Both the position numbers and the translations under genes were made by a program. A stretch of DNA of 64,000 nucleotides from an uncultured Acidobacteriota bacterium (GTDB lineage: Bacteria > Acidobacteriota > Vicinamibacteria > Vicinamibacterales > 2-12-FULL-66-21). Under the pieces are notes generated by a model that worked only from the letters and a program-made list of their open reading frames with translations, was not told where the DNA came from and did no database searches. Numbering within the stretch: position 1 is the stretch's first letter; the number at the start of each line of letters is the position of its first letter. This document shows positions 1-64,000 of this stretch, one piece after another. The stretch spans positions 30,073 through 94,072 of the forward strand of contig CAWFMC010000009.1 in assembly GCA_963816725.1 (NCBI GenBank), given 5' to 3'.

Positions 1-84
1 CGACCGCCCTGGGCACCTCCCGCCAGCACGGTCAACCCGCGCACAGCGCGGCACTTACGTCCGGTGCACCGCTGCCAGCCAGGC

Positions 85-99
85 TGGCACTGAAGCTGC
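85..99 (+). promoter_or_regulatory. candidate sigma-54 -24/-12 promoter (weak)
   Basis: TGGCAC-tgaag-CTGC with GG-N10-GC spacing, 91 nt upstream of ATG 190. The -12 box is CTGC rather than TTGC. Confidence 0.3.
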
Positions 100-189
100 C
101 TGAGTTCTCGAAATCTGGCGCGCTCGCAGTACGGTCAGTGGGGCTTGCAGATGTTTGCGCCGCCCGGTCGCGCCCTCGACGGAGACACC

Positions 190-895
190 ATGAGACAGAG
201 CAAGATCGCCGCGCTCGCGCTGGTCGCCCTCGCATCCGTGTGGGCCAGCCTCGCCGCCGCCCCGCAGGATCCTCCGCAAGTGAAGATCCCCGAGTCCGGG
301 GTGCCGCAGGTCATGACCATGGAGGGCAAGTTCGTCCGTGCGGCCTACAACAACGAGGGCTACGTCATCCTCGGTTATCAGCTCGCCAACAGTCTCGTCG
401 GCGAGGAGTGGATGCTGCTCGAGTTCGGCATCACCGTCCGCGATGGCGTCCCGAACTACACGTTGACCCGCAACGCGCTCTCACTCGACACGCCCGACGG
501 CAAGAACCTGCCCCTGCCGACGATCATGGAACACCGCGAGGCCAATACCGCCGCCCTGGAGAACCGCGCCAAGGTCCAGCGGGACTCGATCAACTACTTC
601 CCCCCGAGCGCGAGCCAGGCCTGCGGCGTGGTGTTCTTTCCTGACCTGACGTCCCGCGCGCTGCCGCGCGACGACATCGAGCTCAGCTCGCAGCGCGCCT
701 GTCTCGGGCGCCTCTATTTCCACGTGCCCGGGGGCATCAAGTACCGGGCAGTACTGGCTGAACGTCAAGTTCGAGAAGAGCCTCGTACGGGTGCCCTTCA
801 GAATTCTCACCGACGAGGAGGAGAAGCTCCTGTCGAAGAACTACAAGGACATCAGCAAGCAGGTCAAGGAAGCCTTCAAAAAGAAGCAGAGCTGA
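190..895 (+). pseudogene. secreted hypothetical protein, reading frame broken by a 1-nt indel near 745-751
   Basis: ATG 190 gives signal peptide MRQSKIAALALVALASVWASLAAAP. Frame 1 is protein-like to about 750. The protein-like, GC3-rich continuation YWLNVKFEKSLVRVPFRILTDEEEKLLSKNYKDISKQVKEAFKKKQS* (TGA 893-895) is in the +1 frame. The tail of track ORF 145..1140 is Arg/Gly/Gln low complexity. Confidence 0.6.
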
Positions 896-1179
896 CCGCG
901 GGCGCAGATCACTCTGTATTCGACGGATGCCGCGCCGCCCGCGGTTTCGGCACCCGTCGAATATGGCCGGACATGCAGCGCCTTTTGTGTCCCATATCGT
1001 TGTGGCTCGTAAGCGCCGCGCCCCGCTCCGCGGCTCTGGACCCCCGTTTTCGCGCTGCGGCACTGTCGCCATCCTTCCTGAAAGCGTCACACCGGTCACC
1101 GACATCTCTCGACGACGGCCGTGGTGCAACCTTGGTGTAGCATGAGCGCGTTTCAACCCCCATTCACGATGAGCCGTCG

Positions 1180-2595
1180 ATGACCGTGCCGGATCTGCTC
1201 GATCGCCTGATCGCCCACGCCACGCTCGGCAGTGCCCCGCGCGAGGAACTGGCGTGGCTGATCGCACACGGCTCGCTGCGGCGCCTCGACGAGGGCGAGG
1301 TCCTGAGCGCCAAGGGTGTCCCGGTTGCCGGTATGTTCGTGGTCCTGACCGGCCACATCGCCATCTTCGTGGACCGCGGCGCCGGCCGGCACAAGGTCAT
1401 GGAGTGGTGGGCGGGCGACGTCGCGGGGATCCTGCCGTACTCGCGCCTGGTCAGCCCGCCTGGTGACTCGATTGCCCAGGTCCCGTCCGAGATCCTGGCC
1501 ATCCCTCGCGCCGACCTGCAGGACATGACTCGCGATTGTCACGAGATCACCTCGGTGCTCGTGCACAAGATGCTCGATCGCAACCGGCAGTTCACGTCGG
1601 GTGGGCTTCACGATGAGAAGATGCTCTCGCTGGGCAAGCTGTCGGCCGGACTCGCGCACGAGCTGAACAACCCGGCAGCCGCGATCGAACGCGGCGCGAC
1701 GCAGCTGGCCGAGCGCCTGGAGCAGGTCGATCAAGCCGCGCGCGCGCTGGGGGCGTTGCCGCTGAGCGATTCCCAGCGGGCGCAGATCGACGGCATTCGC
1801 TCGTCCTCCCGTGGCGGACGGGCCGGAGGCGTGCTGTCGCCTATTCAACAGGCGGAACGGGAAGATGCGATCGCCGACTGGCTCGCGGCACGCGACGTCG
1901 AGGGCGACGTCGCCGGAGCGCTGGCCGAAACCGCCATGACGCTCGACGCGCTCGAGCAGATCGCCCACGGGCTGGATGGCCCGCCGCTCGGGGTGGTCCT
2001 CAGGTGGGCCGCCGCCGTCGCCGCGGCGCGCGGGATCACCTGCGAGATCCAGGAGGCAGCGCGACGGATCTCCGGCCTGGTGGCGAGCGTCAAGGGGTTC
2101 ACGCACATGGACCAGGCGACCGAGGCTGGCCGGGTGGATGTGGGCTCAGGTCTGAGCAATACGGTCGCAGTCTTGAAGGCAAAGGCGCGCTCGAAGTCGG
2201 TTGCCGTGACGGTCACGGTCGCGCCGGAGCTCCCGCGCGCCCGTGGCTTCGCCGGGGAGCTCAATCAGATCTGGGCGAACCTGATCGACAACGCGCTCGA
2301 CGCCGTTCCGACCGGCGGTCACGTGGAGGTGACGGCCGCGTGTGAGCAGCGGCGGATCGTCATTCGCGTCATCGACAACGGGCCGGGCATTCCAGCCGAG
2401 GCCCGCGAGCGCCTCTTCGAGCCGTTCTTCACGACCAAGCCGGTGGGGCAGGGCACCGGGCTCGGGCTCGACATCGTTCGCCGGCTCGTCAGCCACAATG
2501 ACGCCGAGATCGACTTCGAGACGGCGCCGGGGCGGACCGAGTTTCGCGTCCGTCTTCCGCTCGCGGACGTCGACAGGACTCAGGTCCACGCGTGA
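1180..2595 (+). CDS. cyclic-nucleotide-binding domain sensor histidine kinase
   Basis: 471-aa ORF. N-terminal cNMP-binding-type region (GMFVVLTGHIAIFVDRGAGRHKVMEWWAGDVAG), H-box LSAGLAHELNNPAAAI, and HATPase_c boxes (ANLIDNALDA, DNGPGIP, GTGLGLDIV). Confidence 0.85.
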   Translation: MTVPDLLDRLIAHATLGSAPREELAWLIAHGSLRRLDEGEVLSAKGVPVAGMFVVLTGHIAIFVDRGAGRHKVMEWWAGDVAGILPYSRLVSPPGDSIAQVPSEILAIPRADLQDMTRDCHEITSVLVHKMLDRNRQFTSGGLHDEKMLSLGKLSAGLAHELNNPAAAIERGATQLAERLEQVDQAARALGALPLSDSQRAQIDGIRSSSRGGRAGGVLSPIQQAEREDAIADWLAARDVEGDVAGALAETAMTLDALEQIAHGLDGPPLGVVLRWAAAVAAARGITCEIQEAARRISGLVASVKGFTHMDQATEAGRVDVGSGLSNTVAVLKAKARSKSVAVTVTVAPELPRARGFAGELNQIWANLIDNALDAVPTGGHVEVTAACEQRRIVIRVIDNGPGIPAEARERLFEPFFTTKPVGQGTGLGLDIVRRLVSHNDAEIDFETAPGRTEFRVRLPLADVDRTQVHA

Positions 2596-4250
2596 CCAAA
2601 CCCGTCCTCCTGGCGGTTGACGACGATACGCAGGTGCTGGCCGCGGTGCGCCGTGATCTCCGATCACGCTACCGGGAGTCGTACACGATCATCAGCGCGA
2701 CGTCAGGCGAGGAAGCCCTCGCCACGATCCGCGAGCTGAAGGCGCGAGGGGATGCGTTGGCGGTCGTGATCAGCGACCAGCGGATGCCGGGGATGCACGG
2801 AACCGATCTCCTCGCACAGTCCCGCGAAACGTATCCGCTGGCCCGCCGCGTGCTCCTGACGGCGTACTCGGATATCGACGCGGCGATCAAGGCGATCAAC
2901 GACGCGCACCTCGATCACTACCTCGCCAAGCCGTGGGATCCTCCCGAAGAATGTCTGTTTCCCGTGATCGACGACCTGCTCGACGGCTGGCAGGCGGAGT
3001 ACCTGCCCGAAGCCAAGGGGCTCAGGCTCGTGGGCCATCAATGGTCGCCCCGATCTCACGCCATCAAGGACTTCCTTGCCGGTAACCTGATCCCCTACCG
3101 TTGGCTCGACGTCGCGCGATCGCCGGACACCCAGGCCCTGCTGGACGCCGCCGGTCTGGCGAGCGACGAGCTCCCGGCGCTCTTCTTCGAGGATGGCTCG
3201 GTGCTGCGCAATCCCGAGCCGCGTCAGGTTGCCGAGCGTCTCGGTCGCTCGCTGTCCGCGGCCCTCACGCTTTACGATCTGGTTATCGTCGGCGCCGGAC
3301 CGTCGGGTTTGGCAGCCGCTGTGTACGGCGCCTCGGAGGGGTTGCGGACCCTGCTGCTCGATCGCCATTCGCCGGGCGGGCAGGCGGGCAGCAGTTCCAG
3401 GATCGAGAACTATCTCGGGTTTCCGACCGGCGTGAGCGGCAGCGAGCTGACCCGGCGGGCTGTGAGCCAGGCGCAGCGGCTCGGAGCGGAGTTGATCGTG
3501 CCGCTCGAGGTCACCGGCGTGACCATCGACGCCGGGTACAAACGGCTGATGCTCAGCGACGGCCGCGCCGTCGTGTCGCGAACGATGCTGATTGCGACGG
3601 GCATGGAATACCGCGAGCATCCCGCGGCGGGTGTGATGGCCCATGCCGCGGCTGGCGTGTATCACGGCGCCGCGAAGACCGAGGCGCCGGCGTTCAGGGA
3701 CCGGCGCGTTCTCGTCGTCGGCGGCGGCAACTCGGCGGGGCAGGCGGCGATGTATCTTGCCCGCTACGCGACCGAGGTGCACATCGTCGTCCGCCGCCCG
3801 TCCCTGCGGGACACGATGTCGCACTACCTGCTCGAGCAGATCGAGAAGACGCCGAACATCCACGTCAGAGTCGAGACCGAGCTCGAGGGAGTGGAAGGGA
3901 CGGATCAGGTCGAGCGGGTGGTGCTGCGGCTCAACGACGGAACAACCCAGGTCGAGAACATGGACGCGGTGTTCGTCTTTATCGGCACCAGGCCGCGCAG
4001 CGAGTGGCTGCTGCCCGACGTGCTGCGCGACGACAAGGGTTTCGTGATCACCGGCCGGGACTTGACGACCGACGCCAGATTCGCGCGCACCTGGAAAGAG
4101 CGGCGCGAGCCGATGGCGCTCGAGACCAGCATTCCTGGTGTATTCGCCGCCGGCGACATTCGCGCCGGCGCGATGAACCGGGTGGCGTCAGCGGTTGGCG
4201 AAGGATCGATGGCGGTCCGGTTCGTCCACGAGTATCTCGCGCTGACGTGA
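2592..4250 (+). CDS. response regulator fused to glutaredoxin-like and thioredoxin-reductase-like FAD/NAD(P) domains (no redox cysteines)
   Basis: GTG start overlaps the upstream stop (GTGA). REC domain ([25 protein letters not shown]), FAD GxGxxG ([13 protein letters not shown]), NAD(P) site ([19 protein letters not shown]), and C-terminal GDIRAG. GAAKTE occupies the position of the CATC active site. Confidence 0.85.
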
Positions 4251-4274
4251 GCGGCGCCGGCTTGCCGGCACCGC
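4251..4274. terminator. hairpin between convergent genes (candidate bidirectional terminator)
   Basis: gcggcgccgg-cttg-ccggcaccgc, a 10-bp stem with one mismatch and a 4-nt loop. It lies directly after the TGA at 4248-4250 and before the stop of the minus-strand gene at 4294. Confidence 0.45.
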
Positions 4275-4293
4275 TCGTCCATCCCGCGACGAT

Positions 4294-4728
4294 CTACTTG
4301 AGCATCACTTCTCGCGCGTAGGTGGTCGCGACCACCTCCCGGTACTTGCTTCGGTCCTGGTATCCCTGCATTTGCGCCTGATCCGTGCCCTGAATCTGCT
4401 CACCGAGCGCATCGGATTTCTCTTCGTTGGCTTCCAGGGAGGCGAGGCTGGCGTACTCCCTCAGGATCATGAGATTCCACGTCCCGCCATCATCCATCGT
4501 CCGCAGGATCTTGTAAGACTTCTGGAAGCCTGCCTTGATCTGCGCGTCCTCTGACTTCTTGAACTGTCCGTCCAGGTACTGCATGTACATCTGGTCCATC
4601 CCTGAGGCGATGCGGATGGTGGTGACCGTCCACACGGTCCCATTGCTGAAGTATTTGTGGACCTGGCCGGCAACGGTGGCACTGAGGGCGACGGCGAGAC
4701 ATCCCGCGAGAAGCGTTTTCTTCAGCAT
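4294..4728 (-). CDS. secreted hypothetical protein
   Basis: ATG 4728 is preceded by GGAGGA. Signal peptide MLKKTLLAGCLAVALSATVAGQ. No recognisable domain. GC is visibly lower than in neighbouring genes. Confidence 0.65.
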   Translation of the reverse strand: MLKKTLLAGCLAVALSATVAGQVHKYFSNGTVWTVTTIRIASGMDQMYMQYLDGQFKKSEDAQIKAGFQKSYKILRTMDDGGTWNLMILREYASLASLEANEEKSDALGEQIQGTDQAQMQGYQDRSKYREVVATTYAREVMLK

Positions 4729-4920
4729 TTGATGGTCCTCCAGCGATCGATGACGGCATCCGCACTCCGGATGGAGCAGCGGATCGAGACGCAGCACGGC
4801 CCTTCCGGGATCGCACAAATCCGCGGGGACGTGAAAGGCCGCGTCGGGCTGTCTCGATGTGAGGCGACTATACTCGATCCAGCCCAGCCATTGTGTAGAA
4901 TCGAGCGAAGCGGGCTCGTC

Positions 4921-5634
4921 TCACGGCCGTGACTGCCACTGCTTCTGCAGGTCGCGCAGCAGGGCAATCGCTTCGTCGGCGGTGTCGACACACTGCGGAA
5001 TCTGCAGGTCCTGCGGATTGGCCAGCGCGAGCCGGGGATCCAGCATGCTCGTCCCGGCCCAATCGACGAGACCCTTCCACATCCGGCCGACCAGAATCAG
5101 CGGGACGTTCTCGACGTGCCGCACCTGCAGCAGTTGCCAGACCATCAGCGTCTCGAGGACCGTGCCGATCCCGCCCGGCACGACGACGAAGGCGTCGGAG
5201 GCAATGACGAAGTGGTGCAGGCGGGTGAAGAACGTTTCGTGCTCGAACACCTCCTGCACGAACGGATTCGCCTCCTGCTCGAACGGCAGCTCGACGCGAA
5301 TGCCGAGGGACCCGACCGCGCCGCTGGCACGGGCGCCCTCGTTGGCCGCCTGCATCAGGCCGGGTCCGCCGCCGGTCACGATGTCGCAGTCGAAAGAGGC
5401 GAAGGCCGCGGCAAGGCGCTTCACTTCGTCGTAGACGAACGTTCCGGGTTTGGCCCGCGCCGAACCGAAGATCGTGACCCGGTATCGCGCGCGCTTCGCC
5501 GGCTTGAGCCGCGTAAGGTTGTTGACCACCTTCCACAGGTCGAGCACCGTCGTCCTGACGATTTCCTTGACGCCTTCCTCGTCTGACAGGCTGACGGGAC
5601 GGCCTCCCTCGGATCCACGCGGTGTGCTGGGCAT
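4921..5634 (-). CDS. LOG family (TIGR00730-type) nucleotide phosphoribohydrolase
   Basis: Motifs VTIFGSARAKPG, GGGPGLMQAANEGA and PGGIGTVLETL (PGGxGTxxE). Confidence 0.85.
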   Translation of the reverse strand: MPSTPRGSEGGRPVSLSDEEGVKEIVRTTVLDLWKVVNNLTRLKPAKRARYRVTIFGSARAKPGTFVYDEVKRLAAAFASFDCDIVTGGGPGLMQAANEGARASGAVGSLGIRVELPFEQEANPFVQEVFEHETFFTRLHHFVIASDAFVVVPGGIGTVLETLMVWQLLQVRHVENVPLILVGRMWKGLVDWAGTSMLDPRLALANPQDLQIPQCVDTADEAIALLRDLQKQWQSRP

Positions 5635-5722
5635 GATGTGCGCATCATAGCAATCCTCCGCGCACTCGCCTGTTGCAGGCGCAATCGCGGCAAGGGGTGG
5701 GTACCTGCTCGGCGAACGAGGG

Positions 5723-6220
5723 CTATCGCGCGGCTTTGCGCCTGGGGCGCTGCTTCGCCGAGATCGATCGCACGATCAGGCGACCACGCCCTCGCGGAGG
5801 GAGCGGAACCTTCGCGCTGGAGAGGGCAGCCGCGATGATCGCCTCGACGGCAGGCTCGGACAGCGTCGCCGCCGAGTCGAGCCGGAGGAACCGTGTCTGC
5901 TTGCCCTCGCCCTGGAGCAGGCCATGCGGATCCGGGAGGCTGGCGCCGCGCAGCAGGCACAGGCTGATGCGGCCGGCTTGCGCGGCCATGGACAGGATCG
6001 CGTCGGAGGGCCGCTCGCTCCCGCTGTAGCCGATCACGAAGAAGTTGTAGTTGTCGTAGACCATCTCGTGAGCCGTCGGCAGGCGGCGGCGCAACGCACG
6101 CCGAACCGCACGGATGCGGCGCCGGTCCGCAGCGTCGAACTTCGATATGAAGGTGTCGACCTGCGCGGCAGCATCCACAACCGCCGCCGGTACCTTCCGC
6201 GTGACGCGAGCCTTGGCCAC
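5723..6220 (-). CDS. DUF1801 (YdhG-like) domain protein
   Basis: The C-terminal 165 aa of the 272-aa track ORF are protein-like (FISKFDAADRRRIRAVRRALRRRLPTAHEMVYDNYNFFVIGYSGSERPSDAILSMAAQ). GTG 6220 was chosen as start because the upstream part is low-complexity. Confidence 0.5.
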   Translation of the reverse strand: MAKARVTRKVPAAVVDAAAQVDTFISKFDAADRRRIRAVRRALRRRLPTAHEMVYDNYNFFVIGYSGSERPSDAILSMAAQAGRISLCLLRGASLPDPHGLLQGEGKQTRFLRLDSAATLSEPAVEAIIAAALSSAKVPLPPRGRGRLIVRSISAKQRPRRKAAR

Positions 6221-6392
6221 AGCATGGTCAATATACGCCGGCCGCGGCGATGTTACGCGGGTACAATGCTCGACCGCGACGGCGCAGGCAGGAGCCCTAT
6301 GATGGCGATCCGCGAACTCACGAAGATGTACGGCTCCATGCGGCGCAGCCGTTCTCGTCATTGTTGCTGCGGCCGACGCGTCCGAACGGAGG

Positions 6393-7310
6393 ATGTGCGT
6401 GAAACGAGTGCTGCGATGGTCCGGTATGGTCTTGATCGGCCTCGCCGGCGTATTGGTTCTCGCTGGTGCGGTGGTGTACGCGCTCAGCGCGCGACGGCTG
6501 CAGCGGGTGCATGTGGTGACGATCGTGGCGCCTGGCGCCATCCCGACCGACCCGGGGGCCTACGAACGCGGACGGCACATCGCGACCGCGATGGGGAGCT
6601 GCGCGTTGTGCCACGGCGCTGACCTCGGTGGGCAGCTTCTCGGGCCGGAGGGTCCGATCGGCACCCTGGCGGCGCCGAATCTCACCAGAGGCAGGGGGGG
6701 CCTTGGCGCGTCATTCACGGATGCCGACTGGGTTCGGGCCATCCGGAACGGCGTACATCGCGACGGCACGACGTTCCTGGTGATGCCCAGCGAAGCGTTC
6801 GTCTACATGAATGAGCCGGACACCGCCGCCCTGATCGCCTATCTCGAGCGGATGCCGCCGGTCGACCGCGAGATGCCGAGGAGTCGCCTGGGGCCGCTTG
6901 GCCGCACGCTGCTGGTCCTGGGACGGTTCTCTATCCTCACGGCCGAGAAGACGCCGGCCCTCCGGTATCCCGAGGTGATCGACCCGGGTCCGACCGCCGC
7001 CTACGGCCGTTATCTGGCCAATTTCATGGGCTGTCACGGCTGTCACGGCTTCGGGCTGTCCGGCGGTCCTGTCGCGGGCCCACCGAATACGCCGCCGGCC
7101 TCGAACCTCACTCCGGACCCGCAGACCGGGATTCCCCACTGGACGGAGGCCGACTTCGTGCACGCGGTGCGTCAAGGTGTCCGGCCGGACGGCCGCCCCA
7201 TCGACACCTTCATGCCGTGGCCCTACTTCGCTGGACTGACTGACGTCGAGGTCTCGGCACTCTGGCAATACGTGCGGAGCGTGCCGCCGAAGCCTTACGG
7301 CAACAAGTGA
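6393..7310 (+). CDS. membrane-anchored dihaem c-type cytochrome
   Basis: N-terminal TM helix (MVLIGLAGVLVLAGAVVYAL) and two CxxCH motifs (CALCHG, CHGCHG). GGAGG abuts ATG 6393, so GTG 6399 is an alternative start. Confidence 0.8.
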   Translation: MCVKRVLRWSGMVLIGLAGVLVLAGAVVYALSARRLQRVHVVTIVAPGAIPTDPGAYERGRHIATAMGSCALCHGADLGGQLLGPEGPIGTLAAPNLTRGRGGLGASFTDADWVRAIRNGVHRDGTTFLVMPSEAFVYMNEPDTAALIAYLERMPPVDREMPRSRLGPLGRTLLVLGRFSILTAEKTPALRYPEVIDPGPTAAYGRYLANFMGCHGCHGFGLSGGPVAGPPNTPPASNLTPDPQTGIPHWTEADFVHAVRQGVRPDGRPIDTFMPWPYFAGLTDVEVSALWQYVRSVPPKPYGNK

Positions 7311-7491
7311 TCGACGGGGAAACGTTCATGCGTTGCATGACCTTTTCCCCACAATGCTGACGCGGTGATCAGCGAACTCCCCGGAATCGGCGGCGGGCAG
7401 ACGAACGTCCACATCGCAGCGCCAATTCCCGGAGATCTGAGGCCGACGTTCCTCCCGAATGGAGCTCGGACGGCCATCGCGGCGTGCGCCG

Positions 7492-7506
7492 CGGCACCGC
7501 AATTGC
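7492..7506 (+). promoter_or_regulatory. candidate sigma-54 -24/-12 promoter
   Basis: CGGCAC-cgcaa-TTGC, 174 nt upstream of the ATPase ATG 7680. Confidence 0.45.
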
Positions 7507-7679
7507 GAGAGGCCCAACCGCGTGGGTGGCATCTGCCACTCACACCGACTCTTCGACATCATGGCTCCATCGAGCGGACGACGCCGCGCAGGTCAGCAGC
7601 CTGAGGTCGTCACCGCTGCAACGGTGAAACCCGCAGGCCGCCGGTTGACCGGCGTCCGGCGGCGTTTTGAGGGCTCGTC

Positions 7680-9584
7680 ATGAGCGTTGTGGCGCAATCA
7701 CTGTCACGGCACATGCGGCCTGCCGCGCTCACGGGTGAGTGGTGGCCAGGTGCCGCGGCGCGCGCATCAGGCATCGCCATCCTGGCACTCGCCGGCATCC
7801 TCACGCATGTGGCGCTGCGCTGGGGCGTCGGCGCGTCCGCCGCCGCGTCGGCGCTCCCGCTCTATGTGGTGCTCGCCGCCGGCGGTGTTCCACTGGTACT
7901 GACCCTCGGCCTCAAGCTCGTTCGCCGCGAGTTCGGCTCCGATCTCCTGGCGGGAATCTCCATCATTGCGGCAGTGCTGCTCGGGGAATACCTGGCCGGC
8001 GCGCTGGTCGTGCTGATGCTCTCGGGCGGCGAGGCGCTCGAGGCGCTCGCACTCGGGCGCGCCTCGTCTGTCCTGCAGGCCCTGGCGCGCCGCATGCCGC
8101 TCGTGGCCCATCGGCGCGTCAACGGCCAAGTCTTCGAGCTGTCCCTCGAGCATGTGGAGATCGGCGACGAGTTGATCGTCTACCCGCACGAGATCTGTCC
8201 CGTAGATGGTGTGATCATCGAAGGCCACGGCGTGATGGACGAGTCGTATCTCACGGGCGAGCCCTTCATGATGCCGAAGGCGCCCGGATCCGAGGTGTTC
8301 TCCGGCGCCGTCAATGGCGACAGCGTGGTGACGCTCCGGGCCACGCGGGCGGCGATCGACTCGCGCTACGCGCGGATCATGAGCGTCATGCGGGATTCCG
8401 AGCAGCGACGGCCGCAGCTCCGCCGGCTGGGCGATCAGCTTGGCGCCTGGTACACGCCGATCGCGCTGGCGCTGGCCATCGCGGCGTGGCTGTGGAGCGG
8501 CGAGCCGGTCCGATTCCTCGCGGTGCTGGTCGTCGCCACTCCATGTCCGCTGCTCATCGGCATCCCGGTGGCAATCATCGGAGCCATCTCGCTGGCAGCC
8601 AAGCGTGGCATCATCATCCGCGACCCCGCGGTGCTGGAACGGATCGACCGCTGCCGTACGGTCATCCTCGACAAGACCGGGACCTTGACCTACGGCGAGC
8701 CGACCTTGACGGATCGGCTCGTCGCGCCGGGCATGGACGACGCCGTGGTGCTGCGGTCGGCGGCCAGCCTCGAGCGGTACTCGAAGCACCCGCTGGCAAA
8801 GCCCATTCTCGACGCCGCCGCGCAGCAGCATCTCGCGCCGGTCGACGCCAGCGAGGTGCGCGAGCGCCCTGGCGAAGGTCTGGAGGGTGACGTGGACGGC
8901 CGGCAGGTGCGAGTCCTCGGACGGCATCGGGCCGCAGCGATGGGCTACGGCAGCACGCTGCCGCCGGCCTCGACCGGCCTCGAATGCGTGATCCTGCTCG
9001 ACGGACAGTATGCCGCGACCTACCGGTTCCACGACGCGCCCCGCGCCGACAGCCAGTCCTTCATCACGCATCTGCGGCCCCGGCACCGGCTCGAGCGCGT
9101 CCTCCTCGTCTCAGGCGATCGCGAGAGCGAGGTGCGCTATCTCGCTGATCGCGTCGGGATCCAGGCAATCTACGCCGGCCAAACGCCTGAACAGAAGGTG
9201 GCCATCACCCAGGAGGAGACTCGCCGTGCGCCGACGCTCTTCATCGGCGACGGCATCAACGACGCGCCGGCGCTCGTGACCGCAACCGTGGGTCTGGCCT
9301 TCGGGCACCACAGCGAGATCACCACCGAGGCGGCGGGTGCCGTGATCATGGACACGTCGCTCAAGCGGGTCGACGAACTGTTTCACCTGGCGCGGCGCAT
9401 GCGCCGTATCGCGCTCCAGAGTGCGATCGGCGGGATGGCGCTGAGCATCCTCGGGATGTTCATCGCTTTCGGCGGATGGCTGCCGCCGGTCGGCGGCGCG
9501 GTGTTTCAGGAGATCATCGATCTGGCCGCCGTGGTCAACGCGCTTCGCGCGGCCGTTCCAGGTGGCACGCTGAGTGACTACTGA
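7680..9584 (+). CDS. heavy-metal P1B-type ATPase with TPCP transmembrane motif, no N-terminal metal-binding domain
   Basis: TGEP, DKTGTLT, SKHPL and GDGINDAP motifs. The TM motif is [11 protein letters not shown] (PCP instead of CPC). No CxxC domain at either end. Confidence 0.9.
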
Positions 9585-9836
9585 CGCCAGTCCACTGGGC
9601 CATCGTCAAGTGTCGCGTCCATCGCACTGGCGGGACGTGCCGTTACCGAGACGCGGTTTCGGCAAGTCGGCACACGGAGGCGATCGCGGAATCCCTGAAC
9701 GGCGGAGCGAGTGCTCGCCGCCCGGGCGCCGCGCCCCGTGCGAACGGACCACAACGGCCGAACGATCATCGCCGCTAGTCTACTTCCGCTGACGCACCCG
9801 CCAGGTCGCTCTGCCCGACGTCAGCACGCGATGCGT

Positions 9837-10334
9837 TCAGGCCTCAGCGACGGCAATCAACGCGTCCTGATGGACGAAGTCGCGCTCAGGCTGCTTGACG
9901 GTCAGGACCGGGCACGCCGCCAGCCGGACCACGCGCTCGGCGACACTTCCCATCAGCAAGTGCGCGAAGGCACCCCGGCCATGTGTGCCCATGACGATCA
10001 GGTCGACTCGATATTCGTTGGCGTATTCGATAATGGCCGCGGCGGGCGCGGCCGCGGTCACGACCGCCGGGGTGATTGCTGGGCCGCCGTCGTAGGCGTC
10101 CAGCACCAGGTCCTTCAATCGACGACGCGCATCGCCTTCCATCTGCTGCTGGAGCTCGGGACCGATCACGCTGAACCCTTCCGTGCCGAAGGCTCCGGGG
10201 GGAAACGTCTGGACGACATGCAGCACGTGCAGCGTGGCGCCGAAGCGACTCGCGAGCTCACGGCCATAGGCGCAGGCCGCGTCGGAGGCCTCGCTGAAGT
10301 CGGTCGCGACGAGAATGTGCTTCAGGCTAATCAT
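9837..10334 (-). CDS. universal stress protein (UspA family)
   Basis: ATG 10334 with GGAGG upstream. MISLKHILVATDFSEASDAA, IVMGTHGRGAFAHLLMGSVAERVVRLAACPVLTV. Confidence 0.85.
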   Translation of the reverse strand: MISLKHILVATDFSEASDAACAYGRELASRFGATLHVLHVVQTFPPGAFGTEGFSVIGPELQQQMEGDARRRLKDLVLDAYDGGPAITPAVVTAAAPAAAIIEYANEYRVDLIVMGTHGRGAFAHLLMGSVAERVVRLAACPVLTVKQPERDFVHQDALIAVAEA

Positions 10335-10383
10335 GATGACCTCCGCCAGGTGTGAAGGACCGCCGACGACGATTGTTTGATCC

Positions 10384-10398
10384 GCAAGCGCCGTACCG
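10384..10398 (-). promoter_or_regulatory. candidate sigma-54 -24/-12 promoter
   Basis: The minus strand reads CGGTAC-ggcgc-TTGC, 50 nt upstream of ATG 10334. Confidence 0.5.
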
Positions 10399-10534
10399 GA
10401 GCCGGACGAAGGAACCCGGGAAGATTGGCAGGTCGGGGGCTCGCAGGTGTGATGTTCTCCGCACGTGCCGCGCAATCGTTCGCGCCCGGCCGCGCGTTGA
10501 CGGCGACGAGGAGCCCGGAACTATGAGTCAGGAA

Positions 10535-11818
10535 CTATGAGACAGCGGCAAGCGGCAGCGAGACCGTCGCGACCGTGCCGCCGCCGGGGCGGTCGGTGAG
10601 CGCGATCCGTCCACCCTGCTGCTCGACCAGTCGCTTGACGATCGCCAGCCCCAGACCCGTGCCTTCCGCCCGGGTCGTCACGAACGGCTCGAACAGCCGT
10701 TCGCGAACGCTCTGCGGCAGCCCCGGTCCGCGGTCGCGGACCGCCATGTGGCACGAACCGTCTTCGACCATCACCTCGATCTCGACGCCCCCGTCAGCTG
10801 ATGCCTGGCAGGCGTTCAGCGCCAGGTTCAGGAGGGTCGCTCGCAGCGCGTCAGGATCGCCAACCGCGCGGACCGGCCCACCGTGCACCGCAATCGCCGG
10901 TCCGCGCTGACCCATTGCCGCCGCGGCACTGGCGGCAGCGTCGCGGGCCAGTGCCAGCGCGTCGACGGGACGGACGAGCGCCGCGGTGGGCTTGGCGTAT
11001 TGCAGCAGGTCGTTGACCTTGGCATTCAGGCCATCGATCCGCCGGATCATCGTCCGAACGACATCCCGCTCCATGCTCGCCGACGGAAATCGCCCGTTGA
11101 GGATCTCCAGCGATGCACGCAAGCCGGTCAGGGGGTTGCGGACTTCGTGGGCGACCATGGCCGTCAGCTGTCCGAGCTGCAGCAGGGCGGCCTGCTCGCG
11201 GATTTGTGCCTCGGCCTCCTTACGGGCGGTGATGTCGCTGCGAATCGAGAGGTACTGGCGGGGCTTGCCGCTTCCGTCGACGAACGGGACGATGGTGGTG
11301 TCGACCCAGTAGAAGCTCCCGTCTTTCGCCCGGTTGCGGAGCTCGCCGCGCCAGACGCGGCCGTTCGCGATCGTCCGCCACAGATTGCGGATGAACTCCT
11401 TCGAGTGATGACCGGAGTTGACGATGCGGTGGTCCTGACCGAGCAGCTCCTCGCGGCTGAATCTGGAGATGGCGCAGAACTGATCGTTGACGTAGGTGAT
11501 GACGCCGCGCTGATCGGTAATCGCGACGATGGCGGCCTGGTCCAGGGCATAGCGCATCTCGTCCAGCCTGGCCAGCGACTCGGCCATCGCGCGGGTCACC
11601 TGCGCCGCGTCGTGCGCCGCGCGGCAGCGTTTCCAGGCGAGGGCACCGGCGGCCGCGGCGGTCGAGAGCATCACCAGGATCGGCCGCCAGCCGGCTGTCG
11701 ACAGCGCGATGGTCCCGCCGCCGCCCCACACCGCACCGGCCGCCAGCAGCAGCGCCGCACTGAGGCCGACGGCAAGTGGCTCCATCGCCCGTGGCCCCGC
11801 GCGTCGCTCGTACGTCAT
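10535..11818 (-). CDS. membrane PAS-domain sensor histidine kinase
   Basis: Two N-terminal TM helices, a PAS domain (VAITDQRGVITYVNDQFCAISRFSREELLGQDHRIVNSG) and H-box AHEVRNPLTGL. HATPase_c boxes (LLNLALNACQA, DRGPGLP, GTGLGLAIV). Confidence 0.85.
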   Translation of the reverse strand: MTYERRAGPRAMEPLAVGLSAALLLAAGAVWGGGGTIALSTAGWRPILVMLSTAAAAGALAWKRCRAAHDAAQVTRAMAESLARLDEMRYALDQAAIVAITDQRGVITYVNDQFCAISRFSREELLGQDHRIVNSGHHSKEFIRNLWRTIANGRVWRGELRNRAKDGSFYWVDTTIVPFVDGSGKPRQYLSIRSDITARKEAEAQIREQAALLQLGQLTAMVAHEVRNPLTGLRASLEILNGRFPSASMERDVVRTMIRRIDGLNAKVNDLLQYAKPTAALVRPVDALALARDAAASAAAAMGQRGPAIAVHGGPVRAVGDPDALRATLLNLALNACQASADGGVEIEVMVEDGSCHMAVRDRGPGLPQSVRERLFEPFVTTRAEGTGLGLAIVKRLVEQQGGRIALTDRPGGGTVATVSLPLAAVS

Positions 11819-11824
11819 GGCCGC

Positions 11825-14498
11825 CTAGTAGACGATCCGCCGGTTCGGAGGCGCCGCCGCCGGTCGCTCGATGCGAACCCGCAGGTCGGCCGCGAACGCG
11901 CCGGTGTGCTGCACCAGCACCGGATTGATGTCCAGTTCCTGCACTTCGGGTGCGAGGGACAGCAGGGCAGACACGCGCAGCAGGACGTCGCGCAACGCCG
12001 CCTCGTCGGCGGGAGGCGCGCCGCGGAAGCCGCGCAACAGCCGCGCGCCGCGCAGCTCGTTGACCATGTCGGCGGCGTCGACGGTCGTCAAGGGATGTAG
12101 CCGGAACGAGGTGTCCTGCATCAGATCGACGAGCACTCCGCCGGTCCCGCAGGCGATGAGCGGGCCGAACGATGGATCCTGGACGGCGCCGACCAGCATC
12201 TCCACACCGCCCCGGACCATCGCCTGGACCAGGGCCGACGTCATCTCGTCGCCGAACCGTCGCACGAAGTCGTCATACGCCGCCCGGACCTCGTCGTCGT
12301 CCGCGAGGTTCAGCGCGACCGCCCGGCGTTCGGTCTTGTGCAGCAGCGTGGGACCCTGCGCCTTCAGGACCGCCGGGTATCCCACCGCCCGTGCCGCGGC
12401 AACTGCCTCGTCCACGCTCGTGACGACCTGCGCGGCCGGTGCGGCGACCCCGATGGCCTTCATCAAGGCCATGCCTTCGGACGGACGGGTCCATCCGCCG
12501 CCACGGGTCAGCACGGCGTCCACGGTTTCGCGTACGGCACCGGCGTCAATGTCCGGAAGCACAGGCGTGGTGCCGAGCGGCGCCTCGCGCCAGCGTCCGT
12601 AGACCGTGACCCGGGATAAGGCGATTGCGGCCGACTCCGGAAAGGCATAGGAAGGGATGGGCGCGAGCGTCGCGGGCGCGCCTTCGGATCGCATGAACAC
12701 GCCGAGCACCGGTTTGCCCGGGACCGCCGCGGCGCTGGCCGCCATCGCGGCGGCTACCGCCGAGGGATCGGTGACGAGCGGCGGAATGAAGATGGCGATC
12801 ACGCTGTCCACCGACTCGTCGCGCAACAGCACCTCCAGCCCGCGCCGGTAGTGCTCGGGCGGCGCCGAAGCCAGCATGTCGACCGGATTGCTGACGCTGG
12901 CTGCTGCCGGAAGGAAGGACCGTAGCTCGCCGTGTGTGGTCTCGGATAATGCCGGCAGGGCGAGGCCGTTCGCCTCGCACGCGTCGGCGGCGAGAATGCC
13001 CGGACCGCCGGCGTTGGTCAGGATGGCCACTCGCGGTCCCCTCGGCAACGGCTGATGGGCCAGGAGAGACGCGACATCGAACAGCTCTTCGAGCCGCTCG
13101 GTCCGGATCACGCCGGCCTGCCGGAAGAGCGCGTCGACCGCCGTATCGCTCGAGGCGAGGGCGCCGGTATGCGAGGCCGCGGCGCGCGAGCCGGCCTGCG
13201 ATCGTCCGGCCTTCACCGCGACGATGGGCTTGCGCCGGCCGATGCGCCGTGCGATCTCACTGAACTTCTTCGGATTGCCGAAGCTCTCCAGGTAGAGCAG
13301 GATGACGTTGGTCCGGGGATCGTCGGCCCAGTACTGGAGCAGATCGTTCCCCGAGACGTCCGCCTTGTTCCCGACCGAGACGAAGCTCGAGATGCCGATG
13401 CCGAGCCGGCGCGCGTAGTCCAGGATCGCCAACCCGAGCGCGCCGCTCTGGGTCGACATGGCGACGGTGCCCGCTGGTGGATAGACCGGCGAAAAGGTCG
13501 CGTTCAGCTGCACCGCGGGATCGGTGTTCAAGAGGCCCATGCAATTGGGGCCGATCAACCGGCACCCGGCGGCGCGGACCTTCTCCAGCAGTTCACGCTC
13601 ACGCTCCCGCCCGGCCGCATCGCACTCGCCGAAGCCGGCGCTGATCACGCAGATCGCCGGGACGCCTTTGGCAATGCAGTCGTCGACCGCCGCGAGCACC
13701 TGGGCGGCGGGGACTACGACGACCGCCAGGTCGACCGCATCGGGGATATCAGCCACACGGGCGAACGCCCGGCGGCTGCCGATCTCCGCCGCGCTCGGGT
13801 GCACCGGGATGACCGTGCCCCTGAAGCCGGCCCCGAGCAGGTTGTAGAAGATTTCGGATCCGATGCGCCCGCGCTCCCGGTTCGCGCCGATGACCGCGAC
13901 CACCCGCGGCGTGAAGAACGCTTTCATCGACTCGCTGGCGGCCCGCTGCGAGCGCGCCGCGGCGCGGCGTTCGTAGTGATCCGTCACGTCGAGCGAGAGC
14001 ACGACGTGGCAGAGACCATCCTGCTGGCTGATGGTGCACGACAGGCCGCACTCACGGAACAGCTCCAGCATCCGGACGTTGTCGCCAATCACGTGCGCGT
14101 CGAAATGGGTCACGCCCTCGGCGACCGCGAGGCGAGCGAGCTGTTCGAGCAGCCGCGTGCCGATGCCGTGGCCCTGGACGGCGTCGCTGACGGCGAATCC
14201 GACTTCCGCCCGCGTTCGCACAGCCGGCAGGCGGTAATAGCCGGCGAAGCCGACGATCCGGCGACCCGCCTCCGCAATCAGCGACGTCCCATCCGTCTCC
14301 ACCAGCCCACGCATCCGCGCGGGCGTAAGCGCGGGATACCCGAGGAAGCGGAAGTAGCGGCTGGTCGGGGAGAGGCCCTCGAAGAACTTGATGAGCGCGT
14401 CGATGTCCGCGGCGCCGGCCTGGCGCAGGCAGACCGTCGACCCGTCACGAACCACGACGTCTACGGGACTGACAACGACGTGCACGACTGGCTCCCTC

Positions 14499-14509
<11 letters not shown>
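11825..14509 (-). CDS. PatA-like bifunctional protein: N-terminal GNAT acetyltransferase plus NDP-forming acyl-CoA synthetase (CoA-binding, ATP-grasp) domains
   Basis: GNAT motif (VSDAVQGHGIGTRLLEQLARLA), CoA-binding region (PRVVAVIGANRERGRIGSEIF, VISAGFGE) and ATP-grasp region (VGYPAVLKAQGPTLLHKTERRAV). ATG 14509 (TTG 14515 in the track) overlaps the 3' end of the upstream regulator. A 6-nt gap separates it from the downstream kinase. Confidence 0.85.
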
Positions 14510-15860
<1,351 letters not shown>

Positions 15861-15907
15861 GTGAGAAACGCCTTTTTGTGCGGCCCTGAGTGGCCGATGA
15901 GGTGAGT

Positions 15908-15922
15908 GCACCCGAAGTGCCG
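15908..15922 (-). promoter_or_regulatory. candidate sigma-54 -24/-12 promoter in front of the activator gene
   Basis: The minus strand reads CGGCAC-ttcgg-GTGC(A), 48 nt upstream of ATG 15860. Confidence 0.45.
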
Positions 15923-16066
15923 CTCCGAATCAGGCAGATTAGGCCATGTTTTGCGCCCGGCAGCACGGCAAGCGCGAAATAATCCCCACCGCTGCGAAAA
16001 CGTTCGCGCCTTGCTCATGCCGCCGGGCCCCCTGCCGGGCTGCGGTTCGCGCACTCCGCTAACGGC

Positions 16067-16807
16067 TTACGCCGCCGCCGTCCGGCGTCCTCCGCCCCTG
16101 AAACGCCACTCGGCACGTTGCTTCAGCGGCATGAGCGAGAGACGCCGAATGAGCCAGATCCCGGGCGACGCCAGCGCCCAGTACGGGCGGAAGCGGCGAC
16201 TCGCCTCCGCGTCCGTGGCGACGGCGCGAGTCTCAGTGCTGAAGCGCGTGCGGGACGGGCCGAGGGGATCAGCCCGCAGGGACCACACGATCTTGACGTA
16301 ACCGGGCGTGTCGAACGCGGCGTAGGCCTCCGCGGCGATGCCTTCGAAGACAACGTTCGCCAGCCACGGCTGGGTGACCGAGCCGATCACGACCTCGCGA
16401 TCGGGAACCTCGTCCAGCACGCGCCAGCCGAGCGCGAGGACCTGCGGCACGAGCTCCGCCGGCAGGTCCTGGCGCTCGGTGCCCCGCATCACCAGCTGCC
16501 GCATCGCGAAAATCCCGCGGACCAGCGGCAGTCGATCGAGCTTCTGCGTCTTCGCTGCGGCCAGGACGATGGCCGCCGGCGCGTCGATCTCGACCTCATG
16601 GCGCTCGACCACGTCATAGGTGGGCATGAAGCGATCGAGCATGGCATCCACGCTCTCCGGCCGGCGCGTGTGCGCGCCGCCGAAACGCGCCCACGCGGTT
16701 GCGGCGATGACGCCGTAGCCTGCCAGCAGGGCTCCGGATCCCAAGGCCAGCACCCGCCAGGCTCGTCCGGCAAGGTTCCGCGTTTGGTTATTCTCTCCAG
16801 GTCTCAT
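16067..16807 (-). CDS. membrane-anchored hypothetical protein
   Basis: 246-aa ORF, with GGAGG 5 nt upstream of ATG 16807. One N-terminal TM helix (VLALGSGALLAGYGVIAATAW). No domain recognised with confidence. Confidence 0.6.
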   Translation of the reverse strand: MRPGENNQTRNLAGRAWRVLALGSGALLAGYGVIAATAWARFGGAHTRRPESVDAMLDRFMPTYDVVERHEVEIDAPAAIVLAAAKTQKLDRLPLVRGIFAMRQLVMRGTERQDLPAELVPQVLALGWRVLDEVPDREVVIGSVTQPWLANVVFEGIAAEAYAAFDTPGYVKIVWSLRADPLGPSRTRFSTETRAVATDAEASRRFRPYWALASPGIWLIRRLSLMPLKQRAEWRFRGGGRRTAAA

Positions 16808-16873
16808 AACGACCTCCCACGGCTGCAGTACCGGAACACTGCTCCGGCGCCCAGCCGACTTGAGATGGTCCCG

Positions 16874-17191
16874 TTACACCATCAACACGTAGTCGAACCG
16901 TCCGTGCAGCCACGTCTCACCGGTTCGATCGTCGCGCCTGGTATCGATCGCCTCGGTCAGCACGTGGGCGTAGCGGCCGCCGCGTCGTCTGACCTCCTGC
17001 TCGAGGCGCGACCGGGCGGTCGCCTTCAGCCCCGCCAGGCATCGCTCCCACAGGAGATCGCGGTTGGCAATCGTTCCGGCGACGCGCTCGCTGGTCGCCT
17101 CCATTTCACCCTCGCCGAGGACGCGGGCAGACACGGGGGGCAGATCGCGATGCCAGTACACGACCGGGGCGGTTGTCACGTCGGTATCCAC
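16874..17191 (-). CDS. hypothetical protein
   Basis: GTG 17191 is preceded by GGAGG at 4 nt spacing. 105 aa, 66 nt upstream of the 16807 gene, so probably the same operon. Confidence 0.5.
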   Translation of the reverse strand: MDTDVTTAPVVYWHRDLPPVSARVLGEGEMEATSERVAGTIANRDLLWERCLAGLKATARSRLEQEVRRRGGRYAHVLTEAIDTRRDDRTGETWLHGRFDYVLMV

Positions 17192-17444
17192 GGGACCTCC
17201 TGACGGGCACGCTCCGCATGCCCCGTTCACGAGGACGCACGATGGCTGCCACTACGAGAGAAGGCGTCACACGTCGTGGGACCTTCATGTTGTTGATGAC
17301 CGGGCACTGTTCTCGGGCCCGCAGGACTCTCCGGAGCGATCGCCCCTCGCGTCACGAGCGTCGAACTTTCCCCGCCCCTGCGGAATCTTTCGACGCGGTT
17401 GGCCGGCCATCCGACGTTTCCTGCGGTTGGCGGCGAGGCTGCAG

Positions 17445-17459
17445 TGGCATCCGCATTGC
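17445..17459 (+). promoter_or_regulatory. candidate sigma-54 -24/-12 promoter
   Basis: TGGCAT-ccgca-TTGC, 45 nt upstream of ATG 17504. Confidence 0.6.
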
Positions 17460-17503
17460 CGATCGGCGTGATGATGAAGTGGTCCTTGCGAAGCAGTTCC
17501 CTC

Positions 17504-17983
17504 ATGCGCCCCGTCACCACGATTCTCGTGCCACTCGACTTCAGTGAGGCGTCGCATGCCGCGCTTCGCTATGCCTGCCGGCTGGCCGAGCCCCTCCGGG
17601 CATCGCTCCACGTGCTCCACGTCGTCCCGCCGGCCGGCATGCCAAGCGGCTACGTCGAGGCCTATGTCGCGGCTCCGGAGGTTCAGGAGCGCCTCGAGGC
17701 AGACGGTCAACAGCTGCTCAGCGATGCCCTCACGCCCGAGGAGCAGGCCCGCTACCACGTGGCGCTGATCCAGCGGACGGGCACTCCGGCTACCGAGATC
17801 CTGCGCTACGTGACGGATCACCGGGACATCGACCTGATCGTCATCGCCACACACGGTCGTGGCGGCGCGACCAGGCTGATGATGGGGAGTGTCGCGGACC
17901 GGCTCGTGCGCGCTGCGCCGTGCCCGGTGCTGACACTGCGAGAGCCGATGGACGCCTGCAGAGCAGCCGAGCACGCCGCTTAG
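17504..17983 (+). CDS. universal stress protein (UspA family)
   Basis: MRPVTTILVPLDFSEASHAAL, IVIATHGRGGATRLMMGSVADRLVRAAPCPVLTL. In-frame ATGs at 17471/17474 are alternative starts. Confidence 0.85.
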   Translation: MRPVTTILVPLDFSEASHAALRYACRLAEPLRASLHVLHVVPPAGMPSGYVEAYVAAPEVQERLEADGQQLLSDALTPEEQARYHVALIQRTGTPATEILRYVTDHRDIDLIVIATHGRGGATRLMMGSVADRLVRAAPCPVLTLREPMDACRAAEHAA

Positions 17984-18030
17984 GACGACACGCCCGGCGG
18001 TGCTCCGGCGACGGTTTCAAGCCTCGGGCC

Positions 18031-18327
18031 GACGCCGTCTTTGCCGAGTCGAACCAGCGGCGGGCCGTCGCCGCGGCTGCGGCTGACAGCGCGGTGCCGT
18101 TCGTGGGGCTATGGCTGAACGCGCCGGAAGCGACGCTCCTCGACCGCGTCCGCGACAGGCGCGGCGATGCGTCCGACGCCGGACCTGCGGTCGTTCAGGA
18201 ACAGCTCGCGCGCGGCAGCGGGGCGACCGATTGGGTCGTGATCGAGGCCAACGGCAGTGCCAGCGACGTCCTGCACCTGGCCGCCCAGCAGCTCTCATCG
18301 CGTATGCGGTCGATGTGGACGGCCTGA
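18031..18327 (+). pseudogene. 5'-truncated remnant of an AAA/P-loop kinase-like ATPase (C-terminal ~95 aa only)
   Basis: DAVFAESNQRRAVAAAAADSAVPFVGLWLNAPEATLLDRVRDRRGDASDAGPAVVQEQL resembles the C-terminus of AAA_33-type ATPases. The P-loop part is absent, and the upstream in-frame sequence overlaps the USP gene. Confidence 0.45.
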
Positions 18328-18358
18328 CGCCGGAGGACGAACGGCAGTCTCGGCGACG

Positions 18359-18949
18359 TCAGCTCTTCGGCACCACGGCCCAGAACCACCCGCGCACCTC
18401 ACCCGGACGAAAACCGTGCGCCGCGTCGGCCGGATAGCGCCGCGCCAGTTCCTCCCGCACGGCCGGGTCGATGCGCTCGGTCGGACCGTGACACTTCGCG
18501 CAGACCGGAGCTTCGGTGATCGGTTGCAGGATGCCGACCTTCGGGCCGAGATCGACCGCGTAGCCCTCGACGGCATCGGCCCGGGCCCCGGCATGCGATG
18601 CGATCAGGCGAGCCGCCCAACCCGGCACCGCGTTGTGCGGATTGCGCAGGCGGTCGCTCGTCAGGCCTGTGACGATCCCGTCCCGGCGCGCAATCTCGCG
18701 TGCGGCCGACTGGGCGCGCATGTGGCAGACGCGCAACGCCAGCGCCGGACCGCCTTTCGCCAGCTTGGTCTGGAGCTCGCTGAGCAGCGCGTCGTGGACC
18801 TCGACTCTCAGCACGTTCGCGCGGCTGATCGCCGCGCGAAACGTCGCGGGGGCCTCGCTGATGCGCCAGGCCGGCGTGTCCGGTTGCGCAGACATCATCA
18901 GCGCGCTTGTGAGCAGGATCGTGAGCGTTGCCGCGGCCGCCCGTGCCAT
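18359..18949 (-). CDS. DUF3365 (Tll0287-like, haem-binding) domain protein, secreted
   Basis: Signal peptide MARAAAATLTILLTSALMMSAQP. CxxCH-like CAKCHG and the typical C-terminus GFRPGEVRGWFWAVVPKS. Confidence 0.7.
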   Translation of the reverse strand: MARAAAATLTILLTSALMMSAQPDTPAWRISEAPATFRAAISRANVLRVEVHDALLSELQTKLAKGGPALALRVCHMRAQSAAREIARRDGIVTGLTSDRLRNPHNAVPGWAARLIASHAGARADAVEGYAVDLGPKVGILQPITEAPVCAKCHGPTERIDPAVREELARRYPADAAHGFRPGEVRGWFWAVVPKS

Positions 18950-19014
18950 GATGCGCTCCTCGTCCGATCTGCGAACGGTCGCCTGCCGATCGATCGCCGG
19001 CTGACGATCGTGGA

Positions 19015-19029
19015 GCACGGTCCGTACCA
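19015..19029 (-). promoter_or_regulatory. candidate sigma-54 -24/-12 promoter (weaker)
   Basis: The minus strand reads TGGTAC-ggacc-GTGC, 66 nt upstream of ATG 18949. Confidence 0.35.
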
Positions 19030-19323
19030 CGCGGTTGACTGTCGGAGCCCGGGTAAGTGACGTCGCACGTCACGATGCGCCCGCTGAATGTCGTCGCCGA
19101 ATCGGCGCGGCGCGCACTTGGGAGCCGTGCGCGCTGGCGACCGAGTGGACTGCAAGAAGGGTTTGTGGGTGTGCGACCTCTGGCTGCGGATCGAGGCTGA
19201 CGGGCAGGGGTGCGCCGACGCGGAGTTCACCCGTGGGATCGGCGCGAAGGGCTAGGACCGCGGCATGGCCTGCGGCGGTTGCTGCCAGGCGGCAGCACCG
19301 GCGCCGGTGCACGCACCCAGAGC

Positions 19324-19557
19324 CTACTCGGCCCGGGCGGCGTAGCGTCCGTCGTCCGCCAGGTACACCAGTCGGGCGGTCGTCAATTCCTGAAGCACAC
19401 GCGCGCAGATGTCCGCCCGGAGATTCAAGAGCCGCTGGGTCTGCGCGGCAGTGAGCCGGAGACACGGCAACTGCTTGAACTCGGCGTGGACGCGCCGCAC
19501 GAGTGCCATGCGCGAGGCCTGATTTCTCCGCTCGGGGCGCGGCCGTGCGTACGCCAT
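19324..19557 (-). CDS. small Cys-containing protein of unknown family, paralog A (winged-helix-like suspected)
   Basis: MAYARPRPERRNQASRMALVRRVHAEFKQLPCLRLTAAQTQRLLNLRADICARVLQELTTARLVYLADDGRYAARAE. About 50 percent identical over 55 aa to the 24572..24919 product. ATG 19605 is an alternative start. Confidence 0.55.
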   Translation of the reverse strand: MAYARPRPERRNQASRMALVRRVHAEFKQLPCLRLTAAQTQRLLNLRADICARVLQELTTARLVYLADDGRYAARAE

Positions 19558-19618
19558 TCCTGCGTCTGTGGCGCGGTTCAACTTGGCAGCGTGTTGCGGC
19601 ATCATCCGCGTTGCTTGG

Positions 19619-19633
19619 GCAAGTGCGGTGCCA
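19619..19633 (-). promoter_or_regulatory. candidate sigma-54 -24/-12 promoter (perfect core)
   Basis: The minus strand reads TGGCAC-cgcac-TTGC, 62 nt upstream of ATG 19557 (14 nt upstream of ATG 19605). Confidence 0.65.
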
Positions 19634-19793
19634 ATCGTGATCCCGTGATACGACGGCGCGGATCCACCATTCCTCCCAAAAGCGGGCGAACAATTTGGCC
19701 TCATCGTGAAAAAAGTCCGCACCGGATTCGAGCCTCTGGTTCGCCGCCGCAGCTCACGGCATCGATCAGCAGTTCGTCTTGTTCCTCGACTGA

Positions 19794-19808
19794 CGGCACG
19801 TGGCTTGC
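19794..19808 (+). promoter_or_regulatory. candidate sigma-54 -24/-12 promoter
   Basis: CGGCAC-gtggc-TTGC, 42 nt upstream of ATG 19850. GGGAGG/GGAGGA lie in the predicted leader. Confidence 0.6.
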
Positions 19809-19849
19809 CCCAGGGCGGTTGCATAACCGGGAGGCGTCTGGAGGACACC

Positions 19850-21049
19850 ATGCTGGCCGCCGCATCGCACGTCATCGAGGGTCACGTCAGCCGGGGCTTC
19901 GAGCCAGTGCGGGAGGCGTTCGCCGAGAACTTCGCGCGGCGAGGCGAGGTGGGCGGTGCCTGTTGCGCCTATCAACGCGGAGAGAAGGTGGTCGATCTCT
20001 GGGGCGGGGTTCGCAACAAGGCGACCGGAGCGCCATGGGAGCGCGACACGATGGTCGTCGTCCACTCGGCGACGAAGGGCCTGGCCGCCATGACGCTGGC
20101 CATCGCCCACGCGCGCGGCTGGCTGGACTACCGCGAGCGGGTCGCCACGTATTGGCCCGAGTTCGCCGGGCACGGCAAAGACGAGATTACCGTTCGCCAA
20201 CTGCTCGCCCATCAGGCCGGGCTGTTTGCCTTCAACGAGACGGTCGACCGCAGCGTGATCGCGGACCTCGATCGGCTCGCGGACGTGATGGCGCGTCAAG
20301 AGCCGGCGTGGGAGCCGGGGACGCGGCAGGCCTATCACGCCCTCACCCTCGGTTTCTACGAAGGCGAGCTGATCCGCCGTATCGATCCGCGCCGTCGCTC
20401 GTTGGGGCAGTTCTTTCACGATGAAATCGCGGTGCCGTTGGGAGAGGACGTCTTCATCGGTCTGCCGGAGGCGATGCCGAATTCCCGATTGGCTGTGCTC
20501 TCGGCACCGGGGCGTCTGGCCCTGCTGTTCGGGTTTCCGTTCCGGCTGACCGTGGACGCGCTGAACCCTCAGTCCAACATCTATCGCGCACTCGTGGCCA
20601 ACCCCGGCGCGTCCGTCTACCTCGACGACCAGCGGATCTACGCCCGCAACCTCGAAGTGCCATCTGGAAACGGGATCGGTACGGCCCGGGCGATTGCGCA
20701 CGCGTATAGCGTCTTCGCCGGTGATGGACGCCAGCTTGGCCTGCGCCAGGAAACCCGCGACATGCTGGCCGCACCGGCTATTCCACCGAGCCGCGGCTTC
20801 TACGACGAGTGTATGAAGGCCCAGGGGGTCGAGTTCTCCCTGGGGTTCATGAAGTCGTGCCCGGCGTTCCGATTCGGTGGCGCACGGTCGTACGGTGCGC
20901 CCGGGGCCGGCGGGGCGATGGGCTTTGCTGATCCCGACGCCGGCGTGGGTTACGGCTATGTCACGAGCCAGATGGGGACCACGCTGACGCGCGACCCGAG
21001 GGATGCCGCGCTCGGCGCGGCTCTGTACGCGGCCATCCAGAGGCACTGA
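19850..21049 (+). CDS. serine hydrolase, beta-lactamase/esterase (class C-like) family
   Basis: SxxK motif in VVVHSATKGLAAMTLA. About 400 aa, with a typical N-terminus (VSRGFEPVREAFAENF). Confidence 0.85.
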   Translation: MLAAASHVIEGHVSRGFEPVREAFAENFARRGEVGGACCAYQRGEKVVDLWGGVRNKATGAPWERDTMVVVHSATKGLAAMTLAIAHARGWLDYRERVATYWPEFAGHGKDEITVRQLLAHQAGLFAFNETVDRSVIADLDRLADVMARQEPAWEPGTRQAYHALTLGFYEGELIRRIDPRRRSLGQFFHDEIAVPLGEDVFIGLPEAMPNSRLAVLSAPGRLALLFGFPFRLTVDALNPQSNIYRALVANPGASVYLDDQRIYARNLEVPSGNGIGTARAIAHAYSVFAGDGRQLGLRQETRDMLAAPAIPPSRGFYDECMKAQGVEFSLGFMKSCPAFRFGGARSYGAPGAGGAMGFADPDAGVGYGYVTSQMGTTLTRDPRDAALGAALYAAIQRH

Positions 21050-21071
21050 GATCTGACGACAGGGCCGTGTG

Positions 21072-21524
21072 TCAGAGGACCACGATGGTGACGCCAGGGT
21101 TCCTCGGGTCCAACCGGAAGCTTTGAACCGGCGTCGCTCTCAGCTGGGCGTGGACCGCATTCTTGAGCCGGCCGCCGCTGCGACCGTGAATGATCCGGAT
21201 CGTCTCTTCGCCGTCGAGGATTGCCCCGTTCAGGAATGCCTGGACTTCCTCGGTTGCCTCGTGCACGGTCCTGCCGTGGAGGTCGAGCGACCGGACGCGC
21301 GCCGGCGGAGCGGAAGACTGTTGTGCGGGTGGTTCTGCTGCCGCGCCCGGCGGCTCCACCGCGCGAGGGCGGGGTGACGGGTCCGTTCGGGTCAACTGGG
21401 CGCTGGTCGCGATCAGGACACGCCCCTTCACCTCGACCCGGAACCGGCCGCTGTTCAACACCTCTCGCACCGTGCCCTTGCCGAGCCCGATCACGTGTAC
21501 GGCGTCTCCGGCGAGGTAGGTCAT
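21072..21524 (-). CDS. Smr domain protein
   Basis: C-terminal Smr domain LDLHGRTVHEATEEVQAFLNGAILDGEETIRIIHGRSGGRLKNAVHAQL. Confidence 0.75.
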   Translation of the reverse strand: MTYLAGDAVHVIGLGKGTVREVLNSGRFRVEVKGRVLIATSAQLTRTDPSPRPRAVEPPGAAAEPPAQQSSAPPARVRSLDLHGRTVHEATEEVQAFLNGAILDGEETIRIIHGRSGGRLKNAVHAQLRATPVQSFRLDPRNPGVTIVVL

Positions 21525-21590
21525 GGAGGGGCCGCGGCGCGGCCTCAACGCGAGACCGGGCCTCAAGGCGCGGCGGACAGCGGACCCTTA

Positions 21591-22796
21591 TCAGGACTGG
21601 AGCTGCTGGCTCTGGTCGTCCCAGCGGACCGGCCGTTTGGCGCGCAGCGAGGCGTTGGCGATGTGCGACGTGCGCGCCGCCTGGTGCGCCACGCGAATGT
21701 TCGCGTTCGGCGTCTTCCGGCTCCGGATGCAGTCGAGCCAGTTCTGCAAGTGCGTCAGCGTCCCGTCGCCGCTGGAGCGCACGAAGATCTCGGGTTCCGG
21801 CGTGTTGGTGCCGGGCGCGTATGCCGCGTCATCCCGGTAGAACGCGAGCCGCGCCCGGTCGATCTTGAGCGTGCCGCGCTCGCCGCGGAACTCGAGCCCG
21901 CCATCATCGACCCGGCTCACGTACGTGCCCTGATACGTGGCCATGAAGTTCTTGGGGAACTCGATGGTCGTGCTGACGGTGTCGGGCGCCTCCCACAGCG
22001 TGATGTTGTAGTTGTGTCCAGTGGTGGCGGCAGACAGCGGCGCGTCCACGTCCATATACCAGTGGACCACATCGATCCAGTGGGTCATCAAGTCGGTCAG
22101 GCAGCCGCCGCCGAAGTCCCAGAAGTGGCGCCATTGATAGAAACGCTCAGGTCGGAACGGCTGGTCCGGCGCCGAACCGAGCCACGTCTTCCAATCGAGC
22201 TTGTCCATAGCGACCGGCGCGTAGTTGCCGGCACGGGCGTGCTGGTACCAATAGGTCTGGACGAAGGTGATCTGTCCGAGCTTGCCGGCGTCGATCAGCT
22301 GTTTGCCGAGCACCCAGTGCTCCCAGCTGCGCTGCTGCGTGCCGGTCTGAACGACCTGTTTCGAGGCCTCGACGGCCTTGACGAGCTCCACGCCCTCCTC
22401 GATCGTGTGCGAGACCGGCTTCTCGACGTAGACGTCCTTGCCGGCCGCGATCGCCTCCAGCGTGATTCTCTTGTGCCAGTGATCCGGTGTGCCGATGACG
22501 ACGGCGTCGATGTCGCGGCTGTCCAGGATGCGGCGATAGTCGGCGAACTTGATCGCGTTGGGGCCGGCGATTTCCGCCCCCTGCAGCAGGTTGGGCTCGT
22601 AGACGTCGCAGACCGCCGTCATCTCGTTGCCCGGGAGCTTCTTGAGCAGTGTCATCAGGCCGCGCGCCCGGCTGCCGGTCCCGATCACCGCGACCCGCAC
22701 CCGATCGTTGGCTCCCTGCGCGGCGAGTCGTGCCGTCCGGGCGCTCAGTGTCAGCCCGGCGGCGGTCGCGACAAACGTTCGGCGGTCGCAGATCAT
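21591..22796 (-). CDS. Gfo/Idh/MocA family oxidoreductase with Tat-type signal
   Basis: GGAGG lies 7 nt upstream of ATG 22796. MICDRRTFVATAAGLTLSARTARLAAQ, Rossmann VRVAVIGTGSRARG, EKPV motif (DVYVEKPVSHT). Confidence 0.85.
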   Translation of the reverse strand: MICDRRTFVATAAGLTLSARTARLAAQGANDRVRVAVIGTGSRARGLMTLLKKLPGNEMTAVCDVYEPNLLQGAEIAGPNAIKFADYRRILDSRDIDAVVIGTPDHWHKRITLEAIAAGKDVYVEKPVSHTIEEGVELVKAVEASKQVVQTGTQQRSWEHWVLGKQLIDAGKLGQITFVQTYWYQHARAGNYAPVAMDKLDWKTWLGSAPDQPFRPERFYQWRHFWDFGGGCLTDLMTHWIDVVHWYMDVDAPLSAATTGHNYNITLWEAPDTVSTTIEFPKNFMATYQGTYVSRVDDGGLEFRGERGTLKIDRARLAFYRDDAAYAPGTNTPEPEIFVRSSGDGTLTHLQNWLDCIRSRKTPNANIRVAHQAARTSHIANASLRAKRPVRWDDQSQQLQS

Positions 22797-23068
22797 ATCG
22801 TGTCCTCCGTGACGGGCATCATAGCGTGGCTGACGTGCGATTGCGCGGCCCGTCGTACGCCGCCCGCCTCGCTGCGACGGGCCGTCAGGCCGCTGTTCCA
22901 TGCGATCGAGTGGCGATCGCCGTCCCGGATTTTCCCCTCGGCACGAGAGAAATGCAGCGGTCTTCGGAGCGACCGCGATCATCCGGGCCGCCCTGGCGCC
23001 CGCCGACTGGCCTCCTCCGTCAGTTACAACAACTCCTGCGCGATCGCGACCCCAGGTGCGATTGCGTG

Positions 23069-23083
23069 CGGCCCATGTCCTGC
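23069..23083 (+). promoter_or_regulatory. candidate sigma-54 -24/-12 promoter (degenerate)
   Basis: CGGCCC-atgtc-CTGC with correct GG-N10-GC spacing, 31 nt upstream of ATG 23114. AGGAG lies in the predicted leader. Confidence 0.3.
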
Positions 23084-23113
23084 ATCGCCGCTGAGACAGA
23101 AGGAGCAAACGCG

Positions 23114-23605
23114 ATGCAGAACTACCCTCATCACTACGCGGTGTTGGCACGAGGCGAGGCAATGGGGGACATCTCGCTCGAAGGCTATCACCTTCCGAAC
23201 CTGCAGACGGCGGCTCCGCCTGAGTTCGATGGACCAGGAGACCGCTGGTCGCCGGAGACGTTGCTGGTGGCAGCTGTCGCAGACTGCTTCGTGCTGACGT
23301 TCCGGGGCGTGGCGCGCGCGATGAACGTCCCGTGGGTCTCGCTCGAGTGTGACGTGGTCGGCACCCTGGAACGCCCGGAGCGGGTCACGCAGTTCACGCG
23401 GTTCGATCTCACCGCCCGGCTACGGCTACCGGCAGGAACCGACCCGGAGCGCGCGCGTCAGACCCTCGACAAGGCGGAGCGTGGATGCCTGATCGCGAAT
23501 TCGCTCAAAGGGGTGAGTCACCTCGAGGTTCGGCTCGAGATTGACGCCGATGTGCCCGCGGAGATCGCCATGGATCCGCAACTCACCACGGCGGGAGGGT
23601 CATGA
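23114..23605 (+). CDS. OsmC/Ohr family protein
   Basis: Typical OsmC core: GDRWSPETLLVAAVADCFVLTF, ERGCLIANSLK. Confidence 0.85.
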   Translation: MQNYPHHYAVLARGEAMGDISLEGYHLPNLQTAAPPEFDGPGDRWSPETLLVAAVADCFVLTFRGVARAMNVPWVSLECDVVGTLERPERVTQFTRFDLTARLRLPAGTDPERARQTLDKAERGCLIANSLKGVSHLEVRLEIDADVPAEIAMDPQLTTAGGS

Positions 23606-23768
23606 ACAGGAACTGCATCGCACGTGCCTTCCAGCGCGCCCGGCTCGACGCCGCGTCCTCTTCGGCGGTTTCCTGAGACAGCGGGTGATTTTGGCGGCTC
23701 GCACGGATAATTCCGTGCACTGGAGGTGCGGTGACGTCGCTCGCCAGCATCTTCTCTCTGCCGATACA

Positions 23769-23783
23769 CGGCACGAGGGTTGC
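23769..23783 (+). promoter_or_regulatory. candidate sigma-54 -24/-12 promoter
   Basis: CGGCAC-gaggg-TTGC, 58 nt upstream of ATG 23841. Confidence 0.6.
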
Positions 23784-23840
23784 CGATTGGTTAGCCGGCG
23801 GCGCCGTCCGGGGGCTGTCGTGCGGCGAAGGGAGGGCGTG

Positions 23841-24286
23841 ATGCGGGTCACCGACGTGATGAGTACCGACGTCCGCACGGTCGAGGGCGGCGAATTGATC
23901 CCGCGCGCGCGGGCCATGATGGCGGACGCGCGAGTTCATCACCTGGTGGTTCTCCATGATGGACACGTGGTCGGGCTCGTATCTGCCGACCAGCTCGAAC
24001 TTGGCCAGGCCGAAGGTGTCCGTCGCGTGGAAGACGTGATGTGCCGGCACCTGCGATGTGCGATGCCGGATACGACGCTGCCGGAAGCGGTCACGCTCCT
24101 GCGCGGGCAGCGCTCGCGTGCGCTCCCGATCGTGAACGCGACCGCGTCGTCGGAATCGTGACCGCCTCGGATCTGCTCGACGTGATCGCGCGTGGCGGTG
24201 ATTCGGCCGCGGCCTCTAAGCGCGGCCAGGCTGGACGGGCAAGAGGGCACACCGCGCCGGTCGTCGAGTGGCGTCCGCAGCGTTAG
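23841..24286 (+). pseudogene. CBS-pair domain protein interrupted by a 1-nt deletion near 24035-24037
   Basis: GGAGGG precedes ATG 23841. The first CBS domain (MRVTDVMSTDVRTVEGGELI, HHLVVLHDGHVVGLVSADQL) is in frame 0. The end of the second CBS domain (RDRVVGIVTASDLLDVIARG) continues in track ORF 24041..24286 (frame -1). Confidence 0.7.
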
Positions 24287-24571
24287 TGTCCCGACCCCGT
24301 GATTCGCGGCATAACTTGCGGGCATGCCGGCTGGCAGCGTCGCTCGTCACCTGCAAATTCCCGATTTGCGCGCTCCTCGCACCTCGCCAGCCGGCGAGCG
24401 ACGTCAGCACGGCTAGGAGCCGCGCGCAGCAGCGCCGGCACTCTGAAAGGTTCGTCAACGCTTGAAACGTCGGGCTCCTCCGTCCGAGCCCAGCACGTGA
24501 CGGCGGGCGACGACTGTCCGCTCACACCAGCACACCACGCGACGCCAGCCGCCGCATGCTATCCAACGCCG

Positions 24572-24919
24572 CTACACGGCGGCTGCGAGACGGCTGAAGC
24601 GACCGTCAGGGCCCTGGCGGATATGGCCAGTACTCGCCAGGTCCTTGAGAACCCGAGCGCAGATGTCCGCGCGCAAGCCGAAGAGGCGGGCGGCCTCGGC
24701 GCATGTCACCCGCATACACGGCATCTCGCTGAACTCGCCTCGAACGCGGCCCAGAAGCCGGACTCGGCTCTCATCGTCCCGAGGGTCCGGCTGCTTCAGG
24801 AGACGGAGAGCCGGCCGTGCCGACACGAAGGGGCGCACCCGTTCCGATGCCCGCGATCGGCTCCACTGGGCAGCGCCGGCGCGGTCGGCGGTCGAGGTGG
24901 TCGTCGCACTGGTCATCAT
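24572..24919 (-). CDS. small Cys-containing protein of unknown family, paralog B
   Basis: 115-aa ORF ending RVRLLGRVRGEFSEMPCMRVTCAEAARLFGLRADICARVLKDLASTGHIRQGPDGRFSRLAAAV. Shares the PCxRxT and LRADICARVL blocks with paralog A. Confidence 0.55.
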   Translation of the reverse strand: MMTSATTTSTADRAGAAQWSRSRASERVRPFVSARPALRLLKQPDPRDDESRVRLLGRVRGEFSEMPCMRVTCAEAARLFGLRADICARVLKDLASTGHIRQGPDGRFSRLAAAV

Positions 24920-24961
24920 CGGCGGGCCCTCTCAGAAGAAGCGGTGTGTGACCAAGTGCGA

Positions 24962-24976
24962 GCAACGGACATGCCG
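24962..24976 (-). promoter_or_regulatory. candidate sigma-54 -24/-12 promoter
   Basis: The minus strand reads CGGCAT-gtccg-TTGC, 43 nt upstream of ATG 24919. Confidence 0.6.
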
Positions 24977-25127
24977 AGACCCACGACGGGCGTCGGGCGC
25001 AGTCATCACGCCTCGACGCCGTGCCGATGCCGCTTGGTCCGCCCTAAGCACGAGCCCATCCGGTCGCCGGCCAGTGCGAAGGAATTCCCAGCGACGCGGA
25101 ATTGTCCGCGGCCTGCACGCCAGCCCT

Positions 25128-25625
25128 TCAGGCGTGTGCGACACGAGCGAGCGCATCGGCTCGGGCGAACTCGCGCTCGGGGTGTTTCACCGTCAGGACC
25201 GGGCAGCGGGCGAAACGGACCACCCGCTCCGCAACGCTCCCCAGCACGAGATGCAGCACCGCACCACGGCCGTGCGTGCCCATGACGATCAGGTCGATGT
25301 CGTTCTCCTTCGCGTAGTCGACAATCGCCAGAGCGGGCGAGGCGGCCGTCCGAACGCCTGTAATCGTTTCCGGCTCGCCGGGGCCATTCGCGCCGACGAT
25401 CTCTTCGAGGCGGCGGCGCGCCGCATCGTCGATTTCCTGCTGGATCGCGGGCGCGCTCGCCAGAGAGTTCTCTGCTCCGGACATGGCGACGTAGACGTCC
25501 TGCGCGACATGCAGCACGTGCAGCCGCGCACCGAATCGCATCGCCAGTTCGCGGCCGTAGAGCAGTGCCGCCTCCGATGGCTCACTGAAATCGGTCGCGA
25601 CCAGGATCTGCTCGAGAGTCATCAT
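25128..25625 (-). CDS. universal stress protein (UspA family)
   Basis: GGGAGG lies upstream of ATG 25625. MMTLEQILVATDFSEPSEAALLYG, IVMGTHGRGAVLHLVLGSVAERVVRFARCPVLTV. Confidence 0.85.
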   Translation of the reverse strand: MMTLEQILVATDFSEPSEAALLYGRELAMRFGARLHVLHVAQDVYVAMSGAENSLASAPAIQQEIDDAARRRLEEIVGANGPGEPETITGVRTAASPALAIVDYAKENDIDLIVMGTHGRGAVLHLVLGSVAERVVRFARCPVLTVKHPEREFARADALARVAHA

Positions 25626-25674
25626 CGAAGCCTCCCTAGAACCGGCGATCGTTGCGGCTCCGTCGAATCCATGC

Positions 25675-25689
25675 GCAACAGTTGTACCC
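25675..25689 (-). promoter_or_regulatory. candidate sigma-54 -24/-12 promoter
   Basis: The minus strand reads GGGTAC-aactg-TTGC, 50 nt upstream of ATG 25625. Confidence 0.5.
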
Positions 25690-25828
25690 GGCGCCGCCGG
25701 GCGGATCGGGCGAAGACGCTGCCCCTGGTGGCCGTCAATACCGCACGAGCCTGTCGGGAACGGACCGCGCGCCGTGACCGGCTCCCTTGGAGGTGTCACC
25801 GCCCGCGGATCTTGGAGGAGCGTCGGCG

Positions 25829-25843
25829 TGGAACGCGCATTGC
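25829..25843 (+). promoter_or_regulatory. candidate sigma-54 -24/-12 promoter
   Basis: TGGAAC-gcgca-TTGC, 68 nt upstream of ATG 25911. Confidence 0.5.
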
Positions 25844-25910
25844 GATGTGGGTGTGGACGCGCAGAGCAGCCGATTCACGAGAGTGGACGTTCCTCAGAGA
25901 GGGGAGGGCC

Positions 25911-26378
25911 ATGATCAGCGTCAATCGTCTTCTGGTGGCGATGGACTTCACCGAGGCGGCGTTCGCAGCCCTCGAACAGGGGCGGCAGCTGGCCGAGGCC
26001 TTTGACGCCACGCTTCACGTCCTTTCCATCGTGACCGAGCCGGTCGAAGAGCCGTGGGGTGGTTACACCCCGGCTCGGGAGTTCTTCGCGACTGTCGAGC
26101 GGATGGAGGCGGCGCGGCACACCCGACTCGCAGCCCTGTTCTCCGAGGGTGATGTGTCCGCAGGCCGCGTCGTTCTGGCCACGCACTGGGGCGAGGCCAG
26201 CGAGGCGATTATCGAGTACGCGCTCGCGCACCAGATCGACCTGATTGTCTGCGGCACGCACGGGCGAACCGGGTTCAGCCGCTTTGCCATGGACAGTGTG
26301 GCCGAGCGGATCGTACGGCGCGCCGGCTGTCCCGTCCTGACGGTGCACGCCGACCACGAGGGGGTGTCCGCCGCATGA
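25911..26378 (+). CDS. universal stress protein (UspA family)
   Basis: GGGGAGGG precedes ATG 25911. MISVNRLLVAMDFTEAAFAAL, IVCGTHGRTGFSRFAMDSVAERIVRRAGCPVLTV. The 5' 1.2 kb of track ORF 24645..26378 is an artefact. Confidence 0.85.
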   Translation: MISVNRLLVAMDFTEAAFAALEQGRQLAEAFDATLHVLSIVTEPVEEPWGGYTPAREFFATVERMEAARHTRLAALFSEGDVSAGRVVLATHWGEASEAIIEYALAHQIDLIVCGTHGRTGFSRFAMDSVAERIVRRAGCPVLTVHADHEGVSAA

Positions 26379-26612
26379 TCGCGCAGCGACGGCCCGCAGG
26401 CCACGCCAGCGGATGGCGAGCTTGCGATTCGTGCAGAACAGAACCGCCGGCGGCGCGCGCGGACTCTGTCGCGGCCGCGACAGCGGAAAGTCGCGGCAGT
26501 CGCGGCCGACGTGCCAGGCAGGCGTAGCGCCCGCAGAACGAACGTCACCGGCCAGCGTCCCGATGGGCGCTGGGGAGCGGTGTGGCGGCGCTGGTTTTTA
26601 CAGGAGGCCGCA

Positions 26613-27104
26613 ATGCCAACGACTATCCGGAAGATCCTCGTTCCGATCGACTTCTCGACGCCGTCCGACGAGGCCTTGAACTACGCCGCGGACCTGGCGA
26701 CGACCTTGGGTGCGTCCGTCGTCGTGGTGCATGTGATTCACGAGCCATTCATCGCGGGTGGGGAGTGGGACCTCTACGTCCGCGACGCGTCAGAGATGCG
26801 CGAGCAACTCTTCTCAGATGTGCGCTCGAGACTTTCCGCGATCGTTGCGGCCTTCGAACGCCGTGGGCTCCGCGTCACCACCGACATCCGCTTCGGGCCG
26901 CCGCGTGAGGGCATCGTCAACGCCGCCACGGCCGCCGAGGCTGACCTCATTGTGATGAGCACTCACGGGCACAGCGGGCTGCACCATCTCCTGCTCGGCA
27001 GCGTCGTGGAGCACGTGATCCGTGCGGCGCATTGCCCGGTGCTGGCAGTCCGCGATCCGGCGCGGCCGCGGCCTGCCGCGCCCGGGAAGACGACGGCTGC
27101 GTGA
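26613..27104 (+). CDS. universal stress protein (UspA family)
   Basis: AGGAGG precedes ATG 26613. MPTTIRKILVPIDFSTPSDEAL, IVMSTHGHSGLHHLLLGSVVEHVIRAAHCPVLAV. Confidence 0.85.
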   Translation: MPTTIRKILVPIDFSTPSDEALNYAADLATTLGASVVVVHVIHEPFIAGGEWDLYVRDASEMREQLFSDVRSRLSAIVAAFERRGLRVTTDIRFGPPREGIVNAATAAEADLIVMSTHGHSGLHHLLLGSVVEHVIRAAHCPVLAVRDPARPRPAAPGKTTAA

Positions 27105-27634
27105 CCGAGCGCCCGAGACGGTATCCCTGGGCGCCGGCGCGAAGACCGCGCCGCTGCCGCGAGCAGCGCAACCCGTCGTGCCGGGCACGACTTCCGCTCA
27201 GGCAACTCGGCCTCTGGACACACGTTGTTCTGTGGTCGCCGCTCATCTTCCCGTTCTGCTTCGCGTTCGTGCCGCGGATCGCGACCGCAGGGGTCTCGAT
27301 CCTGATCGCGTCCTTCGTCTTGGGAATCGTCATTGGCGTTGCGGAGGAGGTCCTGTGGCGCGGCCTGTATCTGCGAGTCTTCCCCGACAACGTCTGGGCC
27401 GGTGCGGTCTATCCGTCGATCGCCTTTGGGATCTGGCACCTTTGCCCGTTATCGGTGCTGCCAAGTCGGTATCCTGGTGGACCGCTGCCGTTCCTGGCGT
27501 ATTCCGTGATCCTCGGGTTCTGCTACGCGATCGTGGCCAGGACGAGTGGGTCCATCCGGTGGTGCGCCGTTGCTCATGCGATCCACGACTCGCTCGGTCT
27601 GGGCGCCTTCGCCTATGCTGCCTGGTTCAAGTGA
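27101..27634 (+). CDS. CPBP (CAAX/Abi) family intramembrane glutamic protease, short form
   Basis: Motifs EEVLWRG, FGIWH and VAHAIHD. The GTG 27101 start would overlap the USP stop (GTGA), but the start is uncertain. Confidence 0.65.
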   Translation: MTERPRRYPWAPARRPRRCREQRNPSCRARLPLRQLGLWTHVVLWSPLIFPFCFAFVPRIATAGVSILIASFVLGIVIGVAEEVLWRGLYLRVFPDNVWAGAVYPSIAFGIWHLCPLSVLPSRYPGGPLPFLAYSVILGFCYAIVARTSGSIRWCAVAHAIHDSLGLGAFAYAAWFK

Positions 27635-27855
27635 CGCGTGTCCGTCGTTCCATGATCCTGTCAGAGATCAGCACCGTCCCCACGCGGCTTGCCCGAGGTC
27701 GTCGCTCACAAACAAAGCGACGCCTGGAGTCTGATAGTCGTTCGCCGCATCCTCACGGACGACGGAGCCCGACTGTGCCGATCTCGGCTGTGGTACGGTG
27801 CGGCGCGCGACGATGTATCTTCTGTCACGCACGTCAATCAACAAAGGAGACTCCG

Positions 27856-28227
27856 ATGAATTCGCGCCTGCTCGGAATCGCTCTGTTCCTGCTGTTCGGC
27901 GTGGCTCGCGTGTTCGCGGCTGACATCAGCGGCACATGGAAGGCGTCGTTCGAGACCCAGATCGGTCAGCAGAACTACACCTATCAGTTCGTCGTAAAGG
28001 GCACGACCCTGACGGGCAAGATTCAATCTGAATCGGGCGGGACCAGCGACGTCCTCCAGGGCAAGGTCGACGGGGACAAGGTGTCGTTCGTGGAGGTGTT
28101 CAAGTACGACGGCAACGAGATCCAGATCACCTACACCGGACAGGTCACGTCGGACGACGAGATCAAGTTCACGCGGCAAGTGGCGGAATTCGCGACCGAG
28201 GAGCTGGTGGCGAAGCGAGTGAAGTAG
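27856..28227 (+). CDS. small secreted hypothetical protein
   Basis: AAGGAG precedes ATG 27856. Signal peptide MNSRLLGIALFLLFGVARVFA. 123 aa. The upstream part of track ORF 27022..28227 is an artefact. Confidence 0.7.
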   Translation: MNSRLLGIALFLLFGVARVFAADISGTWKASFETQIGQQNYTYQFVVKGTTLTGKIQSESGGTSDVLQGKVDGDKVSFVEVFKYDGNEIQITYTGQVTSDDEIKFTRQVAEFATEELVAKRVK

Positions 28228-28268
28228 TGGCAGTGGCGCGGGCGCGCCGCAGACATGGAGTTCTGTCA

Positions 28269-29153
28269 ATGAACAGTGCGTTGCTGCGAGGAGCGATCCA
28301 CGGTGCGCTCGGTTTTGCCGCCGCGCTAACGATCGAGCAGGGCGCCGGCGTTCTCAGCGCCGGGCCACGGCTCCAGGCCGCTGCCGGCCAGAGCTCGCCG
28401 CCCGTCGCGGCGCCCCAACAGGGGCGCGGGCGCGGCATGCAGTTCAGCGAGCCGAGTCCGTACGATTTCAATGATCACGAGGGCTACGTCTCGATCTTCG
28501 ACGGCCGCACGCTCGACGGCTGGGACGGCAATCCGAAATTCTGGCGGGTCGAGGACGGCGCCATCGTCGGCGAGTCCACACCGGAGCGGCCGAGTGGGAA
28601 CAGCTATATCGCCTATCGCCGCATGGAGGCAAAGGACTTCACGCTGAAGTTCGAGATCAAGGTGGAGGGGAGCGGCGGCAGCGGATTGCAGTATCGCAGC
28701 CGGACAGGTCTGCCGTGGTTGGCCACCGTATCGCCGGCCGTCACCGCGTTCAACGGCCCGGTCAATCTGGACTGGATGATGACGGGGCCGCAGGCCGACT
28801 TTTGGCCGAGCCGGGTCTACACGGGCCAGTTCTACTCGGAGAACACGCCGATGCGCATTCTCGCGTGGCGCGGCCAGGTGGTTGAAGGGTTCGGCGAGCG
28901 CAGCAAACGGCTGATGGGCACCATTGGCGACCGCCAGCAACTCGGCGCGATCGTCAAGCAGGACGACTGGAACCAATATGTCGTCATCGCGCGCGGCGGC
29001 ACCTTCCTGCACATCGTCAATGGACAGTTGATGGCCGTGATGATCGACGACGACCCCGCGTCCTCGAACAATCAGTCAGGTCAATTCGGAATCGAGATCG
29101 AGGCAACCACCAAGGTGTCGGTGCGCAACCTCTGGGTCAAGAAACTGAGCTGA
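28269..29153 (+). CDS. DUF1080 (3-keto-disaccharide hydrolase-like) domain protein, secreted
   Basis: GYVSIFDGRTLDGWDGNPKFWRVEDGAIVGES, FTLKFEIKVEGSGGSGLQYRS, VSVRNLWVKKL. Confidence 0.8.
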   Translation: MNSALLRGAIHGALGFAAALTIEQGAGVLSAGPRLQAAAGQSSPPVAAPQQGRGRGMQFSEPSPYDFNDHEGYVSIFDGRTLDGWDGNPKFWRVEDGAIVGESTPERPSGNSYIAYRRMEAKDFTLKFEIKVEGSGGSGLQYRSRTGLPWLATVSPAVTAFNGPVNLDWMMTGPQADFWPSRVYTGQFYSENTPMRILAWRGQVVEGFGERSKRLMGTIGDRQQLGAIVKQDDWNQYVVIARGGTFLHIVNGQLMAVMIDDDPASSNNQSGQFGIEIEATTKVSVRNLWVKKLS

Positions 29154-29306
29154 CGCCTTGGTCAGGAGTGAGCCCCCCCGACACATGCAAACGTGTGGAC
29201 GCACTCTCTCGAGGTTTTAGAGCTGTGTCGCGTCGGGAGTTGATCAACTCACACTGCAGTTGCCGCTGCTAATGGTGGTGCAGCACAGGCCGATCGGGCG
29301 ACCTGC

Positions 29307-29334
29307 TTGTCCCTGGGCCGCAGGCGCGTACAAT
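29307..29334 (+). promoter_or_regulatory. candidate sigma-70 promoter
   Basis: TTGTCC-N16-TACAAT. The -10 box ends 23 nt before ATG 29358. Confidence 0.45.
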
Positions 29335-29357
29335 CTGCGAGGCTACCAACTCCACAG

Positions 29358-32212
29358 ATGGCCCTCGCCGCCGGCACTCGCCTCGGTCCATATGAGATCC
29401 TCGCCTCGCTCGGCGCCGGGGCGATGGGCGAGGTGTATCGAGCGAGGGATGGACGCCTGGATCGTGAGGTCGCGATCAAGGTACTCGCGGGGCATCTCCT
29501 CGGCTCGATCGCTGCCCGTGAACGCTTTCAGCGCGAGGCGCGGGCCGTCGCGTCTCTGCAGCACCCGAATGTCTGCACGATTTACGACGTCGGGGATACC
29601 GGGGATGGACACACATTCCTGGTGATGGAGCTGCTCGACGGCGAGACGCTCGAGCAGCGCCTGGGGCGCGGACGACTCGACCTTCCGTTGCTGCTCGACA
29701 TCGCAATCGCGCTCAGCGAGGCGCTCGACGTCGCCCACGGCGTCCACATCGTTCACCGGGACATCAAGCCGGCGAACATCATCCTGACTGCCCGCGGCCC
29801 GAAGCTGCTCGATTTCGGTCTGGCCAAACCGGTGCCGCTGTCGGCCTCGGCGGTCGCGGAACAATCGACGATGGCCGCCGGCCCGCTGGTGACGGATCCA
29901 GGCAGCACGGTGGGAACGATCGCCTACATGTCGCCCGAGCAGCTCCGCGGAGAAGATGTGGACACCCGGAGCGATCTGTTCTCGTTCGGAGTGGTCTTGT
30001 ACGAAATGGCCACGGGTCGGCGGCCCTTCGGCGGGGCCACTGGGGCACTCGTCGCGGCCGCGATCCTGCAGCAGGAGCCACCGGAGCCCCGGCAGCTGCG
30101 ACCGGAGCTGCCCGAACGGCTGCAGGAAATCGTCATGAAGGCGATCGAGAAGGATCGCCGCCTCCGCTATCAGCGCGCGTCCGACATCAACGCCGACCTG
30201 CTGCGGGTGAAGCGAGACATCGGTTCGGAGTCCGCGCGCGCCGCCACATCATCGAGCGCGACACACCGGCTGCCGACGTGGCGCAAAGCGGTTGTGCCAG
30301 CCGTCGCGTCTCTCCTCTTGGTGGCTGCGGGCGGCTACGTCATGTCGCACCGCCGGCCGGCGCTCACCAATCGCGACACGATCGTCCTCGCGGATTTCGA
30401 CAACCGCACGGCCGACCCGGTATTTGATGGAACGTTGCGTCAGGGGCTCGCGGTGCAGCTCGAGCAGTCGCCGTTTCTGAGTCTTATTTCAGAGCAGCGT
30501 CTGCAGCGCACGCTCGCGCAGATGGGCCAACCCACGGACGCGCGGCTGACGGCGACACTGGCACACGAAGTCTGCGAGCGCACGTCCAGCGCCGCCTTCC
30601 TCGAAGGGTCGATTGCCAGCCTCGGCAGCCAGTACGTGCTCGGGCTACGGGCCACGGATTGCCGCACCGGTGACGCTCATCGACCGAACAGCAGGTGCAG
30701 GCGCCGCGGAAAGAAGATGTGCTCGATGCGTTGAGCCGCATCGCCGGCGCGGTCAGAAGTCAGCTCGGCGAATCGCTCACCACGGTCGAGACCCACCGCA
30801 CACCGCTCCAAGAGGCCACGACGACGTCGCTCGAAGCGTTGAAGGCGTACACCGCAGGCATGAAATTCCTGATGTCAACAGGCGACCCGTCGACGGCCGT
30901 GCCGCTCTTCAAACGTGCCGTCGAGATCGATCCCACGTTCGCGGTCGCCCACGCATCGCTGGGGTTTGCCTATGGCCTGGTTGGAGAACCGGCATTAGCC
31001 GCCCAGAGCACCCGCAGGGCGTACGAGCTGAGAGATCGGGTCAGCGATCGCGAGAAGTTCCTGATCGTGGCCGACTACGAGCTGCAGGTAACCGGCAATC
31101 TGGAGAAGGCGCGTGAGACCTGCGAGCTGTGGGCGCGCACGTACCCGAGGGACATGATGCCGTACGGGAATCTGGGAGCCTTCATTTACCCGACCTTCGG
31201 CCAGTTCGACAAGGGCGTCGAGGTGGCGAGCAGGATGGTGGAGATCGATCCGGAGTTCCCCGTCGGCTATCTACAGCTTGGCTTCAACCAGCAGTTCAGC
31301 GGTCGACTCAAGGACGCAGAGGCCACATTCAACCGCGCCGCCGAGCGCAAACTTGACTTGCCGGAAATCTCCGTCCAGCGCTACGACCTCGCGTTCCTCA
31401 GGGGCGACACGGCGGGCATGACGCACGAGCACGCGCTGGCACTGGGTAAGCCCAATTGGGAGGACGAGATCGCCGCACGTGAAGGGTTCGTCCTGGCCTA
31501 CTCCGGTCAGCTCCATGAAGCCAACATGCGATCGCGACACGCCGCCGACCTCGCGATGCAAACCAGCCAGCCGGGCAGGGCGGCGCTGTGGCGGATCGGG
31601 CCTGCCCTGTGGGAGGGGTTCGTCGGGAATGAAGCAGCCGCGAGGGAGGCTGCGGCGGCAGCATTGGCGCTGTCGACCGATCGCGATGTCGAATACGGCG
31701 TCGGACTGGCCCTGGCCCTGGCCGGCGATTCGGTCCGCGCACAGCAGCTCGCGGCCGATCTGGACCAGCGCTTCCCGGAGGACTCGTCGGCACAGTCCGT
31801 TTACGTCCCGGTGATCCGTGCCGTTCTCGCCTTGAAGGAACAGAAGCCAAGTGAGGCGCTCGAGCTGCTGCGCGCCGCCGCCCCCTACGATCTCGGCACG
31901 CCGCTCTGTAGCGCGCCGGCCTACTTCGGCATTCTTTATCCCGTGTATGTGCGCGGTCTGGCCTATCTCGCGGCGCATCAGGCGGACGAAGCAACCGCCG
32001 AGTTTCAGAAGATCCTCGACCACCGGTCGGTCGTCGTCAGTGATCCGATTGGCGCTCTGGCCCACTTGCAACTCGGACGCGCATTGGCGATGAAGGGGGA
32101 GTCGGCACGAGCGAGGACCAGCTACCAGGAGTTCCTGACGCTCTGGAAAACTGCCGATCCTGACGTTGCGCTCCCGGAACAGGCCCGGAAGGAACTCGCC
32201 GCGCTGCGATGA
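29358..32212 (+). pseudogene. Ser/Thr protein kinase with TM segment, periplasmic-type domain and TPR repeats, split by a 1-nt deletion near 30684-30686
   Basis: Kinase motifs GAGAMGEVYRA, HRDIKPANI, DFGLA and YMSPEQ. The ORF 29307..30734 tail (AHRPNSRCRRRGKKMCSMR*) is junk. Frame -1 continues the same fold seamlessly (EQQVQAPRKEDVLDALSRIAGAVRSQLG) into the TPR ORF 30695..32212. Confidence 0.8.
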
Positions 32213-32319
32213 GACGGCTCCTCACATGCCTTCCCACACACAGCTTCGTAAGCGTCACCGAAACGCCGCGGGACCGCGCCCGCCTGAGCGACTGAGTCGC
32301 CAGCCGTCCTGGTCCTTAC

Positions 32320-33009
32320 TTACTGACCACAGGCTCCGGACGGCTTCCAGTCGGAGGGAATGCCCCTCTCCTGAGCCGCATCATGGATCACCAACGCGAA
32401 CGCACGGCGGATCGCCGTGCCGGTGACGAACAGTTCCATCGGAGTGTTCGACTCCACCGTCATGGTTCCCCGAGCGCGAGCCCTGCTAGCGCCGGCCGGG
32501 GTCTCCAGACACTGCTCGCCCGCGAGGACGAACCAGCCTTCGGGGCCCGGGTGTGTATGCACTCTGGAACTGTCTCCGGGCCGCATGACAGCGTACGAGA
32601 GGACCGCAGCATAGCTGTTCGCTGGAGGAAGCTGCAGAGGTCCGACGACGGCAATGCGCTCACCTCCACGGGGCGGACTGTCTCGGGCCCCGAATTCCGA
32701 GAGCCACACCCGCCCCTCTTCCTCCACGACGATCCCGGTCGCACTCCTGGCGGCCTCCGCAGCCTTCCTGGTAGGAAACCCGCGCAAATGCCAGTAGACG
32801 GCGGCTTGGCTGAAATGAAGCCCGGTCACCGTGCCGACGTTGAAGCAGCCATACTCCGGTCGCTTCTCGCCCGCCGGCACGTCCCTGCACGCCACCTCCG
32901 CCATGTGTTCGTGTCCGGCCGCGCCAGGTACCTGAGCCCGCTGGCTGCCAGCTGGCACGATGGGCATCAGCAGGAGCACGAGCGCCGGAATCAGTAGCGT
33001 TCTGACCAT
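32320..33009 (-). CDS. secreted cupin-domain protein
   Basis: Signal peptide MVRTLLIPALVLLLMPIVPAGS. Cupin core (MRPGDSSRVHTHPGPEGWFVLAGEQ). Confidence 0.7.
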   Translation of the reverse strand: MVRTLLIPALVLLLMPIVPAGSQRAQVPGAAGHEHMAEVACRDVPAGEKRPEYGCFNVGTVTGLHFSQAAVYWHLRGFPTRKAAEAARSATGIVVEEEGRVWLSEFGARDSPPRGGERIAVVGPLQLPPANSYAAVLSYAVMRPGDSSRVHTHPGPEGWFVLAGEQCLETPAGASRARARGTMTVESNTPMELFVTGTAIRRAFALVIHDAAQERGIPSDWKPSGACGQ

Positions 33010-33365
33010 ATCCGATCCTCCGCGGAAGCCCGCTCACGTCGGCAGCTCAGTAGGAACCGTCGATCGAACCTACGCCGAGCAACCATCTACCAAGTCTGCC
33101 GAGCCCGCAGCATACCGCGGAAGCAGGGATGGCTCGCAGGGTCCGAGTGCCGCGATCTCCGATAAACATGCGAAGGAATGGGCCAAGCGTTGCTGGCCGG
33201 CATCTTCAACAGCCTTCGAGGTGGTTGGCCGGGTCGATGGTTGGACGTGATGATCACGAGGGAGGTCTTTGCGCACACCTCTCATCACATCACGTCACGT
33301 GACCTTACCCGAACGGCTATACTGTGCATCCCCGACGTGGGCTCTTGACGGTGACTGGAGGCGAC

Positions 33366-34085
33366 ATGCGAATATCGGTTTTGGCTCTCCTCGCGTGGTT
33401 GATGGTCGCCGGCAACTCTGAGTCCGCTGTCATGATCTTTCACGATCGAGCCGCCTGGCAGACAGCGGTAGGGACGGGCGTGACGACGATCGATTTCGAA
33501 GGCCTGGCGCCGCGAGCGGGATCAGCAGATTTCGCGGACCTTTCACTGTCGGGCGTGGACTTTGGCCGATCGACCGTCCTCGATCCGGGCGCGGCGACTT
33601 ACATTGCGGCCTGGGGAACAGGTGCAATGTTGATGCGGTTCGATCTGCTGGTGCCTGCCACCACGACGTTCTCGGCTCCAGTCACCGCCTTTGGGTTCGA
33701 CTATGGTGCCAGCGCCTGCATCCTGGTCGGGCCGTGCGGTCCGGCTCAAAGTGGGCGGCCAGGGCAGGTCACCCTCGTGCTCTCGAGCGGAGATGTCGTC
33801 GTGAGCTCCGCACCGATGCCGCCTTTGCAGTTTATCGGCGTCATCTCCTCGGTGCCGGTCACCAGCTTCACGGCCGCAATCCTGCCGTCCTTTTCGATCG
33901 TGGATAACTTTTCGATGGCGTCATCTACCAGTTCACCTGTCCCTGAGCCCGCCAGTCTCGTCCTACTCGCCACGGGCGTCGTCGGTGCTCTGGTACGGCG
34001 GCGGCGCAAGAACGCCACACTGGCCGCCTGCCCACCCTCGCAGACTCGCCCCGATCAGGGTGGTGGCTTCACGTCGACGTTGTGA
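33366..34085 (+). CDS. PEP-CTERM sorting-domain protein
   Basis: Signal peptide MRISVLALLAWLMVAGNSESA. C-terminal VPEPASLVLLATGVVGALVRRRRK. The ORF continues 24 aa past the basic cluster and overlaps the next minus-strand ORF. Confidence 0.75.
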   Translation: MRISVLALLAWLMVAGNSESAVMIFHDRAAWQTAVGTGVTTIDFEGLAPRAGSADFADLSLSGVDFGRSTVLDPGAATYIAAWGTGAMLMRFDLLVPATTTFSAPVTAFGFDYGASACILVGPCGPAQSGRPGQVTLVLSSGDVVVSSAPMPPLQFIGVISSVPVTSFTAAILPSFSIVDNFSMASSTSSPVPEPASLVLLATGVVGALVRRRRKNATLAACPPSQTRPDQGGGFTSTL

Positions 34086-34372
34086 TACGCCTCGATCCAC
34101 CATCGGTTCTCGCGGCGAACGAACACTTCCATCAGTTGCGTCTTCACGATGCCGTCTGGCGGCACGACGATGCCGGCGGGCATTGCGCGGACACTCCGGA
34201 CTTCGTTGTCGATGTCGACGACCGCGACATCCGGGGTGATAAAGCGAACGCGACGGATGGTGTGATGCTTTGTCGTGCCCTTGTAGAACGTACTCAGGAT
34301 CTGCGAGTGCCGCTCCACAAAGGCAGCCTTGCCGTACATCACCTTGCCGAACAGATTCGTAAACGTCAGCCG
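34055..34372 (-). pseudogene. probable 5'-truncated SnoaL/SgcJ-EcaC-like (NTF2 fold) gene
   Basis: FGKVMYGKAAFVERHSQILSTFYKGTTKHHTIRRVRFITPDVAVVDIDNEV...WWIEAYHNV matches the C-terminal two-thirds of the fold. The first helix region would lie inside the 3' end of the glycogen synthase gene. Confidence 0.4.
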
Positions 34373-35616
34373 GCAATTTCTCGACGATCGGCCGTGCGCG
34401 CCTTGATGACGTCTGAGTAGAACGTCAGCGTCTGGCGAGCGATGCTCGTCCAACTGAACTGCTGTTCGACGCGAAGGCGAGCCATTCGAGCCATCGACGA
34501 GCGCAGCGCGGGATCTGCGAGCAGCCGGTTTACCGCCTCGGCGAGATCCTTCGAGAACTGCTCCGGATGTCTCGGCTCAACCTCGGTGGGTCCTGCCACC
34601 TCTGGCGGGACCAGCAAGCCCGTGGTCCCGTGTTCGACCACCTCCGGAATGCCACCGACTGCTGACGCAACCACGGGCGTCTCGCACGCCATGGCTTCGA
34701 GATTGATGATCCCGAACGGCTCGTAGACCGATGGGCATACGAACACGGCGGCATGCGTGTACAGCGTGATGATCTGCTCTTTGGGCAGCATCTCGCGAAT
34801 CCAGATAATCGGATGCGAGCCCTCGGCGCGGGCCCGGTCCACGGCGGCGGTCATCTCTGCGGCGATTTCCGGTGTGTCAGGTGCGCCGGCGCAGAGCACC
34901 ACCTGAACGCCGCGCTGCAAGTGTTTGATGGCGTTGACGAGATGAATGATGCCCTTTTGGCGGGTGATGCGCCCGACGAACAAGATGAACGGCGTCTCGG
35001 CCTCGATCTGCAGTGCCTGCAACAGCGAGGGGTCCGGCGTTGGCCGGTATTGTTGCAGATCGATGCCGTTGTGAATCACACGAATGCGGTCACGCGGCAC
35101 TCCGTACGCCTCGTGCACGTCGTGGCTCATCGATTCCGAAACGGCAATCACGCCATCGGCGGATTGATACGCCACACGCTCCACCCAGCTCGAGACATCG
35201 TACGCGGTGCCAAGCTGCTCCACTTTCCACGGCCGATGCGGCTCGAGTGAATGCGTCGTGAGCACCAGTGGCACACTCTGTAGAAGCTTCGTTAGGCAAC
35301 CCCCAAGATGCGTGTACCAGGTGTGACAGTGCACGATGTCTATGCCGGCGAGCATGCCGGCCATCTCGAGGTCCTGAAGCAGCGTGGCAAACAGCTTGGC
35401 ATGGCGTGGGTCCTGAGCCGGCAGCTGAACGGCGGGGACGACGCCGCGAACGTGCAGGTTCCCCCGATCTTCGCGCTGCTCCCCGAAGCACAACACTTGT
35501 ACCGTGTGTCTGCCGCCGTCGAGCCCGGCCAACTCCCGGGTCAGATACTCGACGTGTACGCCGGCGCCGCCGTAGACGTGCGGCGGATATTCGTTCGTGA
35601 GAATCGCGATGTTCAT
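34366..35616 (-). CDS. glgA: GT4-type glycogen synthase (actinobacterial-type GlgA)
   Basis: MNIAILTNEYPPHVYGGAGVHVEYLTRELA, and the GT4 C-terminal EPFGIINLEAMACETPVVASAVGGIPEVV. Confidence 0.8.
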   Translation of the reverse strand: MNIAILTNEYPPHVYGGAGVHVEYLTRELAGLDGGRHTVQVLCFGEQREDRGNLHVRGVVPAVQLPAQDPRHAKLFATLLQDLEMAGMLAGIDIVHCHTWYTHLGGCLTKLLQSVPLVLTTHSLEPHRPWKVEQLGTAYDVSSWVERVAYQSADGVIAVSESMSHDVHEAYGVPRDRIRVIHNGIDLQQYRPTPDPSLLQALQIEAETPFILFVGRITRQKGIIHLVNAIKHLQRGVQVVLCAGAPDTPEIAAEMTAAVDRARAEGSHPIIWIREMLPKEQIITLYTHAAVFVCPSVYEPFGIINLEAMACETPVVASAVGGIPEVVEHGTTGLLVPPEVAGPTEVEPRHPEQFSKDLAEAVNRLLADPALRSSMARMARLRVEQQFSWTSIARQTLTFYSDVIKARTADRREIAG

Positions 35617-35941
35617 CGGCGGGTTCCTGCGCGGAGAAGAGCCTCTGTGGCAGCCGAGCGCTCGGCACACGCGAGGCTACCACAACCAAGTTGCCCTCCC
35701 GTTGGGCGCCAGCCAGCTGCTGCTAAACCCCGAGCACCGCGTCGCGTTTACGTTCCATCATCGCTTGGTAGTCGACGCGAGATCGATGGCAGCATCGGCT
35801 CGGTGAGGCGCCGCAGTTGAAGTGCCAGCGAGGCCGTACCGTCAACGTCGAAGGTGGGCGGCTTCCGGGGACGACCAGTGGGAAGGCCGGTGACCGGCAG
35901 CGGCATGGTCGGTCGATGCCGCCGACAACGACGGGATATCC

Positions 35942-36298
35942 CTACGCTTCACGTTTGGCGAATCGGAGATACGCCCCGACCGTCAGGAAGTTGATCATCA
36001 CGCCCAGCAGGTTCCAGGCAATCACCGGTCGCGACACGATCAAGAGACCGTAATAGATCCACACAATCTGAAATACCCCGATGATGCCGGCCATCGTCGG
36101 GTTGATGCCTTTGCTCGACCGCCGCCTGAACATCCCGATCAAGTCAGGGACGGCGGCGAAGGTCGTTCCCAGCCCAGCCACGAAGCCAAATACTTCAGAC
36201 TTCTGGAACCCGGGAAAGAACAGGCTCGACGTGTCCGGTACGGCGAGGCTCTCGCAGCCGCTCACGACGATCGCGCTGAGCACGATCGCCGCGGACAT
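35942..36298 (-). CDS. SemiSWEET (PQ-loop) family transporter with an extra N-terminal hydrophobic segment
   Basis: FGFVAGLGTTFAAVPDLIGMFRRRSSKGINPTMAGIIGVFQIVWIYYGLLIVSRPVIAWNLLGVMINFLTVGAYLRF is a 3-TM SemiSWEET pattern with PD in place of PQ. It is preceded by MSAAIVLSAIVVSGC. Confidence 0.65.
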   Translation of the reverse strand: MSAAIVLSAIVVSGCESLAVPDTSSLFFPGFQKSEVFGFVAGLGTTFAAVPDLIGMFRRRSSKGINPTMAGIIGVFQIVWIYYGLLIVSRPVIAWNLLGVMINFLTVGAYLRFAKREA

Positions 36299-36367
36299 CA
36301 GTATGCTTTTGCAGCAGTCCCTCGTTGTGTGGGGCACGCGGGCCCTCTCAGGCGTGGCCAAGATTGT

Positions 36368-37102
36368 CTAATTGATCCTCGTTGCGCGGCCGACCACGAT
36401 TGGTGCCGATGCGCGCGGCAGCTCTCGCCGCGCGCCGGTCTTGGGCTGAGCGTCCGGCAGCCACGCGACTTTGCCGGTGTCGAGCGAATACACGGCACCG
36501 ACGATCGTCAGTCCGCCGGCATCCACGAGGGGCGCCAGCACCGGCTTCGATCCGCGGAGCTGACGCACGACGTTTTCCACGTTGATCCGGACGGCGTTGT
36601 CAATCAGATCTCCGGGCTGCGCCCTGGCGCGCTCGACTGCCGGGCGGATCAATCCGAGCAGCGACGGCAGGTGACCTTCCGCTTCCCCCGCTTCCGCCGC
36701 GGCGGTCACCGCACCGCATTTCTGGTGGCCCATGACCACCACCAGCGGGGTGTGGAGATGCGCGGCGGCGTATTCGATACTGGCCAGCTCCGCGTCCCCG
36801 GCGACGTTGCCCGCGACGCGAACGTCGAAGAGATCACCGAGCCCCTGATCGAGGATGATCTCCGGCGCGACGCGGGAGTCGGCGCAGCTCAGGACGGTCG
36901 CGTGGGGATGTTGATTCAACGCGAGTTCGCGCTGGCGGGCAGCGGTCTGGTGTGGGTGCTGATACTGTTTCGCGACGTGATGTGCGTTGCCGGCCTGCAG
37001 CTCGCGCAGCACCGCCGCAGCGGACGGCACAGTGTCCTGGGCAGCGGCGACCGCGCAGCACAGGGCAGCGCCCACAAGCGTTCGCAAGATCGCGGATCGC
37101 AT
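36368..37102 (-). CDS. beta-class carbonic anhydrase with signal peptide
   Basis: AGGAGG precedes ATG 37102. MRSAILRTLVGAALCCAVAAAQ, CADSRV, and HQKCGAV zinc ligands. Confidence 0.85.
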   Translation of the reverse strand: MRSAILRTLVGAALCCAVAAAQDTVPSAAAVLRELQAGNAHHVAKQYQHPHQTAARQRELALNQHPHATVLSCADSRVAPEIILDQGLGDLFDVRVAGNVAGDAELASIEYAAAHLHTPLVVVMGHQKCGAVTAAAEAGEAEGHLPSLLGLIRPAVERARAQPGDLIDNAVRINVENVVRQLRGSKPVLAPLVDAGGLTIVGAVYSLDTGKVAWLPDAQPKTGARRELPRASAPIVVGRATRIN

Positions 37103-37125
37103 CGGTTGCCTCCTTGGCACAATTT

Positions 37126-37311
37126 TCAGGGCAGCAAATACCGCACGTTGAAATGCATCATGTGGACGCAAGCGTCGGCCTGGGGTGCCCGCGGGTGCAA
37201 AGAACATTGTGCGTCGCACGTATGAGTACTGGCCTGGTGGGTGAGCGGAGTTTCGGGTCGACTGCGATCTTGCCGATGATGTCGGGAAACGGATTCGGCA
37301 CGGGTTGACGG
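37126..37311 (-). pseudogene. internally deleted, frameshifted remnant of a porin paralogous to 62136..63557
   Basis: The minus strand encodes VPNPFPDIIGKIAVDPKL (37248-37301). Then, in other frames, it encodes SYVRRTMFFAPAGTP (37182-37225) and ADACVHMMHFNVRYLLP* (37126-37179). The intact porin reads VPNAFPDIIGKAAFDPKI ... SHVRRTPFSVPPGTPADASVNMIYLNVRYFLP*. Confidence 0.6.
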
Positions 37312-37692
37312 TAGTCCCCGTATCGACCTGTGGAGAGCGCCACCTGGACCTGCTGGTCTGTCACATGTACCTCCGTCCAGCGGGAGGCACCTCCGGAATC
37401 CATGCGCACCTCGCCAGCGTTTACGGCAGCGTGCGAGTCCGGCGCCGCGAAAGTCGAGGGCGGCCGTCGGCGGCACCAGGGGTAACGCAGGGCACAGCAG
37501 GAAGCATGCCGGGCGGGCGGAGGTCGTCGATTATCGAGCTTGGGACCACGCCGCCTACGGCGCACGCTCCGTTGGCCGCCTGACCCGCCCGCAGCCTGGA
37601 TCGGCGCAGTCGCGTAGTCATCCGGCTGTGACCATCGCGCGCTGAGTCGTGCCGTCTGGGCAGCGATCTCCGGGCGCTCGTTCGCTGCCCAA

Positions 37693-39588
37693 TCATCTTG
37701 CCGGTAGCGCGAACGCCACGATCGTCCGCCCCGGCGCGGACTGGAGGAGGCCGCTGCCGCCCGCGGCAATGACGACGAACTGGCGTCCGTCGCGGCCGAG
37801 GAAGGTCATCGGCGTGGCGTGCGCGCTGGCGTCGAGCGTGGTCTCCCACAGCACTCGGCCGCTGCGCTCGTCGAAGGCGCGGAACCGGCGGTCGATGGTC
37901 GCGCCGATGAAGATGAGGCCGCTCGCGGTCGTGATCGTCCCGCCCATGTTCGGCGTCCCCGTGTGGGCGAATCCGCGCGCGGCGAGATCCTCGAACACAC
38001 CGAGCGGGACGCGCCAGGCGACCGCGGCGCGGTTGACATCCACTGCAACCAGCTCCCCGAACGGCGGCGCCGAGCACGGCACCTTGGTCTCCGGATTCCA
38101 GAAGCGCCCGTAGGCAGTTCCCCACGGCGACGTCCGCCAGTACTCCGCGCGGCCTTCGCCCGGCGCCGTGCGCCGTTCCATCCGCGCCACTTGGCCCAGG
38201 TTCATGATGTTGGTGATCAGCAGGCCGCGCCCGGCATCGTAGGACAGCCCACTCCAGTTGCCGCCCCCCAGCGTGCTGGGGAACATCACCATCGTCCCGT
38301 CGAGACCGGGCGGCGTGAACATGCCCTTCGTGTACATCCGGTTGTCGTCCCACAGCTCGCGGCAATATCTCGCGTGCTCGGGCGTGAGCGTGTAGAGGTC
38401 GGCGTCCCGATCGAATGTGGTGCGCGCCAGCGGCGGCGGCTGCACCGGAAAGGGCTGCGTCGGCGACGTCACTTCACCCGGAACGTCGCTCGACGGGACG
38501 GGACGCTCCTCCATGCCGAAGACCGGCTCGCCGGTGACACGATCGAAAACAAACAGCGTGCTCATCTTCGTCATCTGCGCCACGGCGGCGATCGTGCGGC
38601 CGTTCCGCTGAACCTCGATCAGCGTCGGCGCCGCCGGCAGATCCCAATCCCAGATGTCGTGATGCACCAGCTGCTGGAACCAGCGCAACGAACCGGTCGT
38701 GGCGTCCAGCGCCAGCAGCGAATTGCCATACAGGTTGCGGCCCTTGCGATCGGCGCCATAGAAGTCGGCCGTTGGCGATCCTGTCGCTGCGAACAGCAGG
38801 CCGCGATCCGCGTCGACTGTCATGTATGTCCAGGCGTTAGTGCCTGAACGGTCTTTCCAGCTGTCGCCCGCCCACGTCTCAACGCCAGCCTCTCCCTGAC
38901 GTGGCACGGTGTGGAATGACCAGAGCAGCCGCCCCGTGCGTGCGTCCCAACCGCGAATGTCGCCATAAAGACCCAGGCTCGGCTCACCTTCGGTGTTGCT
39001 GCCGCCGGTGATCAGGATGTTCTTGTAGACCGCTGGTGGCGAATCGAGCATGAACGCGCCGGCCGCACCGCGGATTCCTGCCTTGAGATCGACTCGCCCC
39101 GATGCGCCGAAACCGTCGATGGGAACTCCGGTCGTCGCATCCAGGGCGATCAGGTCGCCGTCGTCGATCCCGGCGAAGATGCGTGCCCCGGCCGTGCCAT
39201 CACCTGGCCAGTAGGCCACTCCCCGTCGGCTCGCTTTCGTTTTTGCCTCGAACTGCCACCGTTGCTTGCCGGTCTCGGGCTCCAGCGCGATCACGCGCCG
39301 GCCGGCCGTCAGGTACATCAAGCCGCCGATCACAATCGGCGTGGCCTGCAGGTTCGAGGCGCCGGCATCGAACGCCCAGGCTCGCTCGAGGCGAGCGACG
39401 TTGCCCGGCGTGATCTGCACCAGCGGCGAGTGCCGGCTGGCGCCCGCATCCCGACCAGCCATCGGCCAGTCGCGGCGGTTGGGCGGTTGGACCGGCACCA
39501 TCGAGGTCAGTGTCCCGGCAAGAACGACCGCGGCCAACGCCGGGGATCTCCGCGCGCGCGAGCGAGCGGGGGAGTGCAGCGGTTTCAC
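37693..39588 (-). CDS. PQQ-dependent (quinoprotein) dehydrogenase, secreted
   Basis: 631 aa with a signal peptide (ALAAVVLAGTLTSM). PQQ propeller repeats (ATPIVIGGLMYLTAG, LLALDATTGSLRWFQQLVHHDIWDWDLPAAP, LVAVDVNRAAVAWRVPLG). Confidence 0.85.
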   Translation of the reverse strand: MKPLHSPARSRARRSPALAAVVLAGTLTSMVPVQPPNRRDWPMAGRDAGASRHSPLVQITPGNVARLERAWAFDAGASNLQATPIVIGGLMYLTAGRRVIALEPETGKQRWQFEAKTKASRRGVAYWPGDGTAGARIFAGIDDGDLIALDATTGVPIDGFGASGRVDLKAGIRGAAGAFMLDSPPAVYKNILITGGSNTEGEPSLGLYGDIRGWDARTGRLLWSFHTVPRQGEAGVETWAGDSWKDRSGTNAWTYMTVDADRGLLFAATGSPTADFYGADRKGRNLYGNSLLALDATTGSLRWFQQLVHHDIWDWDLPAAPTLIEVQRNGRTIAAVAQMTKMSTLFVFDRVTGEPVFGMEERPVPSSDVPGEVTSPTQPFPVQPPPLARTTFDRDADLYTLTPEHARYCRELWDDNRMYTKGMFTPPGLDGTMVMFPSTLGGGNWSGLSYDAGRGLLITNIMNLGQVARMERRTAPGEGRAEYWRTSPWGTAYGRFWNPETKVPCSAPPFGELVAVDVNRAAVAWRVPLGVFEDLAARGFAHTGTPNMGGTITTASGLIFIGATIDRRFRAFDERSGRVLWETTLDASAHATPMTFLGRDGRQFVVIAAGGSGLLQSAPGRTIVAFALPAR

Positions 39589-40224
39589 AGGAGCGACGTC
39601 CGCATCGATGCACTGCCTCTCACGTCGAGGTCACGGGTTCGGCGCCGCGCCGCTCGGCTCGGTTGCCGCGCACGCCGGGCAAGCGGCCACTGCGTCGCCT
39701 CGAACCAAGAGCTCGAACTCGCCCTTACACGCGCGGCAGCGACATTCATACAGTGCACGTACGCTCCAACACCTCGGACGTTGTGACCCTCACCAGTAAA
39801 CCGGATTCAGTCGCAGGAAGGCAAGCGGTAGCGCCGCTGATCACGCCCCAGCGTGTTGTAAATGGCCGGAGCAACTAGAGCTGCGCGGCGCGAGCGTGGT
39901 GAAGCCAGACTCGTGATCAAGGCTTGTGCGAAAGCAGCGTCTCCAGTCAGTGTGCGTGCGCCCACATTGATGACGGCCCTGATGTCGCGCAAGATCTTTC
40001 AGACGAACCAACGATGCCGATGAGCAACGGCCCCAAATTCCCCTGAGCGTGGCCGAGGCGCTCCCTCGTCTCCGCGGCAGTCCTCTGCGCGTGCACACAC
40101 CGGTCCGGCAGAGGGACCGGTTTCAGCGACCCGAGGGGCGTGTAGTCCCGATGTGGCGGTATCATGCTCCTTGCCGACGGGCGATAAGGCTGCATCACAC
40201 GCATTTGTCGAGATTGGAGACCGT

Positions 40225-41127
40225 ATGACCACCGTCTTGATCACCGGCGCCAGCACCGGGTTCGGTCGTCACGCCGCAGAGGCATTCGCCCGTCGCGGGT
40301 ATCGGGTGTTTGCGACGATGCGCGACCCGCGGGGCCGAAACGATGAGGCACGGCGGGCGCTGGAGCAGCTCGCCGAGGCCGAGCACCTGCCGCTGGAGGT
40401 CCTGGCGCTCGATGTCACCGATGGTGCATCAGTAGACGACGCCGTCGAGCACGCCATTACCCGCGCCGGCCAACTTGACGTCGTCATCAACAACGCCGGG
40501 ATCGCCGCGCTCGGCGTGACGGAGGCGTTCACCCCAGAACAGTTCGAGGCCATCTTCGATGTGAACGTCTACGGCGTCGTTCGTGTGAATCGAGCGGTGC
40601 TCCCTCATATGCGGCGGCAGCGCAGCGGTCTGCTGATACACGTCAGCTCCGCGGCCGGCCGCGTCACGGCGCCGGCGCTGGCGGCGTACTGTGCGAGCAA
40701 GTACGCGCTGGAGGCACTGGCGGACGCCTACCGCTACGAGCTGCGTCCATTCGGGATCGATTCAGTGCTGGTCGAACCGGGCATCTATCGGACGGGCATT
40801 CACGACCGGATGATGCCGGCCGCCGACGCGGCACGTGTTGCTGAATACGGGATCGCTGGCGACTACGCGGATCGCGTGATGGCGGTCTTCAAGGCAGCGA
40901 CAGCCGCACCCGATGCGCCGGGCAGCGAGGAGGTAACCCCGGTTTTTCTGCGGCTGGCCGAGATGCCCGCCGGATCCCGCCCGTTCAGGACGGTCGTGAG
41001 CGCCCCGATGGAACCATTGCTCGCCGGCCTGAATGCAACCGCGGACGCATTGCGCCCGGTGGTGGCGCAGGTGTTCAACGTCGCGGAGCTGGCCGATGCT
41101 TCGCACCCCGAATCGGCAGGACGATAG
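40225..41127 (+). CDS. SDR family oxidoreductase
   Basis: MTTVLITGASTGFGRHAA (TGxxxGxG), NNAG, and YCASKYALE (YxxxK). Confidence 0.85.
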   Translation: MTTVLITGASTGFGRHAAEAFARRGYRVFATMRDPRGRNDEARRALEQLAEAEHLPLEVLALDVTDGASVDDAVEHAITRAGQLDVVINNAGIAALGVTEAFTPEQFEAIFDVNVYGVVRVNRAVLPHMRRQRSGLLIHVSSAAGRVTAPALAAYCASKYALEALADAYRYELRPFGIDSVLVEPGIYRTGIHDRMMPAADAARVAEYGIAGDYADRVMAVFKAATAAPDAPGSEEVTPVFLRLAEMPAGSRPFRTVVSAPMEPLLAGLNATADALRPVVAQVFNVAELADASHPESAGR

Positions 41128-41398
41128 CGCGGGCTGAGGCGTGTCGCGCATCCTAGCGATGATGCGGCGGCGGCGAGCGATGAGGTCCTTCTGCACAGAT
41201 GGCGATGAGCGACCGAACCGGTTCGTAGCGAACTCATTGACCCGCGCGACTTCCAGGAGGTGCCGGCAACGCGGCACTTTCGACGCCCAGCGCTACATGC
41301 ACTGTGTCCGGGCACGAAAGGCGCGATTCGGTTGGTGGACGGCGCGGTTCAGGGTTTGACGGCGAGCAGATACTGTGTTGCGAGGACGATCGCGATCG

Positions 41399-42766
41399 TC
41401 AAAACGCGAGGACGGTCTGCAACATCGGCACCCAGCCGGTCATTCCCGCGGTGTAAGGAGTAAACGCTCCGCTGTACGGGGCGCGATTGATCTTGAACAG
41501 CTCGGCGTTGAGCCACAGCCGCTCGGTCGGAAGGAAATGCCACTTGACCCCACCGCCATACTCGTGGGAGTCGCCGAACTGCCCGCGCACCCATGAGCCG
41601 CGGCCATAGACCATCACTGTTTTTGGTTGGATGAATTGAGCCACGGTGAGCTCCGCGCCGTGATCCAGTGTGGATGAGAGCGGAAGGGGACCATCGGCCT
41701 GGAAGTCGTCCAGCCAGCGCACGAAGTATTGCCCATTGACTGCCAGCCCGTTCCATTTGACGCCGCCGTCGACCGCCCACATTCGGTAGGTTGCCACATC
41801 GACGGTCACACCCGGCGCAAACGCGCCGGTGGAAAAGGTCAGCACGCCGTCAGAGTTGTAGAGTGACGTGTTCTCGGGACTGGATTGATCGAGATTCGAG
41901 AAACGGTCCTCCCGGGATCTCGTAAACGCGGTACCGAACCGGGTGCGAACCTTGTTCGAGGCGAAATAGTCGTCGTACATGTTGCGTGATTTGCCGGGTT
42001 CCCCGTACGCTCCCGACGGCTCCCACCAGACACTGCCCGACAACGCCAGATGCGTATCAATCTTGTTCGCCGAGATGCTCAGCGTGTTGAGCCCGTTGCC
42101 GACGAATGTCAGATAGTTCAACCCCTTCCCGAGCTCGCCGTTCGCCCACACGCCCTGGGTAAATCCCGGGCGGAAGAAGTTGTCAGCCATGCTCCGATCA
42201 GTGGATGTAAAGAACGGAAACGTATTGACCAGCGATCGGCTGCCCGGTACCCCGGTGTAACCTGCGGTGAGCGTGAGGGCCTTGTTGAACTGCCAGCCGA
42301 TATTGCTGGCGACGACGATCGACGCCGCGCCGGCGGACGTCCAGACCGTGAAGCTGTATCGCGCCCTCTGGTCGAACACGTAGCCGCCCAGAATGAACAT
42401 CGCGCGATTGACGGTGATGTCGTTGCGCGTGTGCACGTCCCGGCTCGCGCCGAGATGGTCCGTGTACGTCTCGTCGCTGTCCTGGGTGTTGAGATACCGC
42501 AGCTGAGTATTGATGTTGAACTTCAGCAGAAACGGCACCGACGCGCCGCTACCAGTTTCCCAGATGACCATGCCATCTCGGTAACGCTCGGTGCTGGTCT
42601 GTGGTGCGGCAGCGGAGGCTGTCTGTCCGGATGCTGCGCCGGAGTCCGTCGCCGCCGGCGGCGCGTTCGGGTCAGGTCCGGGAGCTTGTGCGGAGACGGA
42701 ACTCGTGACGAACGTCAGCGCCAATGCGATCGAAAGTACGGGGGTTGCGACACTCACCAAGGCCAC
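41399..42766 (-). CDS. outer-membrane beta-barrel porin (OprO/P-like suspected)
   Basis: Signal peptide MALVSVATPVLSIALALTFVTSSVSAQA, alternating beta-strand pattern, C-terminal ...MLQTVLAF. Confidence 0.7.
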   Translation of the reverse strand: MALVSVATPVLSIALALTFVTSSVSAQAPGPDPNAPPAATDSGAASGQTASAAAPQTSTERYRDGMVIWETGSGASVPFLLKFNINTQLRYLNTQDSDETYTDHLGASRDVHTRNDITVNRAMFILGGYVFDQRARYSFTVWTSAGAASIVVASNIGWQFNKALTLTAGYTGVPGSRSLVNTFPFFTSTDRSMADNFFRPGFTQGVWANGELGKGLNYLTFVGNGLNTLSISANKIDTHLALSGSVWWEPSGAYGEPGKSRNMYDDYFASNKVRTRFGTAFTRSREDRFSNLDQSSPENTSLYNSDGVLTFSTGAFAPGVTVDVATYRMWAVDGGVKWNGLAVNGQYFVRWLDDFQADGPLPLSSTLDHGAELTVAQFIQPKTVMVYGRGSWVRGQFGDSHEYGGGVKWHFLPTERLWLNAELFKINRAPYSGAFTPYTAGMTGWVPMLQTVLAF

Positions 42767-42809
42767 TGAACACTCCTGTCATTTGGCGAGTGACCGCCGG
42801 AGGAAACGA

Positions 42810-42857
42810 CGAGCCCCTCAGACAACTCTCCCGAAGGAGGGTTGAACGAGGGGCTCG
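42810..42857 (-). terminator. nested hairpin between serine dehydratase and porin genes
   Basis: 10-bp perfect stem cgagcccctc/gaggggctcg (42810-42819 / 42848-42857). It encloses an inner CTCC-TTCG-GGAG tetraloop hairpin and starts 6 nt after the stop at 42863. Confidence 0.45.
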
Positions 42858-42862
42858 GTCGA

Positions 42863-44545
42863 TCAGCAGAGCACGACGGACAGGGCGAGGCCAGCCTCGC
42901 TGGTCTCCTTGTACTTGCTGTTCATGTCTTTGGCGGTCTGAGAAAGCGCCATCACCGTGGCGTCGAAATCGACGCGGTGCCTGGACGCGATCTCGTTGCT
43001 GGCAATCGCGTAGGCGGTCCACGCCTTGACGGCGCCGAACGCACATCGCTCGATGCACGGAACCTGCACGTAGCCCGCGACTGGATCGCAGGTCATGCCC
43101 AGGTGATGCTCCAGCGCCGATTCGGCCGCATTCTCGACCACGCGCGCCGGGGCGTCGTACACCGTCGCGGTCAGGGCCGCCGCCATGGACGACGCCACGC
43201 CGATTTCTGCCTGGCAGCCGCCTTCGGCTGCCGACAGTGTCGCATGGTGCTTGCACAGGTAGCCGATGCCCAACGCCGCGAGCATGCCCTCACGGACCTT
43301 TTGCCGCGGGACCTTCCGGACCTCCATGAGCGCATAGACCAGCGCCGGCATCACGCCGGCGGACCCGCCGGTCGGCGCCGTGATCACGAGGTGGCCGCGC
43401 CCGTTTTCCTCGGACGCCGCGATCGCAAACGCCGAGAGCGTGCCGATGCCGCGGTCCGATTCAAACTTGTCGTCCATGGCGCGCTTGTAGACCGTCGCGG
43501 CCTTGCTGTGCAGCTTGATCGGCCCCGGCAGCACGTCGTCTTCCGGCATCGACAGCCCGGACTTCACCGTCGCGACCATCGCGTTGATGATCTTGTCGAT
43601 GAAGGCGTAGACCTCCTCTTCGCTCTTGCCCGAGATCGACACCTCGTTGGCCAGGATGATCTTGCCAATCGTGGTCTTGTTGGTGTCCGCGTGCTCCCGC
43701 AGCTCCTTCATGGTGGCGAAGGGGTATTTCGGCGCGTTCTTCTTCGGCGGGGTATACCCCTTCCACTCGATGAATCCGCCGCCCACCGAGTAGTACTCCT
43801 GCTCGAGCAACACCTGGTCGCCGGCGAGGAGCTTGACCGTCATCGTGTTCGGGTGCTTGAAGTCCCCCTTGGTGGCGTCGTAGATGACGTCCTTGAGGCT
43901 CACGTCGATGGACTTGTCGCCGAGCTTTACCGGGAACACCTGATCGGGCTTATCGCGCAGGCTGTCAAGGAACTTCGGGTCGACGGTGGCCGGCTCTTTC
44001 CCGACCAGGCCGGCGAGCGCGGCGCGCTCCGTGCCGTGTCCCTTGCCGGTGGCGCTGAGGCTGCCGAACAAGTTCACCTGCAGCTTCGTCGCGGTGGCCA
44101 GCTTGTCGGCCGGCAGTTTGGTCGCGCGCTGGTAGAAGTCGTAGGTGATGCGCATCGGACCAATCGTGTGTGAGCTCGACGGCCCCGGGCCCACCTTGTA
44201 GAACTCGTCGGCGGTGGTCAGGACCGGCCCCTTTTCCTGCATCACCACATACAAGTCCGGAGAGAGCGGCGGCGCCGACGGCGTTGCCGACGCCGCTTGC
44301 GCGGGCGGCACGGTTTCGGCGGCCTTGGCGGTTTTCTCTGCGGGAGATGGAGAGCACCCGGTCATCACGGCGGCCGCACCACCCACTGCGGTTCGCATCA
44401 GGAAACCCCGGCGGTCCACGCCCTGCGGAATCTCGTGTGCGATCAATGGGCGAGTGTCGGCGAACGGATCCTCCTGAGAGGCTTGACGGGATCGTGCTGT
44501 CGGCCGAGCCGCGCCGACAGGTTTTTCAGTTTCGTTCCTGGACAT
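42863..44545 (-). CDS. sdaA: iron-sulfur L-serine ammonia-lyase with N-terminal Tat/lipoprotein-type signal extension
   Basis: Full-length single-chain SdaA core (FYKVGPGPSSSHTIGPMR, ITAPTGGSAGVMPA, SAAEGGCQAEIG, CDPVAGYVQVPCIERCA). It is preceded by ~110 aa containing DRRGFLMRTAVGGAAAVMTGC. ATG 44545 or GTG 44419 are possible starts. Confidence 0.9.
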   Translation of the reverse strand: MSRNETEKPVGAARPTARSRQASQEDPFADTRPLIAHEIPQGVDRRGFLMRTAVGGAAAVMTGCSPSPAEKTAKAAETVPPAQAASATPSAPPLSPDLYVVMQEKGPVLTTADEFYKVGPGPSSSHTIGPMRITYDFYQRATKLPADKLATATKLQVNLFGSLSATGKGHGTERAALAGLVGKEPATVDPKFLDSLRDKPDQVFPVKLGDKSIDVSLKDVIYDATKGDFKHPNTMTVKLLAGDQVLLEQEYYSVGGGFIEWKGYTPPKKNAPKYPFATMKELREHADTNKTTIGKIILANEVSISGKSEEEVYAFIDKIINAMVATVKSGLSMPEDDVLPGPIKLHSKAATVYKRAMDDKFESDRGIGTLSAFAIAASEENGRGHLVITAPTGGSAGVMPALVYALMEVRKVPRQKVREGMLAALGIGYLCKHHATLSAAEGGCQAEIGVASSMAAALTATVYDAPARVVENAAESALEHHLGMTCDPVAGYVQVPCIERCAFGAVKAWTAYAIASNEIASRHRVDFDATVMALSQTAKDMNSKYKETSEAGLALSVVLC

Positions 44546-45513
44546 GGTCCACCTGCTCCCTCTCATCGAGACTCAATTGCGCGGGGCCCTGTGCCCTCCA
44601 CCGCAAGGCCGACTTTCCTGGTCGTCGAAATGGTCGCCCGCTTATCGATGTGCAGACGCCACCATTCGCTGGCGGGACGCACAGCCGGTGAAGCACGCTG
44701 CATCCCGAATGCCACAGCAATCGGGCCAGCAAATCCTGCCGGTTTTCGTCCGCGCCCCTCGGCGCCGTCCGGATATCCGGAGCCGCTCCGAAATGTCGGG
44801 CATGCCCGGTGCGGTCGCACGCCGGCAGGCCGACGGCGCTCTTTCCCGCTCAGACCGCCCGCGACGTAACCGTGGTGACGGTGGGGCTGATTCACATGGC
44901 AAGCGAAGGTCGCGCAGGGTTGACGGAGCGCTGCGCGGGCCAGGGATGATCCAGCAGCCAGGAGAAAATCATCGCGCACGCGGACACTCGGATCGTGCCG
45001 GAACGTCACGGCAGCGTGCTCGGGGCCCCTCCCGGCTGTCAGCCGGACGTGTCGGCACCTCATGGCAGTCCCGGAAGGGACGGCGACCAACTCACAAGAG
45101 AGCCGGGACCGGGTAGAGCACGCGCTGCCACGCCCCTGACGTCGTGTTGGCCGCGAGCTTCCAGACGCCACGCGACGTCGCCGCGTAGACGTTGCCGCTG
45201 CCGTTGAAGGGAAGCTTGCCGACGAACGAACTTTCCAGCTCGCCGTCGCCGCCGACGCGATCAGCGGTCGTGAAGCGCGCCGCCACCCGCCTCGACGAGG
45301 GACGTCAACGTGCAGCCGGCTAACGCCACACCTCGGCCACCGGCAGCGGAGCCGCATCACGACCGCATCCGCGCAGAGTCTCCGCTTCCTTGCGCGCGGC
45401 ACGAGTCGTGGCCGCGGCCTTGATCGTTGACTTTACGTTGGCTGCCCGGCATTCCGCTACTGCCGCATGTTCGTCGCCGGGTGGACTCTAACGAAGTCCC
45501 GTCCCCGCAGTGT

Positions 45514-46227
45514 TCAGTAGCGGATCGCGGAACGGCGCCTCACCCGTCGTGCCGCGATGCCCGCGAGCGCCGTCGCTCCGAGCAGAATCGTGAGTGGTTC
45601 GGGAACAGCCCGAATGTTGTCCACTCCGACGGATCCGACCACCGACACCGGTTCACCCGCGGCCGGCGCGTGAATAATCCGCATGATGGTGACGTTGGAC
45701 ATCAGGGTGGTGTTGCTGCCGAGCAGCGTCGTCAGCGCTGCAGGGCTCACGTCGAATCCCACATGCGTCCACCCACTGCCCACGGGCAGCAACGCGCCAA
45801 ACGTCGTCACGGCCTCATCTGCCGGTGGTGCTAGGAGTGGATCCTCGAACAACAGTCGGATGGTCAGCGCAGTCGAGCCCAGATTGATGAGATCCATGTC
45901 GATGCGCGTGACGCCCGCCGCAAGGTAGTCTCCGGCCCACTGCGCGGGATTCATCGCGACGAGCCGGCAACCGGGGCGATCGCACCCACCAATGGCGGTC
46001 AGCGCCATGTACGCGTCGCCGGCTCCGCCCGGTCCGCCGCTTGAAATTCGCGTGGGACCTACGGGAGGCACGCCTCCGCCCGGCCCAAGGCTTGTGGTCC
46101 AGTTCTGCAGGCCGCCGTTGAACGTATCGGTGAGGCCGATGGTGACCGCGTCGGCGCGGGTGGCACCCAGAAAAATGCCAGTCGCGAGCAACAAGGCCGT
46201 GCGCGTGAGTCCTGCCGTCAGTGTCAT
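45514..46227 (-). CDS. PEP-CTERM sorting-domain protein
   Basis: GGGAG precedes ATG 46227. Signal peptide MTLTAGLTRTALLLATGIFLGATRADA. C-terminal VPEPLTILLGATALAGIAARRVRRR. Confidence 0.75.
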   Translation of the reverse strand: MTLTAGLTRTALLLATGIFLGATRADAVTIGLTDTFNGGLQNWTTSLGPGGGVPPVGPTRISSGGPGGAGDAYMALTAIGGCDRPGCRLVAMNPAQWAGDYLAAGVTRIDMDLINLGSTALTIRLLFEDPLLAPPADEAVTTFGALLPVGSGWTHVGFDVSPAALTTLLGSNTTLMSNVTIMRIIHAPAAGEPVSVVGSVGVDNIRAVPEPLTILLGATALAGIAARRVRRRSAIRY

Positions 46228-46577
46228 GTAAGCTCCCAGTGCTGAACCGCGTCCACCGGCAGATACTGTGCCATATCTGGGCTTCCTGAAGTGCGGTATC
46301 TCGAATTGCCGGACAGAATTTGTAGTCCGCGGCGAGGCCTTTTGTCGGTGTTCTCTGCGACACGGTGGAACGGCCGACGAGAGTTGGTGGTGTCGTCCGC
46401 AGTGCGGATGCACGCAAGTCGTGGAAGCGATCACTCACGGTCTCGCACCGCGCTCTGTCCTGCGGCCGTCCACACAGCAGCGGCAGCGCTTGTGGCGAGG
46501 GCAGGGCGAGCATGGGTCCGAGAGCGCTCCGCCCCGTCGGACGGGGCAATCATGTGCGCCGGCCTTGGCGGGAGGCT

Positions 46578-47249
46578 TCAGGAGCTGATGAGGACGCCCT
46601 TCCGCACGTATGTCGGGTCGTCGATTTGGTTCAGCAAGAAATCGGCGACGTCGGCGCGAGCAATGCGAGGAAACCCGCTGAGCGGCAGGCGTTCGCCCAC
46701 GCGGCAGTGGCCAGTCGCCGGGCCGTCAACCAATCCGGTGGGGTAGACGAGTGTCCAGTCGAGGGCGCTGGCGCGGAGCGCCGTCTCGCCCAGTTCCTTG
46801 TCGCGGTAGATGTTCTGCAGCAGCACACCAATGAGCATGCGCGGTCCGAGCGGCACATCGCGACGCGTCGCCCCGACGCCAAATGCCGAGGTGAAGATGA
46901 GCCGGTGAACGCCTTCGTGCTCCATCGCCCGCAGAATGCGGGGCAGGCTGCGACTGATCAGCCCGCCCGACCTCAACGATCGCCCGACACCCAGCGTGCT
47001 GATGACCGCCGACTGACCGCGAACTGCCTCGGCGAGCACGTGACTGTCGTCCGTGACGCTACCAACGAGTACTCGCACGCGATCGTCCCGGATCGTCAAC
47101 CGTTGCGGCGCACGGACCAGCGCTGTGACCTCGTAACCCTGTTGCACGGCGCGCGCGATGACCTGCTGGCCGGTTCCCCCGGTTGCGCCCAGGACCAGAA
47201 TCTTTCGTCGTGACGGCAGCGCGGTCATCCCGCCGGTCGCGGCGATCAT
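46578..47249 (-). CDS. NAD(P)H-binding (NmrA/BVR-B-like atypical SDR) oxidoreductase
   Basis: KILVLGATGGTGQQVIARAVQQGYEVTALVR. ATG 47249 overlaps the upstream stop (ATGA). ATG 47228 is an alternative start. Confidence 0.8.
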   Translation of the reverse strand: MIAATGGMTALPSRRKILVLGATGGTGQQVIARAVQQGYEVTALVRAPQRLTIRDDRVRVLVGSVTDDSHVLAEAVRGQSAVISTLGVGRSLRSGGLISRSLPRILRAMEHEGVHRLIFTSAFGVGATRRDVPLGPRMLIGVLLQNIYRDKELGETALRASALDWTLVYPTGLVDGPATGHCRVGERLPLSGFPRIARADVADFLLNQIDDPTYVRKGVLISS

Positions 47250-47710
47250 GGCCGCTCCGAGGACGGCCTGGGGGGCAACGGACCGACAGCCGCGACCTGA
47301 CGGCGAACCGCGGAGTCGACGTTGCCGCCCCCTTCCTGGACCGGCTCGAGATAGAAGCGCGCCCAGGTCAGGAGATCGTTGGCCACCCCGAAAATCACCA
47401 CCCCGCGCATCACGTGTGCCGAGCCGTCGCGCCGCGTGCCGCGGTGCTCCCACTCGCTCCAGACCTCGCTGCCGTCGACGGCCCACCGCAGCACGGTGGC
47501 CGTGAGGTCAGGGATGGCCGTGAAGATCTGTTCCCAATTGCGCCTGACCTGCTCCCGCCCCGTGAAGCTGCGCTCAGGGTGCGCAGGCGTGTCGTTCCGG
47601 TAGTCAGCCGCGAAGCACGCGACCACTGCGTTCACATCATGCGCACCGGCCGCGCGTTCAAGCCGCATAAGCACGCCGGATGGGCCATCGGGTCGATCGG
47701 AGTCTTCCAT
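47246..47710 (-). CDS. NTF2-like (SnoaL-type) protein
   Basis: DVNAVVACFAADYRNDTPAHPERSFTGREQVRRNWEQIF ... GVVIFGVANDLLTWARFYLEPV. Start is ATG 47710 (GTG 47719 in the track). Confidence 0.7.
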   Translation of the reverse strand: MEDSDRPDGPSGVLMRLERAAGAHDVNAVVACFAADYRNDTPAHPERSFTGREQVRRNWEQIFTAIPDLTATVLRWAVDGSEVWSEWEHRGTRRDGSAHVMRGVVIFGVANDLLTWARFYLEPVQEGGGNVDSAVRRQVAAVGPLPPRPSSERP

Positions 47711-47726
47711 AACAGTCACCCCAATA

Positions 47727-47750
47727 TTGATACAGTCAGACTGTAATCAA
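47727..47750. promoter_or_regulatory. candidate TetR operator (palindrome) in divergent intergenic region
   Basis: TTGATACAGTC-A-GACTGTAATCAA, with a perfect core TACAGTCAGACTGTA at 47731-47745. It lies in an AT-rich 47-bp spacer between the 47719(-) and 47767(+) starts. Confidence 0.55.
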
Positions 47751-47766
47751 ATGTATACTGTGCTTC

Positions 47767-48408
47767 GTGAATGCGAAAGTCAAGCGCACGCGGCGGTACG
47801 ACTCGGCGCGCCGGCAGGAAGCGGCGCGCCTGCGGCGGTCGGCAGTCGTCGAGGCGGCGGGGCACCTCTTTCTGCGAGACGGATTTGCCGCGACCACCAT
47901 CGCGATGATTGCTGCGGACGGGGGCGTGTCTGAAGAGACGGTGTACAAGGCGTTTGGCAACAAGATCGCGCTCCTGCGGGCGGTCCGTGCCCAGGCGCTT
48001 GCTGGCTCGGCGCCGGAGCACGCCGAGCATCGATCCGACCGGATGCAAGCGCGTGAGAAGGACCCGAGGGCGATCGTCCACGGATGGGCGAGACTGGCGG
48101 TGGAGGTCGCGCCGAGAGTGGCTCCCGTGCTCTTGCTGGTGCGTGACGCCGCCGCAACCGATCCGGAACTGGCGGACTTGCAGGCGGAGATGGACGTGCA
48201 CCGCTTGACGCGCATGACGCACAACGCGCGCTCGCTGGCGAAGGGTCGACATCTGCGATCGGGCATCACGGTCGCTGCCGCGGCCGATGTGTTGTGGACC
48301 TATAGCTCGCCCGAGCTCTACGAGCTGCTCGTCGTCCGGAGGGGATGGTCCGTCGAACGGTATGGACGCTTCATCGCCGACGGGATGATCGCGGCGCTGC
48401 TGGCCTGA
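47767..48408 (+). CDS. TetR/AcrR family transcriptional regulator
   Basis: N-terminal HTH SAVVEAAGHLFLRDGFAATTIAMIAADGGVSEETVYKAFGNK. GTG start. Confidence 0.85.
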   Translation: MNAKVKRTRRYDSARRQEAARLRRSAVVEAAGHLFLRDGFAATTIAMIAADGGVSEETVYKAFGNKIALLRAVRAQALAGSAPEHAEHRSDRMQAREKDPRAIVHGWARLAVEVAPRVAPVLLLVRDAAATDPELADLQAEMDVHRLTRMTHNARSLAKGRHLRSGITVAAAADVLWTYSSPELYELLVVRRGWSVERYGRFIADGMIAALLA

Positions 48409-48695
48409 GGCAGTCGACGAGACCGTAAGTTGAACATCTGCGATGCGGCTGGTCCTGCCCAATGCTTGGTGGGATAGCGCGCTCGACTCCAGGTCACGGG
48501 CCGTCTTGACGCCGGTCAGTCGAACAGGCGACGTACCGGCGCTATCCACGCGCTCACGCCGACCCTGGCGGTGGGTTGTTGGCGTGACCACGCGCGAACC
48601 GTCCGGAGCGGCCGCGACATCGCTCGCCCGGACTTGCGCCGCTCGGCGCGGGTGCCGCCGAATCGCGACACCACCCGACACGTGTGCGTCCTGCT

Positions 48696-50333
48696 TTACC
48701 TGGCGCTGTCGAGGGCCCGCAGCACACTGGGGTCGAGGTTGTACACGTCCCGAGCGAAATGCAGATCGCCGTCTGCGCCGACGCTGACCGTCCAGTAGAC
48801 AATCAGCACCGGAAGCGGCGCTTTCAGCAGGACGGTCTCGGAATCGCCGGCATCGACGACGCCCTGCACGCGTTCGCGGGTCCAGCCGTCGCCCTCGAGC
48901 AGCACCGAGGCGAGATCGAGCGGGTTCTCGACGCGGATGCATCCGGAGCTGAACGTGCGCTGATCGGCGGAGAACAGCTCTTTGCTCGGCGTGTCGTGCA
49001 GGAAGACGAAGTGCTCGTTCGGGAAGATGAACTTGACGCGTCCGAGCGCGTTATCCGGACCCGGCGGCTGCCGCAGCGTATAGCTGAAGTTCTTTGTCGA
49101 GGCTTTGGCCCAGTCGATCGAGGCAGGATCGACCGGCTTTCCCAGGCGATCCAGGATGGTGAGGTTCTTGCGGGCAATGGGGTTCTGCCCTTTGCGCATG
49201 CCCGCGAGTACGTCCTCGAGGATCCCCGGCGGCACCGTCCAATCGGGGTTTAACACGAGGTAGCGCAGATCGGCGCGGAAGGCCGGCGTCTCGCGGGCCT
49301 GTTTGCCGACCTGAGCCCGCGTCTCCCACACATTCTTCCTGTCGCGGATGAAGTACGCCTTGAACGCGGGCAGGTTCACCAGCAGGAACGAGTCGCTCAA
49401 ACCGCCGACCACCCATCGGGCGCGCTCCAGGTTGATGCGCAGTTGATCGATGCGTGACGCGACGCTCACGTTCAAGGCGTCGAGGGTCATCTTGCCAACC
49501 GTGCCGTCAGCGGTGAACCGATGGCGTTCCTGGAAGAGCTTCACTGCGGTCGCGACGTCCTTGTCGTATGCCGCGTTGTCGAGCGGCACCGACAGGGGGA
49601 GGTCACCGGTGGCCGCGAGCCGCTTGCGGATCAGAATCACGCGCGGATCGCGCACGCCGGGCTTCAGCGCGGGACCCGCCGGCACGATCGCCCAGCCACC
49701 CGATTTCGCCTCCTGCCGCAGGCGCCCCAGCTCCTTCTTCAAGCCGGCGTAGATGAAGTGATTGGGTTTGAGCGACTCGATGGCCTCGGCGGGCGCCGCC
49801 GCGGCGTCCAGCTCGGCGAGTGTCTTTTCAAGTGCCGGAGTCCCGGCTCGCGGGTCTACGTTCCACCGCGGATCGAGAGTGACCGGCTGGACCTTGCCGT
49901 AGCGCACGTGATCGACGAGCGCCGCCACGGCATCCGTGAGAAGGACCTGAAGGTCGGCGTCGGCCTCGACCGACGCGGCCTTCGACTTGTCGGCGAGCAG
50001 GCTCTCGATGGCCGCAAGGTGGTAGTCGGCGGGCGTCAGCCCGTCCTCATCGATCCGGCGGATGGCGGCGAGAATCGCCTCCGCAGCCTGAGGTCCCGTC
50101 CACGCGGGCTTGAAGGCGCGCCCCTCGAAGAACGCCGCAACCGCTCGGGCCTGGAGCAGCCGGCTCCCGCGGGCCACGCGTGCTGCCGGCGACTCGCGTA
50201 CTGCTTCGATGCGGGCGCGCAGTGCTTCCTGCAATCCGCTCGGCGGCGACAACTGGGCGTCGACCGGCAGGGACAGCACCGACAGCAGCACCAGCACGCG
50301 CGCCGTAGCCGAGCGAACAAATCGAGTTGGCAT
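48696..50333 (-). CDS. L,D-transpeptidase (YcbB/LdtD-like, PG-binding plus YkuD domains)
   Basis: Signal peptide MPTRFVRSATARVLVLLSVLSLPVDAQ. Catalytic FLHDTPSKELFSADQRTFSSGCIRV. Confidence 0.85.
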   Translation of the reverse strand: MPTRFVRSATARVLVLLSVLSLPVDAQLSPPSGLQEALRARIEAVRESPAARVARGSRLLQARAVAAFFEGRAFKPAWTGPQAAEAILAAIRRIDEDGLTPADYHLAAIESLLADKSKAASVEADADLQVLLTDAVAALVDHVRYGKVQPVTLDPRWNVDPRAGTPALEKTLAELDAAAAPAEAIESLKPNHFIYAGLKKELGRLRQEAKSGGWAIVPAGPALKPGVRDPRVILIRKRLAATGDLPLSVPLDNAAYDKDVATAVKLFQERHRFTADGTVGKMTLDALNVSVASRIDQLRINLERARWVVGGLSDSFLLVNLPAFKAYFIRDRKNVWETRAQVGKQARETPAFRADLRYLVLNPDWTVPPGILEDVLAGMRKGQNPIARKNLTILDRLGKPVDPASIDWAKASTKNFSYTLRQPPGPDNALGRVKFIFPNEHFVFLHDTPSKELFSADQRTFSSGCIRVENPLDLASVLLEGDGWTRERVQGVVDAGDSETVLLKAPLPVLIVYWTVSVGADGDLHFARDVYNLDPSVLRALDSAR

Positions 50334-50699
50334 GGGGCCTTTCTTACTCGGGTTTCGGGTGGGTAGCGGACAAAGTCTACACCCGTGAGAATCATGCGCA
50401 CCGCTCACGTTAGGTTACTTTCCGGTGAAGCACATGACCCGCACGAGCGCTCAAAGCTCGAATCGCCCATCGTATAAACGTCCACCTCGCCGTACGCGGA
50501 ACGCATCGTATCCACGGCTGGAAGCGTATCGAAAATCGGCGGACCCTGTTCATCGGGTCTGGGCCCGAATCCCTTCAGGATCAAGCCCGACTGGCGAGAT
50601 CGACACTGCGGCGTTAGGACCAAGCCGCTGGCGCGGCGGACGCTGCGCGTGAGGCGCGCTCGAACCGCGGCGTAGCGTACGGGTCACAGGAGGTGTCTT

Positions 50700-51593
50700 G
50701 TGACCCATTGTCGCCGCATCATGCTGGAGGAGCTCCAGCGCCGGAACTTCTCGCCGACGACCATTCGCAGCTATCTCTACGCCGTGGAGCGGTTCGCTCG
50801 CCACTTCAAGTGTCGGCCCGACCGTCTCAATCACACGCACCTGCGTAGCTACCAGGCGCACCTTTTGCGGACGGGGCAGCTCCAGCCAAAGACGGTCCGG
50901 CTCCACGTGTCCGCGCTACGGTTCTTCTTCGTGAAGACGTTGCGGCGTCGCTATCTCCTCGACGACACGCCGTACCCGAAGGCGCCCCAGCGGTTGCCGT
51001 TGATCCTGAGTGTGGAGGAGATGGCCCGCCTGATCGATGCGGCGGACGGCCTCTATCACCGCACGATGCTGATGGTCCTCTATTCGACGGGGATCCGCAG
51101 CGCCGAGCTCCTCCAACTGCAGGTGGCGGACATCGACAGCCGGCGCATGCTGATTCACATTCGGCAGGGGAAGGGCGGGCGCGACCGGTTCGTCCCGCTC
51201 AGCCCCACCCTCCTCGCCACGCTCCGCGTGTACTACCGGTGGATGCGGCCGCAGACGTGGCTGTTTCCCGGCATGGTGCACAACTGGCGCGCCGACAAGC
51301 CGATCACGAAGCGCGTGCTCTGGGAGGCGGTGGTGACCGCGGCGACGCGCGCCGGTTTCCGCCGACGCGTCAGTCCCCATCTGATTCGCCATTCCTACGC
51401 GACCCATCTCCTCGAAAGTGGCGCGGACCTGCGCACGATACAGCTGCTCCTCGGCCACGTGAACATCCGGCACACGGCGCTGTATCTGCATCTCTCGCAG
51501 AAGCACCTCCAGGCTGTCGCGAATCCCCTGGATGCGCTCACGATCTCGGGGCCTGATACCGCGCGGCGGTCTCGGCTGCAGCACCCGCGGTGA
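50700..51593 (+). CDS. tyrosine site-specific recombinase (phage integrase family)
   Basis: GKGGRDRFVPL (Arg), HLIRHSYATHLL (HxxR), LLGHVNIRHTALYLHL (His, Tyr). GTG start. Confidence 0.85.
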   Translation: MTHCRRIMLEELQRRNFSPTTIRSYLYAVERFARHFKCRPDRLNHTHLRSYQAHLLRTGQLQPKTVRLHVSALRFFFVKTLRRRYLLDDTPYPKAPQRLPLILSVEEMARLIDAADGLYHRTMLMVLYSTGIRSAELLQLQVADIDSRRMLIHIRQGKGGRDRFVPLSPTLLATLRVYYRWMRPQTWLFPGMVHNWRADKPITKRVLWEAVVTAATRAGFRRRVSPHLIRHSYATHLLESGADLRTIQLLLGHVNIRHTALYLHLSQKHLQAVANPLDALTISGPDTARRSRLQHPR

Positions 51594-52768
51594 CGCGGCC
51601 ACCCTTCGAGGTGGCCGACATCGTGCGCCGACATGGCGAGCGCTTCCTGGAGACCCACCGGGCGTGGGTGACCGGGCTGCACCGCCGCGTGCTCCGCGCC
51701 ATCGCGCAGTGCCGCACCGCCGCACTCGGCGGGCATCGCGATCGCTGTGAGCAGTGTGCGCACCCGGCCATCTCCTTTAATAGCTGCCGCGACCGGCACT
51801 GCCCGAAGTGTCTGACGGCGGCGCGGAACGCCTGGGTGGCCGCGCGGGAGGCGGAGCTCTTGCCCGTGGGCTACGTCCACATCGTGTTCACCGTGCCGGA
51901 GCCGCTGGCGCGCCTCGCGCTAGCCAACAAGCGTGTCGTCTACGACCTGTTGTTTCGAGCGGTCGCGGCGACGCTGCTGCAGGTGGCCGCGAATCCAAAG
52001 CGACTGGGCGCCGCCATCGGTGGGCTGATGGTGCTCCACACGTGGGGACAGCGGCTCCAGCACCATCCCCACGTCCATTGCGTCGTCCCCATGGGCGGTC
52101 TCGCGCCAGACGGCACCCGCTGGCTTCACGCCCGCCCGCGCTTCTTCCTCCCGATTCCCGTCCTCCGGAAACTCTTTCGCGGCAAACTGGTCGCCAGTCT
52201 GCGAGAAGCCCATCGCGACGGACGTGTCGACTTTCCTGGAGCGCTCGCCCCGCTGAAACCGGCCGCCGCCTTCCGGGCCTTCGTGCGATCGCTCTATCGT
52301 CAGACGTGGGTTGTGTATGCCAAGCCACCATTCGGCAGCCCGTCCCACGTGCTCCACTACCTCGCCCGCTACACCCACCGGGTGGCGATCTCCAACCACC
52401 GCCTCGTCGATGTGACGGACGACACCGTCTCGTTTCGGTGGAAAGACTATCGACACGGCAACCAAGTGCGCACGCTCACCGTCGAGTCGGAGGAGTTTCT
52501 CCGCCGCTTCCTCCTCCACGTCCTCCCGAAGCGCTTCGTGCGCATTCGCTACTTCGGCTTCCTCGCGTCACGCTGTCGGACCGTCCAGCTCCCCCAGTGT
52601 CGGCGCGCCCTGGCCGCCGCGAGCGCTCCACCCCCCGCGACACCGGCACCACCGAGATCGTGGCCGTGTCCCCGCTGCGGTGCTCCCATGCGCGTCATCG
52701 AGCGCCTGACGCCCCGGCAGATCTATCTCACGTCGCTCCTGGCCGACATCCTCCATGACACGTCATAG
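51590..52768 (+). CDS. IS91 family transposase
   Basis: GTGA overlap with the recombinase stop. Zn-binding CEQCAHPAISFNSCRDRHCPKC, HUH region LQHHPHVHCVV, Y2 motif HYLARYTHRVAISNHRL, and a C-terminal CPRCGAPM ribbon. Confidence 0.9.
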   Translation: MTRPPFEVADIVRRHGERFLETHRAWVTGLHRRVLRAIAQCRTAALGGHRDRCEQCAHPAISFNSCRDRHCPKCLTAARNAWVAAREAELLPVGYVHIVFTVPEPLARLALANKRVVYDLLFRAVAATLLQVAANPKRLGAAIGGLMVLHTWGQRLQHHPHVHCVVPMGGLAPDGTRWLHARPRFFLPIPVLRKLFRGKLVASLREAHRDGRVDFPGALAPLKPAAAFRAFVRSLYRQTWVVYAKPPFGSPSHVLHYLARYTHRVAISNHRLVDVTDDTVSFRWKDYRHGNQVRTLTVESEEFLRRFLLHVLPKRFVRIRYFGFLASRCRTVQLPQCRRALAAASAPPPATPAPPRSWPCPRCGAPMRVIERLTPRQIYLTSLLADILHDTS

Positions 52769-53016
52769 TCCTCGCCCGGCGGCCGCCAGGCGTCCTCGTG
52801 ACGCGCGCGTACGCGCGGACGCCGGAGGTCTATCCGACCGTCGCCGTCACGGCCACGCCTACGGCAGTCTCGGACACCAGGTGTCCCCTCGTCCTCCGAT
52901 CTCGAACGTCGGCGGCCTCCAGGCACGCCCGCGCGCGCGGGGTCCTGTACGATTGAAACGACATAGCTGAAGGGGCCGCGTCCGCCGCAAACGCCAGCGG
53001 CTTGGTCCAAACGGCT

Positions 53017-53089
53017 CTATCGAAAGTGACCCGGCGCTCCACATCGGAGCGACCGCGAGGCCACCTGCGCGCCGGGTCACTCTCGATAG
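53017..53089. repeat. long hairpin (21-bp arms, 31-nt loop) abutting the IS right end
   Basis: CTATCGAAAGTGACCCGGCGC (53017-53037) pairs with GCGCCGGGTCACTCTCGATAG (53069-53089). 20 of 21 positions are complementary. Confidence 0.6.
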
Positions 53090-53169
53090 AGTCCTACCGT
53101 CAGGCACGATTGATCGTGTCCCTCGGCACGAACCGCTATAATCCCCGGCGTTTGGCTCTCATTTCCGGC

Positions 53170-55803
53170 ATGCGCCTCGGCGTCTACGAAGTCATCGCCG
53201 GCATCGGCGCCGGCGGGATGGGCGAAGTCTACCGCGCTCGCGACACGAAGCTGCATCGCGAGGTCGCGATCAAAGTCCTGCCGGACGTCTCCGCCGGCGA
53301 TCCCGACCGGCTTGGGCGGTTCGAGCGCGAGGCGCACGCGCTCGCGGCACTGAACCATCCCAACATCGCTCAAATCTACGGACTGGAAGGTTCCGCGCTC
53401 GTCATGGAACTCGTCGAGGGCGAGGACCTCGCCGCGCGCATTGCGCGGGGACCGATCCCGTTAGACGAGGTGCTCGCCGTCGCGCACCAGATCGCCGACG
53501 CGCTCGAAGCCGCTCACGATCACGGCATCATCCACCGCGATTTGAAGCCGGCGAACGTCAAGGTCCGAATCGATGGCACGGTGAAGGTGCTGGATTTTGG
53601 CTTGGCGAAGGCCGTCGGCCACCCCGAGGCACGAGCGGTCAGCCCGACCGGGATCCTTCCCACGATCACCTCGCCGGCCATCACTGATGTGGGGATGATC
53701 CTCGGGACCGCGGCCTATATGGCGCCCGAGCAGGCCCGCGGGCAGGCCGTCGACAAGCGCGCGGATCTCTGGGCCTTCGGCTGCCTCGTATACGAGATGC
53801 TGACCGGCCGCCGCGCCTTCGGCGGTGACCAGGTCAACGACACGATGGCTGCGGTCCTGCGTGGCGAGCCGGACTGGGCGGTGCTTCCCGCCGACACACC
53901 CGCTTCGATCAGGCGCATGCTGCGCCGTTGTCTCGAGAAGGACCGGAAACGCCGGCTGGCTGATGCCGCCGACGCGCGACTCGAGATCGAGGCCGCGCAC
54001 GCCACGGACGACGCCGGAGTGGCCGCTGCTCCGCGACGGGCTCGCGGTCTCGCGGTGCCCATCGTCGCGACGGCCATCGTGGCGCTGCTCACCGGGGCGG
54101 CGATCGCCTGGCTCACGACACCGTCCGCACGGCCGGCCGCGCCCGTGGCGCGCTTGCAGGCCGCGTTCCCCGACCGGACCACGCTGTCGATCGCCCCGAA
54201 CGGTTCGGAGGTCGCGATCGCTCCGGATGGCTCGCGCCTCGTTTACGTCGGCCAAGCCGCGCCATCGTCGGTATCGCGACTGTTCGTCCGCACGCTCGAT
54301 CGCGGCGAGACCTCGGCGATCGCCGGAACCGAGCAGGCGCAGTACCCGTTCGTTTCGCCCGATGGAGAAACGGTCGCCTTCGTGCGCGATGGCAGTCTGC
54401 TGAAGGTTGGGGTGCGGGGCGGCAGCCCGGCGACCATCTGTTCGGGGTGCGCACCAGGCTTCTACGGCGGGGCCTGGGCCGAGGATGGCACGATCGTGTT
54501 CGCGCGTGGCGGTGGGGCAGGTGGACTGTTCCGCGTCGGTCCGGACGGACGGATCTCGCAGGTGACGGAAATCGATCGGGCCGCCGGGGAGAGCCGCCAC
54601 GGGTTCCCGTCGGTCCTTCCCGGTGGCGCCATCCTCTTCACAATCCACCCGGGCGGCAATGTACCTCCCGAGATTGCGGTGCTGGATCCCAAGGCCGGCA
54701 CGCGGCGCGTGCTCGTGCGAGGTGGAGGCCAGCCGAGCTACTCGCCGGCCGGTTACCTGGTGTATTCAACGGCCGGCGCGCTCAATGCCGTGCGGTTCGA
54801 TTTGGCGCGGCTCGCGGTCGTCGGTACGCCCGTACCGGTGCTCGATCGCGTGATCACGAAGAGCACGCAAGGGACCGATTATGCCGTCTCGCAGAATGGG
54901 TCGCTGGTCTACGCGTCAGGCGACCGGATCGGGCCGACAGACACGATCGCGTGGGTGGCCCGTGACGGCCAGGAAGAGACCATGCGTGTGCCGCCGCACG
55001 CGTACGCCATGCTCCGCGTGTCACCTGACGGGGAGTACGCGGTCCTCGATGCGCGCGACGAGGAGTTCGATCTCTGGCTCTGGGATTTCAAGAACCGCAG
55101 CATGGAGCGGCTCACGTTCGAGCCGTATTCCGATGGCTATCCGGTCTGGAGCAGGAAGAAGGAGGACCGGCGGCTGTACCTGCGTTCCGGAGACGTCGGC
55201 GAGCGAGGGCTGTTCCGGATGGATCTGCCTCGCGCACCCGTGCGACTCACGAAAGTCCCCACGCTCCCGACGACCATCAGCCCGGATGGACGGTGGCTGG
55301 TCAGCACGGGCTCGGGACTGGCGGCTGGCCTGACCATGGTTTCCACCGAGGACGGCCACGAGACGCGGGCGTTGGCTGGGACCGCCAGCGGGGCTGCGAA
55401 CGCCGACATCTCCCCCGACGGGCAGTGGATCGCGTACGAGGCGTCCGGCTCCGGCGGAAGCGAAATCTACGTGCACCCGTTTCCCGATACCGCGGCGTTC
55501 CGCCGGCAGGTGGGCGCGGGCACCCGCCCGCTCTGGTCGCCGGCCGGTGGAGAGCTGTTCTATCTCGATGCCGCGCGCCAACTGATGTCGGTTCGCGTGG
55601 GCACGACGCCGACCCTTTCGCTCGGCAACCCGACGAAGATCCTCGACAACGTGCGCGTGGTCACGCCAGGGCGCAGCTACGATGTCTCGCCGGACGGCAA
55701 GCGGTTTCTGGTAATCAAGAACGCGCCCGGCGACTCGCAATCCATCCGACAGCTCGAGGTCGTGCTGAACTGGACCGAGGAGTTGAAGCGACTGGTCCGA
55801 TGA
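53170..55803 (+). CDS. Ser/Thr protein kinase fused to TM segment and PD40/TolB-type beta-propeller
   Basis: [45 protein letters not shown]. Repeated SPDG/APDG propeller motifs. TATAAT at 53137-53142. The track start 53002 is an artefactual extension. Confidence 0.9.
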
Positions 55804-55923
55804 ACTGGCCGTCAACCCGCAGGCCGCGGCCCGGTGCGAGTGACCGGCAGCGGCGGGCCTGGTGAGGGCCACCGGGACGCCGCCGTCCGCAGACACACGA
55901 AACAAGCCGGTGCGACGACCAGC

Positions 55924-56535
55924 GAGTTCTACCGCAAACCCCTCACCGGCGCCGGGGCGGAAGAGCGGATCGCTGTGTTAGGCGGCAACGCGACGCCGCT
56001 CGACATCTCGCCTGATGGAAAACTGCTGGTGTACTCGATTACCGACCCGAATACCAAAGACGATCTCTGGCTCTTGCCGCTGCAGGACCAGCGGCGCATT
56101 CCAACGAGATACTTGAACGGGCTCTTCGAGGAGCGGCACGCGCAGTTCTCGCCGGACGGCCAGAGGATTGCCTACTCATCCGACGAATCAAACCGTTTTG
56201 AGGTCTACGTGCAGACGGTCCCGGCCACAGGCTACAAGCGGCAGATGTCGTTTGAGGGCGGCTCGCGTCCGCGCTGGGGGCGCGATGGCAAGGAGCTGTA
56301 CTACCTCTCGGCGCAGGGCCGTTTGATGGTCGTTCCGCTGACGCTCGCCGCAGGTACCCTGGAGCCCGGCGCGGGCGAGCGGCTGTTCGACGTATCTCTG
56401 GCGCCCGGCAACAACCGCGCGTTCCTCTACGCCGCCGCGGCGAACGGGCAGAAGTTTCTCGCGTCGGTGGCGCCCGACGGATCGACGCCGCCCGTCACGA
56501 TCTGGATGAACTGGATAGCCTCCATCATGAGGTGA
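55924..56535 (+). pseudogene. orphan C-terminal PD40 propeller fragment (no kinase, no signal peptide, no credible start)
   Basis: LDISPDGKLLVYS, AQFSPDGQRIAYSSDESNRFEVYV and GGSRPRWGRDGKELYYL, ending NGQKFLASVAPDGSTPPVTIWMNWIASIMR*. This is homologous to the last ~200 aa of the two flanking kinases. Confidence 0.5.
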
Positions 56536-56752
56536 CGCAGACACGCTCGTCGTAATCCTCGCGTCGCATTGTTTCTCGATTCACCGCGGCGGCGTACAAC
56601 TTGGCTCGCATGCGGACCCTGACGCCGCTTCGGCGAGAGACGGAGACCTCACGGTCGCACGTCGCGGCCCGGCCACGCAACGAGGCTCCGGCCCGCTTCG
56701 TCCGAGCCGCGGATCGACCGTGCGCCTCGTGGCAACCGGTTTCTCAGCCATC

Positions 56753-59377
56753 CTAGTGTGGTGCCATCTTCGCGCGCACTTCGTCGAGCCAGCGGGAGAC
56801 GACCACGAGCGAGGGTCGGGTCACGCTGGTCAGGTTCTTGAGGAAAAGAAAACGGGTTGCGTCAACCGAGACGTCGTAGTTGCGCGCGAACTCGAGAGCA
56901 TATTGCCTGGTGGCAAACAAGCGAACCGGCGTGCCGTGGGTGAAGCTCGTGCCGCTCGAGATGGGTGTCGACATCAGCCCACCCTCGCCGTCGATGAAGA
57001 ACAACTCGCGTCCGTGACGCGCCCAGAGAGGGTGCGAGCCGCCGGTGAACGAGATCTGCCAGCGCCCGCTCTCCACATCGGGGAATGGGTGTACGTAAAT
57101 CTCGAAGTGCCCTGTTTCGTCTGACTGGTAGGCGATCCAGTGCCCGTCGGGCGCGATCTCCGCATTGAGCGTCTGCCCCTTCGTTGCCACCAGCGGCCGT
57201 TCCGGCCCGCTGTGATCCAGCGGCAGCAGCATCGCCACCGGGTACTGGCTCGCCGTGTGGTAGACGAGGAACTTGCCGTCGGGCGACACGGTCTCCGGGT
57301 ATCCCCCGGGCGGGGGCACCACGACATCTGTCGCCCCGGTCCCGTCCGCAGCTTTCCGCAAAATCCATCGGCTGCCGCTCTCTTCGGTCGCGTCGAAGAC
57401 GACGCCCCGGCCGTCGGGGATCCATGCCGGGTTGAGCTCGGCACCGCGGGTGAAGGTGAGCCGAGTGAGCGCCTTGCTGGCGAAGGTCCAGATCCAGATA
57501 TCGGCAGCCGAACTTACGGCCAGCTGCATCCCGCTCGGTGACAGCCGCGGTTCCTGGTAGCCGGCGGAGGCAGCGGTGATCGTGTCCTCACGCCCCTGAC
57601 GGTCTACCCAGACCAGCGCGCGCGGCGACGGGGGAGGCACTGATGGATACACCAGAGTACCGTCGGAGGAGATCGCGAACTGGCCGCCGCCGCTCGAGGG
57701 CACGTCCTCGACGAGCAGGACCGGAGCGCCGGTGACTTCAAGGGTCCGTGCGTTGAACGGCACCCCGAACAGGCTCCCGCCATGCAGGTAGACAAGCTGG
57801 CCGGTCGCGAGCACGTGCGCACCTGTTCCGCCCTGCACCAGCGCCTTGCGCTCGCCACCCTGCACGGACTGCACGACAATCGTGCCTTCGCCCGGCACGG
57901 CGGGACCCTGCGGCGTCACCGTGAACAGCACATGGCTGCCATCGTCCAGCATTTCAGGTTGTGAGGCACGCTCGACAGTCGCGTCGACGGAGACCAGTGA
58001 GCTGATCGCGCCACCTCCTTCTGGGACCGCGTAGATCCCCGAGGCCGCGGCAGACGTCATGCCGAAGACAATCCTCCCATTGCGCCAAATCGCACCGTTA
58101 GGAGGCGCCGGCAATTCGGCGAGCGTGATGGGAGACCCTCCCGAAACGGATATCTTCTTGAGCGTCCGCCCCCCGCCGGCAAAATAGGCGAGCCATGTCC
58201 CATCCGGAGAAAAGACCGGCTCCATGACACTTTCGTTCGTCCCGCGGATTGGCTCGGAGTCCAAGCCGTCCATGGCGCGCAAGTAGAGATGCTGGTTTGC
58301 CTGGTACACGAGCTTCGTTCCGTCGCGCGAGATTGCCAACGCGCGCCGGCCGGTTCTGGCGAGGACCTGGCCGTCCGGGAGTGAAAAGGCGAATCGCGCA
58401 ATCACATGATGCTCCGCCGGCGATTGCGTGAGCCACCAGGCGATGCCGCCGGTCGAGACTGCGACGGCAACCAGCGCGGCGGCCCAGAGCGCGCGCTCCC
58501 GGCGCTTCCGATGGATGACGACCGGCGCGGCGATGCCGGCGCCGCTGCCACCTTCTGCGATCCAGCGCAGCGAGAGCAGGACGTCGTGGGTAGTCTGAAA
58601 GCGCGCATCGGGGTCCTTGGCCAGGCACATCCGGACCAGGAACTCCAGGGCCGGTGGAGCGAGCGGCTGCAGCTGCCCGAGTGGCGGTGGGTCGTCGCTG
58701 AGGATGGCCCCGAGCAGGCGCGCCTGACTCGTGCCCTCGAACGCCTTGCGACCGGTGACCATCTCGTAGAGCAGCACCCCAAAGGCGAAGATGTCAGTTC
58801 GCGCGTCAGCCTCGTCCCCTTCGATCTGCTCGGGCGCCATGTACTGCACGGTTCCGAGCACGGTCCCGACAGCCGTGAGCGGCGCGGACGCGGTGGCGTC
58901 CATCTCGCCGGTGGGCCCGGTGGCGGCCGGTCGGAGCTTCGCTAAGCCGAAATCGAGCAGCTTGGTCATCGGAGGGGCCGCCGCGCTGGTGCCCCGCACG
59001 AGGTACACGTTGCCCGGCTTCAGATCGCGATGCGTGATATGGCGCCGATGCGCGTGGTCGAGCGCACGGGCGACTCCCGATGCGACCCGCAGCGCTTCGG
59101 CGACCGGCAGCGCGCCCCTGCCGAGCCGTTCCGCGAGCGATTCCCCCTCGAGATACTCCATCACCAGGTAATGCGTCGTCACGGAGGCCCCGGCGAGACG
59201 CGCCTCCCCGACGTCATACAGCGTGCAGATGTTGGGATCGTTCAGGGCGGAGATGCTCTTCGCCTCACGAGCGAACCGCTCGAGGAACTGTGGGTCGGCG
59301 GCGAGCCTCGCGGGCAAGACTTTGATTGCGACCCAGCGGTTCAGGCGGCCATCGTGGGCTTTGTAAACTTCGCCCAT
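56753..59377 (-). CDS. Ser/Thr protein kinase fused to PD40/TolB-type beta-propeller; canonical start codon missing
   Basis: HRDLKPGNV, DFGLA, YMAPEQ and PD40 repeats. The first ATG (59377) lies inside the Gly-rich loop ([10 protein letters not shown]). Homology continues in frame upstream (LHETPLTAGTRLGPYQIESSLGAGG) to about 59452 with no ATG/GTG/TTG. Confidence 0.75.
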   Translation of the reverse strand: MGEVYKAHDGRLNRWVAIKVLPARLAADPQFLERFAREAKSISALNDPNICTLYDVGEARLAGASVTTHYLVMEYLEGESLAERLGRGALPVAEALRVASGVARALDHAHRRHITHRDLKPGNVYLVRGTSAAAPPMTKLLDFGLAKLRPAATGPTGEMDATASAPLTAVGTVLGTVQYMAPEQIEGDEADARTDIFAFGVLLYEMVTGRKAFEGTSQARLLGAILSDDPPPLGQLQPLAPPALEFLVRMCLAKDPDARFQTTHDVLLSLRWIAEGGSGAGIAAPVVIHRKRRERALWAAALVAVAVSTGGIAWWLTQSPAEHHVIARFAFSLPDGQVLARTGRRALAISRDGTKLVYQANQHLYLRAMDGLDSEPIRGTNESVMEPVFSPDGTWLAYFAGGGRTLKKISVSGGSPITLAELPAPPNGAIWRNGRIVFGMTSAAASGIYAVPEGGGAISSLVSVDATVERASQPEMLDDGSHVLFTVTPQGPAVPGEGTIVVQSVQGGERKALVQGGTGAHVLATGQLVYLHGGSLFGVPFNARTLEVTGAPVLLVEDVPSSGGGQFAISSDGTLVYPSVPPPSPRALVWVDRQGREDTITAASAGYQEPRLSPSGMQLAVSSAADIWIWTFASKALTRLTFTRGAELNPAWIPDGRGVVFDATEESGSRWILRKAADGTGATDVVVPPPGGYPETVSPDGKFLVYHTASQYPVAMLLPLDHSGPERPLVATKGQTLNAEIAPDGHWIAYQSDETGHFEIYVHPFPDVESGRWQISFTGGSHPLWARHGRELFFIDGEGGLMSTPISSGTSFTHGTPVRLFATRQYALEFARNYDVSVDATRFLFLKNLTSVTRPSLVVVSRWLDEVRAKMAPH

Positions 59378-59459
59378 GCCCCCGGCACCTAGAGAGGACT
59401 CGATCTGATACGGACCCAGGCGCGTGCCGGCGGTGAGCGGAGTCTCGTGCAGGCGGCGG

Positions 59460-59468
59460 ATTATATCA
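59460..59468 (-). promoter_or_regulatory. extended -10 box (TGATATAAT)
   Basis: The minus strand reads cccTGATATAATccgccgcCTG. It lies in frame with, and immediately upstream of, the kinase N-terminal homology. Confidence 0.4.
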
Positions 59469-59929
59469 GGGTGCGGGTGGCTTCCCGTTTGCCGACGGTG
59501 ACCGATGCTGCGACTCGGCCTGACGCCTATTGGGGCGCAGGCGGCAATTCAGGCGTCAAGGCGTGTTTGGACAGGCGGCGGTTTGAGAATTGAAAATTAA
59601 TGGCAGCTGCAAGTCTGACCGTCGGCAGCACGCAGGGGCTGCCCGGCTGCGCGCATGACTCCCGGCAGCTGATCCCGATCACCATGCCGTCTCGAACAGC
59701 AGGCGCGCGATGTGCGGACGGGAATGTTGACGCTCGCCGAAAAACTGACTACCTGTGTCCGCTGAACATTGACCAGGGTAGGGCCAGCACCTCTGGATCA
59801 GAAACCTTCCCCACGGGATTTCGGAGAAAGACGTCCAAAGAGCGGCGATTACCTTAGGAAAAGCGCCGTCGCTCAGACGGCTGACTCATTGCATGGCTGA
59901 GCTTACGGCCCGGAGCGTTCACCGGCGGA

Positions 59930-60133
59930 CGTCGAGTTCTGAAGGCTGCGGGTATGGCGCCGTCCGACGTGGTGAGCGTGCAGGTATACCTGACGGACGC
60001 GTCGAGATTCCAGCAGATGAATGCCGTGTATACGGGCTACTTCAAGGATCCGCGCCCGACGCGAACTACCGTGGTGGTCGCCAAGCTCGTGGGCCCTGGC
60101 AACATCGAGATTACCGTCACCGCCAGGAAGTAG
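59930..60133 (+). pseudogene. 5'-truncated RidA (YjgF/L-PSP) family remnant
   Basis: VLKAAGMAPSDVVSVQVYLTDASRFQQMNAVYTGYFKDPRPTRTTVVVAKLVGPGNIEITVTARK* is the C-terminal half of a RidA fold. An in-frame TGA at 59882 and non-homologous sequence replace the N-terminal half. Confidence 0.6.
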
Positions 60134-60193
60134 TGGTAGAAATGTTGCGCGGGCTAGCGCCCTTTACGCGTGGCGCACCGCACGTGAGCTGAC

Positions 60194-61685
60194 ATGGCTA
60201 CGCCGCTTCATCCCTCGCTCTATCAAATCAACACGCGCGTCTGGCTCACGGCGCTGGCCCAGTCTCTGGGCCGGCCCGCCACGCTGGACGACATCCCGGA
60301 CGACGAGCTCGACCGCCTGGCGGGAAGAGGCTTCGACTGGATCTGGTTGCTGAGCGTCTGGCAGACCGGTGAGGCGGGTCAGCGTGTCTCGCGCGCCAAC
60401 CCCGAATGGCGGCACGAATTCCAGGACACGCTGCCGGATCTGTGCGAGGACGACATCGCGGGTTCTGGCTTCGCCATCACCGGATATGACGTCCACGATC
60501 AGCTGGGAGGGGACGCTTCACTTGCGCGCCTGCGCGAACGGTTTCGGGCGCGCGGTCTCCGGTTGCTGCTCGATTTCGTCCCGAATCACACGGGCCTGGA
60601 TCACCCGTGGGTGCAGGCGCACCCCGAGTACTGACGTGCAGGGCACCAACGACGACCTTTCGCGAGAGCCGCAGAACTACACTCGGCTTCGGGGCGCGCA
60701 CGGCGATCGCGTGTTCGCCTACGGACGCGATCCGTACTTCGCCGGGTGGCCCGACACGCTGCAGTTGAACTACGCGGATCCCGCCACACAGGAGGCGATG
60801 ATCGCGACGCTCGTGAAGATCGCCGAACAGTGCGATGGCGTGCGGTGCGACATGGCCATGCTGGTGCTCCCCGACGTCTTCGAACGCACGTGGGGCGTTC
60901 GCGCGGAGCCCTTCTGGCCGCGCGCCATCGCACGCGTCCGCGAGCGCGCGCCCGGATTCCACTTCATGGCCGAGGTCTACTGGGATCTCGAATGGACGTT
61001 GCAGCAGCAGGGATTCGACTACACATACGACAAGCGCCTGTACGACCGCCTTCGCGACGGGCACGTCCGGCCCATCCTCGAGCACCTCCACGCCGCCCCC
61101 GATTACCAGAACAAGATGGCCCGCTTCCTGGAAAACCACGACGAGCCGCGCGCGGCTGCAACGTTCGGCTCCGGCGCTCACGAGGCGGCGGCGGTCATCA
61201 CGTTTCTATCGCCGGGGCTGCGCTTCTTTCATCAGGGGCAATTCGAAGGACGCAGGAAGCGGATCTCTCCCCACCTGGTTCGCGGACCGGTCGAGGCTGT
61301 GGATCACCGGCTGCAGCAGTTCTACGACCGTCTCCTGAGAGCGCTGAAGCTGCCGGCTGTGCGCGAGGGCGAGTGGCAACTGCTCGAATGCAGGCCGGCG
61401 TGGGAAGGCAACTGGACCTCGGACGGCTTCGTCGCGTACGCGTGGCAGGGCCGCGACGGCACGCCAGTGGTGGTCACAGTCAACAACGCGCCCCATCAGG
61501 CGCAGTGCTACGTTGCTCTGCCTCTCGCAGATCTCGTGGGCGCCGAGTGGCGGCTGTCGGATCAGCTGGAGGGGGCTGTCTACGACCGCGACGGCGGCGA
61601 CCTTCACAATCGCGGATTGTACGTGGACGCCCCCCCGTGGCAGACGGCGGTGTTCACACTCGCCAGGAAGTCGTCAGAAGCCTGA
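60194..61685 (+). pseudogene. alpha-amylase family (GH13-like) glycoside hydrolase, frame broken at ~60632
   Basis: ORF 60194..60634 ends ...LLLDFVPNHTGLDHPWVQAHPEY*. The next frame continues DVQGTNDDLSREPQNY...GVRCDMAMLV...FLENHDEPR (track ORF 60369..61685). One extra base lies between TAC (60629-60631) and GAC (60633-60635). Confidence 0.8.
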
Positions 61686-62135
61686 AGCCGGTCACGGTCA
61701 TCACGCGTGTCCACAACTCAGCCGGGAGTCTACCGTTCCTGTGCACGTGAATTGAGCGAGGACCACGGGCCCGCTCGATACGCTTTGATGCTCGTCCAAT
61801 CACGTGCCTTCAAGTCGAACTGCGAGCGGTAACGCCGGTTGCCGGCATGTCGCATGCCGAGCCCTTAACGTTCCTGGGCACCGCAATAACCGGCAGCGAT
61901 CGTTTCTCGGGCAAAAGGTCGCCATAGCGTCGGCAAATGATCCCGCTTACGTATGGATGCCGGAGCTGACTCCGACCGACCGGCGCAGAACCTGCAGGTG
62001 GCGCTCCGTAGCCAGGCGCAGCTTTATTTGATGGTGATCAGTATGAGCGATTCCGTACTTGTAACTGGGAAGCGGCGCGCCGGTGACGTCGTGGGCGGAG
62101 CGGAAGCGCCGAAATGCGGTCCGGAAACCTGCTTC

Positions 62136-63557
62136 ATGTGTCGAGAAGCCACCATTGGCACGTGTTGGGTCGGTCACAGATACGCACCGCGCATCGCGGC
62201 GTGGGCGATCTGTGTCTTTCTCAGTGCTGCCGCATCGGCGCAAACGCCGCAGCCGACCGGGTCCGCGACTCAGCAACCCGACAGCGTTACGCCGAGTTCA
62301 CCTCTGGCCATTCACGTTGGCGACGCAGACTTGCTGTTCGGCGGCTTCATCGACGCCACGTCGATTCGGCGGGACGTCAATACCGGCAGCGGGCTGGGCA
62401 CGTCGTTTGGGACCATCCCGTTCGGCAATACGGTGCAGGGCCACATGAACGACACGCAGTTCTCCTCGCAGAACTCGCGCCTCACGCTGCAGGCGACCAG
62501 CAAGGTTGGCGCGGCCAACCTGAAGGGCGTTCTCGAAGTGGACTTCCTTGGTAATGCCCCGAACGGCCTCAACGTCACCACGAACTCCAACACGCTGCGG
62601 ATGCGCGTCTTTTGGGGCCAGTACCGGCAGGGCGCGTTCGAGTTCCTGACCGGTCAGGCGTGGAGCCTGATGACGCCGAATCGCAACGGCCTGTCGCCAG
62701 AAACAGGGGACGTGTTCTTTGGTCAAACCGTGGACCCGAATTATCAAGCGGGACTGGCATGGGGACGGACGATGCAGTTCCGGCTCACGACGCATCCTCA
62801 CGATAGTGTGACGGCGGCCGTCTCGATCGAGAACCCGGATCAGTATGTCGGCAGCGGCGTCAAGCTGCCGGCGGGACTCCCCTCCGGTGAGGTCGACACT
62901 GGCGCCACGGTCAATGACGTACCAAATGCGTTTCCCGACATCATCGGCAAGGCCGCGTTCGACCCGAAGATCGGCCACACGCACCAGCACATCGACGCCG
63001 CGCTGCTCGTTCGCAACTTCAAGACGTACAACCTCGACACCGATACGACATTCAAGAAAACCGCGGTCGGTGGCGCGCTGAACGCCGCCGTCGAGCTCAT
63101 CCCGTCGATACGCCTGGTGGCGGCGGTCTTTTATTCCTCGGGCGGCGGCCGCTACCTCGCCAACACGAACTTGCCGGACTTCATCGTCAACCACGACGCG
63201 AGTCTCACGCTGGTAAAGACCCGGTCGTCGTTGATCGGCACAGAGATCCAAGCGGCCCACAAGACGATGCTCTATGGCTACTACAGCGCGGCGCACGCCG
63301 ATCGCGCAGTCGCCACCGACGTCGATGGTAGCGCGATAGGATTTGGTGTGCCCGGATCGACCGCGGCCAACGAACAGATCGTCGAAGCGACGGCGGGCGT
63401 CACCCATACTTTCTTCCGCGACCCAAAGATCGGCGGAATGCAGTTCATGGCCCAGTACTCGCACGTGCGGCGCACGCCCTTCTCGGTACCCCCGGGCACA
63501 CCCGCAGATGCGTCTGTGAACATGATTTATTTGAACGTCCGTTATTTCCTGCCATAA
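62136..63557 (+). CDS. outer-membrane beta-barrel porin (family unassigned)
   Basis: Signal peptide region RIAAWAICVFLSAAASAQ, a beta-strand-rich sequence, and C-terminal NMIYLNVRYFLP*. Start ATG 62136 is uncertain. Confidence 0.7.
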   Translation: MCREATIGTCWVGHRYAPRIAAWAICVFLSAAASAQTPQPTGSATQQPDSVTPSSPLAIHVGDADLLFGGFIDATSIRRDVNTGSGLGTSFGTIPFGNTVQGHMNDTQFSSQNSRLTLQATSKVGAANLKGVLEVDFLGNAPNGLNVTTNSNTLRMRVFWGQYRQGAFEFLTGQAWSLMTPNRNGLSPETGDVFFGQTVDPNYQAGLAWGRTMQFRLTTHPHDSVTAAVSIENPDQYVGSGVKLPAGLPSGEVDTGATVNDVPNAFPDIIGKAAFDPKIGHTHQHIDAALLVRNFKTYNLDTDTTFKKTAVGGALNAAVELIPSIRLVAAVFYSSGGGRYLANTNLPDFIVNHDASLTLVKTRSSLIGTEIQAAHKTMLYGYYSAAHADRAVATDVDGSAIGFGVPGSTAANEQIVEATAGVTHTFFRDPKIGGMQFMAQYSHVRRTPFSVPPGTPADASVNMIYLNVRYFLP

Positions 63558-63769
63558 CTTGTCTGCCGAGGAGGCAAACCGGTGCGATCCGCTCCGAACG
63601 CCGGCCAGGCATTACGGGCGGCGCTCCGCACGTCGAAACTTATCGACGGGTCTTCTGTGTGCGGCCGCTCGTCAGCCTGCAACTCCAGGCGGGCAATTCG
63701 CGGGCTGCGTTCTAACGTAACTGGGCGCTGGCGGTCCGCGACACGGTCAGTCCACGAGGAGTAAACGCG

Positions 63770-64000
63770 ATGTCGCCAGCTCCGATTCCTGCCCAGACGA
63801 GCGCGCCGAAGGCGCCGGCCTTCCGTTTCGACCTGGTTGCCGGGCTGACCGCCGCCGCGGTCGTCCTTCCCAAGGCGATGGCTTACGCGACGGTGGCCGG
63901 CCTGCCGGTTGCGGTCGGCTTATACACCGCTTTCATCCCGATGGCGATCTACGCGCTGCTCGGCACCTCGCGCGTGCTCAGCGTCAGCTCGACCACGACG
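63770..64000 (+). CDS. SulP family anion transporter (N-terminal part, runs off window)
   Basis: ATG 63770. FRFDLVAGLTAAAVVLPKAMAYATVAGLPVAVGLYTAFIPMAIYALLGTSRVLSVSSTTT is a typical SulP N-terminus. Confidence 0.75.
   Translation, partial: MSPAPIPAQTSAPKAPAFRFDLVAGLTAAAVVLPKAMAYATVAGLPVAVGLYTAFIPMAIYALLGTSRVLSVSSTTT

What the first reader, a model, noticed from the sequence alone, without database searches (positions are those of the whole stretch)
7492..25843. Dense cluster of sigma-54 (-24/-12) promoters defining a USP-centred stress regulon
Twelve matches to TGGCAC-N5-TTGC lie on the coding strand just upstream of start codons.
- 7492 CGGCAC-cgcaa-TTGC (P-type ATPase, 174 nt)
- 10398-10384(-) CGGTAC-ggcgc-TTGC (USP, 50 nt)
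- 15922-15908(-) CGGCAC-ttcgg-GTGC (the activator gene, 48 nt)
- 17445 TGGCAT-ccgca-TTGC (USP, 45 nt)
- 19029-19015(-) TGGTAC-ggacc-GTGC (DUF3365, 66 nt)
- 19633-19619(-) TGGCAC-cgcac-TTGC (small protein A)
- 19794 CGGCAC-gtggc-TTGC (serine hydrolase, 42 nt)
- 23069 CGGCCC-atgtc-CTGC (OsmC, 31 nt)
- 23769 CGGCAC-gaggg-TTGC (CBS protein, 58 nt)
- 24976-24962(-) CGGCAT-gtccg-TTGC (small protein B, 43 nt)
- 25689-25675(-) GGGTAC-aactg-TTGC (USP of the divergent pair)
- 25829 TGGAAC-gcgca-TTGC (the other USP of that pair)

A nine-position pattern such as GGCA[CT]-N5-TTGC should occur by chance about once or less in this window on both strands. That is a back-of-envelope figure, not a computation. 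Six exact instances occur, and all are intergenic and correctly oriented. Each is followed by a leader containing a Shine-Dalgarno sequence. The only bEBP in the window lies in the middle of the cluster. Gene callers do not report this organisation. The target set is USPs, CBS, OsmC, a haem-sensor-like DUF3365 protein, a metal pump and unknown small proteins. It resembles a dormancy or hypoxia-type stimulon driven by sigma-54 rather than by a DosR-type regulator.
Basis: partly seen in the sequence, partly recalled or inferred. Interest (0 to 1): 0.8.

Follow-up and report, generated by a model that had tools for sequence, protein, structure and literature searches.

The report
Sigma-54 stress regulon with phased enhancers
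A soil acidobacterium (Vicinamibacterales-like) puts about ten stress genes, mostly universal stress proteins, under sigma-54 promoters; many share a palindromic enhancer, not described before to my knowledge, for one neighbouring two-component activator, so this is a new example of a well-known kind of control, probably used to survive oxygen or energy shortage.

Summary
All 12 motifs are at the stated coordinates, in intergenic DNA and co-oriented with the gene downstream. GGCAY-N5-TTGC occurs 6 times against 1.3 expected. With a rough sigma-54 matrix, 16 of 33 hits fall in the 6% of strand positions that lie just upstream of start codons (p~1e-11).

New here is a 14-bp palindromic enhancer, GCGGAA-ww-TTCCGC. 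It usually comes as two copies 20-21 bp apart, centred about 60 and 80 bp upstream of the -24 GG and helically phased. In the window it precedes the activator's own operon, two USP genes, the CBS gene and a small winged-helix gene.

The same enhancer-promoter design recurs next to orthologous activators in about 30 Vicinamibacteria, planctomycete and myxobacterial MAGs. It is absent from loci with non-orthologous activators. The genes it drives there are USPs (15 of 45), Hsp20, BON, flavodoxin, CBS and PFOR.

The cognate kinase carries an MmoS/Aer/NifL-type FAD-PAS domain, which suggests redox or oxygen sensing. This is inferred, not shown.

Support by site: five promoters are well supported, five are probable, and two (ATPase, OsmC) are at chance level.

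The closest known analogue is the hypoxia-responsive NmpR/sigma-54 regulon of Myxococcus, which uses a different enhancer and sensor. Verdict: a real feature and a new member of a known kind.

The parts
14499..15860 (-). NtrC-family enhancer-binding response regulator (REC, sigma-54 AAA+ and Fis-type HTH domains; loop motif GAFTDA). It is the first gene of the operon bEBP / GNAT-ACD / histidine kinase.
   Evidence: Pfam. NCBIfam's best match is AtoC, but below the cut-off. It is the only bEBP in the window. GAFTDA is a common natural variant, seen in 28 of 80 homologues. The exact protein occurs on 20 metagenome contigs.
15907..15922 (-). -24/-12 promoter of the bEBP operon (CGGCAC-ttcgg-GTGC), 48 nt from the start codon. 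It implies autoregulation.
   Evidence: 9.5 bits. GG and GC are conserved in L001-L004 while the spacer varies.
15971..16010 (.). Tandem enhancer (UAS) of the bEBP promoter: two 14-bp dyads centred at -60 and -80 from the -24 GG (GCGAAATAATCCCC and GCGAAAACGTTCGC).
   Evidence: 20.1 and 13.9 bits with a matrix built only from non-window loci. The same two dyads sit at the same offsets in L001, L002 and L003.
11825..14485 (-). Fusion of a GNAT acetyltransferase with an ADP-forming acyl-CoA synthetase (Pat-like). The catalytic-His motif SHTGA is present.
   Evidence: Pfam and NCBIfam; motif. The gene neighbours the bEBP in L001, L009, L013, L017 and L018. In L071 it sits behind a sigma-54 site with a 19-bit UAS.
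10535..11818 (-). Sensor histidine kinase: two N-terminal hydrophobic segments (read by eye), then PAS, HisKA and HATPase domains. The PAS domain is of the FAD-binding MmoS/Aer/NifL type.
   Evidence: Pfam. The PAS domain is roughly 70% identical by eye to MmoS PAS-A (3EWK, E=2e-61); the next hits are Aer and NifL PAS1. The kinase is adjacent to the bEBP orthologue in most of L001-L020.
10383..10398 (-). -24/-12 promoter of USP1 (CGGTAC-ggcgc-TTGC).
   Evidence: 10.5 bits; 50 nt from the start codon.
10446..10486 (.). Tandem UAS of USP1, centred at -58 and -80.
   Evidence: 10.1 and 9.8 bits.
9837..10334 (-). [quoted passage not shown] It has the G-x2-G-x9-G-S ATP-binding motif (read by eye).
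   Evidence: Pfam; sequence.
17445..17460 (+). -24/-12 promoter of USP2 (TGGCAT-ccgca-TTGC).
   Evidence: 13.4 bits; 45 nt from the start codon at 17504. Public gene calls give the same 159-aa USP.
17357..17396 (.). Tandem UAS of USP2, centred at -80 and -60.
   Evidence: 11.6 and 8.2 bits, exactly 20 bp apart.
17504..17983 (+). USP2.
   Evidence: Pfam; tblastn.
23769..23784 (+). -24/-12 promoter of the CBS-pair gene (CGGCAC-gaggg-TTGC).
   Evidence: 12.2 bits; 58 nt from the start codon. CBS genes sit behind sigma-54 sites with a UAS in L018 and L023.
23700..23719 (.). Single palindromic UAS (ACGGATAATTCCGT). It lies at -60 from the CBS promoter and at -82 from the back-to-back site at 23629(-).
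   Evidence: 11.9 bits. The 142-bp back-to-back geometry is shown.
23841..24161 (+). CBS-pair protein.
   Evidence: Pfam.
24961..24976 (-). -24/-12 promoter of smallB (CGGCAT-gtccg-TTGC), the best-scoring of the twelve listed sites.
   Evidence: 14.9 bits. Near-identical promoters with a UAS occur in L001, L008, L010, L011 and L012.
25073..25112 (.). Tandem UAS of smallB, centred at -108 and -128 (GCGAAGGAATTCCC and GCGGAATTGTCCGC).
   Evidence: 12.1 and 17.2 bits, 20 bp apart.
24572..24919 (-). smallB, a 115-aa protein with a C-terminal stand-alone winged-helix domain. It is a paralogue of smallA.
   Evidence: No Pfam or NCBIfam hit. The model has pLDDT above 90 for the C-terminal 65 residues. 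Fold matches are to wHTH domains of IclR, MarR and ArsR proteins, at weak E-values of about 1e-3.
19618..19633 (-). -24/-12 promoter of smallA (TGGCAC-cgcac-TTGC). It is back to back (163 bp) with the hydrolase promoter.
   Evidence: 13.2 bits. The enhancer is weak: 7.0 bits at -60 (19683-19702), plus an 8-of-10 dyad match at -82.
19324..19509 (-). smallA, a paralogue of smallB that shares the LRADICARVL core. Its true start codon is uncertain: in-frame ATG codons lie further upstream, as far as about 19600.
   Evidence: Homologues follow USP genes in sigma-54 operons in L018 and L013.
19794..19809 (+). -24/-12 promoter of the beta-lactamase-fold serine hydrolase (CGGCAC-gtggc-TTGC).
   Evidence: 12.2 bits; 42 nt from the start codon. 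The 69%-identical orthologue in L006 has a 12.7-bit site and a 20.7-bit UAS.
19850..21049 (+). Beta-lactamase-fold serine hydrolase (LipL/EstB-like).
19014..19029 (-). -24/-12 promoter of the Tll0287-like gene (TGGTAC-ggacc-GTGC). It has no recognisable UAS.
   Evidence: 12.3 bits; 66 nt from the start codon. A Tll0287 homologue sits between USP genes in L011, but without a good sigma-54 site.
18359..18949 (-). Tll0287-like (DUF3365) protein with a CAKCH haem-c motif.
   Evidence: Pfam; sequence.
25674..25689 (-). -24/-12 promoter of USP3 (GGGTAC-aactg-TTGC). It is back to back (142 bp) with the USP4 promoter.
   Evidence: 9.8 bits; geometry. The only enhancer candidate is a degenerate central dyad at about -70 from both promoters (8 of 10 matches).
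25829..25844 (+). -24/-12 promoter of USP4 (TGGAAC-gcgca-TTGC).
   Evidence: 13.0 bits.
25128..25625 (-). USP3.
   Evidence: Pfam.
25911..26378 (+). USP4.
   Evidence: Pfam.
7492..7507 (+). Doubtful -24/-12 site upstream of the P1B-type heavy-metal ATPase gene (7680-9584).
   Evidence: 9.2 bits, and 32 window sites score as well. The leader would be 174 nt and there is no UAS. Support is by association only: a 63%-identical ATPase lies next to a sigma-54/UAS-driven GNAT-ACD gene in L071.
23069..23084 (+). Unsupported -24/-12 candidate upstream of the OsmC gene (23114-23605).
   Evidence: 7.5 bits, and 64 window sites score as well. There is no UAS. Its 'CGGCCC' directly follows the second copy of a different repeat, GTGCGATTGCG (22835 and 23056), and both copies continue into GCGGCCC (read).

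Best explanation
The region is the core of a sigma-54 regulon run by one two-component system.

Sensor and activator. The membrane-anchored histidine kinase (10535-11818) carries an FAD-type PAS domain and most likely reports redox state or oxygen supply (inferred). It would phosphorylate the NtrC-family enhancer-binding protein (14499-15860) (inferred from domain architecture and conserved adjacency).

Enhancer. The activator binds a 14-bp palindrome, consensus GCGGAA-ww-TTCCGC. The palindrome is normally present as two copies 20-21 bp apart. The promoter-proximal copy is centred about 50, 60, 70 or 81 bp upstream of the -24 GG, that is, on one face of the helix (shown as sequence architecture; binding is inferred). 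From there the AAA+ ring contacts sigma-54 holoenzyme bound at GG-N10-GC promoters and opens them (established mechanism for this protein family).

Targets with promoter plus enhancer in the window: the activator's own operon (bEBP, GNAT-ACD fusion, kinase; positive autoregulation), USP1, USP2, the CBS-pair gene, and the small winged-helix gene smallB.

Probable further targets, with a good -24/-12 site but a weak or unrecognised enhancer: smallA, the serine hydrolase, the Tll0287-like haem protein, and the back-to-back USP3/USP4 pair.

The ATPase and OsmC sites are not supported.

Physiological role (inferred). The regulon would switch on ATP-binding stress and energy-state proteins, and in relatives Hsp20, BON, flavodoxin, PFOR and an ADP-forming acyl-CoA synthetase. 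This would let an aerobic soil bacterium persist through oxygen or energy limitation.
For: 1. Promoters. Six exact core matches against 1.3 expected. Sixteen of 33 matrix hits lie in the 6% promoter zone (p=1e-11), and orientation is correct in 10 of 10 sites at 11 bits or more.

2. Conservation. The bEBP promoter keeps its GG and GC in L001-L004 while the spacer varies. Seventeen of 31 USP genes near orthologous bEBPs carry a site of about 11 bits or more 7-76 nt upstream.

3. Enhancer position. A dyad defined on 5 bEBP promoters peaks at -85/-80 and -65/-60 relative to 105 sigma-54 sites in the window plus 20 loci. The peaks hold 26 and 18 hits per 5-nt bin against a background of about 4.

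4. Enhancer in the window. A matrix trained without the window finds pairs at -60/-80 for the bEBP (20.1 and 13.9 bits), USP1 and USP2. It finds a single site at -60 for CBS and a pair at -108/-128 for smallB.

5. Specificity. A UAS of 10 bits or more lies within -140 to -55 of sigma-54 sites in 4 of 13 cases in the window and in 10 of 35 in L021-31; both sets are independent of training. In loci with non-orthologous bEBPs the figure is 5 of 187, and 0 of 48 at matched GC (Fisher p=0.0014 for the window). The mirrored downstream control gives 0-4.

6. Helical phasing. Rayleigh R is 0.5-0.6 at a period of 10-11 bp, with p below 1e-4 (printed as 0.0 at four decimals).

7. Back-to-back promoter pairs. 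Divergent to convergent pairs number 24:5 in the orthologous set and 21:23 in controls. Fourteen pairs are 120-175 bp apart, three of them in the window.

8. Regulon content in relatives. Of 45 genes downstream of promoter plus enhancer, 15 are USPs and 3 are bEBPs. The rest include BON, NifU-like, Hsp20, flavodoxin, cytochromes c and c', PEP-utilising enzyme, ADH, and the hydrolase orthologue. In a planctomycete, a four-CBS protein and PFOR form a divergent pair around one tandem UAS.

9. Sensor. The PAS domain is roughly 70% identical by eye to FAD-binding MmoS PAS-A; the next hits are Aer and NifL PAS1.

10. Literature. NmpR with sigma-54 activates CBS, USP and P-type ATPase genes under hypoxia in M. 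xanthus (PMC11841059). In Acidobacterium capsulatum a histidine kinase rises 84-fold and a uspA gene 56-fold on a shift to 0.1 uM O2 (PMC11636273).
Against: - There are no expression, TSS or binding data for this organism; everything is sequence inference.
- rpoN was not seen.
- The sigma-54 matrix is my own approximation.
- The UAS matrix was trained on L001-L020, so the 41 of 78 found there is circular.
- On its own the UAS matrix is not enriched in the window (9 hits of 10 bits or more against 7.6 in Markov-random sequence). The signal lies only in position relative to promoters.
- Half of the listed promoters lack a convincing enhancer.
- smallB's enhancer sits at -108/-128, off the main -60/-80 class.
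- The stimulus is inferred from a PAS subtype and from gene content. MmoS itself belongs to a copper-responsive system, so FAD-PAS does not by itself mean oxygen.
- The related loci are mostly MAG contigs.
Confidence: 0.72

Rival explanations
1. Mosaic control. The -24/-12 sites are genuine sigma-54 promoters, but the cluster is not one regulon. Only the enhancer-bearing promoters answer to the local bEBP. Tll0287, USP3/USP4, the hydrolase, smallA and possibly the ATPase would be driven by other bEBPs encoded elsewhere in the genome.
For: Six of the 12 promoters have no UAS of 8 bits or more in the -140 to -55 zone. The window holds further good sigma-54 sites far from the cluster and without this UAS: 85(+), 35812(-), 44699(-), 46258(-) and 60134(+). 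The organism therefore clearly uses several bEBPs. A unique perfect palindrome, GTGACGTCGCACGTCAC, sits just upstream of the Tll0287 promoter.
Against: The hydrolase orthologue in L006 does carry a strong UAS of this type. smallA-family genes lie in UAS-driven USP operons in L013 and L018. USP3/USP4 and smallA/hydrolase show the same 142-163 bp back-to-back geometry as enhancer-sharing pairs in relatives, with degenerate dyads at the expected positions.
Confidence: 0.3
2. Chance matches. The motifs are GC-rich coincidences in 67% G+C DNA and not promoters at all.
For: Sixty-four window sites score as well as the OsmC site and 32 as well as the ATPase site. The OsmC 'CGGCCC' directly follows an unrelated direct repeat that continues into it in both copies.
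Against: For the set as a whole this is excluded by several results. These are the shuffles, the promoter-zone and orientation enrichment, cross-species conservation with variable spacers and the phased enhancer.
Confidence: 0.03
3. Same circuit, different stimulus. The system responds to something other than oxygen limitation, such as general energy or carbon starvation, desiccation or osmotic stress, metal (copper) status as in MmoS, or oxidative stress.
For: FAD-PAS domains report redox state in several contexts, and MmoS belongs to the copper switch of methanotrophs (plus established knowledge). The candidate target genes here and the enhancer-driven genes in relatives include OsmC (its own site is at chance level), BON, Hsp20 and YceI, which also fit osmotic or desiccation stress. 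USPs respond to many stresses.
Against: PFOR, an ADP-forming acyl-CoA synthetase, flavodoxin, ADH, cytochrome c' and CBS/USP sets are typical of low-oxygen programmes. USPs and a histidine kinase are the top nanoxia-induced genes in another acidobacterium. The M. xanthus analogue is hypoxia-induced.
Confidence: 0.3
4. The palindrome is the site of another transcription factor, for example a repressor or a Crp/Fnr-like protein, and only happens to accompany sigma-54 promoters.
For: No binding data exist. The small winged-helix proteins smallA and smallB are co-regulated DNA-binding candidates.
Against: The motif tracks orthology of the bEBP. It is present with homologues of about 53% identity or more and absent with others. 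It sits upstream of the bEBP gene itself in five genomes. It has the tandem dyad form, the distance and the helical phasing typical of bEBP enhancers. A Fis-type HTH dimer fits a 14-bp palindrome.
Confidence: 0.08

Closest known systems
NmpRSTU / NmpR regulon of Myxococcus xanthus (McAllister et al., J Bacteriol 2025, PMC11841059)
   Same: An NtrC-like response regulator works with sigma-54. It binds tandem dyad-symmetric enhancer sites upstream of -24/-12 promoters and autoregulates its own operon. Its targets include a CBS-domain protein, a single-domain USP and a P-type ATPase. It is induced by hypoxia in an aerobic soil bacterium.
   Different: The enhancer differs: GCGCA-N5-TGCGC with 14-15 bp between sites, against GCGGAA-ww-TTCCGC with 20-21 bp centre to centre here. 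The NmpR motif is not enriched in the window (13 hits against 14.3 expected) and none of the hits lies in the cluster's intergenic DNA. The sensor differs too: there it is a haem protoglobin kinase in a four-protein phosphorelay, here a single FAD-PAS kinase. cbb3 oxidase, hemN and hemerythrin targets are not seen here. USPs dominate here (5 in the window). Orthology of the two regulators was not tested.
DosR/DevR dormancy regulon of Mycobacterium tuberculosis (and OsdR of Streptomyces)
   Same: A two-component system induces a clustered set rich in USPs, together with a CBS protein (hrp1), Hsp20 (hspX), a P-type ATPase (ctpF) and redox proteins. Tandem binding boxes are an architectural hallmark, and the system autoregulates (established knowledge; PMC3177182 and PMC2914252 listed).
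   Different: DosR is a NarL/LuxR-type regulator that acts at sigma-70-family promoters. Its kinases, DosS and DosT, sense through haem-GAF domains. Here the regulator is an AAA+ sigma-54 activator and the sensor is an FAD-PAS kinase. The resemblance is functional, not homologous.
Classical NtrC/AtoC/ZraR-type two-component sigma-54 systems
   Same: The REC, AAA+ and HTH_8 architecture, the cognate kinase encoded alongside, palindromic tandem UAS about 80-130 bp upstream of the TSS, and face-of-helix dependence.
   Different: It is not an equivalog of any named family. The best match, AtoC, scores 449 bits against a cut-off of 714. The target set and enhancer sequence are different. The proximal UAS lies unusually close, about 84 bp from the predicted TSS.
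MmoS sensor kinase of Methylococcus capsulatus (PDB 3EWK) and other FAD-PAS sensors (Aer, NifL)
   Same: The PAS domain of the kinase is roughly 70% identical (by eye from the alignment) to MmoS PAS-A (E=2e-61) and clearly related to Aer and NifL PAS1, all of which bind FAD.
   Different: MmoS has two PAS domains and belongs to the copper-responsive sMMO switch. Here there is one PAS domain in a small kinase with two N-terminal hydrophobic segments, in a USP regulon. Cofactor binding was not tested.
PSSM-predicted sigma-54 regulons across phyla (Carrera-Reyna et al., PLoS One 2025, PMC12316311)
   Same: That study reports enrichment of COG0589 (UspA) among predicted sigma-54-dependent genes in Planctomycetia. 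This is the lineage in which I find 50-56%-identical bEBP homologues, some of them with the same enhancer.
   Different: That paper's main text does not mention Acidobacteria (0 occurrences). I did not see an enhancer or a cognate activator assigned to these genes in the passages I read.

Membership tests
Sigma-54-dependent (-24/-12) promoter | GG and GC doublets separated by exactly 10 nt, in a TGGCAC-N5-TTGC context | tested here: met
   All 12 sites have GG-N10-GC. Ten score 9.5-14.9 bits. The ATPase site scores 9.2 and the OsmC site 7.5, which is chance level.
Sigma-54-dependent (-24/-12) promoter | Located upstream of and co-oriented with a gene; enriched there relative to coding DNA | tested here: met
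   16 of 33 hits lie in the 6% promoter zone (p=1e-11). At 11 bits or more, 10 are correctly oriented and 0 only wrongly oriented.
Sigma-54-dependent (-24/-12) promoter | An enhancer-binding AAA+ activator with a GAFTGA-type loop is available | tested here: met
   Sigma54_activat domain at E=2.8e-66. The loop reads GAFTDA, a variant shared by 28 of 80 homologues.
Sigma-54-dependent (-24/-12) promoter | The genome encodes RpoN | not testable with these tools
   rpoN was not seen in the window: no sigma-54 domain turned up in the ORFs scanned, though about six ORFs beyond 53 kb were not scanned.
Sigma-54-dependent (-24/-12) promoter | Transcription starts about 12 nt downstream of the GC and depends on rpoN and the bEBP | not testable with these tools
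   Needs 5'-end mapping and mutants.
NtrC-family two-component enhancer-binding protein | REC, sigma-54 AAA+ and Fis-type HTH domains, with a cognate histidine kinase encoded alongside | tested here: met
   Pfam. The kinase is in the same operon and is adjacent in most orthologous loci.
NtrC-family two-component enhancer-binding protein | Dyad-symmetric tandem UAS upstream of its target promoters, position-dependent | tested here: met
   (sequence architecture only; binding was not tested).
NmpR regulon (M. xanthus) orthologue | Enhancer consensus GCGCA-N5-TGCGC | tested here: not met
   13 matches with at most 1 mismatch against 14.3 expected, and none in the cluster's intergenic regions.
NmpR regulon (M. 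xanthus) orthologue | Protoglobin haem kinase NmpU and the NmpS/T phosphorelay | tested here: not met
   The only kinase next to the bEBP is a single FAD-type PAS kinase. No globin domain was found in the window ORFs that were scanned.
NmpR regulon (M. xanthus) orthologue | Target set of CBS, USP and P-type ATPase genes, with autoregulation | tested here: inconclusive
   CBS, USPs and autoregulation are met. The ATPase promoter is at chance level.
DosR/DevR dormancy regulon | NarL/LuxR-type response regulator with haem-GAF kinases | tested here: not met
   The regulator is an AAA+ sigma-54 activator and the kinase is a PAS kinase.
FAD-binding PAS sensors (MmoS/Aer/NifL type) | Sequence membership of the FAD-PAS subfamily | tested here: met
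   E=2e-61 to 3EWK PAS-A, 7e-20 to Aer and 4e-14 to NifL PAS1. The NifL model TIGR02938 also matches the PAS region.
FAD-binding PAS sensors (MmoS/Aer/NifL type) | Actually binds FAD and changes kinase activity with redox state | not testable with these tools
   Needs purified protein.

The most novel reading that the evidence does not exclude
The enhancer, promoter and activator module may be a widely shared sigma-54 'anoxia and energy-starvation survival' programme. It would span Acidobacteriota (Vicinamibacteria), Planctomycetota and Myxococcota, with single loci from a Gammaproteobacteria MAG and a Verrucomicrobiia MAG. Functionally it would be the counterpart of the actinobacterial DosR dormancy regulon. 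An FAD-PAS kinase would sense respiratory redox state. The activator would then switch on USPs, CBS proteins, Hsp20 and BON proteins, small winged-helix proteins and a pyruvate-to-acetate ATP-yielding route (PFOR plus ADP-forming acyl-CoA synthetase, the latter fused to a Pat-like GNAT that might acetylate USPs). This could explain how abundant 'aerobic' soil bacteria persist in anoxic microsites.
Probability: 0.35. Interest if true: 0.65.

Novelty: new member of a known kind. Interest (0 to 1): 0.45.

Why it matters
Vicinamibacteria and other Acidobacteriota are among the most abundant soil bacteria, yet almost nothing is known about their gene regulation. This locus gives a concrete circuit that can be tested: a sensor kinase, an activator, a defined 14-bp enhancer with fixed phasing, and about ten promoters. 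The genes it controls (USPs, CBS and others) are the kind that respond most strongly when another acidobacterium runs out of oxygen. The enhancer and promoter matrices can be used straight away to predict the regulon in any related genome or MAG. The circuit is also a second, independently evolved example, after NmpR of Myxococcus, of sigma-54 taking the role that DosR plays in actinobacteria. It does not reveal a new mechanism of transcription control.

Tried and rejected
- UAS matrix alone as a genome-wide predictor. It is not enriched in the window (58, 22 and 9 hits at 6, 8 and 10 bits against 55, 21 and 7.6 in Markov-random sequence). Only its position relative to sigma-54 sites is informative. 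The relaxed dyad regex behaved the same way (53 against 57).
- NmpR-type enhancer GCGCA-N5-TGCGC. Not enriched.
- k-mer enrichment around tandem UAS pairs gave TTGCT and TGGCA as the top 5-mers. I do not count this as independent evidence, because the UAS matrix had been trained on sequences chosen upstream of sigma-54 hits.
- Riboswitch or leader RNA in the long leaders and gaps. No Rfam family matches anywhere in the window.
- Promoters as copies of a repeated or mobile element. The only long repeats are USP coding-sequence paralogy.
- A second bEBP in the window. None found.
- Orthologue-based support for the ATPase promoter. L071 has a 63%-identical ATPase beside a UAS-driven GNAT-ACD gene but no convincing sigma-54 site of its own. 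L015 and L016 hold only distant paralogues.
- Support for the Tll0287 promoter from L011. The best site there scores only 7.0 bits.
- UAS upstream of the site at 85(+). No dyad is visible in the 84 nt available.
- Homology search for smallB. Only 8 close relatives, none with a Pfam domain or an informative name.
- Linking to the A. capsulatum nanoxia-induced kinase ACP_1638 and uspA ACP_1576. I could not fetch that genome, so orthology and promoter content there remain unknown.

Full report
**Origin and gene map.** The window has about 67% G+C. Its bEBP is 82% identical to proteins of Vicinamibacterales MAGs, so the organism is an acidobacterium of class Vicinamibacteria. The exact bEBP protein occurs on 20 metagenome contigs from ENA and JGI, and the public gene calls there agree with mine. 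I called genes with a simple codon-usage scorer and named them with Pfam and NCBIfam.

| Coordinates | Strand | Product |
|---|---|---|
| 7680-9584 | + | P1B-type heavy-metal ATPase |
| 9837-10334 | - | USP1 |
| 10535-11818 | - | PAS histidine kinase |
| 11825-14485 | - | GNAT fused to an ADP-forming acyl-CoA synthetase |
| 14499-15860 | - | REC-AAA+-HTH bEBP |
| 17504-17983 | + | USP2 |
| 18359-18949 | - | Tll0287-like protein with a CAKCH haem motif |
| 19850-21049 | + | beta-lactamase-fold hydrolase |
| 23114-23605 | + | OsmC |
| 23841-24161 | + | CBS pair |
| 25128-25625 | - | USP3 |
| 25911-26378 | + | USP4 |
| 26613-27104 | + | USP5 |

There is only one bEBP in the window.

**The observation.** GGCAY-N5-TTGC has six matches against 1.31 expected, and none of 100 shuffles reaches six.
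- I scored the window with an approximate sigma-54 matrix of my own, recalled from the Barrios et al. 1999 consensus. It gives 33 sites of 9 bits or more. Sixteen lie 15-200 nt upstream of a co-oriented start codon, a zone that makes up 6% of strand positions (p=1.2e-11). Eleven of those sixteen are inside 7400-26000. At 11 bits or more no site is found only in the wrong orientation.
- Ten of the twelve sites score 9.5-14.9 bits. The ATPase site scores 9.2, matched by 32 window sites. The OsmC site scores 7.5, matched by 64. These two cannot be separated from chance.
- The OsmC 'CGGCCC' also directly follows the second copy of an unrelated exact repeat, GTGCGATTGCG (22835 and 23056), which in both copies runs on into GCGGCCC.
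- The promoters do not lie in duplicated DNA.

**Comparative evidence that the promoters are real.** A search with the bEBP returned 80 loci. L001-L020 are 63-82% identical Vicinamibacteria/Acidobacteriota orthologues, one of them (L018) deposited under an Acidimicrobiia label. L021-L031 are 50-59% identical and come mostly from Polyangiales and Sandaracinaceae (Myxococcota) and Planctomycetota, with one Gammaproteobacteria MAG and one Acidobacteriota MAG. The remaining loci are 47% identical or less.
- The orthologues are flanked by the PAS kinase, USP genes and often the GNAT-ACD gene.
- Seventeen of 31 USP genes in L001-L019 carry a sigma-54 site of about 11 bits or more 7-76 nt upstream. 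About one would be expected at the window's background rate. Several of the USP genes without a site are second genes of tandem USP operons.
- Upstream of the bEBP gene itself, the GG and GC doublets are kept in the window and in L001-L004 while the intervening bases differ.
- The smallB-type promoter GGCATGTCCGTTGC recurs almost unchanged in six loci.

**A shared enhancer (new).** Aligning the bEBP upstream regions exposed two conserved AT-centred palindromes.
- A simple dyad rule, G[GC]G[GA]A-N4-T[TC]C[GC]C, finds them at -80 and -60 from the -24 GG in the window, L001 and L002, and near those offsets in L003.
- Measured against all 105 sigma-54 sites in the window plus L001-L020, dyad matches pile up at -85/-80 and -65/-60. 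Those bins hold 26 and 18 hits against about 4 elsewhere.
- A matrix refined on non-window loci only has the consensus GGCGCGGAATATTCCGCGCC, with the core GCGGAA-ww-TTCCGC.
- In the window this matrix gives the following:

| Promoter | UAS coordinates | Bits | Offset from -24 GG |
|---|---|---|---|
| bEBP | 15971-15990 / 15991-16010 | 20.1 / 13.9 | -60 / -80 |
| USP1 | 10446-10465 / 10467-10486 | 10.1 / 9.8 | -58 / -80 |
| USP2 | 17357-17376 / 17377-17396 | 11.6 / 8.2 | -80 / -60 |
| CBS | 23700-23719 | 11.9 | -60 |
| smallB | 25073-25092 / 25093-25112 | 12.1 / 17.2 | -108 / -128 |
| smallA | 19683-19702 | 7.0 (weak) | -60 |

- Taken alone the matrix is not enriched in the window (9 hits against 7.6 expected at 10 bits or more). 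The evidence lies in position.
- A UAS of 10 bits or more lies within -140 to -55 of sigma-54 sites as follows:

| Sequence set | Sites with UAS / sigma-54 sites |
|---|---|
| Window | 4 / 13 |
| L001-L020 (training set) | 41 / 78 |
| L021-L031 (independent) | 10 / 35 |
| L032-L080, non-orthologous bEBPs | 5 / 187 |
| L032-L080, matched G+C | 0 / 48 |

  The mirrored downstream zone gives 0-4.
- Proximal sites cluster at -50, -60, -70, -81 and -91. This is a 10-11 bp period (Rayleigh R 0.5-0.6, p below 1e-4, printed as 0.0), which is the face-of-helix signature expected of an enhancer-bound AAA+ activator.
- Back-to-back promoter pairs sharing one enhancer are typical of the orthologous set. 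Divergent pairs outnumber convergent pairs 24 to 5, against 21 to 23 in control loci, and 14 pairs are 120-175 bp apart. The window has three: USP3/USP4 (142 bp), CBS/23629(-) (142 bp) and smallA/hydrolase (163 bp).

**What the regulon contains.**
- In L001-L020, 45 genes lie downstream of promoter plus enhancer. Fifteen are USPs and three are bEBPs (autoregulation). There are three BON and three NifU-like proteins, two Hsp20 and two flavodoxins. The rest include cytochromes c and c', a YceI protein, a PEP-utilising enzyme, a zinc-type alcohol dehydrogenase (Pfam ADH_zinc_N) and the orthologue of the window's hydrolase.
- In a planctomycete (L023), a four-CBS protein and pyruvate:ferredoxin oxidoreductase are divergently transcribed around one tandem enhancer.
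- In a verrucomicrobial MAG (L071), the GNAT-ACD gene follows a sigma-54 site with a 19-bit enhancer and sits beside a 63%-identical copy of the ATPase.
- The GNAT-ACD fusion keeps the SHTGA catalytic-histidine motif of ADP-forming acyl-CoA synthetases. Its GNAT domain is most like that of mycobacterial Pat.
- smallA and smallB are paralogues with no family assignment. The smallB model is confident over its C-terminal 65 residues and folds as a stand-alone winged helix. Homologues follow USP genes in enhancer-driven operons in L013 and L018.

**Signal.** The kinase has two N-terminal hydrophobic segments (read by eye from the sequence) and one PAS domain. By eye the PAS domain is roughly 70% identical to the FAD-binding PAS-A of MmoS (3EWK, E=2e-61). 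The next hits are Aer and NifL PAS1, which also bind FAD. This points to a flavin redox sensor. The link to oxygen is inferred from three things:
- the regulon content described above;
- the hypoxia-induced NmpR regulon of M. xanthus (PMC11841059);
- Acidobacterium capsulatum, where a histidine kinase (84-fold) and a uspA gene (56-fold) are among the genes that respond most strongly to 0.1 uM O2, with no regulator identified (PMC11636273).

**Comparison with what is known.**
- The design is a textbook NtrC-type system. The protein is not an equivalog of any named family (best match AtoC, below cut-off). Its GAFTDA loop is a frequent natural variant.
- The closest functional analogue is NmpR. 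It shares the sigma-54 mechanism, tandem dyads, autoregulation and CBS, USP and P-type ATPase targets. Its enhancer is different (GCGCA-N5-TGCGC, not enriched here), and so is its sensing module (a protoglobin phosphorelay).
- The resemblance to DosR is functional only.
- A 2025 PSSM survey had already noted UspA enrichment among predicted sigma-54 genes in Planctomycetia, without mentioning Acidobacteria in its main text (PMC12316311).

The finding is therefore real and richer than first described, but it is a new member of a known kind of system.

**Caveats.**
- Nothing here is experimental.
- rpoN could not be checked.
- Both matrices are home-made.
- Most comparison sequences are MAG contigs.
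- Six of the twelve promoters (seven counting smallA's 7-bit site) lack a convincing enhancer and may belong to other activators. The window clearly holds sigma-54 sites of other regulons, for example upstream of two PEP-CTERM genes and a serine dehydratase gene.

Noticed in passing
window 23614-23629 (-): A thirteenth good sigma-54 site, AGGCAC-gtgcg-ATGC, scores 13.3 bits. It lies exactly 142 bp back to back with the CBS promoter and shares the palindrome at 23700-23719, which is at -82 from it. It points into the 3' end of the OsmC gene, so it would make an antisense RNA, or it is a relic of a lost divergent gene.
   Followed up: partly
window 19324-19509 (-) and 24572-24919 (-); L018 14502-14762, L013 8375-8689: smallA and smallB belong to an unannotated family of small proteins. 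The conserved core reads R-G-E-F-x-E-M-P-x-L-R-L-T...RL-x-L...C..VL. The predicted fold is a stand-alone winged helix. Members sit in sigma-54/USP operons in several genomes. They could be secondary regulators of the response.
   Followed up: partly
window 46258-46273 (-) and 33179-33194 (+): Sigma-54-like sites of 12.0 and 9.7 bits lie upstream of two PEP-CTERM-sorted proteins (45514-46227 and 33366-34085). This fits the proposed PrsK/PrsR (TIGR02915) sigma-54 control of PEP-CTERM genes. Neither site has the USP-regulon enhancer.
   Followed up: no
window 44699-44714 (-): The best-scoring sigma-54 site in the window (TGGCAT-tcggg-ATGC, 15.0 bits) lies 280 nt upstream of an L-serine dehydratase gene (42863-44419). 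It presumably belongs to a different bEBP regulon.
   Followed up: no
window 19057-19073: A unique perfect 17-bp palindrome, GTGACGTCGCACGTCAC, is centred about 37 bp upstream of the -24 GG of the Tll0287-like gene's promoter. It may be the site of another regulator.
   Followed up: partly
window 22835-22845 and 23056-23066: There are two exact copies of GTGCGATTGCG, each continuing into (Y)GCGGCCC, 221 bp apart in the spacer between the GFO/IDH/MocA oxidoreductase gene and the OsmC gene.
   Followed up: partly
window 11825-14485 (-): The bEBP operon carries an N-terminal GNAT fused to a full ADP-forming acyl-CoA synthetase, with the SHTGA catalytic-histidine motif intact. The GNAT domain is closest to mycobacterial Pat, which is known to acetylate a USP. 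The enzyme could make ATP from acyl-CoA, acetylate regulon proteins, or both.
   Followed up: partly
window 85-100 (+), 190-4250: A sigma-54-like site of 11.6 bits lies 90 nt upstream of an unknown 316-aa ORF. That ORF is followed by a cNMP-binding histidine kinase (1180-2595) and a REC domain fused to a thioredoxin-reductase-like flavoprotein (2592-4250). No USP-regulon dyad is visible in the 84 nt available upstream.
   Followed up: partly
window 50700-52768 (+): A tyrosine recombinase (phage-integrase family) is followed by an IS91-family (Y2) transposase, a small mobile element outside the regulon.
   Followed up: no
window 26613-27104 (+): A fifth USP gene (USP5) has no detectable -24/-12 site in its 234-nt upstream spacer. 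It may be read through from USP4 or use another sigma factor.
   Followed up: no
L023 14225-17819: In a Planctomycetaceae genome, pyruvate:ferredoxin oxidoreductase and a four-CBS protein are divergently transcribed from sigma-54 promoters 171 bp apart that share the same tandem enhancer. This suggests the module extends beyond Acidobacteriota and is tied to anaerobic pyruvate metabolism.
   Followed up: partly
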